DNA of 64,000 nt from an uncultured Nitrospiraceae bacterium (GTDB lineage: Bacteria > Nitrospirota > Nitrospiria > Nitrospirales > Nitrospiraceae), in contig CAVSTP010000003.1 of assembly GCA_963730935.1 (NCBI GenBank), positions 64,001-128,000 of the forward strand, in the 5' to 3' direction. The stretch's first letter is position 1. Every line of letters begins with the position of its first letter. Below, one piece after another: positions 1 to 64,000 of this stretch. The translations under genes were made by a program, and so were the position numbers. The notes beneath the pieces were generated by a model. It was not told the origin of the DNA. It did not search any database and worked only from the letters and a program-made list of their open reading frames with translations.

Positions 1-216
1 CTGAACGCGAAGTGGGAGAAGGTCACGAGGGAGGATCTCGACGAGATCCAGGGCGATCTGGCCAAGTTCGGCTCGGTGCTGCAGAGGCGATACGGCGAAT
101 TGCACAAAGAGGAAGTGAGCATCTGGGCCAACCGCCGGTATTCCCATTGGACCGGAAATTATGCCGGTTACGAAGATGCAGAGCCATTTCTCACCCGGCA
201 CAAGGAGGTCGTATGA
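1..216 (+). CDS. CsbD-like general stress protein, 5'-truncated by the window edge
   Basis: Frame 1 reads LNAKWEKVTREDLDEIQGDLAKFGSVLQRRYGELHKEEVSIWANRRYSHWTGNYAGY..., matching the CsbD/YjbJ pattern (W.K.T.DDL..I.G....L.G.LQ.RYG); stop TGA at 214-216. Confidence 0.75.
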   Translation: MNAKWEKVTREDLDEIQGDLAKFGSVLQRRYGELHKEEVSIWANRRYSHWTGNYAGYEDAEPFLTRHKEVV

Positions 217-407
217 CACGAAAGTCCACTAAAACTGTTTCACAAGGAAAGGGCCATGCATTGCTACGTCGCCCCTCCGGCGGACTGACGTGCAGTGAAG
301 GGCAGGTGGATGATGTGCTCTCGGCAGGAGAATCGACTGAAGAGGAGCGGCGGCATGTACCCACGCGAAAAAACCGCCCGAGCAAAGCCACTCCTTGTAC
401 GGAATGA
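213..407 (+). CDS. small hypothetical protein (64 aa)
   Basis: AAGGAGG RBS at 202-208; ATG overlaps the upstream stop (ATGA). Confidence 0.5.
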   Translation: MTRKSTKTVSQGKGHALLRRPSGGLTCSEGQVDDVLSAGESTEEERRHVPTRKNRPSKATPCTE

Positions 408-447
408 CCAGTTGATAGTGGCACCCTATAGGCCTTGATGGAGGTGT

Positions 448-861
448 GTGATGCGTATATTTCTGCACTTGCTTGTGTCCGCAATAGTCATTGGGGTGCC
501 AGCAGCAGCTCTCGCGCAATTTAGCGATAAGGGTGCCCATGTGGAGGTGAAAAAAGGAACTAGGTTGTGTTCGAGCATCGCTGTCGCTGGGATTCCGCGT
601 ACTGCCGACCTGCGTCGGGTATTTTGGAGAGTGACAAGTCCTATGCGAGTCAATGGCACGCAGACCGTTTCCGCGCTCGTCTATGAAAGGGTCTACAACC
701 GACAGAGCGGTGACATGAGCACCGTGGAGAATGCATATCCAGACGAACATTTTGCCACATTCTTCAACAGAGCGCCGGAGTACAAGGGGATGCTTCAAAT
801 GATCAGTCCGCGAGATGGGAGCCTGCAAGCGATCGTGGAGACTTGCCAGGAGGGGCAATAG
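448..861 (+). CDS. secreted hypothetical protein (paralogue of 2590-2997)
   Basis: GGAGG RBS, signal peptide ending ALA-Q, two Cys; aligns end to end with the 2590 protein. Confidence 0.75.
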   Translation: MMRIFLHLLVSAIVIGVPAAALAQFSDKGAHVEVKKGTRLCSSIAVAGIPRTADLRRVFWRVTSPMRVNGTQTVSALVYERVYNRQSGDMSTVENAYPDEHFATFFNRAPEYKGMLQMISPRDGSLQAIVETCQEGQ

Positions 862-978
862 GTCCAATGCCGATGCGTTTTCCGTGCGGCTTTCAGATCT
901 AGGCAGAGTAGGAGTACTTGAAGCTCTGTATTACCTGAGCTTGGCGAAATAGCATGGATTCCCGATGGTCCCCTCCTG

Positions 979-994
979 TGATCACTTTTGACCA
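979..994 (+). promoter_or_regulatory. candidate Crp/Fnr-type site TGATC-ACTTTT-GACCA
   Basis: One of seven copies of the motif; TATATT -10-like hexamer at 1016-1021 (21-nt gap). Confidence 0.6.
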
Positions 995-1123
995 GCCAAG
1001 CCATCCGTACCAGTCTATATTTTAAGAGAATGACGGCGGCATCACTGCCCTTATTTCTATTCTCTCTGGTCCGTCGCCAAGAGGAACTGAGGAAAGATCT
1101 ATCCACTAACCGAGGAGCACGTG

Positions 1124-1367
1124 ATGAATCAAGAACAATTCGGGCAGTTTTGGGAGCAACTCAGGACTCCACTGAAAGACACTTGGGCGAAGATAACGAT
1201 GGAGGATCTCGACGAGATTCAGGGCGATCTTGCCAAGTTTGGCTCGGTGCTACAGAGGCGATACGGCGAGTTGCACAAAGAGGAAGGTGACCATCTGGGC
1301 CGACCGCCGGTATTCCCATTGGACGGGAAATTATGCCGGTTACAAAGATCCTGAGCCTGTGTCCTAA
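1124..1367 (+). pseudogene. CsbD-like gene, second copy with a +1 frameshift
   Basis: Nearly identical to 1-216 but has an extra G at 1286-1287 (GAGGAAGGTGACC vs GAGGAAGTGAGC); the corrected frame continues VTIWADRRYSHWTGNYAGYKDPEPVS* to TAA 1365-1367. Confidence 0.7.
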
Positions 1368-1582
1368 CCCTGCGATGCGGACCTGTAGGGTGAATTTGGT
1401 ACTGAGCTACGCCGACTGTCCTATCCCTCGCGCCGTTCTCGACTTCTAAGCGCGATCCGATTCTCCAGTCTCCGCCGCTCCTCCTGTAATCTGTCTTGTC
1501 ACCTTGATCGCGTCCAGTGTTGTCTGTTTCATGGCGGAAGTACACTCGCGTCATCGAGTCGTCGCCGAGAGGAAGGAACCTG

Positions 1583-1879
1583 ATGAAAACTTACCTGGGG
1601 ATGAACCGGATCGTTTTGATTTCAATGGCCGCCTTCGCGTGGTCCGGGGTCGTATTGCCTCTTCGTGCGGAGGACAGACTCGTGGAGGGAGCCATGATTG
1701 TGGCCCCGAAGGAAGAGATTGCCCGAATCGCCAATGCCTCAGATGACACACTGACAGCCTGCTTAACGAGGATTCCCGTTCAGATGACCACTCAGCAGCG
1801 TATGACGGCGCAGCAGATCTGCCAAATAGAAGAGACCACGAGGCAGATAGTGCCACTCGTAGAAAAGGAAGGGAACTGA
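1583..1879 (+). CDS. secreted two-cysteine hypothetical protein (paralogue of 15988-16356)
   Basis: AGGAAGGA RBS, signal peptide, motif DTLTACLTRIP...QRMTAQQIC. Confidence 0.65.
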   Translation: MKTYLGMNRIVLISMAAFAWSGVVLPLRAEDRLVEGAMIVAPKEEIARIANASDDTLTACLTRIPVQMTTQQRMTAQQICQIEETTRQIVPLVEKEGN

Positions 1880-1881
1880 AC

Positions 1882-2013
1882 ATGTATCAAATCTACAGCC
1901 TACTGGGGTTGATGGTGATGACTTGGGGTATAGCGATCTGGGCCTCTATGCCCGAGGATCAAGATGGCCGCGCGGTGAGTAGCCCAACGGGTCTCCATAT
2001 GGGCACGAGCTAG
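1882..2013 (+). CDS. small single-pass membrane peptide (43 aa)
   Basis: MYQIYSLLGLMVMTWGIAIWASMPEDQD...; purine-rich RBS; below the ORF-track size cut-off. Confidence 0.5.
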   Translation: MYQIYSLLGLMVMTWGIAIWASMPEDQDGRAVSSPTGLHMGTS

Positions 2014-2023
2014 TTTTTAAGAC

Positions 2024-2539
2024 ATGAAGGGGACGGAAGTGGCTACTTTAATGCGTGGTTTGAGGAGTGGGTGGACGACGACGAATCCGACCGCCGATGC
2101 AAGGACCATCGGTGTGATGGAGAGGTTGGACGGCTTGGGCTACATGACCACCGGATTCAGTTTTCTCCTCATCGGCATGGTGGTATTCGCTCACTCCTGG
2201 TATGTCTTCCTCCTCTCCGTGGGATCAACAACGGTTCCCGCCGTGCTCGCGCTGGTTCATGATTTGCTGTTGGTCATTATCCTCTTGGAGTTGTTCCGCA
2301 CCATCATTAATTTTCTAAAAACCAAAGTCATCACGCTAGAACCATTTTTGTATATTTGCGTCATCGCATCGACCAGGCGAATCCTCACGACTGGCGCCCA
2401 GATTGCCTCGATGGAGGATCTCACCGATCAAGTGTTTCACCGGTATCTACTTGATCTGGGGTCGAATGTGCTTGTGGTTCTGGCCTTGGTTGTCGCGGTG
2501 TATCTCATGCGGCGGGCAGTTCCGGTGGCCGCTAGTTAA
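2024..2539 (+). CDS. phosphate-starvation-inducible PsiE-family membrane protein
   Basis: Four hydrophobic segments; LLLVIILLELFRT and EPFLYICVIASTRRIL motifs typical of the PsiE family. Confidence 0.75.
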   Translation: MKGTEVATLMRGLRSGWTTTNPTADARTIGVMERLDGLGYMTTGFSFLLIGMVVFAHSWYVFLLSVGSTTVPAVLALVHDLLLVIILLELFRTIINFLKTKVITLEPFLYICVIASTRRILTTGAQIASMEDLTDQVFHRYLLDLGSNVLVVLALVVAVYLMRRAVPVAAS

Positions 2540-2589
2540 GGAGCAGAATCGGTAAGTGTTTGTCCTACGCCCAGAAATGGAGGTGTGTG

Positions 2590-2997
2590 ATGCTCAAATT
2601 CCTACACCTGCTTGTGTCAGCAATGGTCATTGGAGTGCCGGCAGCAGGCCTCGCTCAATTTAGCGATAAAGGTGACCATGTTGAGGTGAAAAAGGGCACC
2701 AGGTTGTGTTCGAGCCTCGCGGTCGACGGAGTGAGGGGCACCTTGAATCAGCAGCCGATATTTTGGAAAGTCACGAGCCCCATACGTGCCAATGGCACGC
2801 AGACAGTTTCCGCGCTCGTCCATGAAACGGTCTATAACCGTAACAGCGGCGACACGACCACTGTGGAGAACCCGTATGACGAAGATTTTGCCACATTCTT
2901 CAAGCGAGCGCCGGAACATAAGGGGATGCTCCAAATGATTAGCCCGCAAGATGGAAACCTGCAAGCGATCGTCGAGATTTGCCGGAAGGAAAAATAG
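2590..2997 (+). CDS. secreted hypothetical protein (paralogue of 448-861)
   Basis: Same ATGGAGGTGTGTGATG start context as 448; shared QFSDKG.HVEVKKGTRLCSS and PE.KGMLQMISP.DG.LQAIVE.C. Confidence 0.75.
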   Translation: MLKFLHLLVSAMVIGVPAAGLAQFSDKGDHVEVKKGTRLCSSLAVDGVRGTLNQQPIFWKVTSPIRANGTQTVSALVHETVYNRNSGDTTTVENPYDEDFATFFKRAPEHKGMLQMISPQDGNLQAIVEICRKEK

Positions 2998-3000
2998 TTC

Positions 3001-3222
3001 ATGCCGATGCGTTGTCCGCGCTGCAAAGGGTTCATGGTTGCCACCCAGTTGAATGAACTATGGACCTCCGGCCAGGAAGACGGGTGGCGCTGCCTTCTGT
3101 GCGGTGAGAATATTGATCCTGTCATTGAAGGCAATCGGACGGGGCACGCCCCTCCGGTTCAGAGCCGTGCCCGTGTCCCCGGAGCTCCCACCGTCAAGTC
3201 CACAAAAGGAAGATCCAGGTGA
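3001..3222 (+). CDS. small zinc-ribbon protein
   Basis: CPRC...WRCLLCGE.ID...NR; paralogues at 9162 and 17917. Confidence 0.7.
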   Translation: MPMRCPRCKGFMVATQLNELWTSGQEDGWRCLLCGENIDPVIEGNRTGHAPPVQSRARVPGAPTVKSTKGRSR

Positions 3223-3266
3223 AGAGGGCACGCGTTGATCATCCGCTGTTGAGGGATTGGTGAGGC

Positions 3267-4163
3267 ATGAACATCGTCGAGGCGCGAGCGACAGACATGG
3301 AGAGAGGCCTGAGGCAAAGACGTGCGGGGATGGTCCCAAGCCTGTTCGTAGCACTTGGATTCTTAGTGGGGTCGCCGGACGAGGCACTGTCCGCCGCCAT
3401 CACGATAGCCGGAAACGGTCCGGAACTTCGCATGGTCGAGCGGCTGACGCGGGCCTTTGAGAAGCAGCATTTGGGCGCTGTCGCTGAGATCCGCTGGGAT
3501 CCGTCGTTTCAGCCGACTCATATGGTGAAATCGGGCGAGGCAGATTTTGCTGTAACAGGACAGACCGACCCAGACCTCATCGCCACTCCCATTGCTTGGG
3601 ATGGCATTGCTGTAGTGGTGGATTTTGCCAATCCGCTTAGAGAGATCACATCCCTGCAGCTTGCGGCCATGTTCTCAGGTGTTGTGACTCGATGGTCGGA
3701 TCTGGGGGGCATCGATACTCGAATCGAGCTCATTGATCGTCCTTCTAATCAGCATATACGCGGAACGTTCGAGACGATCTTGGAGATTGTCGGGAAAATC
3801 CCTCCTTCCGCTCATGTGAGTCGGTCTGATCAGCGAGCGATCAGCAGCGTGGCTGGCAAGGGTTCGGCGGTGACCTATGTATCTCTTGGTGTGGCCCTCG
3901 ATGCGGTCGCGTATGGCGTCGGTGTGGCACTCTTGAATGTCGACCAAGTTGAGCCGGCCAAGCAGACTGTGAGCGATGGCCGATATCGCTTGCGCCGGCC
4001 GATTCTACTGCTCCGCAGGAGCGAAGCCAACTCTACCGCGGCATCCTTCGTGGACTTTGCGCTTTCGAAAGCAGCAAAGGATATTATCGAAGAAATGTTT
4101 GTCTCCTACACCGGCCCGGACAATGAGCCTCATGCGGTGCATTCATCCATGAGCGTGAAGTGA
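3267..4163 (+). CDS. PstS-like periplasmic substrate-binding protein (PBP2 fold)
   Basis: ITIAG, PIAWDGIAVVV..NPL.EIT..QL...FSG.V..WSDLGG and GRYRLRRP motifs of PstS-like proteins; no pstCAB nearby. Confidence 0.75.
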   Translation: MNIVEARATDMERGLRQRRAGMVPSLFVALGFLVGSPDEALSAAITIAGNGPELRMVERLTRAFEKQHLGAVAEIRWDPSFQPTHMVKSGEADFAVTGQTDPDLIATPIAWDGIAVVVDFANPLREITSLQLAAMFSGVVTRWSDLGGIDTRIELIDRPSNQHIRGTFETILEIVGKIPPSAHVSRSDQRAISSVAGKGSAVTYVSLGVALDAVAYGVGVALLNVDQVEPAKQTVSDGRYRLRRPILLLRRSEANSTAASFVDFALSKAAKDIIEEMFVSYTGPDNEPHAVHSSMSVK

Positions 4164-4189
4164 GAATTCCGGAGATCGAGAGGGCTGCC

Positions 4190-4288
4190 ATGCGCATTTG
4201 GACTGACGGACGTTCAGAAGTATTTCTGGGTTTCTACCTCATAGCCTGGGTGGTCGGGCTCGTCTTGACGCACATGCTTTCGAGATAA
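4190..4288 (+). CDS. small membrane peptide (32 aa)
   Basis: MRIWTDGRSEVFLGFYLIAWVVGLVLTHMLSR*; GAGAGG RBS. Confidence 0.45.
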   Translation: MRIWTDGRSEVFLGFYLIAWVVGLVLTHMLSR

Positions 4289-4651
4289 CCGCGAAACGAC
4301 GCGTCGCATCATCCAGTCGACCGCATTGGTGCTCATGACGAAAATGCAGAGGGTCTCTGAGGCGTTGGAGTTCGCTTTTCAGGCCTGTGACCACGGGCAG
4401 AGTGTTCAATACAGACCAGTATTCCGGTATAGCGAGCGGTATGTTGTTCTGACGCTTCGGCTACGCTGACTGCCTGCGCTTCCCGTTTCTCTCTTAGCGC
4501 GATCGATTTTCAGTCCCCACGCGCAACGCCAGACCGTCTGCCAGATTGGATAGTCCCCCGCAGATAAGCCGCTTGCGTGGTTGAGAATGAGTCATTGTTT
4601 GTTGAGAAGATGGTGTGTGCAACAGGTGTGTGCAACAAAGGGGGTTCTATT

Positions 4652-4990
4652 ATGAGACTTTTCACGATGACGATAGCAGCTCTCGCGTTTCTCGGAATGA
4701 CGGGGCTGGCCTTGGCAAACCCGTCGATGCTGCCAAAGCATCCAGGGTATCCGTCTGGTGGCGAGTTTGCGAACGATAAGGGCCAGAAGAATCTGACCTA
4801 TAGCCAATCCATATTGGAGGCCGCGACGTCCGGCGACACGAATATGATTCCGACGTTGATGGATCAGAACAATGTGGATCAGAACAATGCCAGGCTCATG
4901 GAACATGGCGGAGCCGGTCAATCGCCTGTGGTCGGATCGAACCTGAAGACTGAGCCTTCGGTGAAAGAAGGCGAGCGGATAAAGCAGTAA
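4652..4990 (+). CDS. secreted hypothetical protein
   Basis: AAAGGGGG RBS, signal peptide ending ALA-NP, PKHPGYP motif. Confidence 0.7.
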   Translation: MRLFTMTIAALAFLGMTGLALANPSMLPKHPGYPSGGEFANDKGQKNLTYSQSILEAATSGDTNMIPTLMDQNNVDQNNARLMEHGGAGQSPVVGSNLKTEPSVKEGERIKQ

Positions 4991-5097
4991 AGATCTGAAG
5001 GCCACAACGAGGCGTACTGAAACTGTCGGAGACGGGGGGTTGGCATGGGAAAGGAACGAACTCCCAGCCAAGCCCCGCGAGGTTGTGTGAGGCATCT

Positions 5098-6042
5098 ATG
5101 CAACAGAGATTCGAGTTTATGGACTTGATCGTGGCGGTAGGATTGTGTGCCACGATTGTGGCCAGTGGCGTATTGTTCATGGCTGCAAATGGGATGCAAA
5201 TCAGGACCGTAGGATGGGGGTCGATAGCACAGCCCACCGGCAATCTTATTGGGATGGATTTGCTCCAACCGGTGCTCGGCCAAGCCATTGTGGATCATGC
5301 CCTCCTTGAACGTAGCCATGCGAAGCATGCGGCTGCAGCCATCACTCAACTTGATGGTCTGGCCCTCGAAGGGAATCAGTGGCAACACTCCCCTTATGGC
5401 TATCTCGATTCAATCACCATCGGTGCTTCGTGGGCGGAAGCCGAGCATACTGCCAGAGTCCAATCGGTCATGGGTCGCTCGATCGTCAATTTCACCCGAC
5501 GTGGAGTTCGCAGTGGACTGTGGTCCTCAGTGGAACGCGCTGCTCACGACAACCCCCACATGATCGGTGTGACGGAGGCCATGGGACAAAAGATGGATAA
5601 CGCGTTCCTCGCGAATTGGCAGCCTAACATTGGTCGAGGGATTGTTGCCGCGACCCAAGACAGCGAGAAGCGATCGAGGTTGAGGCAAGAGCGGTTGGGA
5701 ATGGCAATCTTAGAAATGGCCACAGTCCAAGAAGCGTACGAACCGGTTCGAGCGGCAATTCAAGAACAGCTTGGAAGCGCAACGGTGGTCGCGACCATGA
5801 CTGGGTCGCAACAGGGAGGCGTAACTTCTGACCGTGTGACGGCGGATCGAGTTGCGGCCGTGAGTGCACAAGACGCTTTCCCGAGGATTTCGACGACGAC
5901 TGCCTTCATAGTGGCGTCGCTCATTCTCATCAGCCTGTTTACGACTGGTCTCTTCGTGTTTTCCCCGAGACGGGCGGGGATTCCCCAGACTGATACGGTT
6001 CACAGGGGGCCTGCCGCGCTGGTGCCTTCCAAGTTGTTGTAG
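5098..6042 (+). CDS. hypothetical membrane protein with N- and C-terminal TM helices
   Basis: 314-aa ORF with two hydrophobic segments flanking a helical region. Confidence 0.7.
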   Translation: MQQRFEFMDLIVAVGLCATIVASGVLFMAANGMQIRTVGWGSIAQPTGNLIGMDLLQPVLGQAIVDHALLERSHAKHAAAAITQLDGLALEGNQWQHSPYGYLDSITIGASWAEAEHTARVQSVMGRSIVNFTRRGVRSGLWSSVERAAHDNPHMIGVTEAMGQKMDNAFLANWQPNIGRGIVAATQDSEKRSRLRQERLGMAILEMATVQEAYEPVRAAIQEQLGSATVVATMTGSQQGGVTSDRVTADRVAAVSAQDAFPRISTTTAFIVASLILISLFTTGLFVFSPRRAGIPQTDTVHRGPAALVPSKLL

Positions 6043-6100
6043 GAAGGCCACCACAAATTTAAGGAGATTCGATGAGTGTTGGCGGCACGAGAGGTGTTCT

Positions 6101-6256
6101 ATGATCGAGATGATTGGACTCACTACGATTTGCATGCTCGTGTGGGTGTTAGCCTCGTCGATGGCGGCTGAAAGTGATGCCGAAAAACGGCGTGTAGCCA
6201 TGCCGTCAGCGGCCGATCTTTTGAATGTTGCGAAGAGCGTACGACTCGCGGCCTAG
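6101..6256 (+). CDS. small single-pass membrane peptide (51 aa)
   Basis: GAGAGG RBS; MIEMIGLTTICMLVWVLASSMAAE...SVRLAA*. Confidence 0.55.
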   Translation: MIEMIGLTTICMLVWVLASSMAAESDAEKRRVAMPSAADLLNVAKSVRLAA

Positions 6257-6320
6257 TCAACGCATGAATGAAGCGGACCGCGCGGGCAGGGTCCTCACGG
6301 CATGTAACAAGGAGAATTCC

Positions 6321-6503
6321 ATGACACCTGAGGAGCACATTGCGAAAATGACGATAGCCATCCGACAAGCGATCAAGGTAATGGGCGATCGGTTCGGATC
6401 GACAGAACAGGACGTCACGAAGGCCATTCACGAACTGAAGATGTCGATGCAGGGTGCAACGGAACCGAGGGCACCCCTTGGGGGCTCTATGACGACCACA
6501 TGA
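6321..6503 (+). CDS. small helical hypothetical protein
   Basis: AAGGAGA RBS; the stop is created by an 11-bp tandem duplication at 6489-6510. Confidence 0.55.
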   Translation: MTPEEHIAKMTIAIRQAIKVMGDRFGSTEQDVTKAIHELKMSMQGATEPRAPLGGSMTTT

Positions 6504-6937
6504 CGACCACGCAGCCTGTTACCATGGAATCTAGACATGACATCACGCCTGTGATGAAAAGGAGAATGATGAATAGCTCATCCACCGTTCACAGTCACAT
6601 AGACATCACGGACACGATGGCCAGATTATACCTCTTTCTGGCGCAAAGCTTGGACCGCTGTGTGAGCGAGGCGGCACGCATCAGCTATCCGGAGCCACAA
6701 TTCCAAGCCAGTCTCGCCTCGACCCGAGCCACGGTGCTGGACATGCTGTCGGTGAATCCGGTGGTGAAGGGGAAGGTCGAGCAGGAGTGCGATCGGGTAG
6801 GATCGCTTGTCACGGCATGCCTGACTGATGGCGTTGCGAAGGCGAGTGCTCTCGATGAATTGAAAGCGGAGCGAGCGGTATTGAAACACAAGACCCTGGC
6901 GTTGAGTGATCTGCTCGCTGTTTTCCGAGCAGTGTGA
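6500..6937 (+). CDS. hypothetical helical protein (start may be 6566 or 6569)
   Basis: Coherent ORF; internal AAAAGGAG RBS before ATGATG at 6566. Confidence 0.6.
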   Translation: MTTTQPVTMESRHDITPVMKRRMMNSSSTVHSHIDITDTMARLYLFLAQSLDRCVSEAARISYPEPQFQASLASTRATVLDMLSVNPVVKGKVEQECDRVGSLVTACLTDGVAKASALDELKAERAVLKHKTLALSDLLAVFRAV

Positions 6938-7015
6938 CAGAAAGCTCGAGGCGACACGCGCTGCCTGCTTGGGTCGATATCGAAACAGCGGGCATAGACA
7001 CCAATGGAGGACATC

Positions 7016-7228
7016 ATGACGCAGACACCCCAAACGTATGTGCTGACGCTGAATTCACCATCCCGCAAGGCATTGCGGCTGTGGACAGGTAAGAGCATTC
7101 ATACCTTGCGCCATTGCTCGGTCAAACAACTCAATCATGCGCTGATGGAACTGCAACAGCTCATGGATGGTGTGCAAGCACCCGTGCCGGCGCCCGGCGC
7201 GTCGTATTCCCTGAACCGCTCTCGATAA
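7016..7228 (+). CDS. small hypothetical protein
   Basis: GGAGG RBS 5 nt before ATG 7016. Confidence 0.55.
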   Translation: MTQTPQTYVLTLNSPSRKALRLWTGKSIHTLRHCSVKQLNHALMELQQLMDGVQAPVPAPGASYSLNRSR

Positions 7229-7357
7229 CTGACACAGGGCAGTCAAACGAGGTCAGGAAGAGTTTAGGGCCTATTTGCAATTGCCGTGCGCGGGGTGCAA
7301 AATAGAGGTTCACTGCATCTCGCATTGAGCGGAACACTCCCCAGTTGAGGTTGACGC

Positions 7358-8011
7358 ATGGCGCGTGCGCGTACAGCACCCTTTGATCCCCAGCTAGTTC
7401 TCAGCAAGGTGGGCAAGGGGAAAACCACTCTGCTATCCCCTAAAAAGCACATGATCTTCTCGCAAGGGGATGCCGCGGAGGCGGTGTTCTTTATCCAGAC
7501 GGGCAAGGTGAAGCTGACGGTGGTCTCGCAACAAGGCAGGGAAGCCGTTATTGCGATTCTGGAGCCGGGTGCATTTTTTGGACAATCCTGCCTTGCCGGA
7601 CAGGCCATTCGGACGGCGACCGCGACGGCCGTAGAAGACTCCAATATCGTGCGCATCAACAAGGACGCCATGATTCGCGTGCTGCACGAGGAGCCTACCT
7701 TCGCCGAGCTGTTTATGGCCTATCTGCTGGCGCACACCATTCGAGTCGAAGAGGATTTGGTGGATCAGCTCTTTAACTCCAGCGAGAAGCGACTCGCGCG
7801 AGTGCTGCTATTGTTGGCGCATTTTGGCAAAGAAGGGAAGCCGGAGACAGTCATTACGAAGATCAGTCAGGAAACGCTCGCCGAGATGATCGGTACCACA
7901 CGCTCGCGAGTGAGTTTTTTTATGAACAAGTTCCGGAAAATGGGTTTCATTGACTACAACGGTGAGTTGCACGTGCATAGCTCTCTCCTGAATATCGTCC
8001 TGCACGACTAG
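7358..8011 (+). CDS. Crp/Fnr-family transcriptional regulator
   Basis: cNMP-type beta-roll (IFSQGDAAEAVFFIQTGKVKL, GAFFG), SEKRLARVLL, HTH SQETLAEMIGTTRSRVSFFMNKFRKMG. Confidence 0.92.
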   Translation: MARARTAPFDPQLVLSKVGKGKTTLLSPKKHMIFSQGDAAEAVFFIQTGKVKLTVVSQQGREAVIAILEPGAFFGQSCLAGQAIRTATATAVEDSNIVRINKDAMIRVLHEEPTFAELFMAYLLAHTIRVEEDLVDQLFNSSEKRLARVLLLLAHFGKEGKPETVITKISQETLAEMIGTTRSRVSFFMNKFRKMGFIDYNGELHVHSSLLNIVLHD

Positions 8012-8047
8012 GACTCCGCACCTCGATTCCTCCCTTCCGCGCACTGT

Positions 8048-8254
8048 TCAGATCGACACTCCCTTCACTGGACAATCACAGATCAGGATGTCCCTGTCGC
8101 CCAGCGGGTTATCTGCGATTTCGAATGCCAGATGCCATCGGTGCCCTCGCGGGCATTGCTGGTGCACGACCGCTCGCTGTTGCGCGTCTGTCCCTCGGGA
8201 GGAACGTTGTGCAACAACATCATCCGCGTGGCAGATATCGCAAGTGGACATCAT
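8048..8254 (-). CDS. small Cys/His-rich hypothetical protein
   Basis: CDIC...CPRGHRWH...CDC possible metal-binding motifs; GAAGG RBS. Confidence 0.45.
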   Translation of the reverse strand: MMSTCDICHADDVVAQRSSRGTDAQQRAVVHQQCPRGHRWHLAFEIADNPLGDRDILICDCPVKGVSI

Positions 8255-8337
8255 CAACCGCCCTTCGTTCAGGGGGTGAGAAGTGGACCGCCTTTCTAAG
8301 GTTGCCCGATGCCATGCACCCTCAAAGCCACAACCCA

Positions 8338-8595
8338 CTATTTGAGCCACGGATCATGGCCCCTCGGGAACTGCAGGAAATCTAAGGCTCGCGCAAATGG
8401 GGACTCAGGGTCTGCCTCGGTCGCCGCAGACAACTCCTGAAAGCGCGCGTGGGCCTCGCGGCACATCTGCTCCCATGTTTTTCCCGTGGTGGCCATGACG
8501 TGGTGGTACTCGGCCTGCACGTTAGGCGGTAACGCTCGCCAGAACTTCTCGAGAATCTGTTCGAACGAGAGCCCAGAATCAGGATCTACCCACAT
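8338..8595 (-). CDS. hypothetical protein
   Basis: GGGAGGT RBS; protein-like helical composition. Confidence 0.55.
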   Translation of the reverse strand: MWVDPDSGLSFEQILEKFWRALPPNVQAEYHHVMATTGKTWEQMCREAHARFQELSAATEADPESPFARALDFLQFPRGHDPWLK

Positions 8596-8672
8596 CAACA
8601 CCTCCCGCGGGGACTACACAGCTTCTAACCGAGGCTTATGTCAAAACATGATAAGAGAAAATCCTTGCTGGG

Positions 8673-8717
8673 GGTGCGCCCCGGCTAGAATCCAACCCGC
8701 GACATTTAGCTTAGAAG
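8673..8717 (-). pseudogene. degenerate 3' half of tRNA-Arg(TCT), probable old att scar
   Basis: Minus strand CTTCTAA-GCTAA-ATGTC-GCGGG-TTGGATT-CTAGC-CGGGGCGC-A-CC: anticodon loop, variable loop, decayed T-arm and acceptor strand; no 5' half. Confidence 0.6.
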
Positions 8718-9161
8718 ACAGTTACCTGCCACCAAGCACATACCAGATAAGCAACATGTACGCACTCATGACCAATGTCATAAGGGCGAACAGGATACCC
8801 GCGAGTCCTAGAAGGTCCCAATCTATCTTCGAGACAACCATGTGTGATTATGGCGAGAAGTCCTGCAGCGGTCTGTGCTGAAGTGATCAGGTAGCAATCA
8901 CTAGATGAGGGTTGCCGTTGTCCAATAGTGGAAGACTCATGAAAATAAATATACCCGTGCTAATTCGTAGTCTTATGGGGTTGTCCGCGTGCTCGTCGCA
9001 TTGACTCACCACGCTTCAGGGTTATTGGGGTGTACAGTCAAGTGTTGAATCACGCGGTCTGCCTCATTCCCTCTCGCGCCCTCACTATTCCTTGCGCGTC
9101 TGATTCACGCCCGCTTCTACGGCGGTTTTGCGTGAGCTGTGTCGAGCCTGGGAGTCAACTC

Positions 9162-9362
9162 ATGAACTGCCCTCGTTGTCATGGTCTGATGGTGACCATC
9201 CGATTGGAAGATGCGGGAAGCTCTTCACTCTCCTTCTCAGGGTGGCGATGTCTGCTGTGTGGTGAGGTGATTGATTCGGGGATCAAAGCGAATCGGGAAG
9301 TGTTCCACGGACCAATGGGCAGCCGGGGCCATGCTCGATACGGCGTTTCGCTTGTGCCGTAG
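9162..9362 (+). CDS. small zinc-ribbon protein
   Basis: GGGAG RBS; MNCPRCHGLMV...GWRCLLCGEVID..I.ANR. Confidence 0.7.
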   Translation: MNCPRCHGLMVTIRLEDAGSSSLSFSGWRCLLCGEVIDSGIKANREVFHGPMGSRGHARYGVSLVP

Positions 9363-9609
9363 GACCGTCTCAACGGCGAGGGGCGATCGTAATTCGATTG
9401 AATCCACCTCCACCGGCGCGAAACACTCGAGTTTCCAGATCTCCTGCAGCCAGCTCAAGACGGCCGAAATGAGGTGCGGGCGAGCGAGAGTATGAAAGGA
9501 GGATCTGGCCTCGTACGAGCCAGACAAGACCTTGCGGTAGGATGCTAGATGTCCTCGTGGGGCCAGAGTTTTGATATGCACGAGCTATTACACGGGTAGG
9601 AGGTGTGCC

Positions 9610-9954
9610 ATGGGAAAAAGCATGCAAATATCGTCAGTCCGCAATTGGTCCGAGGGCGTCGGCGATCGCGCCCACCAACATTTCGAAATTTGGTACGGCG
9701 AGGAGGAGCGAAAGAACACGCTCGTTGCCCGAGTCTGGGCGACCAAAGATGGCCCGCATAGCGTCGAACTCTATCGAGAAAGCTCACTAATTGAACCGGT
9801 GCGTGTTCGGGTATTGGAGGGACTAATGCGCGAACTGGACATACATCTCATGAAGGATGAACGAGATGTCCCTAAATATCTCCTGCACCATTGCTCAATG
9901 GCCTCCCACGGCTACAGTCCATACGGATGGATACAAATCAATCCCGGGCGATAG
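9610..9954 (+). CDS. hypothetical protein
   Basis: AGGAGGT RBS; 114-aa ORF. Confidence 0.6.
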   Translation: MGKSMQISSVRNWSEGVGDRAHQHFEIWYGEEERKNTLVARVWATKDGPHSVELYRESSLIEPVRVRVLEGLMRELDIHLMKDERDVPKYLLHHCSMASHGYSPYGWIQINPGR

Positions 9955-10077
9955 CGAACAGTGCAGAGCATCGACCGCCCAACCGAAATGTTTGATCGCT
10001 GGGAAAGAGAGGTGAGTGAGATGTATCAGGTTGGTGGGGCAAGCAATAGAAAATGTCCCCGGTGTTTTTGGGCAATT

Positions 10078-10093
10078 TGAGCAATTTTGGTCA
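10078..10093 (+). promoter_or_regulatory. candidate Crp/Fnr-type site TGAGC-AATTTT-GGTCA
   Basis: Motif copy; TAGTAT at 10116-10121 (22-nt gap). Confidence 0.6.
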
Positions 10094-10190
10094 GACAGCC
10101 CTCCCTCGAGAGACATAGTATGACATCGATGTTGGGACACCGTGTCCGTACGGGTAGTTGTGCTATCCGATCCTGTCAAAGGCAGTAGCC

Positions 10191-10512
10191 ATGGTGAAGC
10201 CTCCTGTCATGTTGGTAGGTAGTCTGTTCCTAAACATGGTGATGGTGTTCGGTTGTGCGAGCGGCTTCGGGGACCCGGCGAGTACATTCCCCGCGGGATT
10301 GTCCCAGCATCTGAGAGAACAGATGCTCCTCTATCGTGAGGAGAGCGCGGAACTCCGGGCCGCTGTATCGAGAGGAGTCTCAACGTTCTGCCGAGGAGTC
10401 GAGCCAGGAATCCGAACGGACCCGACGATATCGAGATTTTGCACAACAAGCTTGGGCGCAAGCTGAAGAGGCCGACCGGCATGCTGAAGAATACCAGGGT
10501 CGGTTGCTGTGA
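10191..10512 (+). pseudogene. frameshifted helical lipoprotein
   Basis: Lipobox VFGC in the first frame; a coiled-coil-like continuation (LYREESQRSAEE...AQQAWAQAEEADRHAEEYQGRLL*) lies in another frame from about 10363. Confidence 0.5.
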
Positions 10513-10564
10513 CGACCCCACCAGGTGGTTCCAACTCCGCACGTGAATGAAAGGACGTACGCCG

Positions 10565-10939
10565 ATGAAGTTAACACCGTTGCACGATTGGGTATTGATC
10601 CGGACCGGCGAGCCGAGCGAGAAGAGTGCCGGCGGCATTATCATTCCAGACACTGCGCAAGAGAGACCGGAGGAAGGAGAAGTCCTCGCTGTGGGGACCG
10701 GTCGCCTGATCGAGGATAAGGACTCGAAGGAGAAAATCAAGAAGAAGACATATGTGAAGACCACCCTTCAGCCGGGTGAGCATGTCCTGTACAAAAAATA
10801 CGCCGCCACACAAGTGGAGGGCGACGATGAAAAGTTGGTGCTGGTTCGTGAAGAGGATGTCCTGGGCACAAAGACTGGCGAGACGGCCATGCATCGGAGC
10901 ATTGGCTCCAAGCTTGAGCGAGAGATCCGAGTGCACTGA
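10565..10939 (+). CDS. groES: co-chaperonin GroES (orphan, with insertion and C-terminal extension)
   Basis: MKLTPLHDWVLI, mobile loop SAGGIIIPDTAQERP, GEVLAVGTG, VREEDVLG. Confidence 0.88.
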   Translation: MKLTPLHDWVLIRTGEPSEKSAGGIIIPDTAQERPEEGEVLAVGTGRLIEDKDSKEKIKKKTYVKTTLQPGEHVLYKKYAATQVEGDDEKLVLVREEDVLGTKTGETAMHRSIGSKLEREIRVH

Positions 10940-11042
10940 TATGTGGCAGCAGACGCAACTCAGATTGCGTTGATCTCTTCTCGATCGGGATCGTGTTGCT
11001 GGTGATCCACCTGGTCCGACGCACCGTCCGGATCTTCACCAT

Positions 11043-11058
11043 TGAGCACTTTTGACCA
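11043..11058 (+). promoter_or_regulatory. candidate Crp/Fnr-type site TGAGC-ACTTTT-GACCA
   Basis: Motif copy; TAGCAT at 11080-11085 (21-nt gap). Confidence 0.65.
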
Positions 11059-11285
11059 GCCTCCCTTCCTCTAGAGGCATAGCATTCAACGTATACCCCG
11101 TCATTAGGTACTCACCGACCATGCGGGAGGGGAGGAAGTTTATCACCGTCAGAACAGAAACCATGGGAAGTTGGGTTCTCGGGCCGATGTTGCACGCGAT
11201 CTCAGCGGTCCGAGGATGACAGGAAGCCTCGGGCGACTCATGATCGGCCAAATAGTACGGGGGCATTCCCCGCAAGGAGGAAATC

Positions 11286-11900
11286 GTGAAAGAAACCACA
11301 TCGACATCGGCGCATCCTGGAACCACAGCGTCTCGGACGTCCCGAAAGGAAGGAATCGTGAAGGAAGCACTCGGTCTGACGGACGTGAAGACGCTCCGGG
11401 ATCGGGCTCGTGAAGGGATTGAGGACGGCGCCATGACATCGGGTTACAAGGCCAACGCAAAGACGGTGATCAAGCTCTTGAATGATGCCCTCGCGACGGA
11501 AATCGTCTGTGTCCTTCGCTATAAGCGCCATTACTTCATGGCCACTGGGATCAGCTCCCTCAGCGTGAAGGGCGAGTTTCTCGAACATGCCACTGAGGAG
11601 CAAGCCCATGCCGATCAATTGGCCGAACGCATTGTCCAACTCGGGGGAGAGCCGAATCTGTCCCCTGAAGGGATGCTGAACCGAAGCCACTCGGAATATG
11701 TCGAAGGGGAAACTTTGGTGGAAATGATCACGGAAGACCTGATCGCCGAACGGATCGCGATTGAGAGCTATCGCGAAATGGTCGCTTATGTCGGCACGGA
11801 TGATTCGACGACCCGCCAGCTCTTAGAGGGGATTCTTGCGCAAGAAGAAGAACATGCAGAGGATCTGGCCGGCCTCCTGGATGACGGTATGGTGGTCTAG
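11286..11900 (+). CDS. ferritin-like (bacterioferritin/Dps-like) protein
   Basis: LNDALATE, EEQAHAD...ERIVQLGGEP, DLIAERIAI, EEEHAEDL di-iron motifs; AAGGAGG RBS. Confidence 0.88.
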   Translation: MKETTSTSAHPGTTASRTSRKEGIVKEALGLTDVKTLRDRAREGIEDGAMTSGYKANAKTVIKLLNDALATEIVCVLRYKRHYFMATGISSLSVKGEFLEHATEEQAHADQLAERIVQLGGEPNLSPEGMLNRSHSEYVEGETLVEMITEDLIAERIAIESYREMVAYVGTDDSTTRQLLEGILAQEEEHAEDLAGLLDDGMVV

Positions 11901-12103
11901 TGGGGCATGGCGGTCTGCTGGTCGCCCTGGCCAAGCACGGTGCAGGGGGGCCACGGCCATCACGGTTGTCGTCGAGGCACGTATCGCCGCTGACCAGCCG
12001 ACTGGGACGCGCTAGTCGGGAGCATCATTGTCGATCGCTGGAGAAGAGCGGCAAGCTCAACGATCTTCTTGCGAACAAGTCTTCAAAGCGGGAGAGCGTG
12101 ACC

Positions 12104-12637
12104 GTGAGGACCGTCACATTACTGGGGAGTGCTCTGATGAGCATGACTCTACTGATCGGATGCATCGACAGGACCGAGCAGCCGCTCCTCCAGGTGCAGA
12201 AGGAGTTGGAACAGCTGTTCGGGACTGCATTGCTCAACGGTGATATCAGGATGCAGCGGGCCCGCGATCATCTCACCGTCGTGATGACCGAACGGCTGCT
12301 GTTCGATGCCGGGAGTCATGAGGTCAAACCCGATGGTATCGACTTGCTTAAGCAGATGGGCGTTCTTTTCAAAGCAGCTTCTCTCAAGGAAATCCGGGTT
12401 GCCGGGCACGCCGACAAGGCCTCGATCGATGACCATTCCGACGAGTATTTCGAGAAGTTGGCCCTATCCAAAGCACGTGCGACTCAAACGGTCCATGTTC
12501 TGCAGGAGAATGGAGCGGCTTCGCAGAGCTTTATCATTGAATGGTATGGAGACATCCGACCGATCGCAAGCAATGAGACTGAAGATGGGCGGCGAATGAA
12601 TCGACGTGTCGAGATTGTTCTGTATGGCGGAATCTGA
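12104..12637 (+). CDS. OmpA/MotB-family lipoprotein
   Basis: Lipobox LIGC; LLFDAGS, IRVAGHAD, LSKARA, YGDIRPIASNETEDGRRMNRRVEI. Confidence 0.82.
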   Translation: MRTVTLLGSALMSMTLLIGCIDRTEQPLLQVQKELEQLFGTALLNGDIRMQRARDHLTVVMTERLLFDAGSHEVKPDGIDLLKQMGVLFKAASLKEIRVAGHADKASIDDHSDEYFEKLALSKARATQTVHVLQENGAASQSFIIEWYGDIRPIASNETEDGRRMNRRVEIVLYGGI

Positions 12638-12682
12638 GCGGATACTCTCATCAGTGAACTGCAGGGGTCACGGGCAAACATT

Positions 12683-13189
12683 ATGATGAATCTGGACTTG
12701 ACCGCCGTTCTCTTCTTGCTTTCGGGCACTGCTGCCGGCATCGCAGTGATCTATTATTCATTCGGGATGGCTCGTGAATGGTTTAGAGAACGGCATCATT
12801 CCGGCAAAGGCATCTTCCGCAAGAAGAACACACCGGAAACGTCTCTCAATGCACACATTGCCACCGAATGGACTGAGGGTCGTCTCCGGTTGGACTCTAT
12901 TTTAACTCTGATCAAATCAGTTGCGGAATTGTTAGAGAAGGAAGTGAAGGCACTGCGGCGACTCGATCATTCAGATCCACGGTATGAAGGGGAGGTTCGT
13001 CAAATGGTCGGACCCACCCTGCGCTGCTTCACCTTCGATAAGCATTTGCGAGATGAGTGCCGCGTGCTGATTCCGCTCCTGCGATTCTGCGCCCAGGATC
13101 TCGCGCAATCGCAGGGTCTGGACATGACACAAAAATTGACCGTCCTCGATGAGATCCAAGCTGTCATCGAGTCGGTCGACCTCCACTGA
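12683..13189 (+). CDS. hypothetical membrane-anchored protein
   Basis: N-terminal TM segment followed by a helical domain. Confidence 0.55.
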   Translation: MMNLDLTAVLFLLSGTAAGIAVIYYSFGMAREWFRERHHSGKGIFRKKNTPETSLNAHIATEWTEGRLRLDSILTLIKSVAELLEKEVKALRRLDHSDPRYEGEVRQMVGPTLRCFTFDKHLRDECRVLIPLLRFCAQDLAQSQGLDMTQKLTVLDEIQAVIESVDLH

Positions 13190-13209
13190 CAGGCGAAAGG
13201 GGCGCAAGG

Positions 13210-13359
13210 GACTACCAGACGCAGTTTAACCGTATTATGCGCGATGATTCCTATGCGGGACTTGTGAAAAGGCTTAAGCAGGAGGGTGTGTCGCCAAAGT
13301 GTTTTGAGAGGACGGCGCCTGCCGTTGCGCTGTCGTCGATGCACACGGTTCCTCGGTAA
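13210..13359 (+). pseudogene. orphan 3' fragment of an mlaC-like gene
   Basis: DYQTQFNRIMRDDSYAGLVKRLKQEGVSPKCFERTAPAVALSSMHTVPR* aligns with the C-terminus of the 17026 protein (NHRAQFARIIRDTSYAGLVEQMQQRGLVVKVFEKTTPVITLSSMHTFAAP). Confidence 0.75.
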
Positions 13360-13430
13360 GAATAATCTTCAGCCATTCACAATGCCGGCGGACTCGACCG
13401 CCGCCGTCTTTGTGAGAAAGGCGGTGGTCC

Positions 13431-13802
13431 ATGGCAAATCCTCGAACTTCGTCCGTCCGCAAAGAAATTCAAGAGTATCTCCAATGCTGCGAATGTCTGC
13501 TGTCAACCGCTCTCCTGCCCAAGAGTCCAGGGTTATCCGAAGACGAAGAGGGTATAGTTGAATATTATGCCGTTGAACTCTCAAAGCTAAATCCGCGACA
13601 GCGGAGTAAGTTGGAGTACCGCCATAGTGTCCTGGAATATATCCGCCTCAGCGAAGTCCTCTTGAAAGTCGATAATCTTTCTGACCAGGAGCATGAACAG
13701 ATGCAGCAAATGTTGAAGCAGGTTGCCATCAAACTGCTCAACTCAGGGCCCGGTGCTAAACCGAAAGCCGAATATCATTCTCTACTCGCTCTCTACAGTT
13801 GA
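13431..13802 (+). CDS. small helical protein with two copies of a helical-hairpin module
   Basis: KEIQEYLQCCECLLS...LSEDEEGIVEYY and HSVLEYIRLSEVLL...LSDQE; related to 14001 and 46456. Confidence 0.65.
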   Translation: MANPRTSSVRKEIQEYLQCCECLLSTALLPKSPGLSEDEEGIVEYYAVELSKLNPRQRSKLEYRHSVLEYIRLSEVLLKVDNLSDQEHEQMQQMLKQVAIKLLNSGPGAKPKAEYHSLLALYS

Positions 13803-13848
13803 CCATTGTCGAAACTCGCCCACGCCGGAAGATTAACGCCAAGCGGGC

Positions 13849-13864
13849 TGAGCGATTTTGACCA
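13849..13864 (+). promoter_or_regulatory. candidate Crp/Fnr-type site TGAGC-GATTTT-GACCA
   Basis: Motif copy; TAATGT at 13887-13892 (22-nt gap). Confidence 0.6.
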
Positions 13865-14000
13865 GATTGGTACTAGTCTACTCATTTAATGTCGAAACTC
13901 TACGGAGCCGATGACGTGGAAATGAATGGTTTGCCACGTTACCTTTGTGCCGACTGGGTGAAGCTTGCTGACTGATCGTTGAGGAAAGAAAGACACGCCC

Positions 14001-14216
14001 TTGCTGGTGCTCACCAAAGAAGTACAGACGTTTATTCGTGCCTGCGAGCATCTCCTCTCTATGCCTTCTTCGCCTCCGATCTGTGATGATGAGCGAGCCC
14101 TTGTTAACTATTACATACAAGAGCTTGTGAATAAGTACGGTGCCCCGAAGGCGGACAGAGCCGGTTCGGCGGAGTCATGTGCCACTGGTCAGGGAACCCA
14201 GTCCCTGCGGTCATAA
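14001..14216 (+). CDS. small helical-hairpin protein
   Basis: LTKEVQTFIRACEHLLS...DDERALVNYYIQEL; paralogue of 46289-46456. Confidence 0.6.
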   Translation: MLVLTKEVQTFIRACEHLLSMPSSPPICDDERALVNYYIQELVNKYGAPKADRAGSAESCATGQGTQSLRS

Positions 14217-14750
14217 CTGCTATCCGCCGCCAGGCCCGGAGAAAGGCAAAGTGTTAGCCCGGATTTAAGTCCGGATATGGAGATGCGAATCAATGAGCAG
14301 ATTACCGTTATCGTTCGGCGACACTCAGCAGCGGTAGTCGAAGTCTACCGTCACGGTGACTGGTCTGGAAAACATGAAATATTCCCTGCATGCCATTCCG
14401 ATCGAGGTTCTTGCACTGGCCTTCATTGAGTTCGTCTTCGTGAGTACTTTGGCCGCAGTGCTTTGGTACATGTTTGGCCACAAGTGACTCTTTGTTATTC
14501 ATCAGAAGATTCAGCGTGGACAATTCTTTCATTTGGAGAATTGTTTTTTTACCTTCTTGCCTGCTCGGCCAGGGCCGTCATCGTGCTTAGCTTTTCCAGC
14601 CTCGACACTCCTTCCTCCCTAGGCGATTGAGGGCGCCGCCTGGTCGTCGATACGCACTGCTGCCTGCTCCTCAGTAAGAAGAACTTCTTTTCGCGACCGG
14701 CTGGAATGTCAAACCTAAACGTTAACGCCCGCTTGCCGGCTGGCTTTCAG

Positions 14751-14766
14751 TGAGCTGTTTTGACCA
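14751..14766 (+). promoter_or_regulatory. candidate Crp/Fnr-type site TGAGC-TGTTTT-GACCA
   Basis: Motif copy; CATACT at 14788-14793 (21-nt gap). Confidence 0.6.
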
Positions 14767-14855
14767 ACTTGCCACGGGCCAGCCGCCCATACTGTAGATC
14801 ATCAAAGGTTGAGAACATGTTTTCCTATTCGCATAGGAAGGAAGAGGTGATTCAT

Positions 14856-15824
14856 ATGCAGGCAACTTATGAACAGTGGTCGCAGGGGAGGGGTCATATT
14901 CAGTGGGGAGCGATCGTTGCCGGTCTGGCCGTCGGCCTTGCCGTGCAAATGCTCTTTACCTTGCTGGGATTGGCCATCGGGGCATGGTCGATCGATTTAC
15001 GAGAGGCCCAACCCACAGGCGGTATCCCATTAGCGACCGGTCTCTGGACGGGCATGTCCATGTTGATTTCCGCATTCGTCGGAGGCTATGCCTCTTCGCG
15101 TTTGTCCGGAGCCTCTAGCAGGACAGAGGGCCTATACCACAGTGCCGTACTCTGGGGTGTGACGTCGGTAGTTTTCGCATGGCTCGGCACGACGGCGCTG
15201 TCATTCATGATCGGAGGGCTGTTTACCACGTTGGGTGGTGGGTTACAGATGCTGAGCCAAGGCGTCGGCACGGCGGTGTCGGCGGCGGCATCAAAACTGC
15301 CGAGTGCGGACACGGCCAACATCACAGCGGCCGACCTTCGCAATCAGATCGAGTCTGTTCTGAAAGCGACCGAGAAGCCTGAATTGCAGCCCAGTGCGAT
15401 GAACAAGAAACTCGACAAGACAAGTGCTCAAGTACGAGAGGGCCAATCGCTTCAGAAAGTGAGCGATTCGACCATTAGTGAAATTCGAGACAAACTGGCT
15501 GCCATGGACCGCGATGCGGCAGTGAATGTCATGGTGAACAAACTAGGCATGTCAGAAAAACAGGCTCAAGAAGTGGCCCAATCCGTCATCGGCATGGTGG
15601 AGAGCGTCAAGCAGGCAGGTAAGGGAATCAAGGAGCAATCCATGGACCTCGGTAATGCCACGATGACACGTGTTGGATCTGCAGCCTGGTGGCTTTTTGT
15701 CCTGGCGGTGCTTTCGCTTGGCGCATCGCTTATCGGGGGAGCGCTCGGGACTGGCGGAGAGTTTTTAAGTCGACTGCAAGGTAGGGCATATCCCCTGGAG
15801 GTAAAACCGGCGATGAATAACTGA
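14856..15824 (+). CDS. conserved integral membrane protein with a large helical loop
   Basis: IQWGAIVAG, LLGLAIG, AFVGGYASSRLSG, GLYH..VLWG and C-terminal AAWWLF TM segment; GAGGTG RBS. Confidence 0.75.
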   Translation: MQATYEQWSQGRGHIQWGAIVAGLAVGLAVQMLFTLLGLAIGAWSIDLREAQPTGGIPLATGLWTGMSMLISAFVGGYASSRLSGASSRTEGLYHSAVLWGVTSVVFAWLGTTALSFMIGGLFTTLGGGLQMLSQGVGTAVSAAASKLPSADTANITAADLRNQIESVLKATEKPELQPSAMNKKLDKTSAQVREGQSLQKVSDSTISEIRDKLAAMDRDAAVNVMVNKLGMSEKQAQEVAQSVIGMVESVKQAGKGIKEQSMDLGNATMTRVGSAAWWLFVLAVLSLGASLIGGALGTGGEFLSRLQGRAYPLEVKPAMNN

Positions 15825-15987
15825 TGGTCAGGACCCTCCGGACGGCCTCGGTCAAAGCGCAACCGTCGTTGGCTCTGTCGCCGAGTCCGTTCGCGAGCCG
15901 TAGAAAAGGGAAAGCGGGTACTTAAACGATGGGCTGGTCGAGCAAGGGTGGCGGCGCCACCTTAAATTCTCTAGAGGAGGCCACACC

Positions 15988-16356
15988 ATGACACGTCTCT
16001 TCACCAAGCAGACAATTTGTATTCTAGCAATATTGTTGAGTGGCTTCCTTGAAGCGGCGCCTATACAGGCTCAAGACCAAGCGCCGACAGTTGCTCCTGG
16101 AACCGATGCGACTATGGAGGGGGACATCGCAGCTGGTTCAGTTGAAGACACAATACGGGCCTGTATGGGCAGGATACCAAAAGATGCCAGTATCGGTCAG
16201 GTGATGATTGCAGAGCAAAGTTGCTGGCGGGATGAAAATGAACGCAAACCCGTACAGGCGATTCCCGGCGCACGCAGCACAGGCCTGACGTCTCCTGCGG
16301 AGCATCGTTCGGCAGTGGAGAGTGCCGATCGTGCCTCGATGGTCGTCTCTAAATGA
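15988..16356 (+). CDS. secreted two-cysteine hypothetical protein (paralogue of 1583-1879)
   Basis: GAGGAGG RBS, signal peptide, EDTIRACMGRIPKDASIGQVMIAEQSC. Confidence 0.7.
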   Translation: MTRLFTKQTICILAILLSGFLEAAPIQAQDQAPTVAPGTDATMEGDIAAGSVEDTIRACMGRIPKDASIGQVMIAEQSCWRDENERKPVQAIPGARSTGLTSPAEHRSAVESADRASMVVSK

Positions 16357-16457
16357 AGGCGTGTCGATCGGAGTCGACTCCCATAACGTTATTGCATCAT
16401 CTGGTGTGAAACAGGACAAGACCGCGTGGGAGATAGAAGAAGGAAAAGGAATCCTCT

Positions 16458-16886
16458 TTGTTACCATCGAAGCCCATTGCCACCCAGGTGTTAGAATCCC
16501 TGGCGCGTAACCCCGCCTGCGAGTTCAAGCAGCTGGTCGCCGATTGCCCCGAATTCACCTGGAACCAACTCTTTTATGAGGTCGATTGGTTGAGCCAGCT
16601 CGGTCAGCTGTGTCTGACATCAGTCGGCGGTCACTACTCCATCAGTCTCCCCACATCCATAGGGGAGACCATGACGCCTGGACAGCCACAACCCTTCTCA
16701 CGAACCAGCGCAACCGATCGGCCCACTCCTGCTCGCCTAGATGGCGAACCCGGGCCGGTCGCGCCGGTTGACCGGCACGTCTGGATTGCCCAACGGGCGT
16801 ATCAGCTCTATGAAGCGCAAGGCCGGCGGGACGGCCTCGCGTTGGTGCATTGGCTCCAAGCCGAAGGCGAGTTCCCATTGCACTGA
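16458..16886 (+). CDS. winged-helix-like domain fused to a DUF2934-like domain
   Basis: N-terminal ..PEFTWNQLFYEVDWLS..GQL.L (paralogue of 22193); C-terminal IAQRAYQLYEAQGRRDGLALVHWLQAE is the DUF2934 signature. Confidence 0.7.
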   Translation: MLPSKPIATQVLESLARNPACEFKQLVADCPEFTWNQLFYEVDWLSQLGQLCLTSVGGHYSISLPTSIGETMTPGQPQPFSRTSATDRPTPARLDGEPGPVAPVDRHVWIAQRAYQLYEAQGRRDGLALVHWLQAEGEFPLH

Positions 16887-16924
16887 TATGGCTGCATCCG
16901 CGCGCTTCATCAATTCTCCAAAAC

Positions 16925-16940
16925 TGTGCGATTTTGACCA
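16925..16940 (+). promoter_or_regulatory. candidate Crp/Fnr-type site TGTGC-GATTTT-GACCA
   Basis: Motif copy; TAGAAT at 16962-16967 (21-nt gap). Confidence 0.65.
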
Positions 16941-17025
16941 GATGACCATCCCTTAGAAGGATAGAATGCATCATGAAGCAGCATTAGTGTTTGTGCATAT
17001 GCATCACTCTAGTCGGCCGGGTACC

Positions 17026-17784
17026 ATGCAATCATATCTCGCTTCATGGATTGTTGTTTGCGGAATGGCCATCGCAGTAACTGGATGCGCCCTGGTGCCC
17101 TTCAACAAGACCCCGGTAGCCGATAACGTAAATCACAATTCGCTGCGGGGACAGCCGGCGACCAGAGACGCCGTCATGCGAGTGGGGCCAAACGACAACT
17201 CTCCTACTTATGCGGTGAAAAGCACGTTCACCGAGTTACTCTCCATTCTCGGGAATGAGGCACTGAAGCAGCCGGACCTGTTTGAGGAACGCCGCCAACA
17301 AATTGCGCGAGTCATACGACACCGTGTCAATTATGGGCAAATGGCTCAACGCTCTCTGGGGGCTCCTTGGACGGGACTAAATGACACGGAGCGGCAGGAA
17401 TTTGTGCGCCTCTATGTTCAGTTACTACGGGATACGTTTGCCAACAAGATCGAGGAATATCACGACGAACAGATGGTCTATCTCTTTGAACGACGTGTGG
17501 GCAGCTTTGCCGAGGTCGGAACCAAGCTGATTGGCTCCAAGGTTGATACCTGGTTAGATTTCCGGTTAGCAGAACAATCCGGCGATTGGCTCGTCTACGA
17601 CGTGGTCATTGACGGCGCCAGCATCGTGGGAAACCACCGGGCACAGTTTGCCCGTATTATCCGCGATACCTCTTACGCAGGACTTGTGGAGCAGATGCAG
17701 CAGCGGGGCCTCGTCGTGAAAGTGTTTGAAAAGACCACACCTGTTATCACGCTGTCATCAATGCACACGTTCGCCGCTCCGTAA
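17026..17784 (+). CDS. MlaC/Ttg2D (HpnM-like) lipid-binding periplasmic lipoprotein
   Basis: Lipobox VTGC; MAQRSLG..W..L...ERQEFV and W.VYDVVIDGASIV...RAQF motifs. Confidence 0.85.
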   Translation: MQSYLASWIVVCGMAIAVTGCALVPFNKTPVADNVNHNSLRGQPATRDAVMRVGPNDNSPTYAVKSTFTELLSILGNEALKQPDLFEERRQQIARVIRHRVNYGQMAQRSLGAPWTGLNDTERQEFVRLYVQLLRDTFANKIEEYHDEQMVYLFERRVGSFAEVGTKLIGSKVDTWLDFRLAEQSGDWLVYDVVIDGASIVGNHRAQFARIIRDTSYAGLVEQMQQRGLVVKVFEKTTPVITLSSMHTFAAP

Positions 17785-17916
17785 CCCGCCACCCCACGTT
17801 GGCGTGGGAAGGTGACACGTTTCGCAAGGACGTGAAACGAGTCGTCAACAGCTGACGGCACACAGACCGGAGGTGGATCGGAAGGTCCACCTCCGAGCTC
17901 TTGAGAAAGGACGGCC

Positions 17917-18162
17917 ATGCCTCTGGATCCGGACTGCACTCTCATGCTGGTGGATAAATCCACAGGAAGCCCCGTGCGTTGCCAACGGTGCGAGGGACTA
18001 CTCGTTTACGAAAAGTTCGATGAGCTGAGATATGGGACCGGCGGCCTGTGCCCGGCAACACGGTGCATCAATTGTGGATGTATCGAGGATTCCGTGGTTC
18101 GTGTCAATCGCCTCCACCCTCCTATGGCACAGCGAATGGCGTCTCACGGGATGGTGAGATAG
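17917..18162 (+). CDS. small zinc-ribbon protein
   Basis: RCQRCEGLLV...RCINCGCIED.V...NR. Confidence 0.65.
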   Translation: MPLDPDCTLMLVDKSTGSPVRCQRCEGLLVYEKFDELRYGTGGLCPATRCINCGCIEDSVVRVNRLHPPMAQRMASHGMVR

Positions 18163-18434
18163 GGCGGTGGCGTATTCCTCAGATCCCAATCTGAAGCAAT
18201 GGTTGCGGTTGAAAAGAATCAGCGGCTAGGAGCGCATGGGTGACGGACGTCGCCTGTCTGCCTGCTGAGCATCTGAGAGAGGGTCCCTGGAGCCGCCAGG
18301 GAGGACTCCGTGTGAGATCGCTGTCCCATAAGCGACGAAATGCTAGTTAGAGATTCCGAGAAGACTAGCCGAGCTATCAAGCCCAAGGCAGTGCGTCCTC
18401 CGTGGCCGCACCTGTCCTCAAGGCAGGAGGGGTG

Positions 18435-20363
18435 ATGAATCTTATTCAACCAGTGCGACCATCTCTATCAACAGAGAGTTCGGTACGACGCCTACTCCTG
18501 GTGGATCCCTATCCTCGAAACAATCCCTACCACCTCACGGCATCGGAACGCCGAGCCGTATGGTTTCCAAAACTGAGTTTGCCGGTCATCGCTGCTTATA
18601 CACCTGAGTCCTGGTCCGTCGATCTCGTGGACGAAGCTGTCCAGGATGTCAATTTCGATCATCCCTGTGACCTCGTGGGCATCTCCGTTATGACCTGTTA
18701 CGCCCCCCGCGCCTACGAGATTGCCACGGAGTTCAGGAAGCGAGGGAAGAAAGTTGTGTTGGGTGGTGTTCATCCCACCTATTGTCCGGAAGAAGCTTTG
18801 CAGTTCTGTGACGCGGTAGTGTGCGGTGAGGCTGAAGACCTGTGGCCCGAGGTGATAGCCGACTTCATGGCTGGGGCACTGCAGCGCACATACAAGATGA
18901 CAGCGTTTCCCGCGCTGGACCATTACAAAAGTCCGCGGGTGGAACTGTTGAGTCCCGATGCCTATATGACCCGCCAGTGCAGTTTCACGACGCGCGGCTG
19001 TCATTTTGATTGCGAGTTCTGCAGCGTTTCCCCGTTTAACGGCAAAACCACCCGGCGCCGGCCGGTCGAGGAGGTCATCAAGGAACTGACTCAGGTGAAG
19101 CGGTGGGTCTGCGGGGAACTGGTGGACCGCATGTCGAATGACACCCTCTGGAATGCTTTCCTGACTGGATTGCGCATCCGATTGGGTATCGAAGACGGCA
19201 GTATCGTGGCCTTCGTGGATGACCTCCACAACAGCAACCGGGCCTACTGCCGCGAACTGTGGGCCGCTCTGAAACCCTTGAACATCAAATGGGGCTGCCA
19301 ATCCACGTTGTTCTTGGGTGACGACGAGGACATGGTCAAGCTGGCAGCCGAGAGCGGTTGTGTGTCGGTGTTCGTCGGAATGGAATCACTCGATGAAGGT
19401 GCCTTAGCAGAGACGAATAAGCCGTTTAATCGAGTGGAGAAGTTCTCACAAGAGATCAAGATGTTTCATGATCACGGCATCATGGTGAATCCGGGGATTG
19501 TTTTCGGGTTCGATCACGACGACGAATCGGTGTTCGAGCGAGCCGTGGAGTTTCTCACCAAGAACCAGGTGGAATTGGCCTATTTCAACGTCCTCACGCC
19601 CTTGCCGGGGACGGCACTCTTCGATCGCTACAATGCGGCGGGCCGCATCTTCGACCGCGACTGGGCCAAATATGACGGGAAGCATGTCGTCTATCGTCCT
19701 AGTCGCATGACACCGGAGCAGCTACAGGAAGGATTCTTTTGGGCCAACCATCAGTTCTATTCACTTTCCTCCATCTGGAGACGCCTCTCCGGTACCAGCC
19801 AGCGGTTCGTTCCCCGATTGATCATGAATCGAGAGTTTCGCAGGTTGGTGAAACGATCATGTCCCCCGGGGTCCTTATCGCTAGTCGCGACGGCACTCAG
19901 GACATTGCAAGCAAAACTGCCGACATTACAAGTCGCGCACCTGATTCCGAATGCCTTGCATGTGACGAAAGAGAATCGGGAGGGTGAAATCTCGCATGCC
20001 GAGAATCGCTGGTTGAGCATCAAGGCAAAACGGCATGATCAATGCGCGGCCCTGTTCGTAGATCTCGAGGGGACCTTGGATCAGGCCAGCACGCAAGAAT
20101 TGGTCGAGCGGATCACAGAGGCGGCAAAGCGTGCAAGACTCGACATCATCATCAATTTCGAGCATCTGAAGGACGCTACACCAGAGGCTCTACGGGCATT
20201 GGCCGATAGTGAGTTATGGCGAGCCGTCGTGCCATACGCGAAGATACACTACCGGAAGTTCAAGGCGGCGTTCGAGGCGTCGCTCGATGGACTCTCGATT
20301 CCCCGGCTTAGTCTCTTGGGCGAAGATTTCTCCGAGGCAGGAGTTTCACTGCCGGCGAGGTGA
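18435..20363 (+). CDS. cobalamin-binding radical SAM enzyme with a C-terminal STAS-like domain
   Basis: B12-binding domain (DLVGISVMT, VVLGGVHPT, GEAE), CxxxCxxC in RGCHFDCEFCSV, FVDD, VGMES, LTPLPGT; AGGAGG RBS. Confidence 0.9.
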   Translation: MNLIQPVRPSLSTESSVRRLLLVDPYPRNNPYHLTASERRAVWFPKLSLPVIAAYTPESWSVDLVDEAVQDVNFDHPCDLVGISVMTCYAPRAYEIATEFRKRGKKVVLGGVHPTYCPEEALQFCDAVVCGEAEDLWPEVIADFMAGALQRTYKMTAFPALDHYKSPRVELLSPDAYMTRQCSFTTRGCHFDCEFCSVSPFNGKTTRRRPVEEVIKELTQVKRWVCGELVDRMSNDTLWNAFLTGLRIRLGIEDGSIVAFVDDLHNSNRAYCRELWAALKPLNIKWGCQSTLFLGDDEDMVKLAAESGCVSVFVGMESLDEGALAETNKPFNRVEKFSQEIKMFHDHGIMVNPGIVFGFDHDDESVFERAVEFLTKNQVELAYFNVLTPLPGTALFDRYNAAGRIFDRDWAKYDGKHVVYRPSRMTPEQLQEGFFWANHQFYSLSSIWRRLSGTSQRFVPRLIMNREFRRLVKRSCPPGSLSLVATALRTLQAKLPTLQVAHLIPNALHVTKENREGEISHAENRWLSIKAKRHDQCAALFVDLEGTLDQASTQELVERITEAAKRARLDIIINFEHLKDATPEALRALADSELWRAVVPYAKIHYRKFKAAFEASLDGLSIPRLSLLGEDFSEAGVSLPAR

Positions 20364-20420
20364 CCTCAACTCCGCTGCGAAAACACTCCTTTCACAAAGA
20401 CCGTTCGCACGTTCCGCACT

Positions 20421-21275
20421 ATGTGGTTCTCTTTGACCATATTTGTTGTTCGCCTTCAGACTTGGACAGTCGTCGCGGTCATCATCGCGATGATCGGTCT
20501 CATGGGCTCGCCGGCAGGCACCGCGCCAATTGCGGTGCGGTTTCCGCAGGGCATTGCCCACGGCTTTCTGCTCGTGCGGTCGAGCGCCGGGGAAATCATT
20601 GGCCACGGTGAGATGACTCAGGTCGTCAAAGAGGGAGATCTGCTCGACAGCCGTTTGGTCTTCAATTTCAAGGACGGCTCTCTGCACGATGAGAAAGTGA
20701 CCTTCTCTCAACAGGGTGTGTTTTCGATGCTCCGTTATCACCTGGTGCAGCGAGGCCCGTCGTTTCCGGACCAGATCGAGGTCTCGATCGACCGCAGGAC
20801 GGCGGAATACAAGGTCCGTTCGAGAACGGGGGAGGAAGGGAAGGAAGAGGTGCTGGCCGGAGCCTTGACGCTTCCCAAGGATGTGTACAACGGCATCTTT
20901 GTCACGATGTTGCTGAACCTGCCGAAAGGGGCGAGCGAAATAGTGAACTTTCTCGCCTTCACGCCCGCGCCGGAGATCTTCAAGCTGGAGCTGCAGCTGA
21001 CAGATGAGCAGCACACCGTCCAGATCGGCGAGCTGTCACGGAAGGCGCTGCACTACGTCTTTAAGCCGGACATCGGCATGATTCGGGAGTTGCTCGGTAA
21101 GGCCACCGGCAAGATCCCGTCCCATTTTCACTATGACTGTTGGATCCTGGCCGATGAGGTGCCGAGCTTCGTGCGATTTGAAGGGCCCTTACAACTCATG
21201 GGGCCGGTCGTGCGGATCGAACTGTTGAGCCCCCGTCTGTTGACGAAGCCCGAAGACAAGACGGCCTCGAAATAG
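20421..21275 (+). CDS. conserved secreted beta-rich hypothetical protein
   Basis: Signal-like N-terminus, strong coding bias, PIAVRFPQG.AHGFL and WIL..EVPSFVRFEGPL motifs. Confidence 0.75.
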   Translation: MWFSLTIFVVRLQTWTVVAVIIAMIGLMGSPAGTAPIAVRFPQGIAHGFLLVRSSAGEIIGHGEMTQVVKEGDLLDSRLVFNFKDGSLHDEKVTFSQQGVFSMLRYHLVQRGPSFPDQIEVSIDRRTAEYKVRSRTGEEGKEEVLAGALTLPKDVYNGIFVTMLLNLPKGASEIVNFLAFTPAPEIFKLELQLTDEQHTVQIGELSRKALHYVFKPDIGMIRELLGKATGKIPSHFHYDCWILADEVPSFVRFEGPLQLMGPVVRIELLSPRLLTKPEDKTASK

Positions 21276-21387
21276 CGTTGGGTCAGCAATTTCGCCTGGA
21301 TATATCACCCTCCGCTACGAGCATTCTCCGGATGAGACATCGGTGGTTGTGAGGGGGAATGCCTTTCCTGTTCTTATTTCCTCAAAA

Positions 21388-21403
21388 TGAGCAATTTTGA
21401 CCA
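21388..21403 (+). promoter_or_regulatory. candidate Crp/Fnr-type site TGAGC-AATTTT-GACCA
   Basis: Motif copy 59 nt upstream of ATG 21463; only a weak -10 (GGTACAT) at the expected distance. Confidence 0.6.
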
Positions 21404-21462
21404 GACCAGGATCTGTCTTGTCTGGTACATGTCACTTCAAACTCCGCACGATTTGGTCTTCC

Positions 21463-22071
21463 ATGCCCATCCGTATGACACACGTCCACCATGCCTCCGT
21501 CTTAGGGCTTCTGTTTCTCGCATCCATAGCGCTGCAAGGTTGCTTAGCCATGGTGTGGCTGGGGGCAGTCGGGGTTGATATGACCCGGACCAGCGAGATT
21601 GAATTCCATCCCTTCGAGAATACGTGGATGGTTGAACTGCAAGAGCGGCAGCAGGTGGGACTGATGAAGAGCATCGCCGTGATGCCGTTCGTCGGTGATC
21701 CGGCAATGGCCGAGCGATGGACCGTTGTGCTTCGAGAAATGACCGATCTTCGTATCGTGAGCCCGTCCGATGCCGCCCAGGTGGACTGCGTCCTGAACGG
21801 GAAAGTCGCCGGTCAAGAACCGACGACAACTTTTGTGGGACTGAAGGAGAGTTCCTCCAGGAGACTATATCTGCATCTGGCGACCGACTCAGGGACCCTT
21901 ATGTGGAAGACAGAGCTGCCCTACACGATTGAAAAGGGGGCTAAGAATCTGGATGAGGAAGCTGTGACGAAGGCGCTCCTGACTCATGTGCGCGCGCATG
22001 CCGATGCTATTGGATTAGCTGAACTGGGAGTGGGAAGCCAACAGATTGTGCCACGGTCCCTGCGTAATTGA
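21463..22071 (+). CDS. hypothetical lipoprotein
   Basis: Lipobox LQGC; SIAVMPF strand typical of CsgG/TolB-N-like alpha/beta lipoproteins. Confidence 0.65.
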   Translation: MPIRMTHVHHASVLGLLFLASIALQGCLAMVWLGAVGVDMTRTSEIEFHPFENTWMVELQERQQVGLMKSIAVMPFVGDPAMAERWTVVLREMTDLRIVSPSDAAQVDCVLNGKVAGQEPTTTFVGLKESSSRRLYLHLATDSGTLMWKTELPYTIEKGAKNLDEEAVTKALLTHVRAHADAIGLAELGVGSQQIVPRSLRN

Positions 22072-22192
22072 TTCGACTGTCACACGGCAGCCTTCACCGA
22101 TGGCCGAGACGTTCTCGATGGCGGGGCAATCCGGAAGAACCTCGAATCTGACGAGGCGCTCTATCGCAGGTCGGCGAAGGGGAGACAGTACC

Positions 22193-22390
22193 GTGAAACT
22201 GGAATCCACTCTTGCTGATCGAATCCTGGAAGCTGTGTCTCAGACGCCTGGCTGTCGGATTGAGGACGTGGTCGGCCAATTTCCGGACTTAACGTGGAAT
22301 CAAATTATCCGCGAACTCGGTCGTCTGAGCAGGAACGGTCAATTGCGTCTCATGTTGAATCGTCGAGGGCTTACTGTCCGGGAGCGCTGA
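22193..22390 (+). CDS. small winged-helix-like protein
   Basis: AGGGGAG RBS, GTG start; RILEAV...PGCRIEDVV..FPDLTWNQIIRELGRLSRNGQLRL. Confidence 0.65.
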   Translation: MKLESTLADRILEAVSQTPGCRIEDVVGQFPDLTWNQIIRELGRLSRNGQLRLMLNRRGLTVRER

Positions 22391-22710
22391 TGAGATCGTG
22401 GTGGTGCCATCCTCTCGCTGGCTTGGAAGTTACACCCTGGACGTTTCCTCCCCGATCTTCAAAGAGAGACACGATGTTTCAGCCGCGCTGACTGCCTTTC
22501 TTCGCGCCTCCTGCTGCCTTCCCGCGCCCATAACTGTGCGAGTGGGATCAGAGCGCCGGTTCTCTGCCCTGGCATACCGTGGGACCGGAAGTCCTGTGCA
22601 GTCTGAGCGTGTCTTATGGTCGAGCAGTTCAGCGTTCAAGCCATCTATCAGACGCTTCGTTGCAGTTGATTGTGTGAGCCGAATCCGAGGTTAATCCGGA
22701 GCCCAGGCAG

Positions 22711-25700
22711 ATGGTCCGTTCATCAACGACCCTTGATCCAGAGCTGGAAGAACCGATTCGGGCAGAGCTTTTCGGCGTCGAGCGGCTCGAACAGCATGCT
22801 GAAAGTCTTGCGGCTGCCCAGATCATTACCGGCGCCTTACGGCGTGGCCAGTTACTCACGCCACGAGTCTTGGAGAATGGAAGAGTCTTGGTGAAGTCCT
22901 ACCAGATCATCGCCAGCGCGATCCGGGGAGAGAAAACGATTACCCCTGCAGCCGAATGGTTAGTCGACAACTTTCACATCGTGGATGAACAGCTTCGTGA
23001 GATCATCGACGATTTACCACCTGGGTATTACAGGCAGTTACCCAAACTTGCGTCGGGCCACCTGCAGAATTATCCACGGGTGTTCGGAGTCGCTTGGGCA
23101 TTTGTCGCGCACACGGACAGTCGCTTCGACCCCGACATGCTGCGCCGCTTTGTCGCGGCCTATCAGCGCGTGCAGCCGCTGACGATCGGAGAATTGTGGG
23201 CGGTGGCCATTTCGCTGCGCATCGTACTGGTCGAGAACCTCCGCAGGCTGGCAGAGCGGATCGTTCACAGCCGCGCCGCCCGACTGGAAGCCGACGAACT
23301 GGCGGATAGCCTGCTTGGCGCCGCGGCGTTGGCTCCGGAGCCCGTGCCAACCGCTCTTCGCCGCTTAGAGCACAGACCGTTGGCAACGGCGTTTGCCGTG
23401 CAGCTTGTCCAGCGGCTCCGCGACCTGGACCCCAAGGTGCGCCCGGTGTTGGTATGGCTCGACGAACGCCTTGCCGCGCAGGGCACGACCGCCAACGACA
23501 TCGTGCAGGCGGAGCATCAGCAACAGGCGGCTATGAGCGTCACCGTGCGCAATATCATCACCAGCATGCGGTTGACGTCTGCGTTTGACTGGGCGGTGTT
23601 TTTCGAGAATGTCAGTCTGGTCGATAGGATTCTGCAGCGCGACCCCCGCTATGCCGAGATGGATTTTGTCACCCGGGACACGTACCGCCATGCCATCGAA
23701 GATCTCTCTCGGGGTACGGGGTTCTCCGAAATAGACGTGACCGAACGAATCATGGACCGCGCCAAGCGCGCTGCGGGTGAACCACATGCGAGCGGGGAGC
23801 CTGAGCGGGAGCGGCACATGGATCCCGGCTATTATCTCATTTCCCAAGGACGCCAGGCATTTGAGCGGGAACTCGGCTACAGGGTGACGTGGAAGCGCCA
23901 GATCCGCCGCTGGTATGTCCGGGCTTCGGCACCGGGCTACCTGGGATCGATCACGGTGGTGACCGCCATGGTCATGGCCTTGCCGCTGTGGCAAGCCAGT
24001 GAAGTCAACGTCTCAGCCGCGGGGTTCGCGCTGCTCGCCTTTCTAGCTCTTGTCCCGGCGTCGGATCTAGCCATGGCTCTCATCAATCGTACAGTTATGG
24101 CAATCCTCAAACCGCGACCATTGCCACGTATGGAACTGCGGAACGGCATTCCCAAAGAATTGCGAACGATCGTGGTGGTGCCCACGCTGCTCACAAACTT
24201 ACAGGCCATCGATGAGCAAGTCGAACGATTGGAAGTTCATTACCTGGCGAATTCGGATGATGATCTGCGCTTTGCCCTGCTCTCAGACTGGAGAGACGCC
24301 CCGAGCGAACACATGCCGGGTGACGCCGAACTGCTGAACACTGCAGTGGAGGGTATCGCACGCCTGAATAAGCGGTACGGCTCCGCGTCCGGCGGTGGTT
24401 CGCGCTTCGTGCTGTTTCACCGCAGGCGTGTCTGGAACGAGTCCGAGCACACATGGATGGGGTGGGAACGGAAGCGAGGCAAGCTGCATGAATTGAATCA
24501 ACTGCTTCGCGGATCGACAGGCACGACATTTATCTCTGTCGGCGAGCCTCTGTCCGAGTCTTTTCCTTCTGTCCGGTACGTTATCACGCTTGATGCGGAC
24601 ACCCGGTTGCCCCGCGGAGCCGCGCGACGGTTGATCGGCACCATGGCCCATCCTCTGAACCGGCCTCGGTTTGACCGTCTCGCCGGACGCGTCGTTGAAG
24701 GGTATGGAGTCGTGCAGCCACGGATTACGCCGTCGCTGCCGAGCAACGGTGAGGGCTCAGGTTTTCAAGCGACCTTCTCCGGGCCCAGCGGGATCGATCC
24801 CTACGCCTCGGCCGTTTCTGATGTGTACCAGGATTTGTTTCGGGAAGGGTCCTACACCGGCAAGGGGATTTACGAGATCGATGCCTTCGAGGCGGCATTG
24901 GCGGACAAGGTACCGGACAATTCGATGCTCAGTCACGACCTATTTGAAGGGCTCTTCGCTCGTGCGGCCCTGGCGACCGACATCGAACTGTTCGAAGCCT
25001 TTCCTTCCCATTATGAAGCTGCGGCAGCCAGGCACCACCGATGGGCTCGCGGTGATTGGCAGCTGCTGCCATGGATTCTCGGACGCGGACATGCCCGATC
25101 TGAGACGCGTCGCGCGGTGGCCATTCCCGCGATCGGCCGTTGGAAGATCCTCGACAACCTCCGCCGCACCCTGTCGGCCCCCTTCGCGTTTCTGACCTTG
25201 ATCGTCGGGTGGCTCTTACCGGCGGGATCGCCCTGGGTATGGTCCGGGTTTATTCTTGTCACGATTGCCATTCCGTCACTTTTGTCTTTCGTCCTTGGAC
25301 TCTATCCACGCCGGCGCGGCATTGCCTTGCGCAGTCATACTCGTGGAGCGATCGCCGATCTGAAGTTGGCCGCGACTCAGATCGCTTTGACAGTCACCTT
25401 CCTCCCGTACCAGACCTGGCTCATGTCGGACGCAATTCTTCGTACCCTCGGTCGTCTCCTCATCACGCGGACTCACTTGTTAGAGTGGGTGACCGCGGCA
25501 CAGGCCGAGGATGCCTACACGCACAAACTGGCAGGGATGTATCGGCGCATGGGAGGCGGCATCGTTCTCACCGTCGCGGCTGCCTGTGGAGTTGTAGTGT
25601 TTGGGTCGTACGAGTCCTGGGCTGCCGCGGCCCCGTTCATCCTGCTCTGGCTGGCATCTCCTGCCGTTGCACGCTGGGTCAGTTTGCCTCTGCGGCTCAC

Positions 25701-28700
25701 CGGGGCCGGACCGGTCTCGCCAGGCGATGCCCGGACGCTGCGATTGATTGCGCGCCGGACCTGGCGGTTCTTCGAGACGTTTGTGTCACCGGAGGACCAT
25801 GCGCTGCCACCCGATAACTTTCAAGAAGATCCCAAAGCAGTCGTGGCCCATCGAACGTCGCCCACCAATATAGGGCTCTATCTGCTCTCTACCCTGGTCG
25901 CCCGTGACCTTGGTTGGCTGGGTACCATGGAGGCAGCCGAACGGTTGGAAGCTACGCTAGCGACCATGAACCAACTCGTGCTGTTTCACGGACACTTCTA
26001 CAACTGGTACGACACGCGCACCCTCAATCCGCTGGAGCCGAAGTATGTGTCTTCCGTGGATAGCGGCAATCTTGCGGGACATCTGGTGGCCCTGGGCAAC
26101 GGATGCCGTGAATTGATTCAACAATCACCCGTCGAAGGCGACTTGTTTGCTGGAATGGACGATGCTATCGCGTTGCTACGCGAAGCTCTTGCCGATATTC
26201 CGGATCAGCAAGGGACGCATACCGTCACGCGGAAACAACTCAGTCAGGCCGTCGATGTGCTGGCCACGTCGCTGCTGTCGCGGCCGGTCGATGCCGCCGG
26301 CTGGACCACCCGGTTTGCCCAACTGTCCGCTTGGTCCCATACCGTCGCAGATATGGCACAGGCGTTGGCTCAGGAGCGCGCAGATGGGCCCCATAGCGAG
26401 TTGCTCATCTGGGCCGATGCGGTCAGATCCTGTGTCGAGAGCCATCTCCGAGACATGGAGCTGTCGCTTCCATGGGTCCGCTTGAGTAGGAAAGATCTTG
26501 CCGCCATGTTCGACCGTCCGGCCGGGTTGGTGCCTGAGTGGGCGACCATTGCGCCGTTCTTTCATCCCGTTCCCACGTTGGCGACCGCCCCTGAACGTTT
26601 CACGGCCGCGCTCCGTGCGCTCGACCGTTTGCGGGAAGACTCGCTCAGCAATCCGTCACAGAATCGGCCCAGTTTGACAAGGATCGCCCTGCTGGCTGAC
26701 GCCATACAGCAATCAGCCGCGGATGCCGCTGCACTCATCCGCCGTCTCACAATCATCACGCAGACAGTGGAGCAGATGGCTCGCGCCATGGACTTTACGT
26801 TCCTCTTCGATCCGACGCGCAAGCTGTTGTCCATCGGCTACCGCGTAACCGAGAACAGCTTGGAACCCAACTGCTACGACTTGCTTGCATCGGAAGCCCG
26901 GCTGGCAAGTTTTATGGCTATCGCCAAGGGCGACGTGCCGTCATCGCACTGGTTTCACCTGGGCCGTGCTCTGACGCCCGTGGAAAATGGTGCGGCCCTG
27001 ATCTCATGGTCCGGTTCCATCTTCGAATACCTCATGCCGGCCTTGGTGATGCGTTTTCCGGCAGGCAGTTTGCTGAGTCGGACGTATGAGCTGATCGTCC
27101 GTCGGCAGATTCAATACGGTGAAGAACGCGGCGTCCCCTGGGGCGTCTCGGAGTCGGCCTATAACGCGCGCGATCTCGACCTGACGTACCAGTACTCCAG
27201 CTTTGGTGTGCCCGGCCTGGGACTCAAGCGCGGACTCATCGACGATGTCGTCGTCGCGCCATACGCTGCGGCACTCGCGGCCATGATCGATCCCGCGGCC
27301 GCGACGCAAGACTTTGCCCGACTCGCCGAGGCCGGCGGCAGGGGATCCTACGGGTTTTATGAGGCACTGGACTACACCGGCACGCGGGTGCCCGAAGGAA
27401 AAGACGTCGCCATTGTGAGGGCCTATATGTCGCATCATCAGGGCATGTCGTTGGTTGCGATCGCCAATGTCCTGAACGATGGAGTGATGAGGAACCGTTT
27501 CCACGCCGAGCCGATGGTGAGGGCCACCGAACTCCTGCTCCAGGAACGTACGCCGCACGACGTGCCGGTGGCGCGGCCACGCGCGGAAGAAGTCTCTGCA
27601 GTAGCACAAATCCGCGACCTCATTCCGCCGGTGTTGCGGCGATTCACCTCTCCACATGAGGCGACCCCGCGGACACATCTGCTGTCCAACGGCAGGTATG
27701 CCGTCATGCTGACCGCGGCAGGTTCGGGGTATAGCCGGTGGCGGGATATAGCGGTCACGCGTTGGCGTGAGGACGCCACGCGGGACTGCTGGGGCTCCTA
27801 TATGTTTCTTCGCGACACGCAGACTGGCTACGTGTGGTCGGCCGGCTATCAGCCCAGCGGCGTCGAAGCCGACGACTATGAGGTGTCCTTTTCTGAAGAA
27901 CGGGTGGAGATTATCCGGCGGGATGGCGATTGGAGCACGACGCTCGAGGTCGTGGTGTCGTCCGAAGATGATGCTGAAGTGCGGCGCATTTCTGTGACCA
28001 ATATGGGGACAGGAGCGCGCGATTTACAGGTCACCTCTTATGCCGAGTTGTCCCTGGCTCCACAGGCCGTCGATGTGGCCCATCCGGCCTTCGCGAATCT
28101 GTTTGTTCAAACGGAATTCGTGCCGGAGACCGGCGCATTGCTCGCCACGCGCCGCAAGCGGTCGGATGAGGAAGCGACGGTGTGGGCTGCTCAGGTGGTG
28201 GTCGTCGAAGGCGACACCGTGGGTGAACTGCAATATGAAACGGATCGCGCCCGGTTTCTCGGACGCGGGCACCATGTCCGTACAGCTGTCTCGATGATCG
28301 ATGGGCGGCCGCTCTCGAATACCGTTGGGTCCGTGCTCGATCCAGTGCTGAGCTTGCGCCGCACGGTCCGAGTACTCCCCGGCGAGACTGTACGCGTCGT
28401 GTTTTCGACCATCGTTGGCCAGACCCGCGATCAGGTGTTGGATCTAGCCGACAAGTACAGCGACCCGCGAGTGTTTGAACGTGCCATGTCGCTGGGGTGG
28501 ACGCAGACGCAAGTCCAACTCCATCACCTCGGTATCGGAACTGACGAAGCGCAATTGTTCCAGCGACTGGCCAATGCGGTGCTGTATTCCGATGCATCGC
28601 TGCGTCCCTCTTCCGAGACACTCGGTCACAGCACAGTGGAACGTACGGCGCTGTGGGCACATGGGATCTCGGGCGATCTGCCCATCGTACTGGCTTGCAT

Positions 28701-31503
28701 CGACAAAGCAGAGGACGTCGACACGGTCCGGCAATTGCTGCGGGCACATGAATACTGGCGGATGAAACAATTGTCCGCCGACGTGATCATCCTGAACGAA
28801 AAGCCGGCGTCCTACGAACAGGATCTGCAAGGCTCCCTGGAGGTGCTCGTGCGTGGCAGCCGCTTGCGCCTTGTGCCGGATATCGCCGGCGCGCGCGGCG
28901 ACATTTATCTCCTGCGGGCCGACCTGCTTTCCGCACAAGAGCGGATGCTGCTGCAGCAGATCGCCAGGGTCGTCCTGCTGAGTCGGCGGGGCACTTTGGC
29001 GGAGCAGGTCACTCGATTACAGCGCAGGCACAGTACGCCGCCGCCGAACCTGCCGTCACCGCGTAGGAGCAAACGCCTGGATGTGCCGTTGCTTGAACGA
29101 GAACTCGAATTCTTTAACGGCCTAGGCGGTTTCGCGGACGATGGCCGCGAATATGTCACGATCCTCGGCGAAGGGCTGCGGACGCCGCAGCCCTGGATTA
29201 ACGTCATCGCAAATCCGTCGTTCGGGTTTCTCGTATCGGAATCCGGTTCCGGGTTCACCTGGTCGCTGAACAGCCACGAAAATCAACTAACGCCTTGGTC
29301 GAACGATCCGGTGACTGATCCGTCAGGAGAAATGCTCTATATCCGCGATGACGATTCAGAGGAAATCTGGGGGCCCACGGCGCTGCCGATTCGCGATCCA
29401 GCGCCCTATGTGGCTTGCCACGGACAAGGCTATAGCCGGTTCCATCATGGTTCACATGGGATCCTGGTCGAATTGCTGCAGTTTGTGCCGCCTGAAGACC
29501 CGATCAAGATCTCTCGGCTCACGTTACAGAATGCGTCCGGCCGCTCGCGTCGCCTTTCTGTCACGGCCTATACCGAGTGGGTCCTGGGAAGCTCGCGTGG
29601 TGACTCCACGCCGTACATCATTACGGAGATCGATACGGAGACCGGAGCGCTCTTTGCACGTAACATGCTGGGCGGCGAGTTCCGTGGGCGCATCGCCTTT
29701 GTTGATCTTGCCGGGAAGCAAACCTCCTGGACAGGTGATCGCACAGAATTCCTGGGTCGCAATGGGACCCCCGAGCGTCCTCTGGCGCTTGAACTTGGAG
29801 GTGAGTTGTCTAGGAAGGTGGGCGCCGGGCTCGACCCCTGTGCCGCGTTGCAGCTGTCTATTGAGCTGCAGGCAGGCGAACGTGCGGAAATTGTCTGGTT
29901 TCTTGGACAGACCGAGGGGAGGGAACAGGCGCGTCGGTTGCTCAACCGGTACCGTGGCGCCGATGTGAACGCGCTCTTGCACGAAGTCGTTCGCCGTTGG
30001 GACGACGTGCTGGGCGCCGTAGAGGTCCGGACGCCGGAGCGGGCTATGGACGTATTGCTAAATCGCTGGGTGCTCTATCAGACGCTGGTTTGCCGGGTTT
30101 GGGCACGCGCGGCGTTTTATCAGCTGAGCGGGGCCTATGGGTTTCGTGACCAACTCCAGGATGTGATGGCCCTCAGCGTCTCGGCCCGCGATGTCACACG
30201 CGAGCATTTGTTGCGGGCAGCTGCGCGGCAGTTCACGGAGGGTGATGTTCAGCACTGGTGGCATCCTCCATCCGGGCGCGGTGTACGGACCCGCATCTCC
30301 GATGATCTGCTCTGGCTGCCGTACGCAGTCATCCAGTTCCTTGAAGTTACTGGCGATACGGCCCTGTTGGATGAATTGGTGCCTTTTCTTGAAGGCCCGG
30401 CCTTGGCGGAAGGACAACATGAATTGTATTTTGAGCCGCGAGTGTCTGAGATGCGCGCGACCCTCTTTGAGCATTGTGCGCGCGCGTTGGACCGAAGCCT
30501 TGCCGTTGGGAGTCACGGCCTTCCGCTCATGGGTACCGGAGATTGGAATGACGGGATGAATCGTGTCGGTCAACAGGGCAGGGGTGAAAGCGTCTGGCTC
30601 GCCTGGTTTCTACACACGGTGCTTTGGGAGTTCGCCAAGGTGGCGGCCCAGCGCGGCGAACATGTTCGTGCAGAAACGTGGCGGCTCCACGTGAGTGCAT
30701 TGAAGGCCGCGATCGAACGGGACGGGTGGGATGGAGAATGGTACCGCCGCGCGTACTTTGACGACGGTACGCCACTCGGTTCCGCTACAGATCCGGAGTG
30801 CCGCATCGATTCCATTGCGCAATCCTGGGGAATAATCAGCGGCGCTGCAGACCCGGGCCGTGGAGCGCGCGCCATGGCGGCGGTGGAACAGCATCTTGTG
30901 AACCGGCGGGACGGGCTCATTCTTCTCCTGACTCCACCGTTCGACCGTATGTCGCGGGATCCTGGCTATATCAAAGGATACGTGCCTGGCATTCGTGAAA
31001 ATGGCGGCCAATATACCCACGCGGCCGTCTGGACCCTGCTGGCATTCGTGGCAATGGGTGATGGCGACAAGGCCGGCGAGTTGTTTCGCATGCTAAATCC
31101 TATTCATCGCGTCTCTTCGCGATCGAAGGTCCAGCGTTACAAGGTCGAGCCATACGTCATAGCAGGTGACGTGTATAGCGATCCTCTGCATGCCGGCTGC
31201 GGGGGATGGACCTGGTACAGTGGTTCGGCGGGCTGGCTCTATCGGGCCGGTGTGGAATGGATGCTTGGCTTCCGCTTGCGCGGTTCCACCCTCTCCATCG
31301 ATCCTTGCATTCCGCGCCACTGGCCGGGATATTCTATTCGTTTCCGGTATCATTCGGCGCTCTATGACATTACGGTTGAGAATCCGCGCAATGCGACCCG
31401 TGGCGTGACGGTGACCGAACTGGATGGCGCGCCGTTGATAGGTCGTGACAATATTCCACTCGTCGCCGCCGGCGAGCACCACATTCGCATCGTACTTGGA
31501 TGA
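22711..31503 (+). CDS. cgs: cyclic beta-1,2-glucan synthase (Cgs/NdvB): glycosyltransferase, cyclising domain and GH94 phosphorylase region
   Basis: 2930 aa; PAAEWLVDNF, WMGWERKRGKL, ITLDADT, GSYTGKGIY, LSHDLFEG, HRWARGDWQL, PPDNFQE, YDLLASEARL, GAYGFRDQLQD, GTGDWNDGMN, RENGGQYTH. Confidence 0.95.
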   Translation: MVRSSTTLDPELEEPIRAELFGVERLEQHAESLAAAQIITGALRRGQLLTPRVLENGRVLVKSYQIIASAIRGEKTITPAAEWLVDNFHIVDEQLREIIDDLPPGYYRQLPKLASGHLQNYPRVFGVAWAFVAHTDSRFDPDMLRRFVAAYQRVQPLTIGELWAVAISLRIVLVENLRRLAERIVHSRAARLEADELADSLLGAAALAPEPVPTALRRLEHRPLATAFAVQLVQRLRDLDPKVRPVLVWLDERLAAQGTTANDIVQAEHQQQAAMSVTVRNIITSMRLTSAFDWAVFFENVSLVDRILQRDPRYAEMDFVTRDTYRHAIEDLSRGTGFSEIDVTERIMDRAKRAAGEPHASGEPERERHMDPGYYLISQGRQAFERELGYRVTWKRQIRRWYVRASAPGYLGSITVVTAMVMALPLWQASEVNVSAAGFALLAFLALVPASDLAMALINRTVMAILKPRPLPRMELRNGIPKELRTIVVVPTLLTNLQAIDEQVERLEVHYLANSDDDLRFALLSDWRDAPSEHMPGDAELLNTAVEGIARLNKRYGSASGGGSRFVLFHRRRVWNESEHTWMGWERKRGKLHELNQLLRGSTGTTFISVGEPLSESFPSVRYVITLDADTRLPRGAARRLIGTMAHPLNRPRFDRLAGRVVEGYGVVQPRITPSLPSNGEGSGFQATFSGPSGIDPYASAVSDVYQDLFREGSYTGKGIYEIDAFEAALADKVPDNSMLSHDLFEGLFARAALATDIELFEAFPSHYEAAAARHHRWARGDWQLLPWILGRGHARSETRRAVAIPAIGRWKILDNLRRTLSAPFAFLTLIVGWLLPAGSPWVWSGFILVTIAIPSLLSFVLGLYPRRRGIALRSHTRGAIADLKLAATQIALTVTFLPYQTWLMSDAILRTLGRLLITRTHLLEWVTAAQAEDAYTHKLAGMYRRMGGGIVLTVAAACGVVVFGSYESWAAAAPFILLWLASPAVARWVSLPLRLTGAGPVSPGDARTLRLIARRTWRFFETFVSPEDHALPPDNFQEDPKAVVAHRTSPTNIGLYLLSTLVARDLGWLGTMEAAERLEATLATMNQLVLFHGHFYNWYDTRTLNPLEPKYVSSVDSGNLAGHLVALGNGCRELIQQSPVEGDLFAGMDDAIALLREALADIPDQQGTHTVTRKQLSQAVDVLATSLLSRPVDAAGWTTRFAQLSAWSHTVADMAQALAQERADGPHSELLIWADAVRSCVESHLRDMELSLPWVRLSRKDLAAMFDRPAGLVPEWATIAPFFHPVPTLATAPERFTAALRALDRLREDSLSNPSQNRPSLTRIALLADAIQQSAADAAALIRRLTIITQTVEQMARAMDFTFLFDPTRKLLSIGYRVTENSLEPNCYDLLASEARLASFMAIAKGDVPSSHWFHLGRALTPVENGAALISWSGSIFEYLMPALVMRFPAGSLLSRTYELIVRRQIQYGEERGVPWGVSESAYNARDLDLTYQYSSFGVPGLGLKRGLIDDVVVAPYAAALAAMIDPAAATQDFARLAEAGGRGSYGFYEALDYTGTRVPEGKDVAIVRAYMSHHQGMSLVAIANVLNDGVMRNRFHAEPMVRATELLLQERTPHDVPVARPRAEEVSAVAQIRDLIPPVLRRFTSPHEATPRTHLLSNGRYAVMLTAAGSGYSRWRDIAVTRWREDATRDCWGSYMFLRDTQTGYVWSAGYQPSGVEADDYEVSFSEERVEIIRRDGDWSTTLEVVVSSEDDAEVRRISVTNMGTGARDLQVTSYAELSLAPQAVDVAHPAFANLFVQTEFVPETGALLATRRKRSDEEATVWAAQVVVVEGDTVGELQYETDRARFLGRGHHVRTAVSMIDGRPLSNTVGSVLDPVLSLRRTVRVLPGETVRVVFSTIVGQTRDQVLDLADKYSDPRVFERAMSLGWTQTQVQLHHLGIGTDEAQLFQRLANAVLYSDASLRPSSETLGHSTVERTALWAHGISGDLPIVLACIDKAEDVDTVRQLLRAHEYWRMKQLSADVIILNEKPASYEQDLQGSLEVLVRGSRLRLVPDIAGARGDIYLLRADLLSAQERMLLQQIARVVLLSRRGTLAEQVTRLQRRHSTPPPNLPSPRRSKRLDVPLLERELEFFNGLGGFADDGREYVTILGEGLRTPQPWINVIANPSFGFLVSESGSGFTWSLNSHENQLTPWSNDPVTDPSGEMLYIRDDDSEEIWGPTALPIRDPAPYVACHGQGYSRFHHGSHGILVELLQFVPPEDPIKISRLTLQNASGRSRRLSVTAYTEWVLGSSRGDSTPYIITEIDTETGALFARNMLGGEFRGRIAFVDLAGKQTSWTGDRTEFLGRNGTPERPLALELGGELSRKVGAGLDPCAALQLSIELQAGERAEIVWFLGQTEGREQARRLLNRYRGADVNALLHEVVRRWDDVLGAVEVRTPERAMDVLLNRWVLYQTLVCRVWARAAFYQLSGAYGFRDQLQDVMALSVSARDVTREHLLRAAARQFTEGDVQHWWHPPSGRGVRTRISDDLLWLPYAVIQFLEVTGDTALLDELVPFLEGPALAEGQHELYFEPRVSEMRATLFEHCARALDRSLAVGSHGLPLMGTGDWNDGMNRVGQQGRGESVWLAWFLHTVLWEFAKVAAQRGEHVRAETWRLHVSALKAAIERDGWDGEWYRRAYFDDGTPLGSATDPECRIDSIAQSWGIISGAADPGRGARAMAAVEQHLVNRRDGLILLLTPPFDRMSRDPGYIKGYVPGIRENGGQYTHAAVWTLLAFVAMGDGDKAGELFRMLNPIHRVSSRSKVQRYKVEPYVIAGDVYSDPLHAGCGGWTWYSGSAGWLYRAGVEWMLGFRLRGSTLSIDPCIPRHWPGYSIRFRYHSALYDITVENPRNATRGVTVTELDGAPLIGRDNIPLVAAGEHHIRIVLG

Positions 31504-31605
31504 TGTATGGCAAAGGTAGTCACTCGCCGTAGGTCATTCACGCTCAGCTGACTAGCTCGCTGCTTCTACCCCATCACCGAGCGTTACAAAACCTCCCTGC
31601 CTCCA

Positions 31606-31650
31606 TTCGTAAACCCGAGGTCGCTGGTTCGATTCCAGTCGCCGGCTCCA
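31606..31650 (+). mobile_element. 3' half of tRNA-Thr(CGT), probable att site of an integrated element
   Basis: TTCGTAA anticodon loop, ACCCG, AGGTC, T-arm GCTGG-TTCGATT-CCAGT, acceptor strand CGCCGGC-T-CCA; upstream sequence supplies no GCCGGCG strand or D-arm. Confidence 0.8.
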
Positions 31651-32000
31651 GATTGCGAAGCAACTGGTACTACAACGACGTGTACAAGCTGCATTGCACA
31701 AGACTGCGGGAAGCGGAGATCTTCTCGAAGTATCTATCCTCAAGGCCATTTCGAGGGTGCAAGTGCTGAACAGACTCGTGAGTTAGCCCACCGTTCGACG
31801 TGTTTCCGGCATCCTCTCGCCATAGCAAGAACTGCCACATTCGCAAAACTCAATAAAGTAAAAATACCACCTCGTAGGACGGATGCCCTAGCGTTAATCC
31901 CAGTACGATGAATGTTCTTAGTTCTATATTTTTTGGCACTTGTGTCGGGAACCTCGTTTGACCCCGAACAAACCACTCATGTCTTCCACGTTCCCCCTCA

Positions 32001-33515
32001 ATGAACCCCTTTTTTGATAAAGGTGCACACGTGCGGAAATATTTAGTTGGTTCTCTCCTCGTATTCTCGTCGCTTGCCTTCCGCATGCTGTTCGCACAGC
32101 GAAAACAGGCGGAAGGGGAACTCAAGGCCATTGCCTGGCTGCTGCGGGAAGGGAGAACGCCGTTCCAAATGCCAAAAGTACAGGCCTATGGAGATTTGAC
32201 TCAACTCAACACCGAAGGGACCATTCTCCGGACGGTTGGAAAAGATCTCCTCGTAAATGTCTCCGGTGATGCCCTCCACCTCATCGGGACCTCGGGCGCG
32301 GTATGCGAAAGGAATGGAGAGTACGCCTCATGCCTCGTGGCATCGGACTGGTGTCGGTTCCTGGACCACACGTCGCGCGACCGCTGTGGCACGACCGACA
32401 ATCGGGCTGCCTTGACCAGCGGCAAGTGGCATTGTCGAGAATCAGGTCGGGAAGCGTCGATCCTCGCGATGGAGACAGGGAAGCCGGTCGACATGCCCTG
32501 CAAAGGTGGAATCAATCTGTATGCGGCACCAATCAAGGTCGATGGAGAAACGGTCGGAAGCATCGCCATTGGCTACGGGGATCCGCCCAAGGATCAACAG
32601 CGACTGATGGAAGTGGCCGAGCGGTATGGCGTTCAGGTGGAGAGACTCCGCGAACTCAGCGCCAACATGCCGTCTCGGCCGCAATTCATCGTAGCGGTCG
32701 CGAAAGCGCGCTTGCGAAGTGAGGCCAACTTGTTGGGGGAGATCATCAAACGGAAAGGCGTTGAAGAAGCCTTGGCCGACTTGACAAAACACCTCGAAGC
32801 CCGCGTCACGAAGCGCACCGAGCAGCTCCGGGCGTTGGCAACTGAATTGAATCTTGCCGAGCAACAGGAGCGCAAGCGGCTGGCTGTGGAACTGCACGAT
32901 CACCTGCAACATCTCCTGGTGCTGGGGAAACTAAAGATTGGCCAGGGGAAGCGGTATGCCCCGCCGATTCCTGTTTTGACTGACGCATTGAAGCAGGTTG
33001 ACCAGGTGTTGTCCGACGCCCTGCGCTACACGAGGACGTTGGTCGCCGAATTAAGTCCCGCTGTATTGAGGGATCACGGACTGTTAGCGGCGCTGACATG
33101 GCTGAGCGAGTATATGCAGAAACGCTCCGTAACTGTCACCGTGAGTATGCCTGAAGAGCTCCACCTCACCTTGCCGGAGGATCAAGCGATACTGCTGTTC
33201 CAATCTGTGCGAGAACTTCTCATCAACACCTCGAAATATGCAGGGACCGGCGCCGCCACGGTCACAGTCGAATGCCGCGACGATCAGTTACGAATACAAG
33301 TGCGCGATGAAGGCACCGGCTTCGACGTGGCTGCCACTACAGTTGCTGCAGTACCATCGATCGGTGGAGTGTCATTCAAATTTGGCCTGCTCAGTATCCT
33401 GGAGCGGATGCAGGCATTGGGGGGATCGTTCGACATTCAATCTGCCCCGGGGCAGGGAGTCACCGCGACGCTGACCCTGCCTCTGAGTCAAAGACAGACA
33501 AGACCGGCGGCATAA
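32001..33515 (+). CDS. PocR-domain sensor histidine kinase (HisKA_3/NarX type)
   Basis: Cys-containing PocR-like segment (WCRFLD...KWHC.ES..C.GG..LYAAPI...GETVG), ELHDHLQH H-box, HATPase RDEGTGFD and FGL..I.ER...LGG. Confidence 0.85.
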   Translation: MNPFFDKGAHVRKYLVGSLLVFSSLAFRMLFAQRKQAEGELKAIAWLLREGRTPFQMPKVQAYGDLTQLNTEGTILRTVGKDLLVNVSGDALHLIGTSGAVCERNGEYASCLVASDWCRFLDHTSRDRCGTTDNRAALTSGKWHCRESGREASILAMETGKPVDMPCKGGINLYAAPIKVDGETVGSIAIGYGDPPKDQQRLMEVAERYGVQVERLRELSANMPSRPQFIVAVAKARLRSEANLLGEIIKRKGVEEALADLTKHLEARVTKRTEQLRALATELNLAEQQERKRLAVELHDHLQHLLVLGKLKIGQGKRYAPPIPVLTDALKQVDQVLSDALRYTRTLVAELSPAVLRDHGLLAALTWLSEYMQKRSVTVTVSMPEELHLTLPEDQAILLFQSVRELLINTSKYAGTGAATVTVECRDDQLRIQVRDEGTGFDVAATTVAAVPSIGGVSFKFGLLSILERMQALGGSFDIQSAPGQGVTATLTLPLSQRQTRPAA

Positions 33516-33693
33516 GCACAGTAAAGGATAGACTGAACGAGAAATCATAGAACCGCGCACAAGCCCTTGGCCCGGCATGAACAAATGGGGATACCGTTGC
33601 AATAGCGAGCACTTGTCAAAAACAGCAGGCATTTCAGCCGCTAGGGGATTCGCTGATAGACAAATCGCTGATCTACTTTATACTCCTGACCAA

Positions 33694-34083
33694 ATGGAAA
33701 GTGGGAACAAGATACGAGTGCTTCTCGTTGATGATGATGTCCGTGTTCGTGAAACGTTAGGCAGTATCCTAAAAGCTTATTCCAACATCGAAGTGGTCGG
33801 TGAAGCTAGCGATGGTGACGAGGCCGTTACGAGTGTGGGAAAGCTCCGGCCCGCGGTGGTGGTAATGGATATCGCTATGAAGAAAATGGACGGAATTACG
33901 GCAGCTCGGTTAATCAAGGCCCAATATCCCGCTGTTCTCGTGGTGGGATGCTCTGCTCACACGGAAGAGTACCAGGTATACGCAATGCAGCGAGTACGCG
34001 CTTTTGAAGTGTTATTGAAGAAGGAGGATGCAGCCCAGGACTTGTACCCCTCGATACAGAGAGTTATGGCAGCGGCCGCTTAA
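33694..34083 (+). CDS. single-domain response regulator (receiver only)
   Basis: IRVLLVDDD, VVGEASDG, VVVMDIAMKKMDG, LLKK. Confidence 0.85.
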   Translation: MESGNKIRVLLVDDDVRVRETLGSILKAYSNIEVVGEASDGDEAVTSVGKLRPAVVVMDIAMKKMDGITAARLIKAQYPAVLVVGCSAHTEEYQVYAMQRVRAFEVLLKKEDAAQDLYPSIQRVMAAAA

Positions 34084-34478
34084 TCCTACCGCGTCCCTCT
34101 CTCTATTCTTGCATATCTTTCCGTTTGGGGACTCGCTCTCACCCTGCTGCTGATGCCGTCATAGAACCGCTTCCGACCTTCCCTGACCAGTCCGCTTTGC
34201 CGACCGTCGTTCGGCTCTAGACACTCACCCAGTGTGACCTATTAATTCCCAGTGTATGTCTGGTCGTGATATGTCTTTCATGCACCTTGTGAGTGAATTC
34301 CAGCGGAAGGGAAAGAAGTCTGTCGGCGCATGGGCTCTCCAGAGGGAACGACCCTCTCCAGAGCGGATCTTCAGGTACTCAGGGACCAGTCACATGTTCT
34401 TTATAAGGAAGCGGTGAGTCTACTGAACAAGAAGGAGACAAGAGGAAGTGAATGATCAAACCTATCCTTGGGGGAGGC

Positions 34479-34859
34479 TTATTCACTAGAATTGCGCGGC
34501 GAAGAATTTTTCCGATCCGTGATGTCCCGAAATACCAGGATGACTCCAGGTGTGGAGGGGTACCCCTGTATTTCGTACCAGCGCTTGTCTCCAGGATAGA
34601 GAAACTCGAATTTGATTGAGGCGTGATCTTCGAGCGCCTTACGAAGCTCCCCCTCGACGGTGGTGCCTTTCACGTCTGGAAACACTTCCCACAATGATTT
34701 GCCGATCATGATCTGAGGGTCTTGGCCTAACCGACGGAACGTACCTGCTGCGGCCTTGTTCATCGCCACATACTTCGATTGCCCATCGAGTTTCACGACA
34801 GCATCCTCGATGCCATCAAGGATGGCCATGAGATCGTCTTTCCGGAATGGACTTTCCAT
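34479..34859 (-). CDS. stand-alone PAS domain protein
   Basis: ILDGIEDAVVKLD...MNKAAA...MIGKSLWEVFP...RWYEIQGYP...VFRDITDRK. Confidence 0.85.
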   Translation of the reverse strand: MESPFRKDDLMAILDGIEDAVVKLDGQSKYVAMNKAAAGTFRRLGQDPQIMIGKSLWEVFPDVKGTTVEGELRKALEDHASIKFEFLYPGDKRWYEIQGYPSTPGVILVFRDITDRKNSSPRNSSE

Positions 34860-35090
34860 TATCACTACGGTAGCGAGAAATATCCTCGCCGTCCAGACAC
34901 GGAAACCCTGAAAGGTATTGGGGAGAATGGTGGATGGAATGCGCAAGGCATTGATTTCTTAGCGGCTCCGTCAGTTTGTTATACCGATCCGCATATGGAG
35001 GTAGGCGCAATCGTACAAGCCTAGAATTAGGTTTTCGTGTATCTTCGGCGAAATTTTAGCTTCCGTCTGTCATCGCTGGAAGACTCGGCC

Positions 35091-35258
35091 ATGCGAGAAG
35101 ACCAAGCCAAAATCAAACGCGAAGAGTGGGCAGCGAAGGGAAGTCCACCATGCGAACACCGTACGCTCAAGCTGCTTTATACTGTCGAGAACTACATTAC
35201 TGGCGATTATGTGTGCGTTGACTGTGGCGAATGCGTCGGCAAAGTCTCGAAACCTTAG
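35091..35258 (+). CDS. small putative zinc-binding protein
   Basis: CEH...YVCVDCGE motifs. Confidence 0.55.
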   Translation: MREDQAKIKREEWAAKGSPPCEHRTLKLLYTVENYITGDYVCVDCGECVGKVSKP

Positions 35259-35607
35259 TTCAAGAATTTTCCCTCTAATGCGGTCAGGCGGCGAGTACCC
35301 TTGGTCCCTACGGCTGGACAAGTGTTCCTAGAGCAGGAGACAAAACATTCCTATCTGTCGCTTCTTTACCTTCATCGGGCCAGTTTCGATTTACTCTCGC
35401 CCTTTTAGCTTATCGCTCTCCCTAGAAAGATCATTTGATTCCGGCTTTTTCTTGGTTCAGGTGAGGGGTCTCACTGGTGCACGGTCACAAGTTTATTAAC
35501 GGATTAGGAACTTATCTACAGGTGCAACTCTTGCTCCTTATAAGAAAATGGAGTGCTCAGAAAGGCTGAACTTTACGTACGTATCGTATTGCGTGGAGGA
35601 GGGAGGT

Positions 35608-36111
35608 ATGCCAGTCCAACGCTTCATTGTAGGATCGGCTCTCATCATCTTGACCGGCTGTCAGCATTCGCTTGTGCGCGACATTATGCCCGCCGTATCC
35701 AGAACCGGCGAAGTTCAGGATGTTGTCATTCAAGACACCGTTTCGCCGACTTCCATCATGGCTAAACCTGGGGATGAAATTCGATGGATCAATAAGCGGC
35801 AAGCTGACGTCCAAGTGATCGTTATCAGTCGCCCCAGGGAGCAACTCACATGTCAGCGGAGCTTCTGGGGAATGATGGGAGCGGACAGTAATCAGTACAC
35901 TGCGAACGTGGAGAGGAATGATACAGCAGCTATCTGCTTTCGAGATCCCACCGAACTAAAGTATGTCGTGAGAACAAAATCGGGTGATCCCAGTGGAGAG
36001 CACAGCTTTCCGGGGACAATTAAGATCGCGCAGGAGGAAGACCCAGGCCCTTCGATGCAGACACGCGAAACGGCCTCTCTGACAAAGGAGGAACCATCCT
36101 TAATTCCATGA
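35608..36111 (+). CDS. lipoprotein with cupredoxin-like fold and no obvious copper ligands
   Basis: GGAGG RBS, lipobox LTGC, VSPTSIMAKPGDEIRWIN and C-terminal GTIKI strands. Confidence 0.7.
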   Translation: MPVQRFIVGSALIILTGCQHSLVRDIMPAVSRTGEVQDVVIQDTVSPTSIMAKPGDEIRWINKRQADVQVIVISRPREQLTCQRSFWGMMGADSNQYTANVERNDTAAICFRDPTELKYVVRTKSGDPSGEHSFPGTIKIAQEEDPGPSMQTRETASLTKEEPSLIP

Positions 36112-36375
36112 ACAGGTCATGGACATTCGCATGCCCCGCATTAGAGTGTGATCGAACAAGACTACTGGGCACATCCCTCAATTTCAGGGATTTGGAGAGT
36201 ATCACTCGTGCCTCTGCGTTTTAATTACGTCAGCGTATTCCTAGGTTCGGCTCGGGGCCTTACCAGTAGTGCATCCCCTACACCTCGCCTAAGGTTTAAG
36301 GGACAAATGAAAAGCGGAAATCTCGCTCGCTTTGCTCCTGTCAAATCAAGCGACAGCGTTGACTAATGTGAAACA

Positions 36376-36588
36376 ATGAATTTCTTCAAAAAACACCGGG
36401 CGCTTGCCTCACTCAATCAGGCGAGCAGGAATCTGCTCGAAATCCTATCAGATGGAACTGAACTAGACGAGTGTGACCAGTCGTACATTCAATGTCATTT
36501 GCGTCTCATGGAGTTGACCTACTCCAATTGGAAGAACAGCCCGATCGAGAAATCAACCAAGGAAGCAGATATTCGCCCCGCTGCCTAA
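36376..36588 (+). CDS. small helical hypothetical protein
   Basis: 70-aa amphipathic helical ORF ending RPAA. Confidence 0.5.
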   Translation: MNFFKKHRALASLNQASRNLLEILSDGTELDECDQSYIQCHLRLMELTYSNWKNSPIEKSTKEADIRPAA

Positions 36589-36729
36589 TTACGGCGCCGT
36601 GGTCGTCTTCCCGCCGAGCCCAGTAGCATTCCGCAGCCTGCATCAACAACTCATTTTGGGCGAACACCTCTGCACGTTTGTCTATGCCAAAACGGATTTG
36701 CATCCCACCAAACTGTCCGATCGCGGTAT

Positions 36730-37377
36730 TCAGAGCGTGGTAAGTCCGTGGGCCAGAGCGAACTTGATGAGGTCGGCGGTCGTATGGACGCCAACCTTCC
36801 GTGTGATGTTGGCTTTGTGGAATTCAACAGTCTTTATCGAGATGTTCAGCTGCTGCGCAATCTGCTTTGCCGTCTCGCCTTGTGCCAACAGAACTAGAAT
36901 CTCTCGTTGTCGATCGGTAAGATCGCCGGAATAGCCCTCAGGCCTGAACCACTCGTCTTCCAACGCCTCGCGCACCTCTGGCGTAATCTGACACGACAGG
37001 AAACGTTTGTTAGCAAGCACCGTGTGAATCGCCTGACGCAGTTCCTCTGACGCCGACTGCTTTAGCACGTAGCCGCTCGCTCCTGCTTTAAATGCCTCAC
37101 TGATGGAAATGGCTTCTGTTAACATCGTCACGAGAATCACTTTTACTTTGGGAAGGTGTTTTCTTAGTTCTTTGGCAGCCGCAAAGCCGCTTAATCCCGG
37201 CATGCACGCGTCCAAGAGAATGACGTCCGGCCGGTACTCCAGCGCACGTTTGATGATTTCACCGGAGTCCTGCACCGTACCCACAATTTGGAAATGCGGT
37301 TCGAGCAGGGTGCTGATACTTTCAAGTACGAGCGGATGATCATCGACGATCAAGATTTTCGTCGTGTGTGTTTGCAC
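36730..37377 (-). CDS. NarL/FixJ-family response regulator (receiver plus LuxR HTH)
   Basis: ILIVDDH, ILLD..MPGLSG, GYVLK, LTDRQREIL.LLAQG..AKQIA..LNIS.KTVEFHKANI. Confidence 0.93.
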   Translation of the reverse strand: MQTHTTKILIVDDHPLVLESISTLLEPHFQIVGTVQDSGEIIKRALEYRPDVILLDACMPGLSGFAAAKELRKHLPKVKVILVTMLTEAISISEAFKAGASGYVLKQSASEELRQAIHTVLANKRFLSCQITPEVREALEDEWFRPEGYSGDLTDRQREILVLLAQGETAKQIAQQLNISIKTVEFHKANITRKVGVHTTADLIKFALAHGLTTL

Positions 37378-37413
37378 GCTTCAACCCTCACAAGTATCTA
37401 TTGGTGAGACACC

Positions 37414-37450
37414 AAAAAAAGAGCCCGCCTCCCTTTCGGTGAGCGGGCTC
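37414..37450 (-). terminator. Rho-independent terminator in the leader of the NarL-type gene
   Basis: Minus strand GAGCCCGC-TCACCGAAAGGGAG-GCGGGCTC-TTTTTTT, ending 36 nt before the start codon at 37377. Confidence 0.75.
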
Positions 37451-37598
37451 CTACTCTTGGATTCGGCAATGTTTCCACTGCCGTAGTCTAAGATAAAGGC
37501 AGTGTACCACCAGCGCCTCCACAGAATGGCTAGGGAAAACACTGGGAGCTCCCTGGAAAAACACGAGCTAACGAGAAGGATGTATCACGGCAGTGATG

Positions 37599-37754
37599 CT
37601 AGCGTAGGTCCACCCACCACTTTGGGGACTGACCTTGTTTAACTGCGTTGCTGCAACAATTAAGGATCGTAATCAGGCCAAGCTGAAACTCGAATGCATC
37701 GCCTTTGACGAAGGCACTATCGAGCATGTCGATGGCGTGGCGAATCGCAGCCAT
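37599..37754 (-). CDS. short or truncated paralogue of 43690-43953 (51 aa)
   Basis: MAAIRHAIDMLDSAFVKGDAFEFQLGLITILNCCSNAVKQGQSPKWWVDLR*; not in the ORF track. Confidence 0.55.
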   Translation of the reverse strand: MAAIRHAIDMLDSAFVKGDAFEFQLGLITILNCCSNAVKQGQSPKWWVDLR

Positions 37755-38015
37755 GGCCTGTGGAATGGCCCCATGAAGGGTTCTAGCCCTACTTGGTTTC
37801 CTATCTAGTTGACTTCCTGGAGAATTCCTTCATACTCATCTTTGGTTCCTGAATTCCACATCCCCTTGCGGCCTCCCCTTTGACCGCGTCCCCGTCTGAA
37901 AGGCGAGCGACATCATTCGTCACTTCTTGCTTCCAAAAGATGAGAGTGGCCACTGCTGGGAGATCAGACTTCTAGCGGACGGTACCATTCAACACCGCAA
38001 AGCATCCGGAACGAG

Positions 38016-38438
38016 ATGAGCGCGGAGGGTGACGCTCAACGAACACCTCGCGCCGGTGAAGCACTTCGCATTCTCGTGGTCGATGATTTTGCTCCTGTTC
38101 GGGAATCCCTTTGCAGCTTGTTTCTAGCGTACGAACCCTTAACTGTCGTCGGTGAGGCCACAGACGGGGAGGCAGCCGTTGAAATGGCCTTTCGGCTCCT
38201 TCCTCACATCATTGTCATGGATGTGAAAATGCCTCGGATAAGTGGCGTGGAGGCAACTCGGCGGATCAAACGGTTTCTTCCAGGCGTCCACATCATTGGA
38301 ATCTCCACGCTAGATGACGCTTTCATAAGAGAATCCATGAAAGCCGTCGGATCTTCACACTTCGTCACAAAAGACTACGCCCATACACTTCCTGACCTCA
38401 TTGCCAAGATTACCGGCAGCCCAATCACAAGACGTTAG
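38016..38438 (+). CDS. single-domain response regulator (receiver only)
   Basis: ILVVDDF, VVGEATDG, IVMDVKMPRISG, FVTK. Confidence 0.85.
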   Translation: MSAEGDAQRTPRAGEALRILVVDDFAPVRESLCSLFLAYEPLTVVGEATDGEAAVEMAFRLLPHIIVMDVKMPRISGVEATRRIKRFLPGVHIIGISTLDDAFIRESMKAVGSSHFVTKDYAHTLPDLIAKITGSPITRR

Positions 38439-38480
38439 AGGCAAGCAAAACGTTGATGTGTATCTTCACTTGATCCTACT

Positions 38481-38498
38481 CTGCTACCGCGCTGCTAC
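38481..38498 (+). repeat. tandem CTGCTAC repeat, 11-bp period
   Basis: CTGCTAC-cgcg-CTGCTAC; same motif inverted at 46250-46271. Confidence 0.6.
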
Positions 38499-39021
38499 GA
38501 TTCAGCCTCCGCACTGAGCGTCGTCGATTGTCCACATAACTATTTTGGCGTTCCATTGTCCACCGCGGCATCGCGGTCGATTGTGTCGGGGGCTATATCT
38601 CGTTAGATGGAGGTAGGTCTCGCGGGCTTCTGTTCCGAGTTCTCCAATATCGAATACGACACCAGCAATGGGATCGGATCAGATGCATCGAGGATTGGAT
38701 CCGATTCACAAACAGCTCACGTGCTGGATCGTGGTTCGCATAATTCTCTGTGTTTTCCATCCATTCAGTTCTCACTATCACAGGTACGTGTGATGCAGTC
38801 ATTTGTATCCGTAAGAAGAGCATCAAGCGTTTCGCTAGAGGATTGGGAATTCTCGACAAGGTAGACCGATCGGCGTCAGAGAAAGGTCTGCGCTCAACCA
38901 AAGGAGGCGAAGCATGAATCATAGAATATGTTGATCGCGTCGAGTGCGACTTGGCAAGCAAGGCACGCGTGGAAGACCTTAAATAACGGGGGCACCCTTT
39001 ACTAACACGGAGGGACGAATC

Positions 39022-39543
39022 ATGAGATACCTAAGTGGCATAGGTACAACCGTAGCGCTCTTGGCCCTTGCCGTTCCAACTGGGGCGGAGACGTTGACCC
39101 AAGGGTCAACCGGATCGGGTCAGCCTCAAATGATCAGGTCACAAAATACGGACCCAGATGCCGAAGTGGTGATGAAGGATAAGACGTTCCGCATCGCCAA
39201 AGGAGAAACTGCGAAAGGATTCATGCTCTTGGCTGGTGCCCGCGCCGACATCGTCCTGAGGAACGAAGATACCGTGGCACATGAGTTCGTGTCCTCAATG
39301 CTTTTCAATGTTCCATTTCGGCTCGATGGTAACGGTGCGTTCATAAAGTTGCCGACTGCGGCGGGGGTGCGCGTTGATCCCGGAAATGTTGTCCGATTGA
39401 CTTTCGATGTCCCTCAGGACTCCAAAGAGTTTCAAAATCTCTACGAGGTATTCTGGTGCAACGTCCACGGGAAGCAGCACGGCGACAAAATGCGCGGAGA
39501 GGTGTTGATCGTCGAGCAAAGGGGTGAGGTTGGAGGAGGTTGA
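39022..39543 (+). CDS. secreted cupredoxin-like protein with a complete His/Cys/His/Met set
   Basis: Signal peptide; LRNEDTVAHEFVS and WCNVHGKQHGDKMRGEV. Confidence 0.75.
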   Translation: MRYLSGIGTTVALLALAVPTGAETLTQGSTGSGQPQMIRSQNTDPDAEVVMKDKTFRIAKGETAKGFMLLAGARADIVLRNEDTVAHEFVSSMLFNVPFRLDGNGAFIKLPTAAGVRVDPGNVVRLTFDVPQDSKEFQNLYEVFWCNVHGKQHGDKMRGEVLIVEQRGEVGGG

Positions 39544-39594
39544 CGGCAGAGCGAACGCTCGAAGCAGTGCGTGAGTGGCCCAGGGGAGTTGTGT

Positions 39595-40146
39595 ATGGCT
39601 CATGGCTTGTCGTATGTAACACGCCCGTTGCGAGAGGCAAGGAGCGAATCCAGAAGCGCTGGCGCGTGCTCCACTTTTCTGCAGCTCATGGTCTTGGCTG
39701 TTGTGCTAGCCGGTGGAGTATGCGTCGCTCTCGCCCAAGCTGAGGAGGCCGAGTATGAGCCCGACGTGATTCTGGTCATCAAGGAGAAGGCTTTCCACAT
39801 GGTCAAGGGGAAGTCCGCGGGGGAAAATTCGCTGCATCCAGCCTTCTCCTTGTCCGCTGGTGAGGATATCATCCTGGAGTTGCGCAACGAGGATAGTCTG
39901 CCCCATGAGTTCGTCTCCCCCTTGTTCGCGAAGGTGGAATTCCAATTCTGGGGCAAAGCGACGCTGGTCTACACGTATACGGCCAATGGGCTACGCATCG
40001 ATCCAGGAGAGAGAGTAGCTCTTCGCTTTGAGCTGCCGAAGGACTTCAGTGGGGAGCTGTTCAAATTCTGGTGCAACGTTCACGGAAAGCTACACGGCGA
40101 CGTCCTGCAAGGGGAAATGTTTATCGTGAAGCCCAAGCATGGGTGA
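39595..40146 (+). CDS. secreted cupredoxin-like protein (axial Met replaced by Leu)
   Basis: LRNEDSLPHEFVS and WCNVHGKLHGDVLQGEM. Confidence 0.75.
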   Translation: MAHGLSYVTRPLREARSESRSAGACSTFLQLMVLAVVLAGGVCVALAQAEEAEYEPDVILVIKEKAFHMVKGKSAGENSLHPAFSLSAGEDIILELRNEDSLPHEFVSPLFAKVEFQFWGKATLVYTYTANGLRIDPGERVALRFELPKDFSGELFKFWCNVHGKLHGDVLQGEMFIVKPKHG

Positions 40147-40167
40147 CCGAGAACGGGAAAGGCTCAG

Positions 40168-40698
40168 ATGAAACAAATGACCAGGCTGGCGGTACTGTTC
40201 GCCACAACGATGGTTGGCGCTACGGTTGGGACAGCCCTCATTTCCCCCCATGGCAGCATCTGGGCACATGACGGAGCCCCCGATATTCACCAGGGCGCTC
40301 ATTCGTCAGCCCAACCGCCCGCCGTCGATGTCGAGATCATCATTCGGGAGGGAGGGCATCCCATTCTCAAGGGACAACAGACGCACGGACAAGTCCTTAG
40401 GTTGGTTGCGGGCGAATCTATCGTCCTTGCGCTCCGGAACGAAGATATCGGTCCTCGTGAATTCATTTCTCCTCTCTTTACTAGGACAGAGATACATTTT
40501 GTGGGACGCGCAACAGGAATGTTTCGGAAAGACGCGGCTGGGTTTCGGTTGAATCCTGGGGATACCTTGACCTTGCAGTTTATGGCGCCCTACAGCGGAT
40601 TTCACAGAATGTATGATCTGATTTGGTGTAGTCATGACGGGAAGGCCGGCACAGAGGTGCAGGAACTGTTGATTGTCATGACCGAAGAGAAGATGTAA
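40168..40698 (+). CDS. secreted cupredoxin-like protein with a degenerate copper site
   Basis: LRNEDIGPREFIS (His replaced by Arg) and WCSHDGKAG; His-containing N-terminus after the signal peptide. Confidence 0.7.
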   Translation: MKQMTRLAVLFATTMVGATVGTALISPHGSIWAHDGAPDIHQGAHSSAQPPAVDVEIIIREGGHPILKGQQTHGQVLRLVAGESIVLALRNEDIGPREFISPLFTRTEIHFVGRATGMFRKDAAGFRLNPGDTLTLQFMAPYSGFHRMYDLIWCSHDGKAGTEVQELLIVMTEEKM

Positions 40699-40742
40699 CG
40701 GCGCTGGAAGCGGGACAGTCTGGGTCTTCAAGGGGGTCTGCC

Positions 40743-41327
40743 ATGCGTGCACCAACTCGGAGCAGTGTCATCCTTTTCGGCCTCGCCCTGCTCCTTTCTG
40801 AAGAACTCATGGGTGAAGTGGCGCGCACAGGAGTGCAAGGAGGAATTCCACCAGAGGTGGTGGCCGAGTACGTCTATGCGATCGTTCAAGCTAATCGCAC
40901 CCTGTATACGACCCACGTGGCGGAACGCATGCAGGAACTAGGGGTGGTTGTGGCGACCGAACAGTGGAAGAAGCAGGGAACGTTGCCACTTCCAGCACAA
41001 ATGCTGCTTATGGCAGGGGAGGATGTTGAAGGGCAAGGAACCAATTTGCGCATCCGGCTGTCCAGCCTATGGCCGATCAACAAGGCGAATGCTCCAGCTG
41101 ATGACTTTGAACGGATCGGATTAGAGAGGGTGGCAAAGGAGCCACAAAAGCCGTATACCGGTATCGTTACCCAAGGGGAGCGACGTATGTTCAAGGCCAT
41201 CTACGCCGATCGAGCTGTCACGAAAGCCTGTATCGAGTGCCACAACGGCCATGCCTTGAGCAATAAGCGAGACCTTAAGCTCTACGATGTAATGGGAGGA
41301 ATCGTCATTTCATTCCCGTCCCGCTAA
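40743..41327 (+). CDS. DUF3365/Tll0287-like c-type heme protein
   Basis: PLPAQM, RLSSLWPINKANAPADDFE, CIECH heme motif, DVMGGIVISFP. Confidence 0.85.
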   Translation: MRAPTRSSVILFGLALLLSEELMGEVARTGVQGGIPPEVVAEYVYAIVQANRTLYTTHVAERMQELGVVVATEQWKKQGTLPLPAQMLLMAGEDVEGQGTNLRIRLSSLWPINKANAPADDFERIGLERVAKEPQKPYTGIVTQGERRMFKAIYADRAVTKACIECHNGHALSNKRDLKLYDVMGGIVISFPSR

Positions 41328-41355
41328 GCGCGTAACGAGGTGAGCCTCGTCTACA

Positions 41356-42912
41356 TTAACGCCACTCCACAGTTCCGAATCCCGTTTCTCCGAGGAACAC
41401 GTACATCAGGCTGACCATTCCGACTGTTTGATCCTTATACTCGATATTGGGATACTTCGCGTCCCGATGCGACTGGGCATACCGCACTGCCACTCCGTGA
41501 CGGTCGTAGACCCGCACCGTCAGGGACGAATCACCGCGCACAATATTCTCCCATCCGTCTTCTGAGGATAGAGCGTTGCTGACATAATACTCACGGCCGG
41601 TGAGATCGATCATTAGTCTATTGCCGAACATGAGGCGAAGGGAGAGCAAGGCATGAGGGGTCACTCCATAGTGATAGTCACGTTCACCCGTCTGCTCGAT
41701 ACTGCCAGCTGCGCCATAGCCTGCCCCAGCGAGGGCCGTCCCTTGTAGTGCCACCGTCTGCGATAACCACGTCTGCCAGGTTGTTCCAAGCGACAGGGCC
41801 GTATTCGAGACACGGAACACTTGCGGAGAGATGTAATCGTAATTTCCGTAGAGTCCCCATATCCCCCGCGTGGATTCACCGGACGCGTAGGTCGCCCCCA
41901 GAAGAAGCCCACGAGTGTTGATGCTTTCCAATGCATTGGCGGTGACCGCAGTGACATGAAAGTCAAAATAATCGAATGGGCGACTGTAACTGTAGCCTGG
42001 CTTGCCAGGGAGACCGTAACTAAAGGTGAAGTCTGCCACGGCCCCCGTCTCTTCTACCGCAGATGAGACGTTCCTGCTGCTCGAAGAGATCGTTCCTCCT
42101 GCCTGTAAGCGCATGAAAGTGGCGGGCGTGTGGCTTGGAAACACGGCGTCGAACTTATCGCCGAAGACCAGGCGATTGAATCCCGTTGGGGGGGAGATAA
42201 GCGCTGCGCCGAGTTCTCGCCAGAAACCGGGTCTTCCGTCGCTGTCCTCGAGCAAGAGGCTGGCCATCCGGAAGAAAGGCTCTCCCAAAAAAGTGCCCCC
42301 AATCGACGTCGCAATCATGTCGTTAATGGAAGGATTCGTCGTCTCGCCCGCTATTTCCCAGACAAAACTTCCGGCGGCACTGTAGAGGAACGATTCCCAG
42401 AAGTTCAGCCCGGACGATCTGGCGATACCGTAATAGATGCTTCCACCATAGGGATGAAGGAACTGATTAACCTTGAATTGATCATTATCGATGACCCACT
42501 TCGAGTTGGTGAGATTTTTCCAGATCGTGTCTCCGTTCGTTTGGTAATCGGACTTCGGCTCGACAAAATTGCGGTCGAATAGATTCAGCAAGAATTCGTA
42601 TAACAAGATCTCGCCGGCAGGAAGGAGGTAACTCCGGCCGGCCCCGGTCTCCCAATCAAGCTTTTCATTATGCCAGTCACGAGCTATACGAACAATTGTG
42701 TATGGTTCGTCTTTCTTCGCAGACGAGGTGTCATAGAGCAACGGCTCGAAGGGTGATGGTGGGCCTTGCACAGGTGCAGCAGCAGGGGAAGACTCTGCGG
42801 CATGACCTTGGACGGCTAGGGGAATAGAAAGGAGCACCAGAAGAAACATCCGTTGCACTTTCCTGCTTGTCCGGCATGGGTGGACAGGTGAGAGGTCTCG
42901 TCTCTTGAGCAT
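41356..42912 (-). CDS. DUF3943-domain outer-membrane protein
   Basis: W..DND.F.VNQFLHPYGGSIYY..ARSSG..FWES, WE..GETTNPSIND.I.T..GG.FLGE..FR; start uncertain. Confidence 0.8.
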   Translation of the reverse strand: MLKRRDLSPVHPCRTSRKVQRMFLLVLLSIPLAVQGHAAESSPAAAPVQGPPSPFEPLLYDTSSAKKDEPYTIVRIARDWHNEKLDWETGAGRSYLLPAGEILLYEFLLNLFDRNFVEPKSDYQTNGDTIWKNLTNSKWVIDNDQFKVNQFLHPYGGSIYYGIARSSGLNFWESFLYSAAGSFVWEIAGETTNPSINDMIATSIGGTFLGEPFFRMASLLLEDSDGRPGFWRELGAALISPPTGFNRLVFGDKFDAVFPSHTPATFMRLQAGGTISSSSRNVSSAVEETGAVADFTFSYGLPGKPGYSYSRPFDYFDFHVTAVTANALESINTRGLLLGATYASGESTRGIWGLYGNYDYISPQVFRVSNTALSLGTTWQTWLSQTVALQGTALAGAGYGAAGSIEQTGERDYHYGVTPHALLSLRLMFGNRLMIDLTGREYYVSNALSSEDGWENIVRGDSSLTVRVYDRHGVAVRYAQSHRDAKYPNIEYKDQTVGMVSLMYVFLGETGFGTVEWR

Positions 42913-43332
42913 TGTGTAGTTCATGCGACGGCGCGGTTCCCCAGCCTGCTTCAAGCGGTCAGGGACCTAACATATTTCGCTCATCTCATTATCGATGAAT
43001 CTTTGAAATGGGTGCCAGACCCAGGTCCTACATTGCACGCTGAAGAAACAGACAGGATTAATTCTATCTTCTTTCGATTGTACGACAGTGATCGTAGATG
43101 AATGGACACTTATGTAGGCCACGGCATAGAGTAACTGCTCGTTTTCTAACTCGAAGGCCCTGGTAGGTAGGCCGCCTGGGAGGTAATTTCCTGTCGCCAG
43201 GGTGGCCAGGGGAATACGTGCATTCATCCCCATTACTCTACGTAGAAACCATCTCCTACCTAAGATAGGTTGTCGCTTTTTGCGCATTCGACTAGGCTGA
43301 ACACTGGTATATCTCGTTCTAAAAGGTGGTGG

Positions 43333-43608
43333 ATGGTGATTCACGGACTACAGACATTTTCGGCGGGGATTCCGGGTCAAATCGGTCACGCTATTGGATA
43401 TTTTCGACAGTGGCTTTCTTCCTCGGCAAGCACATTGCCACTTCCAAAAAGAACGCGCATCCCATTGAGGTCCAAGCATGCAGGTCACTGTATGTGGCGA
43501 CGTGTGGCTCGCCAGCGATTGAGCGACCATCTGTTAGGCTGGCTGGGTTGGTATCCATGGCAATGCAAAGGATGCCAAACCCGCTCCTATTTTCGTGTAC
43601 GCTTCTGA
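43333..43608 (+). CDS. small putative zinc-ribbon protein, possibly decayed
   Basis: C-terminal RRVAR...DHLLGWLGWYPWQCKGCQTRSYF; the first Cys pair is degenerate. Confidence 0.35.
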   Translation: MVIHGLQTFSAGIPGQIGHAIGYFRQWLSSSASTLPLPKRTRIPLRSKHAGHCMWRRVARQRLSDHLLGWLGWYPWQCKGCQTRSYFRVRF

Positions 43609-43689
43609 CTTTCTATGCACGATGCTGACAGCTGTTTCCAGGCATCGTTGATGTTTGGCTCTTTTGATTAGATCCGAGACAACCTCGCT

Positions 43690-43953
43690 TCACCACCATT
43701 GCTGATAGTCCCCTCGATTTACCAACTCGGCGCAGTGGTCCAACAGCACGATAAGGCAAGCCTCAAATAGTTTACTGTCTCCCTGTACAAATGCTTCATC
43801 CATGGACGTGATGGACTCATGGATTTGAACGCAGCTAGCCAACTCAGGCGGCATCCCATTGATCCGTCTCAATGCCGACTGCCATGCCCGTTCCCAGTCT
43901 GGACCAGTCCATTTGGTTGGCTCGTTCTTCGGACAATTCCACCTGTTCTGCAT
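43690..43953 (-). CDS. small helical hypothetical protein
   Basis: GAAGGAGG RBS; paralogue at 37599. Confidence 0.65.
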   Translation of the reverse strand: MQNRWNCPKNEPTKWTGPDWERAWQSALRRINGMPPELASCVQIHESITSMDEAFVQGDSKLFEACLIVLLDHCAELVNRGDYQQWW

Positions 43954-44247
43954 TGGCCCTCCTTCAAACAGACACGCAAAAATTATTTCAAACCCAGCGA
44001 TGATACCGAGACGGCGTGACACGCAAGTCACGCCCCTGTAAGGGCGGTGTTAATTGACGGGAAACTGTTTGTAAGGTCTTTTCTTGTCTAGGCGTAGTGG
44101 CTGGCCTACGGTCTGGCAGCAGATGCCCTTGCCTGACAATTTGCTGTCAGTTTTATCAGTGGATATCGGACTTCTCGTTCTTTAAGATGCCGTCTCTTAT
44201 ACATCCTTAGGACGTGAGGGGCGTTTAATGAAAATTCAACACGCATC

Positions 44248-44829
44248 ATGGTAGCCGTTACTTCGGTATTGTGTTTCCTCTGGCTCTCCATGGCAGCTAA
44301 TGCAAATGATGATGTCTTAACTGTGGGGGTACAGCAAATCAGCCTCACCGCTGGACCGGTCTCTCCATTGCGCTTAACTCCGGCACAGTCATCCAAATTG
44401 TTTGGGGAACAAACGACCGTGAGTTGGGCGATGACCATCACGGAGCCGCGGGGTAAAGGGGTCTTCGACGGTGCGCTGTCTCTAGGTGTCGAAGCAGTCT
44501 TCTTCCATACAAGGCGGCCCGCAGAAAGCTATAACGTTGGAGCTATGCCGTATTTACGGCATGTCTTTGGAAGTCGTGCGGTCGTTCGACCCTATCTCGA
44601 AGGTGGCGGCGGAGGAATATGGGGTACACTGGCAGGAACACCAGAACAGGCATCGGATATGAATTTTCTCCTCATGGCAGGCGCGGGGCTGTCATGGTTT
44701 TTTTCTCCCCACGCTGCGGTGTCTCTGGGCTATCGGTTTTATCATATTTCAAATGGCGGATTGGGGAATCCCAATAGCGGACTGAACTACAACTATCCAT
44801 TCATTGGCCTGTCGTATCTTCACTTCTAG
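44248..44829 (+). CDS. PagL-like lipid A deacylase / acyloxyacyl hydrolase beta-barrel
   Basis: PYLEGGGG, YRFYHISNGGLGNPNSGLN catalytic motif, terminal Phe. Confidence 0.82.
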   Translation: MVAVTSVLCFLWLSMAANANDDVLTVGVQQISLTAGPVSPLRLTPAQSSKLFGEQTTVSWAMTITEPRGKGVFDGALSLGVEAVFFHTRRPAESYNVGAMPYLRHVFGSRAVVRPYLEGGGGGIWGTLAGTPEQASDMNFLLMAGAGLSWFFSPHAAVSLGYRFYHISNGGLGNPNSGLNYNYPFIGLSYLHF

Positions 44830-45051
44830 CAACTGCGGCCAGTCAAAAACGGGTCAAATCTACCGCAATCTGAAAGTTGATCTGCATGCTACTTGCTCCG
44901 ACATGATTGGTCGTGCGTAGTCAGTCACAAGTTTAATGGCTAGTCCGCTTTCCCCCTAGGCAACTCCTGAAGGTCTTTTCCTAATAGCGGCGCTGGACGC
45001 TGATCGATCTAGTTGCGACGCCCTTGAAGAGAACGTGGTATGTCGGCCTAT

Positions 45052-45909
45052 CTATAAGGAAAGAGTGGTACGGAGCGACGAGGCCAAACCGAATCGTGAG
45101 AGGGCAAAGATCAGCCATTTCGAGGGGTCGAAGTTATACCAACGAGGACCGTTCCGATAGTCCGCTTGGTTGGTATGGTGATAGTTGTGGTAGCCTTCGC
45201 CAAATGTGATTAGCGAAACCCACCAGCTATCCCGACTGGAATCCGCCTGACCATGAGGTTGACGGCCCCACAGATGGCAGATCGAATTGATGCAAAAGGT
45301 CGAATTGAGTACGGCGAAGGTGCGGCCGATGCCGGCGAGCAGGAAACACCCCAGGCCGCCGATCCAACCGTTATGGAGGAAGCCAACCACAAACGTGAGA
45401 GCGAGTCCTGAGAGGACTAAGGGAAGATAGAAGTGATGCTGCCACATCGCGACCGGATCTTGCTGTAGGCGGCTTGCGTATTTCTGATCCGCATGGACTT
45501 TCTTGAAAAACAACCATCCACAGTGGCTGTACCAAAATCCCTGCTGCGCGTTGTAGGGGTCCTGCTCTTGGTCGGTGTGGGCGTGGTGGCGGATATGGTC
45601 TGCCGCCCACTTGAGCGCAGAGTTTTGGAGCGCCCACGCGCCGGCAACTAAGAACCCAGCCTTGACCCAATTGGGGCAAGCGAAGCTACGGTGGGCCATC
45701 AGACGGTGGTAACCGACCGTAATGCCCAATCCAGTCACGACATACAGCAGCCCGAACATGGTCCAGTCCAGCCACGTGTAGCCGTAAAGCATTGCGAAGG
45801 CGGGGACTCCGATCAACGCGCCAACAGTTATCAGGCCGAACAGTATCATCGCTATATAATCAGGGTAGGCTCGCCTAAGTTCTGTCGATAATGGTGCGGT
45901 GTGTCTCAT
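45052..45909 (-). CDS. delta-9-type membrane fatty acid desaturase
   Basis: His boxes GYHRLMAH, HIRHH and GEGYHNYHH; DPSKW. Confidence 0.93.
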   Translation of the reverse strand: MRHTAPLSTELRRAYPDYIAMILFGLITVGALIGVPAFAMLYGYTWLDWTMFGLLYVVTGLGITVGYHRLMAHRSFACPNWVKAGFLVAGAWALQNSALKWAADHIRHHAHTDQEQDPYNAQQGFWYSHCGWLFFKKVHADQKYASRLQQDPVAMWQHHFYLPLVLSGLALTFVVGFLHNGWIGGLGCFLLAGIGRTFAVLNSTFCINSICHLWGRQPHGQADSSRDSWWVSLITFGEGYHNYHHTNQADYRNGPRWYNFDPSKWLIFALSRFGLASSLRTTLSL

Positions 45910-46249
45910 ATCGTTTGTGTCTCGCAGATCTTAAGGTTGGCTGTTGGATGCACGGAGAACAGCAGAAACTAGAGCATCAATCGCGCAGAGACTAGGAATG
46001 AAGGAGGGAGGGCGCGAGGGATAAGATAGTACTGGAGTTCAAACTAGGTATCACCCTAGCACACCTTCCCTGAATATAGATAGCAAGTCATCAATTCGGC
46101 ACACAATCAACTGTTTGTGAGCCACTTCCTTGGGCAGCAGGCCTCGGATTGGCGACCATGGCCAAGCTTTGGCAGAACTAGCGTGCTCGATCGTGTTTGA
46201 GCGGTGTTCCACCTGACTCCAATTCATCTGTAAGCGTTTGAGAGAACCA

Positions 46250-46271
46250 CCTGGTAGCAGCCTGGTAGCAG
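46250..46271 (-). repeat. perfect 11-bp tandem repeat CCTGGTAGCAG x2 (CTGCTAC motif on the minus strand)
   Basis: Seen directly; related motifs at 38481 and 62001. Confidence 0.7.
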
Positions 46272-46288
46272 AATGGATTCTCGTGAAA

Positions 46289-46456
46289 TCATTGAGAGGG
46301 ATTTGCGGGAGGATGATCGATTTTGCTTAGCACTTCGTTGCAATAGTGTTTGACGAGCAAAGCTTCATCTTGAGTAAGTGGTCGATGTACCGCGATGGCT
46401 GAAAGAAGGCGCTCGCAGGCGCTGATGAACTTTTGAACATCCTCCGAGAGTTTCAT
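46289..46456 (-). CDS. small helical-hairpin protein
   Basis: GGAGGA RBS; MKLSEDVQKFISACERLLS...LTQDEALLVKHYCNEV. Confidence 0.7.
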   Translation of the reverse strand: MKLSEDVQKFISACERLLSAIAVHRPLTQDEALLVKHYCNEVLSKIDHPPANPSQ

Positions 46457-46706
46457 GATCCTCCACGACAAAATGAGGTATCGAAATGTATCCGCACTGA
46501 TTAGAAGGTAGCGGATAGCCTTGGTTCGTGTAAGACCTGAAAGCACTACTTCCGAAGAGGGGAACGCCCCTAATGACTAGTAATAGGGGCCTGACGGGCT
46601 TACTGCCCCCTCCGTCCTAAGTACTTCAAATAAGGGCGGACTGGCCGGGCTATAGTGTCTCGCGTGTAGGCGGTCGCTGATAGACAATTTCCCAGCCTTC
46701 GGTAAG

Positions 46707-47330
46707 ATGCGACCCATGGAAAAACGACGTATGGGGATACCGGGTGTTGGTGGAGCCGGGTGGGGGGAACACATCTGTGCATTCTTCTACACCAAGGACG
46801 AGCTGCTCAAACTGACGGTGCCATATATCAAGGCCGGCTTGGAGGACAACGAATTCTGCATGTGGATCACTGGAGATCCCGTCACCGAGAACGACGCGCT
46901 TCAGGCCTTGGAGCAGGTCTTGCCCGATGCGCACCAATACCTGGTGAATAAACAGTTGGAAATTTTCCCGCACAGCCAATGGTATCTTTTCTCTGGTATT
47001 TTTGACGCTGGGCTTGTTCTTGGTAACTGGCTGTCCAAATCCAAGCATGCTGAGGGGAAAGGTTTTGCTGGTATGCGTATTACTGGGAATCCCTTCTGGC
47101 TCGCGTCTGAACAGGATTGGGAGCAATTCGGAGCCTATGAACAAGCGGTCACTCAAAGCATCCGCGATGAGCGGATTCTTGCGCTGTGCATGTACCCAAT
47201 AGAGATCTGCAAACTCACCCATGTCATGCAAACCTTGTCCTTCCATGGATCGGCGCTAATTGCACGCAACGAAGATTGGCAACGCCACGCCATCCCGTCC
47301 CCAAATACACCACACCTCCCTCTCGCTTAG
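46707..47330 (+). CDS. stand-alone MEDS sensory domain protein
   Basis: WGEHICAFF, YIKAGLEDNEFCMWI, GFAGMRITGN, YE..V, ALCMYP, H..AL. Confidence 0.85.
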   Translation: MRPMEKRRMGIPGVGGAGWGEHICAFFYTKDELLKLTVPYIKAGLEDNEFCMWITGDPVTENDALQALEQVLPDAHQYLVNKQLEIFPHSQWYLFSGIFDAGLVLGNWLSKSKHAEGKGFAGMRITGNPFWLASEQDWEQFGAYEQAVTQSIRDERILALCMYPIEICKLTHVMQTLSFHGSALIARNEDWQRHAIPSPNTPHLPLA

Positions 47331-47530
47331 ATTGGGGTCGTCCCAGCGATTCCTAATACAGGTTCTCCACGGGACTCTCAATCAGCCGACCGATCCGCCA
47401 CAGTGGAACAGATGACAACCTCTAAGCCGCGGGCCTACTGATTCTAGTGCGTTTCCCAGTATGTCAGCAGGTGAGACCGTGACAATCTCAAGCGCTCTGA
47501 TCTCTTCACTCTGAAAGGAGTCAAAACTCA

Positions 47531-48415
47531 ATGCTGGCGATTAAAATGTCCTTCGTACACTGCACGGGCCTTTTGTGCGTCTTCGTACTGATTGGAGGGC
47601 TCTCTTCCTGCGGGAAGAAGGCCGCACCCTCAGTGCCGCCACAACCGATCGATTTCTCTGCGGCGCTTCAATATGCCCAGCGGGCCGCTCTCGCCTATGA
47701 ACAAGATGCAACTATTCAGAGGCAGAGTGGCACTGATGTCAAAATCAGCATTAGTGGTCCCGTGTCCGCTGGAATGAAGGCCTACGTGGAGTTGAATGAG
47801 GCGAAGCGTGTGCAATGGATCGTCGTGCGCGGTACCTCAAGCCTCGTCAACATTAGATCGGACGTTGATTATAATAAAGTCATTGACTCTCGACTTGGCA
47901 TCCCGCTTCACAAAGGGTTTGCAGATGCAGCGGTTCAGGTGTATCAATTCGCCAAGCCGCTTCTCAAAACGGATTATGAGACTCGAGTCACGGGGCATAG
48001 CTATGGGGGAGCCGCTGCCGCGATCGTCTTAATGCTGCTCAAGGAGGATGGGTTCAAGCTTGGACAGGCGATGACGTTCGGCCAACCCAAAGTCACCAAC
48101 CGTGATGGAGTTCGCAAATATCGCGCGTTGCCGTTGCTTAGATTTGTCAACGCCAAAGATCCGGTGCCCTCACTTCCACCGTTCGAGGTGTTTGCCGTCT
48201 TGGATGAAGGTCCTTATCTGCACTTCGGTCCCGAGGTCGTGGTCGAAGAGGGGGCCAAATACCGTTATTACCCTGAGCATCCGTCGGAAATTGCATCCGT
48301 GTTTTCGTTCTGGGATAATTTGAAGAACCTCAGTATTCAAGATGTGCCCGAACATTTAATGGCTACGTATCTCGCACGGGTCCAGCAAAACGTTCCATCT
48401 GCCACCGGCAGATGA
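47531..48415 (+). CDS. class 3 lipase lipoprotein
   Basis: Lipobox LSSC; VRGT, HKGF, VTGHSYGGA nucleophile elbow, TFGQP, DPVP, H.M..Y. Confidence 0.9.
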   Translation: MLAIKMSFVHCTGLLCVFVLIGGLSSCGKKAAPSVPPQPIDFSAALQYAQRAALAYEQDATIQRQSGTDVKISISGPVSAGMKAYVELNEAKRVQWIVVRGTSSLVNIRSDVDYNKVIDSRLGIPLHKGFADAAVQVYQFAKPLLKTDYETRVTGHSYGGAAAAIVLMLLKEDGFKLGQAMTFGQPKVTNRDGVRKYRALPLLRFVNAKDPVPSLPPFEVFAVLDEGPYLHFGPEVVVEEGAKYRYYPEHPSEIASVFSFWDNLKNLSIQDVPEHLMATYLARVQQNVPSATGR

Positions 48416-49017
48416 GGTGTGCAACGCCTTGAAGCGTGACCAGGCTTCGTCGACTTCCAGCGATCGAATCGTATAGAGGGCTTTGAGCCGGAGTCGGTCA
48501 GAAATACGAAAGTGGGGATAGGTCTAGCGGCAGTCTTCCAGCAAGGACGACAGAAGGCATCAGAATACGCCGAAGCTCACCCACGTAAAAATGAGGGAGT
48601 CACCATGCTTCGGCAGGACCAGTGGAGACATTGAGATATTTATGCGAAGGTAGGCAGAGGAGAACGCTGCGGGGAGGTCAAGCTGCTTTTCGATTACTGG
48701 CTACAACAATATATCCCTCGTCTCTCATTGAAGTGCCACTACATGAATCTAGGCTCGCCCCATATCCATCGCTCATCCGCCAAAGGGCGTCGATTTCAAC
48801 GATAATTGAATAAGCCGGATCCACTTCATTCTTGTAGGTCGAATAGTTGGCTTGACACCAGTTGTTGGACACTACAGTATTCATAATTACTCTCCCCTTC
48901 ATCTCTGCTACATCGAGAAATGATTGATTATTATTAATTTGGCCGGCAAAGAAAACTGGTGGTTCCCCTAGGCACCATTCAGGTCGTTTTTGTGAACAAT
49001 GACTCAGGGAGACACTC

Positions 49018-49668
49018 ATGCAAGCAAGCCGCCCTTTTCAATTCATGGCATGCGCCGAGCTGCGACAAACCCTAGGGGAAGAAGCAGACGACGAGAAACG
49101 GTTGGTCGAATTGCTCGAAACCGTACCACTGGATTCGATCTACTTCCATACCCATAGCTACTTTCTGAGGCACAGTTACGTAGAGCGGATGTACCCGAAT
49201 GATTTCGCACAGTGGGTGGCGATGGAAGTCCGCGACCACGTGTTGGGGGAGCGGCTGTCGGTCATCGATCCATTCGAGTTCACAGAACTCGACGCACTGC
49301 GAGGGGAGCTGATTTCGGTGATCGACGACCATCTGTCGAAGACGCCCATCGTCCCCCGGGTCATCTTCGGCGAGCCGTTCTATTTCAATAAATCGCTCAT
49401 TCTCCAAGTGCCAACCCGCGTGGAAGTCCGGACGCTCCAGGAGTTTCGAAACGCGCTGAGCGAGGTCGAGGTGAGTGCGATCTATTTCCACGTCTTCGAA
49501 GCGAGGCATCGTCTTCGCCATGAAGACAGCGATTTCTCCGCCTGGATTCAGCATAGTCTTGGTATGCCCGAGCTTGCTGACAAACTGCGCACCATCAACC
49601 CTTATCTGGGCAGTCTCGAACGGGTGCGCTCAGCGCTGCTCACGGTGTGCGACGAGTTTTTGACCTGA
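49018..49668 (+). CDS. DUF5752-family protein (two internal repeats)
   Basis: SIYFH...NDFAQWV and AIYFH...SDFSAWI repeats; family commonly found beside treT-like genes. Confidence 0.75.
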   Translation: MQASRPFQFMACAELRQTLGEEADDEKRLVELLETVPLDSIYFHTHSYFLRHSYVERMYPNDFAQWVAMEVRDHVLGERLSVIDPFEFTELDALRGELISVIDDHLSKTPIVPRVIFGEPFYFNKSLILQVPTRVEVRTLQEFRNALSEVEVSAIYFHVFEARHRLRHEDSDFSAWIQHSLGMPELADKLRTINPYLGSLERVRSALLTVCDEFLT

Positions 49669-49704
49669 GACCGCATCCACTAGGCAGATGAAGGAATTGG
49701 CGAG

Positions 49705-51378
49705 ATGACAGATTCATTGTGGTTCAAGGACGCCGTCTTTTACGAGCTTCACGTCAAAGCCTTTCATGACGGGAATGGAGATGGGATCGGAGATTTTCGG
49801 GGGCTCATTGAGAAACTCGATTATCTCGAATGGCTCGGCGTGACCTGCCTCTGGTTGCTTCCCTTCTTCCCGTCTCCGCTGCGCGATGACGGGTACGATG
49901 TGGCCAATTACGTCTCGATTGCTCAGGATTATGGATCGTTGGAAGATTTTCGAGAATTCCTCGACGAAGCGCACAGACGGAGAATGCGCGTCATCGTGGA
50001 CCTCGTGCTCAATCACACTTCGGACCAGCATCCATGGTTTCAAGAGGCGAGAAGTTCACCTCAGTCGGCCAAACGCGACCACTACGTCTGGAGCGACACG
50101 GACAAGCGTTATCAGAAAGCACGAATTATCTTTATCGATACCGAGAAGTCGAACTGGACCTGGGATCCCGTAGCGCAAGCCTATTACTGGCATCGATTTT
50201 TTAGTCACCAACCGGATCTGAACTACGATAACCCAGTGCTCCAGCAAGCCATGATGGATGTCATGTCCTTCTGGCTCGATCAGGGTCTCGACGGATTTCG
50301 CTGTGACGCGGTCCCTTATTTGTTTGAGCGGGAAGGCACGATCTGCGAGAACCTTCCCGAAACTCACGCCTATCTGAAGAAAATTCGAAAGCGGATCGAT
50401 GAGGCGTATCAAGGACGGATCCTTCTCGCGGAGGCCAACCAATGGCCTGCCGATGTCCGTCCCTATTTTGGAGAGGGAGATGAGTTTCACATGGCGTTTC
50501 ATTTTCCTCTCATGCCAAGACTCTTCTTGGGAGTGCGGAGTGAGGATTGGCATCCCATTGTCGACATGTTCACGCACACACCACCGATCCCTGACAATTG
50601 CCAATGGTGCTTGTTTTTGCGGAACCATGACGAGCTGACATTGGAAATGTGTGCCGGAGAGGAACGCGATTACATGTACTACGCCTACGCGCGAGATCCA
50701 CTCATGCGGCGGAACATCGGCATCGCGCGGCGTTTGGCACCGTTGTTGGATAACGATCGCCGAAAGATCGAGTTGCTCAACAGCCTGGTGTGTACGCTTC
50801 CTGGAAGCCCGATCATTTACTACGGTGATGAAATTGGCATGGGAGACAATGTCCATCTGGGGGATCGCAATGGTGTCCGGACGCCCATGCAATGGTCTGC
50901 TGACCGAAACGGCGGATTTTCCAAAGCCGATCCCTCGAAACTGTACCTACCGGCCATTTCAGATTCCGTCTATGGCTTCAACGTGACGAACGTCGAATCG
51001 CAACGGCAGTCGCCCCATTCGCTGTTGCACTGGATGCGGCAAATGATTGCGAGGCGCAAACAGCAGCCGGCATTTGGACGAGGAGCGCTGACCTTTCTTC
51101 GCCCGAAAAACGACAGAGTCTTGGCGCATCTACGTGAACATGAGGGAAATCTCTTGTTGCTCGTGCATAACTTGGCGGGATCGGCGCAATCGGTGGACTT
51201 GGATCTGGGAACATTCGAGGGCCGAGTGCCCGTCGAACTCCTCGGTGGGTCGCGGTTTCCTATGATTAGTAAACGCCCCTATGTGTTGAGCTTGGCTCCC
51301 TATGGGTTTTACTGGTTCAACTTGGAACAGAAACCGAGTGACGATTCCTCTTACGGAATGGAAGGAAGTGTCCTGTAG
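49705..51378 (+). CDS. treS: trehalose synthase / maltose alpha-D-glucosyltransferase (GH13)
   Basis: [57 protein letters not shown]. Confidence 0.95.
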
Positions 51379-51407
51379 CGTGCACCACCTATTCTAATGG
51401 AAACACG

Positions 51408-52607
51408 ATGGCTCAAGAATTGGATGAATATCGAGACTATGCGTCGAAAGGCACGGTGGAGTTTTTGTATCGCTTGAGCGATCAGGTCGCAGGGCAAAGT
51501 TTCCTGCATGTCAGCGCAGGGCGTTATGGCGGCGGCATGGCGGAAATCCTCCGACGGCTGGTGCCGATGCTCAATACCCTGGGAATCAATGCGCGCTGGG
51601 AGGTACTTGCAGGGGATCAAGAATTCTTTCAGGCATCCAGACGATTGACGAATTCCCTTCAAGGCCAGGACGATCATCTTACAGAGCAGATGCAGCAGGT
51701 CTATCTCAAGATCAACCAGCGCACCGCACAGAGCCTGAATCTCGAGGCAGATCTGGTGATGATTCATGACCCGCCTCCCGCCGCGTTGATTGAACATCGA
51801 AAGGGCGGGAAGTGGTTGTGGCGCTGTTACCTCGATATCGCCAAACCCAGGCAGCACAGTTGGAGCTTTCTTCGGCGGTTCCTCGTCGAATATGACGCTG
51901 CCATTTTTTCACTGCCGGGTTTTGCGCATCGCCTGCCCATCCCACAGTTCTTGATTTCACCGTCAATTGATCCGTTGAGTGAAAAGAACCGGCCCATGGC
52001 CCGCCTCGAGATGAATCAGATCCTTCAGCGCCTTGGTATCCCGCAGGACAAACCGATTTTGCTACAGTTGGCGCGGTTTGAGTGGTTCAAGGATCCGATC
52101 GGTGCGATCAAGGCCTACCGATTGGTCAAGAAACACCAAGATTGCCGTCTGGTTCTTGCCGGGTCGGGGGTCATGCATGATCCTGAAGGCGAAGCGGTCC
52201 TCGCTGAAGTCCAGGAAGCCGTTGCCGGCGATCCCGACATTCATGTGCTGCAATTGCCTCCCGAAGCGGACCTTGAAATCAACGCACTGCAACGCGCTGC
52301 CACGATCATTATTCAGAAATCGATCAAAGAAGGCTTCAATCTCGCCGCCACGGAAGCCATGTGGAAAGGCAAACCTGTCATCGGGAGCACCGCCGGGGGA
52401 CTTGCGGCACAAATCCTCGATGGAGTGACGGGCTATATCGTCCATTCCGCCGAGGGAGTCGCGTTTAGGGCTAGGCATCTGTTAAATAATCCTTCCTCGA
52501 TTCAGCGCATGGGTGGAGCGGCTCGAGAGCATGTGAGGAGGAATTTTCTCATCACACGTCACCTGAGCGACTATCTGACTCTCATGAAACTGTTCGTCAA
52601 TCGGTGA
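51408..52607 (+). CDS. TreT-like GT4 glycosyltransferase with divergent motifs
   Basis: GGGMAEIL, IHDPPP, WRCYLD, PSIDPLSEKN, EINALQR, QKSIKEGFNL, EAMWKGKPVIG, HVRRNFLITRHL. Confidence 0.85.
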   Translation: MAQELDEYRDYASKGTVEFLYRLSDQVAGQSFLHVSAGRYGGGMAEILRRLVPMLNTLGINARWEVLAGDQEFFQASRRLTNSLQGQDDHLTEQMQQVYLKINQRTAQSLNLEADLVMIHDPPPAALIEHRKGGKWLWRCYLDIAKPRQHSWSFLRRFLVEYDAAIFSLPGFAHRLPIPQFLISPSIDPLSEKNRPMARLEMNQILQRLGIPQDKPILLQLARFEWFKDPIGAIKAYRLVKKHQDCRLVLAGSGVMHDPEGEAVLAEVQEAVAGDPDIHVLQLPPEADLEINALQRAATIIIQKSIKEGFNLAATEAMWKGKPVIGSTAGGLAAQILDGVTGYIVHSAEGVAFRARHLLNNPSSIQRMGGAAREHVRRNFLITRHLSDYLTLMKLFVNR

Positions 52608-52646
52608 CGACAACCGGCATATATCGGATGCGCCAAGGGATCTGTG

Positions 52647-53927
52647 ATGGAGGACGCCGTATGGAAGGCAGTACAGGAACAATGCCCCGATGCGCATCAG
52701 GTCGACCTTCTGATTGCGCTCCCTTCCTTCAATCATGCGTCAACTATCGGTTCGGTACTCAAGGCGATTCTCGCAGGGCTCAAGGCATCCTTTACAGATG
52801 CGTCGATCCTCATCGTCAATGCCGATGTCGGGTCACAGGATGGAACGCCAGAGATCGTCAAGCAGACAGTTGGAGACCTGTTCCCCGTCGCTTTGATTCA
52901 GCCTCTGGGAGAAGGAAGTTCCGCCAGCCCGTTTGCCCTCAATCGGTTGTCGTATTCAGGCATGCCGGGCCGAGAGGAAGCCTTCAGATCCTTTTTTGTG
53001 CTGACCCAGCGGTTGCAAGCCAAGGCCTGTGTCGTCATTGATGCAAACGTGCGATCGGTCACAGCGGAGTGGATGACTTTGCTCGTCAAGCCGGTGTGGG
53101 AGAACGGTGCGGACTATGTGGCGCCCGTGTTCCGCCGCCCACGATATGAGGGCAGTTTGACCAATAATCTCATCGCACCCTTGACACGATCACTCTATGG
53201 GAAGCGCGTGGCCTGCCAGGTAGGAGGGGGTTATGGGTTTTCTCAAAGAATGGCCAGTGCCTTGTTCCAAAAGAAGTTTTTGTGGGAGGGAGAGGCCTCC
53301 CGCTTCGCCATTGATAGTTGGTTGACGACAGTTGCCGTCGCGGAGGGATTTGAGGTGTGGCAGGCGAGGCTCGGAGCGAAAGTTCAGGACCACAAGGCAG
53401 GCGCAGCTGATGTCGCAGTGAGCCTGGTGCAGGCAGTCGGTGCTTCATACCATTATATGGAGCATTATCAGGACGTGTGGGAAAAACCAATGGGCTCGAG
53501 TGCTGTGCCGGAGATCGGCAAGCCTACGGAACCCGAAGTTGAATCCGTGCCCATCCATGTGGAAAGGATGATGAAGGGGTTTCGACAAGGCTTGAGAGAT
53601 TTGCTGCCGATTTGGGAGGTCATTCTGACGCCGGAGACTTTGGCCGGTATCCTCGCGCTGGGTTTGAAAGATGATGAAGACTTCCGCTTTCCACTCGCAT
53701 TGTGGGTTCAGACCGTCTACGACTTTGCCGTCGCCTATCACGAGAAGGTGATCCATCGCGAGCACCTGCTCAGGTCGCTGATGCCTCTGTATCTCGGACG
53801 GACTACGTCGGTTGTCCTGGAGACTAGAGGCGGCGGTCCGGAGGTGGTCCAGCATACGGTCGAGCAAGGGTGTCAGACCTTTGAGGCAATGAAGCCGTAC
53901 TTGGTCGACCGATGGAGGTTCCAATGA
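52647..53927 (+). CDS. GT2-type glycosyltransferase related to glucosyl/mannosyl-(phospho)glycerate synthases
   Basis: PSFNHASTI, D.GSQDGT, VIDAN, DYVAP.F.R..YEGSLTN...PLTRSLYG, FAIDSWLTT. Confidence 0.7.
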   Translation: MEDAVWKAVQEQCPDAHQVDLLIALPSFNHASTIGSVLKAILAGLKASFTDASILIVNADVGSQDGTPEIVKQTVGDLFPVALIQPLGEGSSASPFALNRLSYSGMPGREEAFRSFFVLTQRLQAKACVVIDANVRSVTAEWMTLLVKPVWENGADYVAPVFRRPRYEGSLTNNLIAPLTRSLYGKRVACQVGGGYGFSQRMASALFQKKFLWEGEASRFAIDSWLTTVAVAEGFEVWQARLGAKVQDHKAGAADVAVSLVQAVGASYHYMEHYQDVWEKPMGSSAVPEIGKPTEPEVESVPIHVERMMKGFRQGLRDLLPIWEVILTPETLAGILALGLKDDEDFRFPLALWVQTVYDFAVAYHEKVIHREHLLRSLMPLYLGRTTSVVLETRGGGPEVVQHTVEQGCQTFEAMKPYLVDRWRFQ

Positions 53928-54622
53928 GTGAAATGTGGCAGGAAGCCATGATTGCAGCCTTTCGCGAGATGATGAACCGAGCAGTGCTGTTTTTGCCCAA
54001 ACTGATGGCCATGGTGACCTTCCTTCTGGTTGGCCTTGCGGTGGGATGGCTCGTGAAACTGTTGCTCATGCACATTCTTAAGGCTGTGCGCTTCGAAGTC
54101 TTCTGCGAGCGCATTGGGCTCACTGCCGCCTTAGCAAAAGGCGGGGTGAAGCAGCGAATTTCCGATCTGATCGGTCGCTTCTCGTTTTGGGTGGTGTTCT
54201 TGTTTTTCGCATTCATGGGTGTCGACGCACTGGATCTTCCGGCCACTGCCAACCTCATGAGTGCCATCCTGGGCTTCTTGCCCCATGTGATCGCGGCCAT
54301 CCTCGTCGGCCTGCTGGGCATTCTCTTCGCCAACTTTAGCGGGGAAGCCGTATTGATCGCGGCAGTGAATGCCCAGATTCAGGGGGCTCGGTTTATGGCC
54401 AACATGGTTCGATGGGGAGTGATCATTTTCACCGGAGCCATGGTGTTCACGCAGCTGGGAATCGCGAAGGAAATTGTCGTCGCAGCCTTCTCCATAATTT
54501 TCGGCGGCATCGTGTTGGCCATGGCCATTGCGGTCGGCTTAGGAGGGCGCACGATCGCCAAAGAGGTGCTCGAGCGCCGGCTGCGTCGAGAGAAGGCCGG
54601 AGATGAGTTCACGCATATTTAG
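53924..54622 (+). CDS. conserved TM-helix repeat membrane protein (MscS-associated TM_helix type)
   Basis: Two FLP.l.aA repeats and C-terminal AIAVGLGGR; ATGA overlap with the upstream gene. Confidence 0.8.
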   Translation: MSEMWQEAMIAAFREMMNRAVLFLPKLMAMVTFLLVGLAVGWLVKLLLMHILKAVRFEVFCERIGLTAALAKGGVKQRISDLIGRFSFWVVFLFFAFMGVDALDLPATANLMSAILGFLPHVIAAILVGLLGILFANFSGEAVLIAAVNAQIQGARFMANMVRWGVIIFTGAMVFTQLGIAKEIVVAAFSIIFGGIVLAMAIAVGLGGRTIAKEVLERRLRREKAGDEFTHI

Positions 54623-54642
54623 ATCGAGAAGGTGCTGACAAC

Positions 54643-56637
54643 ATGAAAGATGAGTTTGGAAGGCAGCGAGTCGCCATAGAAGGCGTCCGTCCAGAAATTG
54701 ATGGGGGGAGATTCCCCATTAAACGAACAGTCGGAGAAGAAGTTGTTGTGGAAGCCGATGCCTTTACCGATGGCCATGATGTCATTGCGGTGCTGCTTCA
54801 GTATCGCCATGAGGCCACGGCCAAATGGACAGAGATCCCGATGACGTTTCTCAACAACGACCGTTGGCGCGGCTCGTTTCCCGTCACCAGCTTGGGAGGC
54901 TGGCGCTACACCATCACCGGGTGGGTAGATCACTTTGCCACCTGGCGACGAGGCCTTCTCAAGAAACTAGAGGCCAAGCAGGAGGTTCAGGTTGATCTTC
55001 TGATCGGCACCAAGTTCATCGAGGATGCGAGTCGGCGGTCGACGACGGAGGAACGCCACACGCTCGTCACGTGGGGGAAGACTCTCGCCTCAGGGGACAC
55101 ACCGGAGGCAGAGCGCATTCGCTTGGCCTTGAGCGCGGAACTTGAAACGATGATGGCGAGATATCCGGATCGACGTGTCGCGTCGACCTATGGTCGCGAA
55201 CTCACCGTCATGGTGGATCGAGAAAAGGCTCGCTTCAGCACCTGGTATGAGATGTTCCCGCGCTCGTGGGGTCAAAAGCCGGGCAAGCACGGGACATTCA
55301 AAGACTGCGAAGCGCGTCTTCCGTACATCGCCTCAATGGGATTTGACGTGTTGTATCTCCCTCCCATCCATCCGATCGGACAGACGCATCGGAAGGGAAA
55401 GAACAATGCGCCTGCCGGCGGGCCGTCGGATCCAGGGAGTCCATGGGCGATCGGAGCTTTGGAAGGAGGCCATAAGGCGATTCATCCCGATCTGGGGACA
55501 CTGGACGACTTCCGAAGATTGATGGAGCGGGCGGGCACCTATGGCATCGAGATTGCCCTGGACATCGCGTTTCAATGCTCTCCTGATCATCCCTATGTGA
55601 AGGAGCATCGAGAGTGGTTTCGCATCAGGCCGGATGGGACCGTGCAGTATGCGGAAAACCCCCCAAAAAAATATCAGGATATTTTTCCGCTTGAGTTCGA
55701 GACCGACCAATGGCGCGAATTGTGGGAGGAGTTGAAGAGCGTCATTGTCTACTGGATCGAGCAAGGCGTACGGATCTTTCGGGTCGACAATCCGCACACA
55801 AAACCCTTCCCCTTTTGGGAGTGGCTCATCAGAGAAATTTGGACAGCGCACCCAGACGTCATTTTTCTGGCTGAAGCCTTTGCTCGACCAAAAGTGATGC
55901 TGCGGTTGGCAAAATTAGGTTTTACCCAGTCGTACAATTATTTCCCCTGGCGGAATACCAAATCGGAAATCACCCAGTACTTCACCGAGTTGACCCAAAC
56001 AGAGGTACGAGAATTTTTCCGCCCAAACCTCTGGCCCAACACGCCGGACATCCTCACGGAGCAGCTCCAGCACGGAGGACGCCCAGCCTTCATGTCTCGA
56101 TTCGTGTTGGCGGCAACGCTGGGAGCCAGTTACGGCATCTATGGGCCGGCGTTTGAACTGGGAGAGCACGTTCCACGGGAACCCGGAAGCGAAGAGTATT
56201 TGCATTCAGAAAAATATGAAATCAAGCACTGGCATCTTGATCGGGAGGACAGCCTCAGCGAATTTATCGGCCACGTGAATCGCATCCGGCGTGAGAATCC
56301 GGCGCTTCAGAGCGACTGGAGTCTGCACTTTCATGATGTCGCAAATGACCAGTTGCTCTGTTACAGCAAGCGGACCTCGGATGGGTCGAACATCGTTCTC
56401 GTCGTGGTCAATCTTAGCCCGCATCATGTGCATTCAGGCTGGCTCGAGTTAGATCTGGAGAGTCTGGGAGTTGAGGAGAAGCACCCATTCCAAGTTCAGG
56501 ATCTGCTGACCAATGCCCACTATCTCTGGCACGGAAAGCGGAACTACATTGAAATCAATCCTCATTCGGCTCCTGCCCACATTTTCAGTATCCACCGACG
56601 GGTCCATACGGAGCGGGACTTCGACTACTATTTCTAA
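54643..56637 (+). CDS. glgE: alpha-1,4-glucan:maltose-1-phosphate maltosyltransferase
   Basis: WYEMFPRS, YLPPIHPIG, RKGKNN, QCSPDHP, YAENPPKKYQDI, FRVDNPHTKP, FLAEAF, NTPDIL, SEKYE. Confidence 0.96.
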   Translation: MKDEFGRQRVAIEGVRPEIDGGRFPIKRTVGEEVVVEADAFTDGHDVIAVLLQYRHEATAKWTEIPMTFLNNDRWRGSFPVTSLGGWRYTITGWVDHFATWRRGLLKKLEAKQEVQVDLLIGTKFIEDASRRSTTEERHTLVTWGKTLASGDTPEAERIRLALSAELETMMARYPDRRVASTYGRELTVMVDREKARFSTWYEMFPRSWGQKPGKHGTFKDCEARLPYIASMGFDVLYLPPIHPIGQTHRKGKNNAPAGGPSDPGSPWAIGALEGGHKAIHPDLGTLDDFRRLMERAGTYGIEIALDIAFQCSPDHPYVKEHREWFRIRPDGTVQYAENPPKKYQDIFPLEFETDQWRELWEELKSVIVYWIEQGVRIFRVDNPHTKPFPFWEWLIREIWTAHPDVIFLAEAFARPKVMLRLAKLGFTQSYNYFPWRNTKSEITQYFTELTQTEVREFFRPNLWPNTPDILTEQLQHGGRPAFMSRFVLAATLGASYGIYGPAFELGEHVPREPGSEEYLHSEKYEIKHWHLDREDSLSEFIGHVNRIRRENPALQSDWSLHFHDVANDQLLCYSKRTSDGSNIVLVVVNLSPHHVHSGWLELDLESLGVEEKHPFQVQDLLTNAHYLWHGKRNYIEINPHSAPAHIFSIHRRVHTERDFDYYF

Positions 56638-56663
56638 GTGGAGCGAGGCGTGTTGAGGGGAAC

Positions 56664-58292
56664 ATGAACATGTTGACGGCTACGCATGATTGGATGCGTC
56701 TCTTTGAAGGAGAGACCGCTGGGGACTTGATGAGAGCCCTGCCGGAGATTCTTCAGGCCAGGCGCTGGTTCGGAGGGAAAGCTCGGCGCATCCAGAAAGT
56801 CGACTTCCTGGATTGCATTGCCATCCCATCTGATTCGCTGTCGATGCTCCTGTTGATCCGGGTGGAGTACGAGCAGGCTGGGACTGAAACGTACACGCTG
56901 CCCGTAACGGCGGCCTTCGGGGACGAAGCTGAGCATATCCAGCGGGAAATTCCTACGGCTGTTATTGCTCCCTTTGTGCTGCAGAGAGAGGCCAAAACAG
57001 AGAACGGTCTGTTATACGATGCCCTCTGGAACCGGGATTTCACCCTTGCTCTTCTGACAGCGGTGCGTCATGACGCTTGGTTGAACGGACTCAACGGAGG
57101 CATGGCGGCTTCATCGACGAACGCCTTCACAGATCTGATGCCCGTGGGAGTGAAGCCTGAACCAGTTGTCATGAAATCAGAGCAGAGTAACACGTCTGTC
57201 GCCTATAACGGCTATGTCATCTTGAAACTGTATCGACGCCTGGAAGAGGGCATCAATCCGGATCTCGAGATGGGTCGGGCGTTGACCCGCCTGCGGTTCT
57301 CTCATGTCCCGTTGCTTGCCGGGGCGCTGGAGTATCAGGCGGCTTCCGGCCGCCTACTGACGCTTGGCGTGCTGCAACAGTTTGTGGCCAACGACGGCAA
57401 CGCGTGGCAATTCAGCCTTGAAGCTGTGAAGCAGTTCTTCGATCGAGTCGACTCAGAGCAGTTGAGAGATGAACCACCTCCCGAGCATACATCTCGTCCG
57501 CTCGAATCGGCACGCGAGCCGTATGCACCGCTCGCCCATCACCTCCTCGGCGGCGATGTGGAATGGGCAGAGCGGTTAGGGCAACGAACCGCCCAACTAC
57601 ACGACGCACTCAGCCAAGTGGCAGATGATCCGGCTTTTGCTCCCGAGCCCCTTACGGCTCAATACAGGCAAACTCAACACGCGACAGTCGAGCGTGGCAT
57701 GACAGAGGCCCTGCGGCTCCTCAAGGAGCGCAGACAGTTCCTCTCAACAGGCGGGCAAGAACAGGCTCGCCTGTTATTCGAACTCAGACCTGCCATTGAA
57801 CGGATCATCGCGGCCTTCGAGACCGTCGCGACCTCAGTGCCGCGCATTCGGTGTCACGGCGATTATCACCTTGGGCAAGTGTTGTGCACAGCAGCCGATT
57901 TCATGATCATTGATTTCGAGGGAGAGCCGGCTCGTGCATTGGCGGAGCGCCGGATGAAGCATCCGGTCGTGTTGGACGTCGCTGGCATGATTCGATCGTT
58001 TCACTATGTTCCATTCGCATTTCTGAAAGGGCAAGGGCTCGAGCCTTCTCGGTGGGCGTCCTATTGGTCTAATTGGATGAGTGCCGGCTTTGTAAAGGGC
58101 TATCTCAGGACGGCAACAGGATCCAGCTTTTGGCCTCCAAGTCGCGATGATGTGGACAGGTTGATGGACCTGTATCTCGTGGACAAGGCGTTCTATGAAT
58201 TGCGCTATGAACTGAACAATCGACCAGATTGGGTTGAAATTCCGTTGCATGGTCTCGTGGCGATTTTGGAACATGGACAGCATGAGGCGTGA
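56664..58292 (+). CDS. mak: maltokinase (Mak/Pep2 type)
   Basis: RRWFGGK, EQSNTS, LKLYRR, NPDLE, RCHGDYHLGQVL, IIDFEGEP, DVAGMIRSF, YELRYELNNRPDW. Confidence 0.92.
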   Translation: MNMLTATHDWMRLFEGETAGDLMRALPEILQARRWFGGKARRIQKVDFLDCIAIPSDSLSMLLLIRVEYEQAGTETYTLPVTAAFGDEAEHIQREIPTAVIAPFVLQREAKTENGLLYDALWNRDFTLALLTAVRHDAWLNGLNGGMAASSTNAFTDLMPVGVKPEPVVMKSEQSNTSVAYNGYVILKLYRRLEEGINPDLEMGRALTRLRFSHVPLLAGALEYQAASGRLLTLGVLQQFVANDGNAWQFSLEAVKQFFDRVDSEQLRDEPPPEHTSRPLESAREPYAPLAHHLLGGDVEWAERLGQRTAQLHDALSQVADDPAFAPEPLTAQYRQTQHATVERGMTEALRLLKERRQFLSTGGQEQARLLFELRPAIERIIAAFETVATSVPRIRCHGDYHLGQVLCTAADFMIIDFEGEPARALAERRMKHPVVLDVAGMIRSFHYVPFAFLKGQGLEPSRWASYWSNWMSAGFVKGYLRTATGSSFWPPSRDDVDRLMDLYLVDKAFYELRYELNNRPDWVEIPLHGLVAILEHGQHEA

Positions 58293-58345
58293 AGCCAGGG
58301 GAGCAGCTGCTCCGCGAACGATACCCAGTCTGTAAGGAGTGACCA

Positions 58346-60286
58346 ATGACGAAAACCCACTTTACACCAGATACGTCCGACAAGCAGGTGACGTTGCTCA
58401 GCAAAGATGATTTGTATCTCTTCAATGAAGGGACGCACTTTCATCTCTTCGACAAGCTGGGCGCACATCCGTTGGAGCATAATGGCGTCGGCGGAACCTA
58501 TTTTGCCGTGTGGGCGCCCAATGCGGGAGAGGTCTCGGTCATCGGTGCGTTCAACGATTGGCAGAAGGGAACACACACTCTGTCGCCGGTCAGGGAATCC
58601 GGAATTTGGGAAGGCTTTTTCCCTGGTGTCGGTAAAGGTACGCTTTATAAGTTTCATATCCGAACACGAACCGGCGACTATGAGGTCGATAAGACCGATC
58701 CCTTTGCCTTCTTTAACGAGATTCCTCCTAAGACAGCATCGATCGTGTGGGACTTAGAGTATACGTGGCAGGATCACGCCTGGATGCAACACCGGCATCA
58801 GCGGAATGCGTTGAGCGCTCCAATGACGGTTTATGAAATGCATGTAGGATCATGGAGACGAGTTCCTGATGAGGGAAACCGTTCGCTGAGCTACCGTGAA
58901 CTTGCTGAGTCCTTGCCGGGATATCTCAAGGAGATGGGATTTACCCATGTGGAGTTCTTGCCGATCATGGATCACCCGTTTTTCGGCTCATGGGGGTACC
59001 AAACCACCGGATACTTCGCTCCGACCGGCAATTTTGGAACGCCCCAGGATTTAATGTATCTCGTCGATGCGCTCCATCAACACGACATAGGGGTCATACT
59101 GGACTGGGTGCCTTCACATTTTCCGACCGATGGCCACGGTCTGAGTTTCTTTGATGGCACTCATCTCTTTGAGCATGCCGACGCTCGGCAAGGATTCCAT
59201 CCTGACTGGAAAACCTACATCTTCAATTATGGCCGCAACGAGGTGAGAAGTTTTCTGATCAGCAGCGCGTTGTTCTGGCTGGAAAAATACCATGCTGATG
59301 GATTACGCGTGGATGCGGTCGCATCAATGCTCTATCTGGATTATTCACGAAAAGAGGGGGAATGGATTCCCAACCAATATGGAGGGAGAGAAAACATCGA
59401 GGCCATTTCTTTTTTGCGTCGATTCAACGAAGAGGTCTATCGGAGCCATCCCGATGTCCAGACGATTGCCGAGGAGTCGACGGCCTGGCCGATGGTGTCC
59501 AAGCCGACGTATCTCGGAGGACTGGGCTTCGGTTTAAAGTGGGACATGGGGTGGATGCACGACACGCTCTCCTACATGAGCCAGGATCCGTTCTTTCGTA
59601 AATATCACCATAATAAGCTGACGTTTCGCATGTTGTACGCGTTTCACGAGAATTTTATTCTGCCCCTCTCGCATGACGAAGTCGTGTACGGCAAGGGCTC
59701 TTTGCTTGGGAAGATGCCCGGAGACCACTGGCAAAAGTTCGCCAATTTACGCCTGCTGTATGGGTACATGTACGCACAAGCGGCGAAAAAGCTCCTCTTT
59801 ATGGGCGGCGAGATCGGGCAGTGGAGCGAATGGGCGCACGACGCCAGCTTGGAATGGCATCTCCTTGGCCAGCCACTGCATAGCGCTCTGCAGCGATGGG
59901 TCGCGGATTTGAACCGGTTGTATCGGGCTGAACGGGCGCTCCATGAGCGTGACATCGATCCCTCGGGATTTGAATGGATCGATTGCAACGATACGGAATC
60001 TGGCGTCATTAGCTTGATGCGCAAGGGCGCATCAACCGATGAGCTGCTGTTCGTCATCTGTAATTTCACGCCGGTGCCACGGCCGAACTATCGCGTGGGC
60101 ATTCCGCGCGGAGGATTCTGGCAGGAAGTGCTCAACAGCGACGCCACTCTCTATGGCGGAAGTGGTTGGGGAAACCTCGGCGGGGTCGATGCCGTTCCGG
60201 TGTCCCTGCACGGGAGGAGTCACTCGTTGACTCTGTCGCTGCCGCCACTGTCCGCGCTGTTCTTTAAACACGGCGGCGTCCGTTAA
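58346..60286 (+). CDS. glgB: 1,4-alpha-glucan branching enzyme (short N-terminus form)
   Basis: [63 protein letters not shown]. Confidence 0.96.
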
Positions 60287-61932
60287 GAAAGACGTACGAG
60301 CCGACCTTCGTCAGGACCGAGCCGTATTCGGGCGGGATCCCACTTGGAATCTGCCGCATCGGGATTTGTAGACGCCAGGACGAGGCCCTGTAAAGAGCCG
60401 AAAGGCAGGGCGAAGTCACAGGCCCGTTGCGAAAAATTGACTACGACCAACATCCGCTCGACCGTTCCCGTCTCGGTGCGCGCCTCCCGCTCGTAAAGCA
60501 GGCAATCACGAGGACTGCCTTCGATCACATGGTAGTCTCCTCGACTCAACGCGGGAGACATTCGGCGAAGCGCGAGCAGTTGTCGATACAGCGACCAGAG
60601 GGAACGTGGATCGGCAGCCTCTGATGCCACATTGAGCCGCGAATAGTCTTGGGGCAGGGGAAGCCAGGGCCGGCTGGTCGTGAACCCCGCGTGGAAGGAA
60701 GCATCCCATTGCATCGGCGTGCGCGCCGGGTCCCGTCCAGGGCGAAAGGGCCAGAAGCGCTTGGTATAAGGATCACGTAAATCCCGATAGCGCAGCGTTC
60801 CGTTTCGCATTCCAACTTCTTCGCCATAATACAGGAAGGGGGTTCCAGGCATTGTGAGCAAGAGAAGGGCGGCAGCTCTGGCGCGAGCCTCGGCATCCCC
60901 TCCAGCGCCATACCGGTCGATATGACGTGGTTGATCATGGTTGCTCATCACGATCGTCGGCCAACCTCCCTTTGGAATGGACGGGACATGTTGTGACAGG
61001 AACTGACGGAAGCTGTCCGCGCACCATGGCGACTTCATCAGGCGAAAATCGAACACCAGATGCAGTTCATCGTCGCCCTTTCCATAAAATGAGGCAGGGC
61101 CGCCTGGTGTGTCGGCAGCGGCCTCGCCGATCAAGACGATGTCAGGGTAAGCCGAAACAATTTGCCGCAACTCCTGCATGCTGTCATGTGCGAGAGCCTG
61201 ATCGCGGTCGTACACATGGTGTTGCCTGGTATAACCGCGAAGACCGAGTCGAAACGGATTGTTCTTCCATCGCATGTCCTTGCCCAGCCAGTTGATCGCG
61301 TCAAGGCGAAACCCGTCGACCCCCCGATCGAGCCAGAATCGAACGACATCCCACATCGCGGCCCGGACGGAGGGATCCTGCCAGTTCAGGTCCGGCTGTT
61401 CCTTCAAAAATGAATGGAGATAATACTGCCGGGCTTCTGGATCCCACGTCCAGGAGGAGCCGCCGAACCGAGCATTCCAGTTACTCGGCCGGCGCCCAAA
61501 CGACTTGCCGTCAGCCCAACAGTACCAGTGGCGCTTGGGCGAGAAGCGCGAAGCGCGTGATTCAAGGAACCATTTGTGCTGATTCGACGTGTGGTTCAGG
61601 ACAAGGTCCATGATCACGCGGAGCCCGAGACGGTGAGCCTCCTCAAGGAGGTCGTCAAAATCCTTGAGCGTGCCAAAGCGGGGGTCAATATTGACGTAGT
61701 CGCTCACGTCGTAGCCGAAATCATGCATCGGAGATGGGTAGATGGGGGAAAGCCAAATCGCATCCGCTCCGAGTGAGTGCTGTGCACCTCGGAGATAATT
61801 CAGCCTGGATCGGATGCCGCGAAGGTCGCCGATGCCGTCGTTATTGGAGTCCTGGAAACTCCATGGATAGATTTGATAAAAGACGGCGGATTGCCACCAG
61901 GGAAGTTTGAGAGGACGAGACGCAGGAAACAT
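60283..61932 (-). CDS. alpha-glucosidase / oligo-1,6-glucosidase (GH13)
   Basis: [60 protein letters not shown]. Confidence 0.92.
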
Positions 61933-62117
61933 TGCAGGTGTGGACAGTAACGCATGGCATCTTAGAACTCAAGCAGCGCGAGAAATGAAACTGGGGTTGA
62001 GCTACCCACTCTGCTACGAAGACAGGACAAACGAGCCTCATTTGATGTAGAGTTCCTCTACATCAGGGGGAAATCGTGAACATTTAAGCGCCAGATTAAC
62101 GTGGAAAGAGGTACACC

Positions 62118-63764
62118 ATGAAGTCCTCTCACATGATCGGGTTCGCGGTGGCTGTTCTGCTCGCTTGTGCCGCTCCCAGTTCGGGCACAGAGTCGACAGC
62201 GGAGCCCTCGCCGCCGAAAAGCAATTCTGACACGGTCCCCCTCTATACGAACCTCGGTTCCCACCACAAACGCATCTCCACTCGAGTCGAGGCCACACAG
62301 CAGTACTTCGACCAGGGCCTGCGACTCGTCTATGGATTCAATCACGCGGAAGCGATCCGTTCGTTCACGCGCGCCGCAGAGCTCGATCCCACCTGCGCCA
62401 TGTGCTACTGGGGGATCGCACTCGCCTACGGCCCGAACGTCAACGCTCCGATGGACTCGGCGAGCGGACTGGCCGCGTACGCGGCGGCGCAGAAAGCGCT
62501 GGCGCTCAAGTCCCATGGCACGGCGGCTGAGCGTGCCTACATCGAGGCGGTTGCGCAGCGCTACGCGGAGGTCCCGCCGACGGATCGTGCCCGGTTGGAC
62601 ACGTTATACTCGCGCGCGATGGGCCGAGTCGCAAAGACCAACCCCAACGACCTCGACGCTGCAACCCTGTATGCCGAATCGCTGATGGACCTTCGGCCGT
62701 GGAACTACTGGCGACCCAACGGCACTCCTTACCCCGGCACGAATGAAATCGTACGACAGCTCCAGAAAGTTATCTCGCGCAACCCGAACCATCCCGGCGC
62801 CTGCCATTACTACATCCACGCGGTCGAAGCGGTGAACCCGAAGGCCGCAGTGCCTTGCGCCGAGCGGCTCGCTCGGCTCATGCCGGGCGAAGGACACATG
62901 GTCCACATGCCCGCACACATCTACATCCGCGTTGGACGCTGGAACGACGCCGTGGAAGCCAATCAACACGCCATCCACACCGACGAGGAGTTCATCGAAG
63001 GGCAGCACCCGATGGGCGTCTATCCGCTCGCGTATTACCCGCACAACATCCATTTCCTCGCCTTCGCCTCCACGATGGCGGGCCGCAGTGCGCAGGCAAT
63101 CGAGGCGTCCAATACACTCACCTCCAAGGTGAACCTCGATGTCGCGCGGCAGGTCGGGATGCTGCAGGAGATGGTGCCCTACCACGCACTCACGCTCACG
63201 ACGTTCGGAAAATGGGACGAGGTGCTTGCCGAACCGCTTCCGCCGGAGGACATCCGCTTCTCATACGCCATGGCCCAGTACGCCCGCGGCGTGGCGCATG
63301 CCGCCAAGGGACAGTGGCCGGAGGCGCAAGCCGCGCTCGACACGGTGACGGCAATCAACGCCGCGACGCCCGATGGTGCCGATGGCAAGACCGCGCTCTC
63401 GATTGCCGTACATGCGCTGTCCGGCGAGATCACCACCCGCCGCGGCGACCTGGACGCAGGCATCAAGCACTTCCGGGAGGCGGCCAAGATCGAGGACGCG
63501 GGCCTCTACTTCGAACCGCCCAAGTGGTACTACCCGATTCGGCACTCGCTCGGCGCCGCACTGGTGAAGGCGGGACGAAATGCCGAGGCCGAGAAGGTGT
63601 ATCGCCAGGACCTCAGGCGATTCCCCGAGAACGGCTGGTCCCTGTTCGGGCTCGCGCAGGCGCTCCGGGCGCAAAAAAAGGACACCGAAGCCGCCGCGGT
63701 GGAAGTGCGCTTCCACCGAGCGTGGGCGAGCACGGATGTGACGCTGACGGCATCGAGGTTGTAG
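62118..63764 (+). CDS. secreted TPR-repeat protein
   Basis: Signal peptide; QQYFDQGL...YGFNH.EA.RSF, HPGACHYYIH, GHMVHMPAHIY, EPPKW, P.NGWSL.GL. Confidence 0.85.
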   Translation: MKSSHMIGFAVAVLLACAAPSSGTESTAEPSPPKSNSDTVPLYTNLGSHHKRISTRVEATQQYFDQGLRLVYGFNHAEAIRSFTRAAELDPTCAMCYWGIALAYGPNVNAPMDSASGLAAYAAAQKALALKSHGTAAERAYIEAVAQRYAEVPPTDRARLDTLYSRAMGRVAKTNPNDLDAATLYAESLMDLRPWNYWRPNGTPYPGTNEIVRQLQKVISRNPNHPGACHYYIHAVEAVNPKAAVPCAERLARLMPGEGHMVHMPAHIYIRVGRWNDAVEANQHAIHTDEEFIEGQHPMGVYPLAYYPHNIHFLAFASTMAGRSAQAIEASNTLTSKVNLDVARQVGMLQEMVPYHALTLTTFGKWDEVLAEPLPPEDIRFSYAMAQYARGVAHAAKGQWPEAQAALDTVTAINAATPDGADGKTALSIAVHALSGEITTRRGDLDAGIKHFREAAKIEDAGLYFEPPKWYYPIRHSLGAALVKAGRNAEAEKVYRQDLRRFPENGWSLFGLAQALRAQKKDTEAAAVEVRFHRAWASTDVTLTASRL

Positions 63765-64000
63765 GCCTCGCTAGAAAAGTCGATCATTCACCGGTTAGGA
63801 CGATATCGTGGTCTCAATGCCAATCATCTTGCGCACCTCGGGCTTGTACATTGTTGTGCCGTCGCTTTTTGCATAGTCGGTCCAGGGGAGACAAATTTTC
63901 GAGAGAGCTCTTGAACGTAATATTCAACTAGGCTGCTCTCATCATCGTTCAATGTAACCTCTGTGGAGAGTAGATGCTCACAGGCGCGGCTATAGACGAG

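Follow-up and report, generated by a model that had tools for sequence, protein, structure and literature searches.

The window, a 64,000-nucleotide stretch of contig CAVSTP010000003.1 from an uncultured Nitrospiraceae bacterium, carries seven copies of a 16-bp box on the + strand (979, 10078, 11043, 13849, 14751, 16925 and 21388), each reading exactly as in the preliminary description. Six of them are followed, 21–22 nt past the box end, by the −10-like hexamers listed there. Box 1 (979–994, TATATT at 1016–1021) lies upstream of a CsbD/YjbJ-like ORF (1121–1354; NF007748, E = 1.2e-6, under that model's cut-off). Box 2 (10078–10093, TAGTAT at 10116–10121) precedes a lipoprotein-like ORF starting at about 10191 and groES (10547–10939), and box 3 (11043–11058, TAGCAT at 11080–11085) precedes a ferritin/bacterioferritin-like gene (11286–11900) and an OmpA-family gene extending to 12637. 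Box 4 (13849–13864, TAATGT at 13887–13892) is situated upstream of an ORF for a 71-aa mini-protein (14001–14216), box 5 (14751–14766, CATACT at 14788–14793) upstream of a membrane protein without a Pfam match (start about 14847–14856, end 15824), and box 6 (16925–16940, TAGAAT at 16962–16967) upstream of an MlaC-family gene (start 16999 or later, end 17784). Box 7 (21388–21403), upstream of a lipoprotein-like ORF (start about 21463, end 22071), has only a weak −10, GTACAT (21425–21430), at 21 nt. The gene content near boxes comprises CsbD-like, ferritin-like, GroES, Transgly_assoc, PRC-barrel and BrkB/YihY proteins. A search of the genome for AMO gave no match, and the control of that search gave none either. 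Contigs from RNA runs (4 of 16 listed runs) over 9800–22300 cover genes and intergenic DNA alike and show neither 5′ ends nor levels.

Two weaker boxes, both overlooked earlier and both with a −10-like hexamer at 21 nt, complete the set. One is located on the − strand at 8874–8889 (20.1 bits, CATAAT at 8852–8847) and faces small ORFs at 8841–8722 and 8595–8338, and the other on the + strand at 4403–4418 (17.4 bits with the −10 model, TATGTT at 4440–4445), upstream of a secreted-type ORF (4577–4990). The single orientation claimed at first thus holds for the seven listed boxes and fails for the whole set. Their intergenic position stands broadly, with the caveats that box 3 overlaps short open frames (the one frame tested, of 29 aa, has no Pfam match) and that three longest-ORF starts, 14760, 16966 and 21397, fall within a box or −10, so that the real starts must be downstream. 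Beyond 21.5 kb, towards the right end of the window, scans with the matrix and with the −10 model find no scoring site, in line with the first reading; this box and −10 model was trained on foreign sites chosen with the seven-site matrix, so that finding the seven again with it is not a fully independent result. Between these boxes lies a Crp/Fnr-family regulator of 217 aa (7358–8011, + strand) with a cNMP-binding domain and a Crp HTH, and no box of its own is found nearby.

The 5-N6-5 form first given to the box describes it poorly. Allowing one mismatch, TGAGC-N6-GACCA matches 10 times versus 4.9 expected, a count reached in 3 of 100 shuffles, and misses the box at 10078. The middle of the box is conserved and the information is spread across all 16 positions, forming a pseudo-palindrome, TGAGCAAT–WTTGMHCA, then GAC. 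A pattern fitted to the seven boxes, and hence post hoc, gives 7 matches versus 0.01 expected.

Copies of the box extend across the genome, where the matrix finds 29 sites of at least 18 bits versus 1–6 for eight column-permuted matrices. Beyond the window there are 22 such sites, 19 of them clear of called genes, although the crude gene caller covers 82% of the genome. TAnnnT occurs 20–22 nt downstream of 11 of these 22 held-out sites, the other 11 lacking the strict motif, versus 780 of 29,694 random intergenic positions (2.6%), and on the mirror side in 1 of 29 sites. From this sequence evidence, the box likely marks about 30 promoters in this Nitrospira-type genome.

The class II geometry proposed earlier, with the box centre near −41.5, holds on the held-out sites and in other phyla. 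The transcription starts predicted for the seven listed boxes are near 1028, 10128, 11092, 13899, 14800, 16974 and 21437. The hallmark of class II promoters is a distance of 22 bp from the site to the second base of the −10 (passages of PMC10187061), which the 21 nt from the box end to the first −10 base matches. The dyad here lies 22 bp from the second −10 base, and the −35 is poor, with CAGCCA, CAGCCT, CAACTT, CAGATG and CAGACC as hexamers at 17 nt from the −10. At 116 sites in foreign loci, with three offsets allowed, the best −10 lies at 21 nt in 63, at 22 nt in 45 and at 20 nt in 8. A reading as sigma-54 enhancers, for which ZraR/NorR-like sites are the model, is dropped, as the sole conserved feature within 60 nt downstream is TA...T at 21–22 nt. 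It is also very unlikely that the same Crp binds and chiefly represses, or that an alternative sigma factor recognises the box as an extended element. Such readings would suit the overlap of the box with the −35 position, the TTGACC inside it and its fixed orientation relative to the −10; however, sigma70-family promoters have a spacer of 17 ± 1, and TTGACC at 22–23 nt from the −10 is too far for them. The poor hexamer at 17 nt is what activator-dependent promoters would have, class II activators typically act from a phase fixed to 1 bp, and the perfect palindromic boxes that occur in other phyla point to a dimeric factor.

Across genomes, the box is linked to the Crp subfamily of the 7358–8011 protein, the regulator named in the preliminary description, both in relatives and in foreign loci. 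This subfamily is marked by the recognition helix RSRVSF. Among 60 relatives, which are kin and not independent, 15 have box and RSRVSF regulator, 4 the box only, 2 the regulator only and 39 neither; within the genus the corresponding numbers are 14, 3, 1 and 14. In both regulator-only genomes, a matrix site lies 70–85 nt past the crp stop. Neither box nor regulator is present in four genus members whose assemblies are complete or nearly so (G001, G009, G025 and G031). Exact-pattern profiling of a whole order or phylum has little power, the regulator being rare and single matches being near control level: the Acidobacteriota sample gives the exact pattern in 8 of 101 genomes, the regulator in 4 and both in only 2 (one being the seed genome), and the Hyphomicrobiales sample gives the pattern in 12 of 151 versus 7 control matches, the regulator in 5 and both in 2.

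The crp loci themselves are more informative. In 72 such loci from outside Nitrospirota, the matrix finds 116 sites in 59 loci versus a mean of 6.7 (maximum 18) for 30 permuted matrices. A site is located within −300/+400 nt of crp in 42 of the 72, and the density is 1.01 per kb near crp versus 0.094 per kb far from it. Eight further crp loci, five of them from genomes missed by the exact pattern, likewise have a site, in every case no more than 500 nt away. The linkage of box and RSRVSF gene is thus seen in Nitrospirota, Acidobacteriota, Alphaproteobacteria and Methylomirabilota. Strains of Bradyrhizobium, Nitrobacter and Methylocapsa are among the cultured carriers. It is hardly credible that the boxes play no part in regulation and are remnants of a duplicated DNA segment or a mobile repeat. 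Several held-out sites did indeed arise by recent duplication and resemble each other in their flanks (C3:30638/C4:326482; C2:891027/895068), and some lie beside decayed crp tails (C3:61647–61516, some 80 nt ahead of the box at C3:61422). Nevertheless, the 116 foreign sites carry almost no information beyond the box, the GAC and the −10 position, which largely refutes this explanation; in addition, the spacing is equal in four phyla, and an Rfam search of window positions 1–24000 finds no family.

The linkage fits a gene that encodes the binder and a gene that is a target alike, and cannot separate the two. Another factor in the same stress islands, of NarL/LuxR type or a second Crp type (C2:652625), may accordingly bind the box, with the RSRVSF crp as its target or neighbour. 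Response regulators of NarL/LuxR type can also act from about −42, the genome holds 21 GerE-type HTH matches, NarL-type regulators occur in 10 of the 72 foreign loci, and a box (C2:652357) lies about 250 nt behind the second Crp type. In addition, boxes exist in genomes without an RSRVSF protein, including G036 (99% complete, one box) and five of six checked box-only Acidobacteriota genomes, among them G243 with two exact boxes. We consider this reading unlikely, since the box directly after the crp stop codon in 22 of the 72 foreign loci is predicted to act on the gene that follows rather than on crp, no other ORF family exceeds 21 of 72 loci (crp and frames overlapping it aside), and a 16-bp dyad with a TG start and a CA end is the frame of CAP and Clr (passages of PMC10187061). 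Within the genus, the presence of the second Crp type does not follow that of the box (10/7/8/7, p = 1.0), and this type is rejected as the binder; eight of ten loci around it are without a site and two have one marginal match.

The regulator at 7358–8011 belongs to the CRP/FNR superfamily (PF00027 76 bits, PF13545 45 bits, both over cut-off), and a homologue search gives at least 8000 matches at E ≤ 1e-30. In 101 homologues, the helix residues R182, R184 and S186 are kept in 100, 101 and 98, respectively, and Gln171 is conserved in RSRVSF proteins. The pocket Glu is kept in 99 of 101 and the Arg at the R82 place in 92; the Ser83 place is M/I/L in 87, the T127-S128 place is I/V/L-E, and the one conserved Cys is C78 (98 of 101). 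Comparison with NCBIfam and with solved structures reveals no close solved or named member, the nearest structures being actinobacterial CRP (Rv3676-type, PDB 3H3U/3D0S) and GlxR (4CYD), with 72–77 bits over residues 20–203; in these the recognition helix has RETV and the C-helix carries T/N, whereas RSRVSF proteins possess RSRV and V/E.

There are differences from the known members of the superfamily. E. coli CAP/CRP shares the cNMP-binding and Crp HTH architecture and the first helix Arg, and at class II promoters the 16-bp dyad with TG...CA ends and the 22-bp −10 spacing (passages of PMC10187061). However, CAP reads TGTGA-N6-TCACA with the helix RETVGR, whereas the box here has an informative centre; the regulator scores 56 against an NCBIfam CRP cut-off of 266, and the RExxR helix is absent from the 101-homologue alignment. 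In the cAMP signature of CAP (E72, R82-S83, T127-S128), the RS and TS places are R-M/I/L/T and I/V-E in the RSRVSF subfamily, which, unlike CAP, is patchy and island-borne. In Sinorhizobium meliloti Clr (cluster G, PDB 7PZA), as described in parts of PMC10127613, helix positions 1, 3 and 5 and a Gln of the preceding helix read the site, HGTYHC-N4-GRWACA, whose inner bases are conserved and whose halves stand 4 bases apart; Clr has the helix RPKVNR, retains RS and TT in its ligand signature and is responsive to both cAMP and cGMP. Both proteins lack Glu at helix position 2, and RSRVSF has Arg, Arg and Ser at positions 1, 3 and 5 along with Gln171, but the similarity amounts to only 51 bits, and the cluster G helix and site (GTNNC-N4-GNNAC) differ from RSRVSF and the box. 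FNR/FixK/NnrR/NtcA share the superfamily and the class II logic, but the RSRVSF proteins have no ExSR helix motif (passages of PMC3590769) and one conserved Cys versus four Fe-S cysteines. The NCBIfam scores against cut-offs are 60/245 for NtcA, 40/228 for Fnr, 31/300 for FixK and 44/300 for LdrP. A Nitrospira NnrR-like regulator predicted earlier, according to passages of PMC8510549, is of a different protein type. RedB, with a non-palindromic AT-rich 12-bp motif (part of PMC9603854), and TTHB099, with a TGT...ACA site (part of PMC7662524), do not match the box. Passages of PMC12531629 mention neither Nitrospira nor Acidobacteria. No description of box or subfamily was found in the literature covered, which leaves out most subscription journals, RegPrecise-type databases and supplements, where an earlier prediction is possible.

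With a probability of about 0.85, we read the 16-bp box as the operator of an uncharacterised RSRVSF Crp/Fnr subfamily, serving class II activation of small stress-type, envelope and signalling genes. An RSRVSF dimer on the box, its centre near −41.5, would switch on such genes from promoters of the housekeeping sigma. By analogy with CAP and Clr, the first helix Arg would read G2, and the invariant third Arg would read the inner CA, as Clr Lys197 reads its own inner bases. The promoter-proximal half may be degenerate because it overlaps the −35 position. The −35 consensus is TTGACA, and CA-GAC would retain its GAC, 17 nt before the −10, as a −35 remnant. Since the RS/TS signature is changed, the ligand is probably not read as CAP reads cAMP.

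The genome holds three full-length paralogues with the helix RSRVSF, and the window copy may not be the active one, as it alone has Gln (Gln76) for the conserved Glu of the cNMP pocket. The paralogue at C4:1427694–1428356, like the window crp, has no adjoining box. In contrast, the paralogue at C3:851570–852232 is preceded by a box and two small ORFs, and could possibly amplify its own synthesis via that box. More doubtfully, RSRVSF Crp and box may constitute a portable general-stress switch of multi-phylum soil bacteria, playing a SigB/RpoS/EcfG-like role via the housekeeping sigma, with self-feedback, island and plasmid spread and a non-cAMP trigger, either another nucleotide at the I/V-E C-helix pair or oxidation of Cys78, a conserved residue of the pocket.

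The class II mechanism itself is textbook knowledge, so the finding offers specialists use rather than surprise. The absence of box and regulator from the four complete or near-complete genus members may explain why the pair went unseen. The pair of box and RSRVSF would provide a new helix-to-site combination for the CRP/FNR recognition code, and, the RSRVSF subfamily being very large, the operator would make small hypothetical genes of Nitrospira, acidobacteria and rhizobia-related bacteria a predictable regulon.

The preliminary description had claimed a 5-N6-5 box, TGAGC-N6-GACCA, in class II CRP/FNR geometry, and its seven 16-mers (window positions 979–21403, + strand) and six -10-like hexamers are all present where it placed them. 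The 5-N6-5 pattern by itself exceeds chance only slightly (10 matches vs 4.9 expected; at least 10 in 3 of 100 shuffles); the signal is carried by the entire 16-mer. The scan proposed there, run with the seven-site matrix over the 4.05-Mb genome, whose contig C3 carries the window at C3:64001-128000, yields 29 sites of at least 18 bits, against 1–6 for eight column-permuted matrices. Islands of boxes lie at C3 30–85 kb, C2 625–652 kb, C2 891–900 kb, C4 7–10 kb and C4 325 kb. Furthermore, a box + GAC + -10 model trained on foreign (non-Nitrospirota) sites gives 31 genome matches of at least 20 bits at 30 places, compared with zero for six permuted controls, and adds window boxes at 8874 (-) and 4403 (+).

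The class II geometry was tested on the 22 strong sites in the rest of the genome; 19 of them fall outside called genes (crude gene caller, 82% coding). A TAnnnT motif is situated 20–22 nt past the box in 11 of the 22, the independent cases being a few fewer owing to recent duplicates, compared with 780 of 29,694 random intergenic positions; on the opposite side it occurs at 1 of 29 sites. A distance of 21 nt from the box to the first base of the -10 equals the 22 bp from site to second base that a review of CRP proteins (PMC10187061) gives as the class II hallmark.

The cross-phylum profile, built from sites in foreign loci, reads T98 G96 A69 G77 C96 A81 A70 T95 in the left half and T67 T86 T95 G95 A67 x C98 A95 in the right half, positions inside the box being biased by the matrix and those outside unbiased. 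The distal half is conserved, with TGAGCAAT in 48 of 116 sites, and the proximal half is variable; the perfect palindrome TGAGCAATATTGCTCA is present in alphaproteobacterial loci. In some alphaproteobacterial loci with the RSRVSF regulator helix (L054, L067, L091, L092 and L093), a TATACA right-end variant recurs. Immediately 3' of the box lies G75 A61 C53, followed by no conservation until TA...T about 21–22 nt away. A 17-nt spacer puts the -35 position over the last two box bases and the following GAC, which corresponds to positions 3–5 of the TTGACA consensus. Sigma region 4 would thus keep its GAC-region contacts alongside the activator, which would account for the fixed orientation of the box.

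Five Crp HTH matches exist in the genome: three paralogues with 77–80% identity and the helix TT-RSRVSF, including the window copy (7358–8011, +), a fourth protein that is NnrR/FNR-like by eye, and a fifth that represents a second type, its helix degenerate. The RSRVSF subfamily has also left three broken remnants, at C4:1794908-1794651, C2:892622-892518 and C3:61647-61516. Among the matches listed, the closest named homologues of the window protein are from Nitrospira. Of 60 relatives, 15 combine the exact box pattern with the RSRVSF protein, 4 have the box only, 2 the protein only and 39 neither (within the genus, 14, 3, 1 and 14), although shared descent means that these genomes are not independent cases. 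Both protein-only genomes possess a matrix site 70–85 nt past the crp stop, and three of the four box-only genomes are 74–85% complete; G036, a 99% complete genome, has one box without a good -10 and lacks the protein. The box at C3:61422 follows the end of a decayed crp tail by about 80 nt, an arrangement matching the intact crp–box pairs. The second Crp type was rejected as box partner, since its within-genus association is absent (10/7/8/7).

Beyond Nitrospirota, a GTDB genome scan around the protein's relatives gave 79 loci, reduced to 72 by dropping six from Nitrospirota and one duplicate (Acidobacteriota, Alphaproteobacteria, one Methylomirabilis and a few unplaced proteobacteria). With the window-trained matrix, 59 of them show sites, 116 in all (30 permuted matrices: mean 6.7, maximum 18), and 53 sites reach 18 bits against 0.33 in controls. 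In 22 loci a same-strand site follows the crp stop by 20–130 nt, in 18 a site lies at most 300 nt upstream of crp, and in 42 one falls within -300/+400 of crp; density is 1.01 per kb within this interval and 0.094 elsewhere. Three of five plasmid loci contain sites (Methylocapsa, Bradyrhizobium and Acidisarcina) and two contain none. All eight additional crp loci carry a site within 500 nt, and among ten second-Crp-type control loci eight have no site and two a marginal match. In ORF clustering of all 72 loci, no cluster besides crp and its overlapping frames exceeds 21 loci; recurring clusters, named by eye, include CsbD-like (12) and GroES-like (6).

Exact-pattern profiling of whole groups gives a weak signal. 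The pattern occurs in 8 of 101 acidobacterial genomes (2 control matches), with the protein in 4 and both in 2, and in 12 of 151 Hyphomicrobiales genomes (7 control matches), with the protein in 5 and both in 2, the latter two being the only ones with at least three boxes. A subfamily member was not found in five of six box-only acidobacterial genomes checked. The acidobacterial genome G243 has two exact boxes (L113:6096 and L114:6354), neither with a clear -10, and no subfamily member was found in it. A second binder of the box is a possible explanation for the box-only genomes of both samples, which may also represent chance matches, assembly gaps or orphaned sites. As judged from sequence, the RSRVSF Crp is the probable binder and activator, at a probability of roughly 85%.

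Both domains of the window protein are confirmed by Pfam, and every named NCBIfam model scores far under its cut-off. Among solved structures, actinobacterial CRP and GlxR score best against it (72–77 bits), and Clr reaches 51 bits. Gln171, Thr181, Arg182, Arg184 and Ser186 are conserved in 98–101 of 101 homologues. CAP reads DNA through R180, E181 and R185 (PMC10187061). Clr has no such Glu; its site, in which inner bases are conserved, is read by helix positions 1, 3 and 5 together with a Gln (PMC10127613), a logic that the RSRVSF helix would fit. The ligand pocket of the homologues retains Gly75, Glu76 and Arg85, but residues at the Ser83 place are mainly hydrophobic and I/V/L-Glu stands in for T127-S128; Cys78 is conserved in 98 of 101. 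Gln76 occurs in the window copy and 21 of its 120 closest relatives, and both paralogues carry Glu. The genome has one class III nucleotide cyclase gene.

Predicted window targets are a CsbD/YjbJ-like gene, lipoprotein + groES, ferritin-like + OmpA-family, a 71-aa mini-protein, a membrane protein, MlaC and a lipoprotein. Outside the window they include Transgly_assoc, BrkB/YihY, PRC-barrel, TM2 with a zinc ribbon, a receiver-PAS-HisKA_3 run and small Cys-rich ORFs, along with many proteins that belong to no family; Pfam matches nothing in 21 of the 42 scanned. By eye, local duplication is visible in two similar secreted proteins (448–861 and 2560–2997) and two CsbD-like segments (12–407 and the 1121–1354 region). 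More than ten genes of this genome encode members of one family of small helical proteins that no Pfam model matches, one copy being duplicated exactly and some lying behind boxes or adjoining Crp paralogues (window 13431–13802 and 14001–14216; C3:852903, C3:23247, C3:24692, C3:110459, C3:128024, C2:410764, C2:415395, C4:536695, C4:1430317 and others). Several zinc-ribbon-like small ORFs, each with two CxxC pairs, turn up repeatedly in the box-bearing islands (window 3001–3222, 9030–9362 and 17917–18162; C4:7988 and C2:626108). A trehalose/glycogen-type cluster (49018–61932; TreS-, GlgE-, maltokinase- and GlgB-like by eye, DUF5752 by Pfam) and a 2930-aa glucan synthase-like gene (22711–31503) in the same island lack boxes and would therefore be controlled otherwise. 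To the right of the box region, 32001–38438 encodes a PocR-HisKA_3 kinase, several single receiver domains and a NarL-type regulator (36730–37377, -).

Within the limited coverage of our literature search, no paper on the box or the RSRVSF subfamily was found. The box–regulator system is a real feature that falls outside CRP, FNR, NtcA and Clr, and by its predicted architecture it would operate as class II CRP regulons do. Downstream of the box at C3:853001(-) come two small ORFs followed by the paralogue C3:852232-851570, a possible feedback loop. Meanwhile, CsbD, ferritin-like and Transgly_assoc genes, all among the predicted targets, are typical of general stress regulons.
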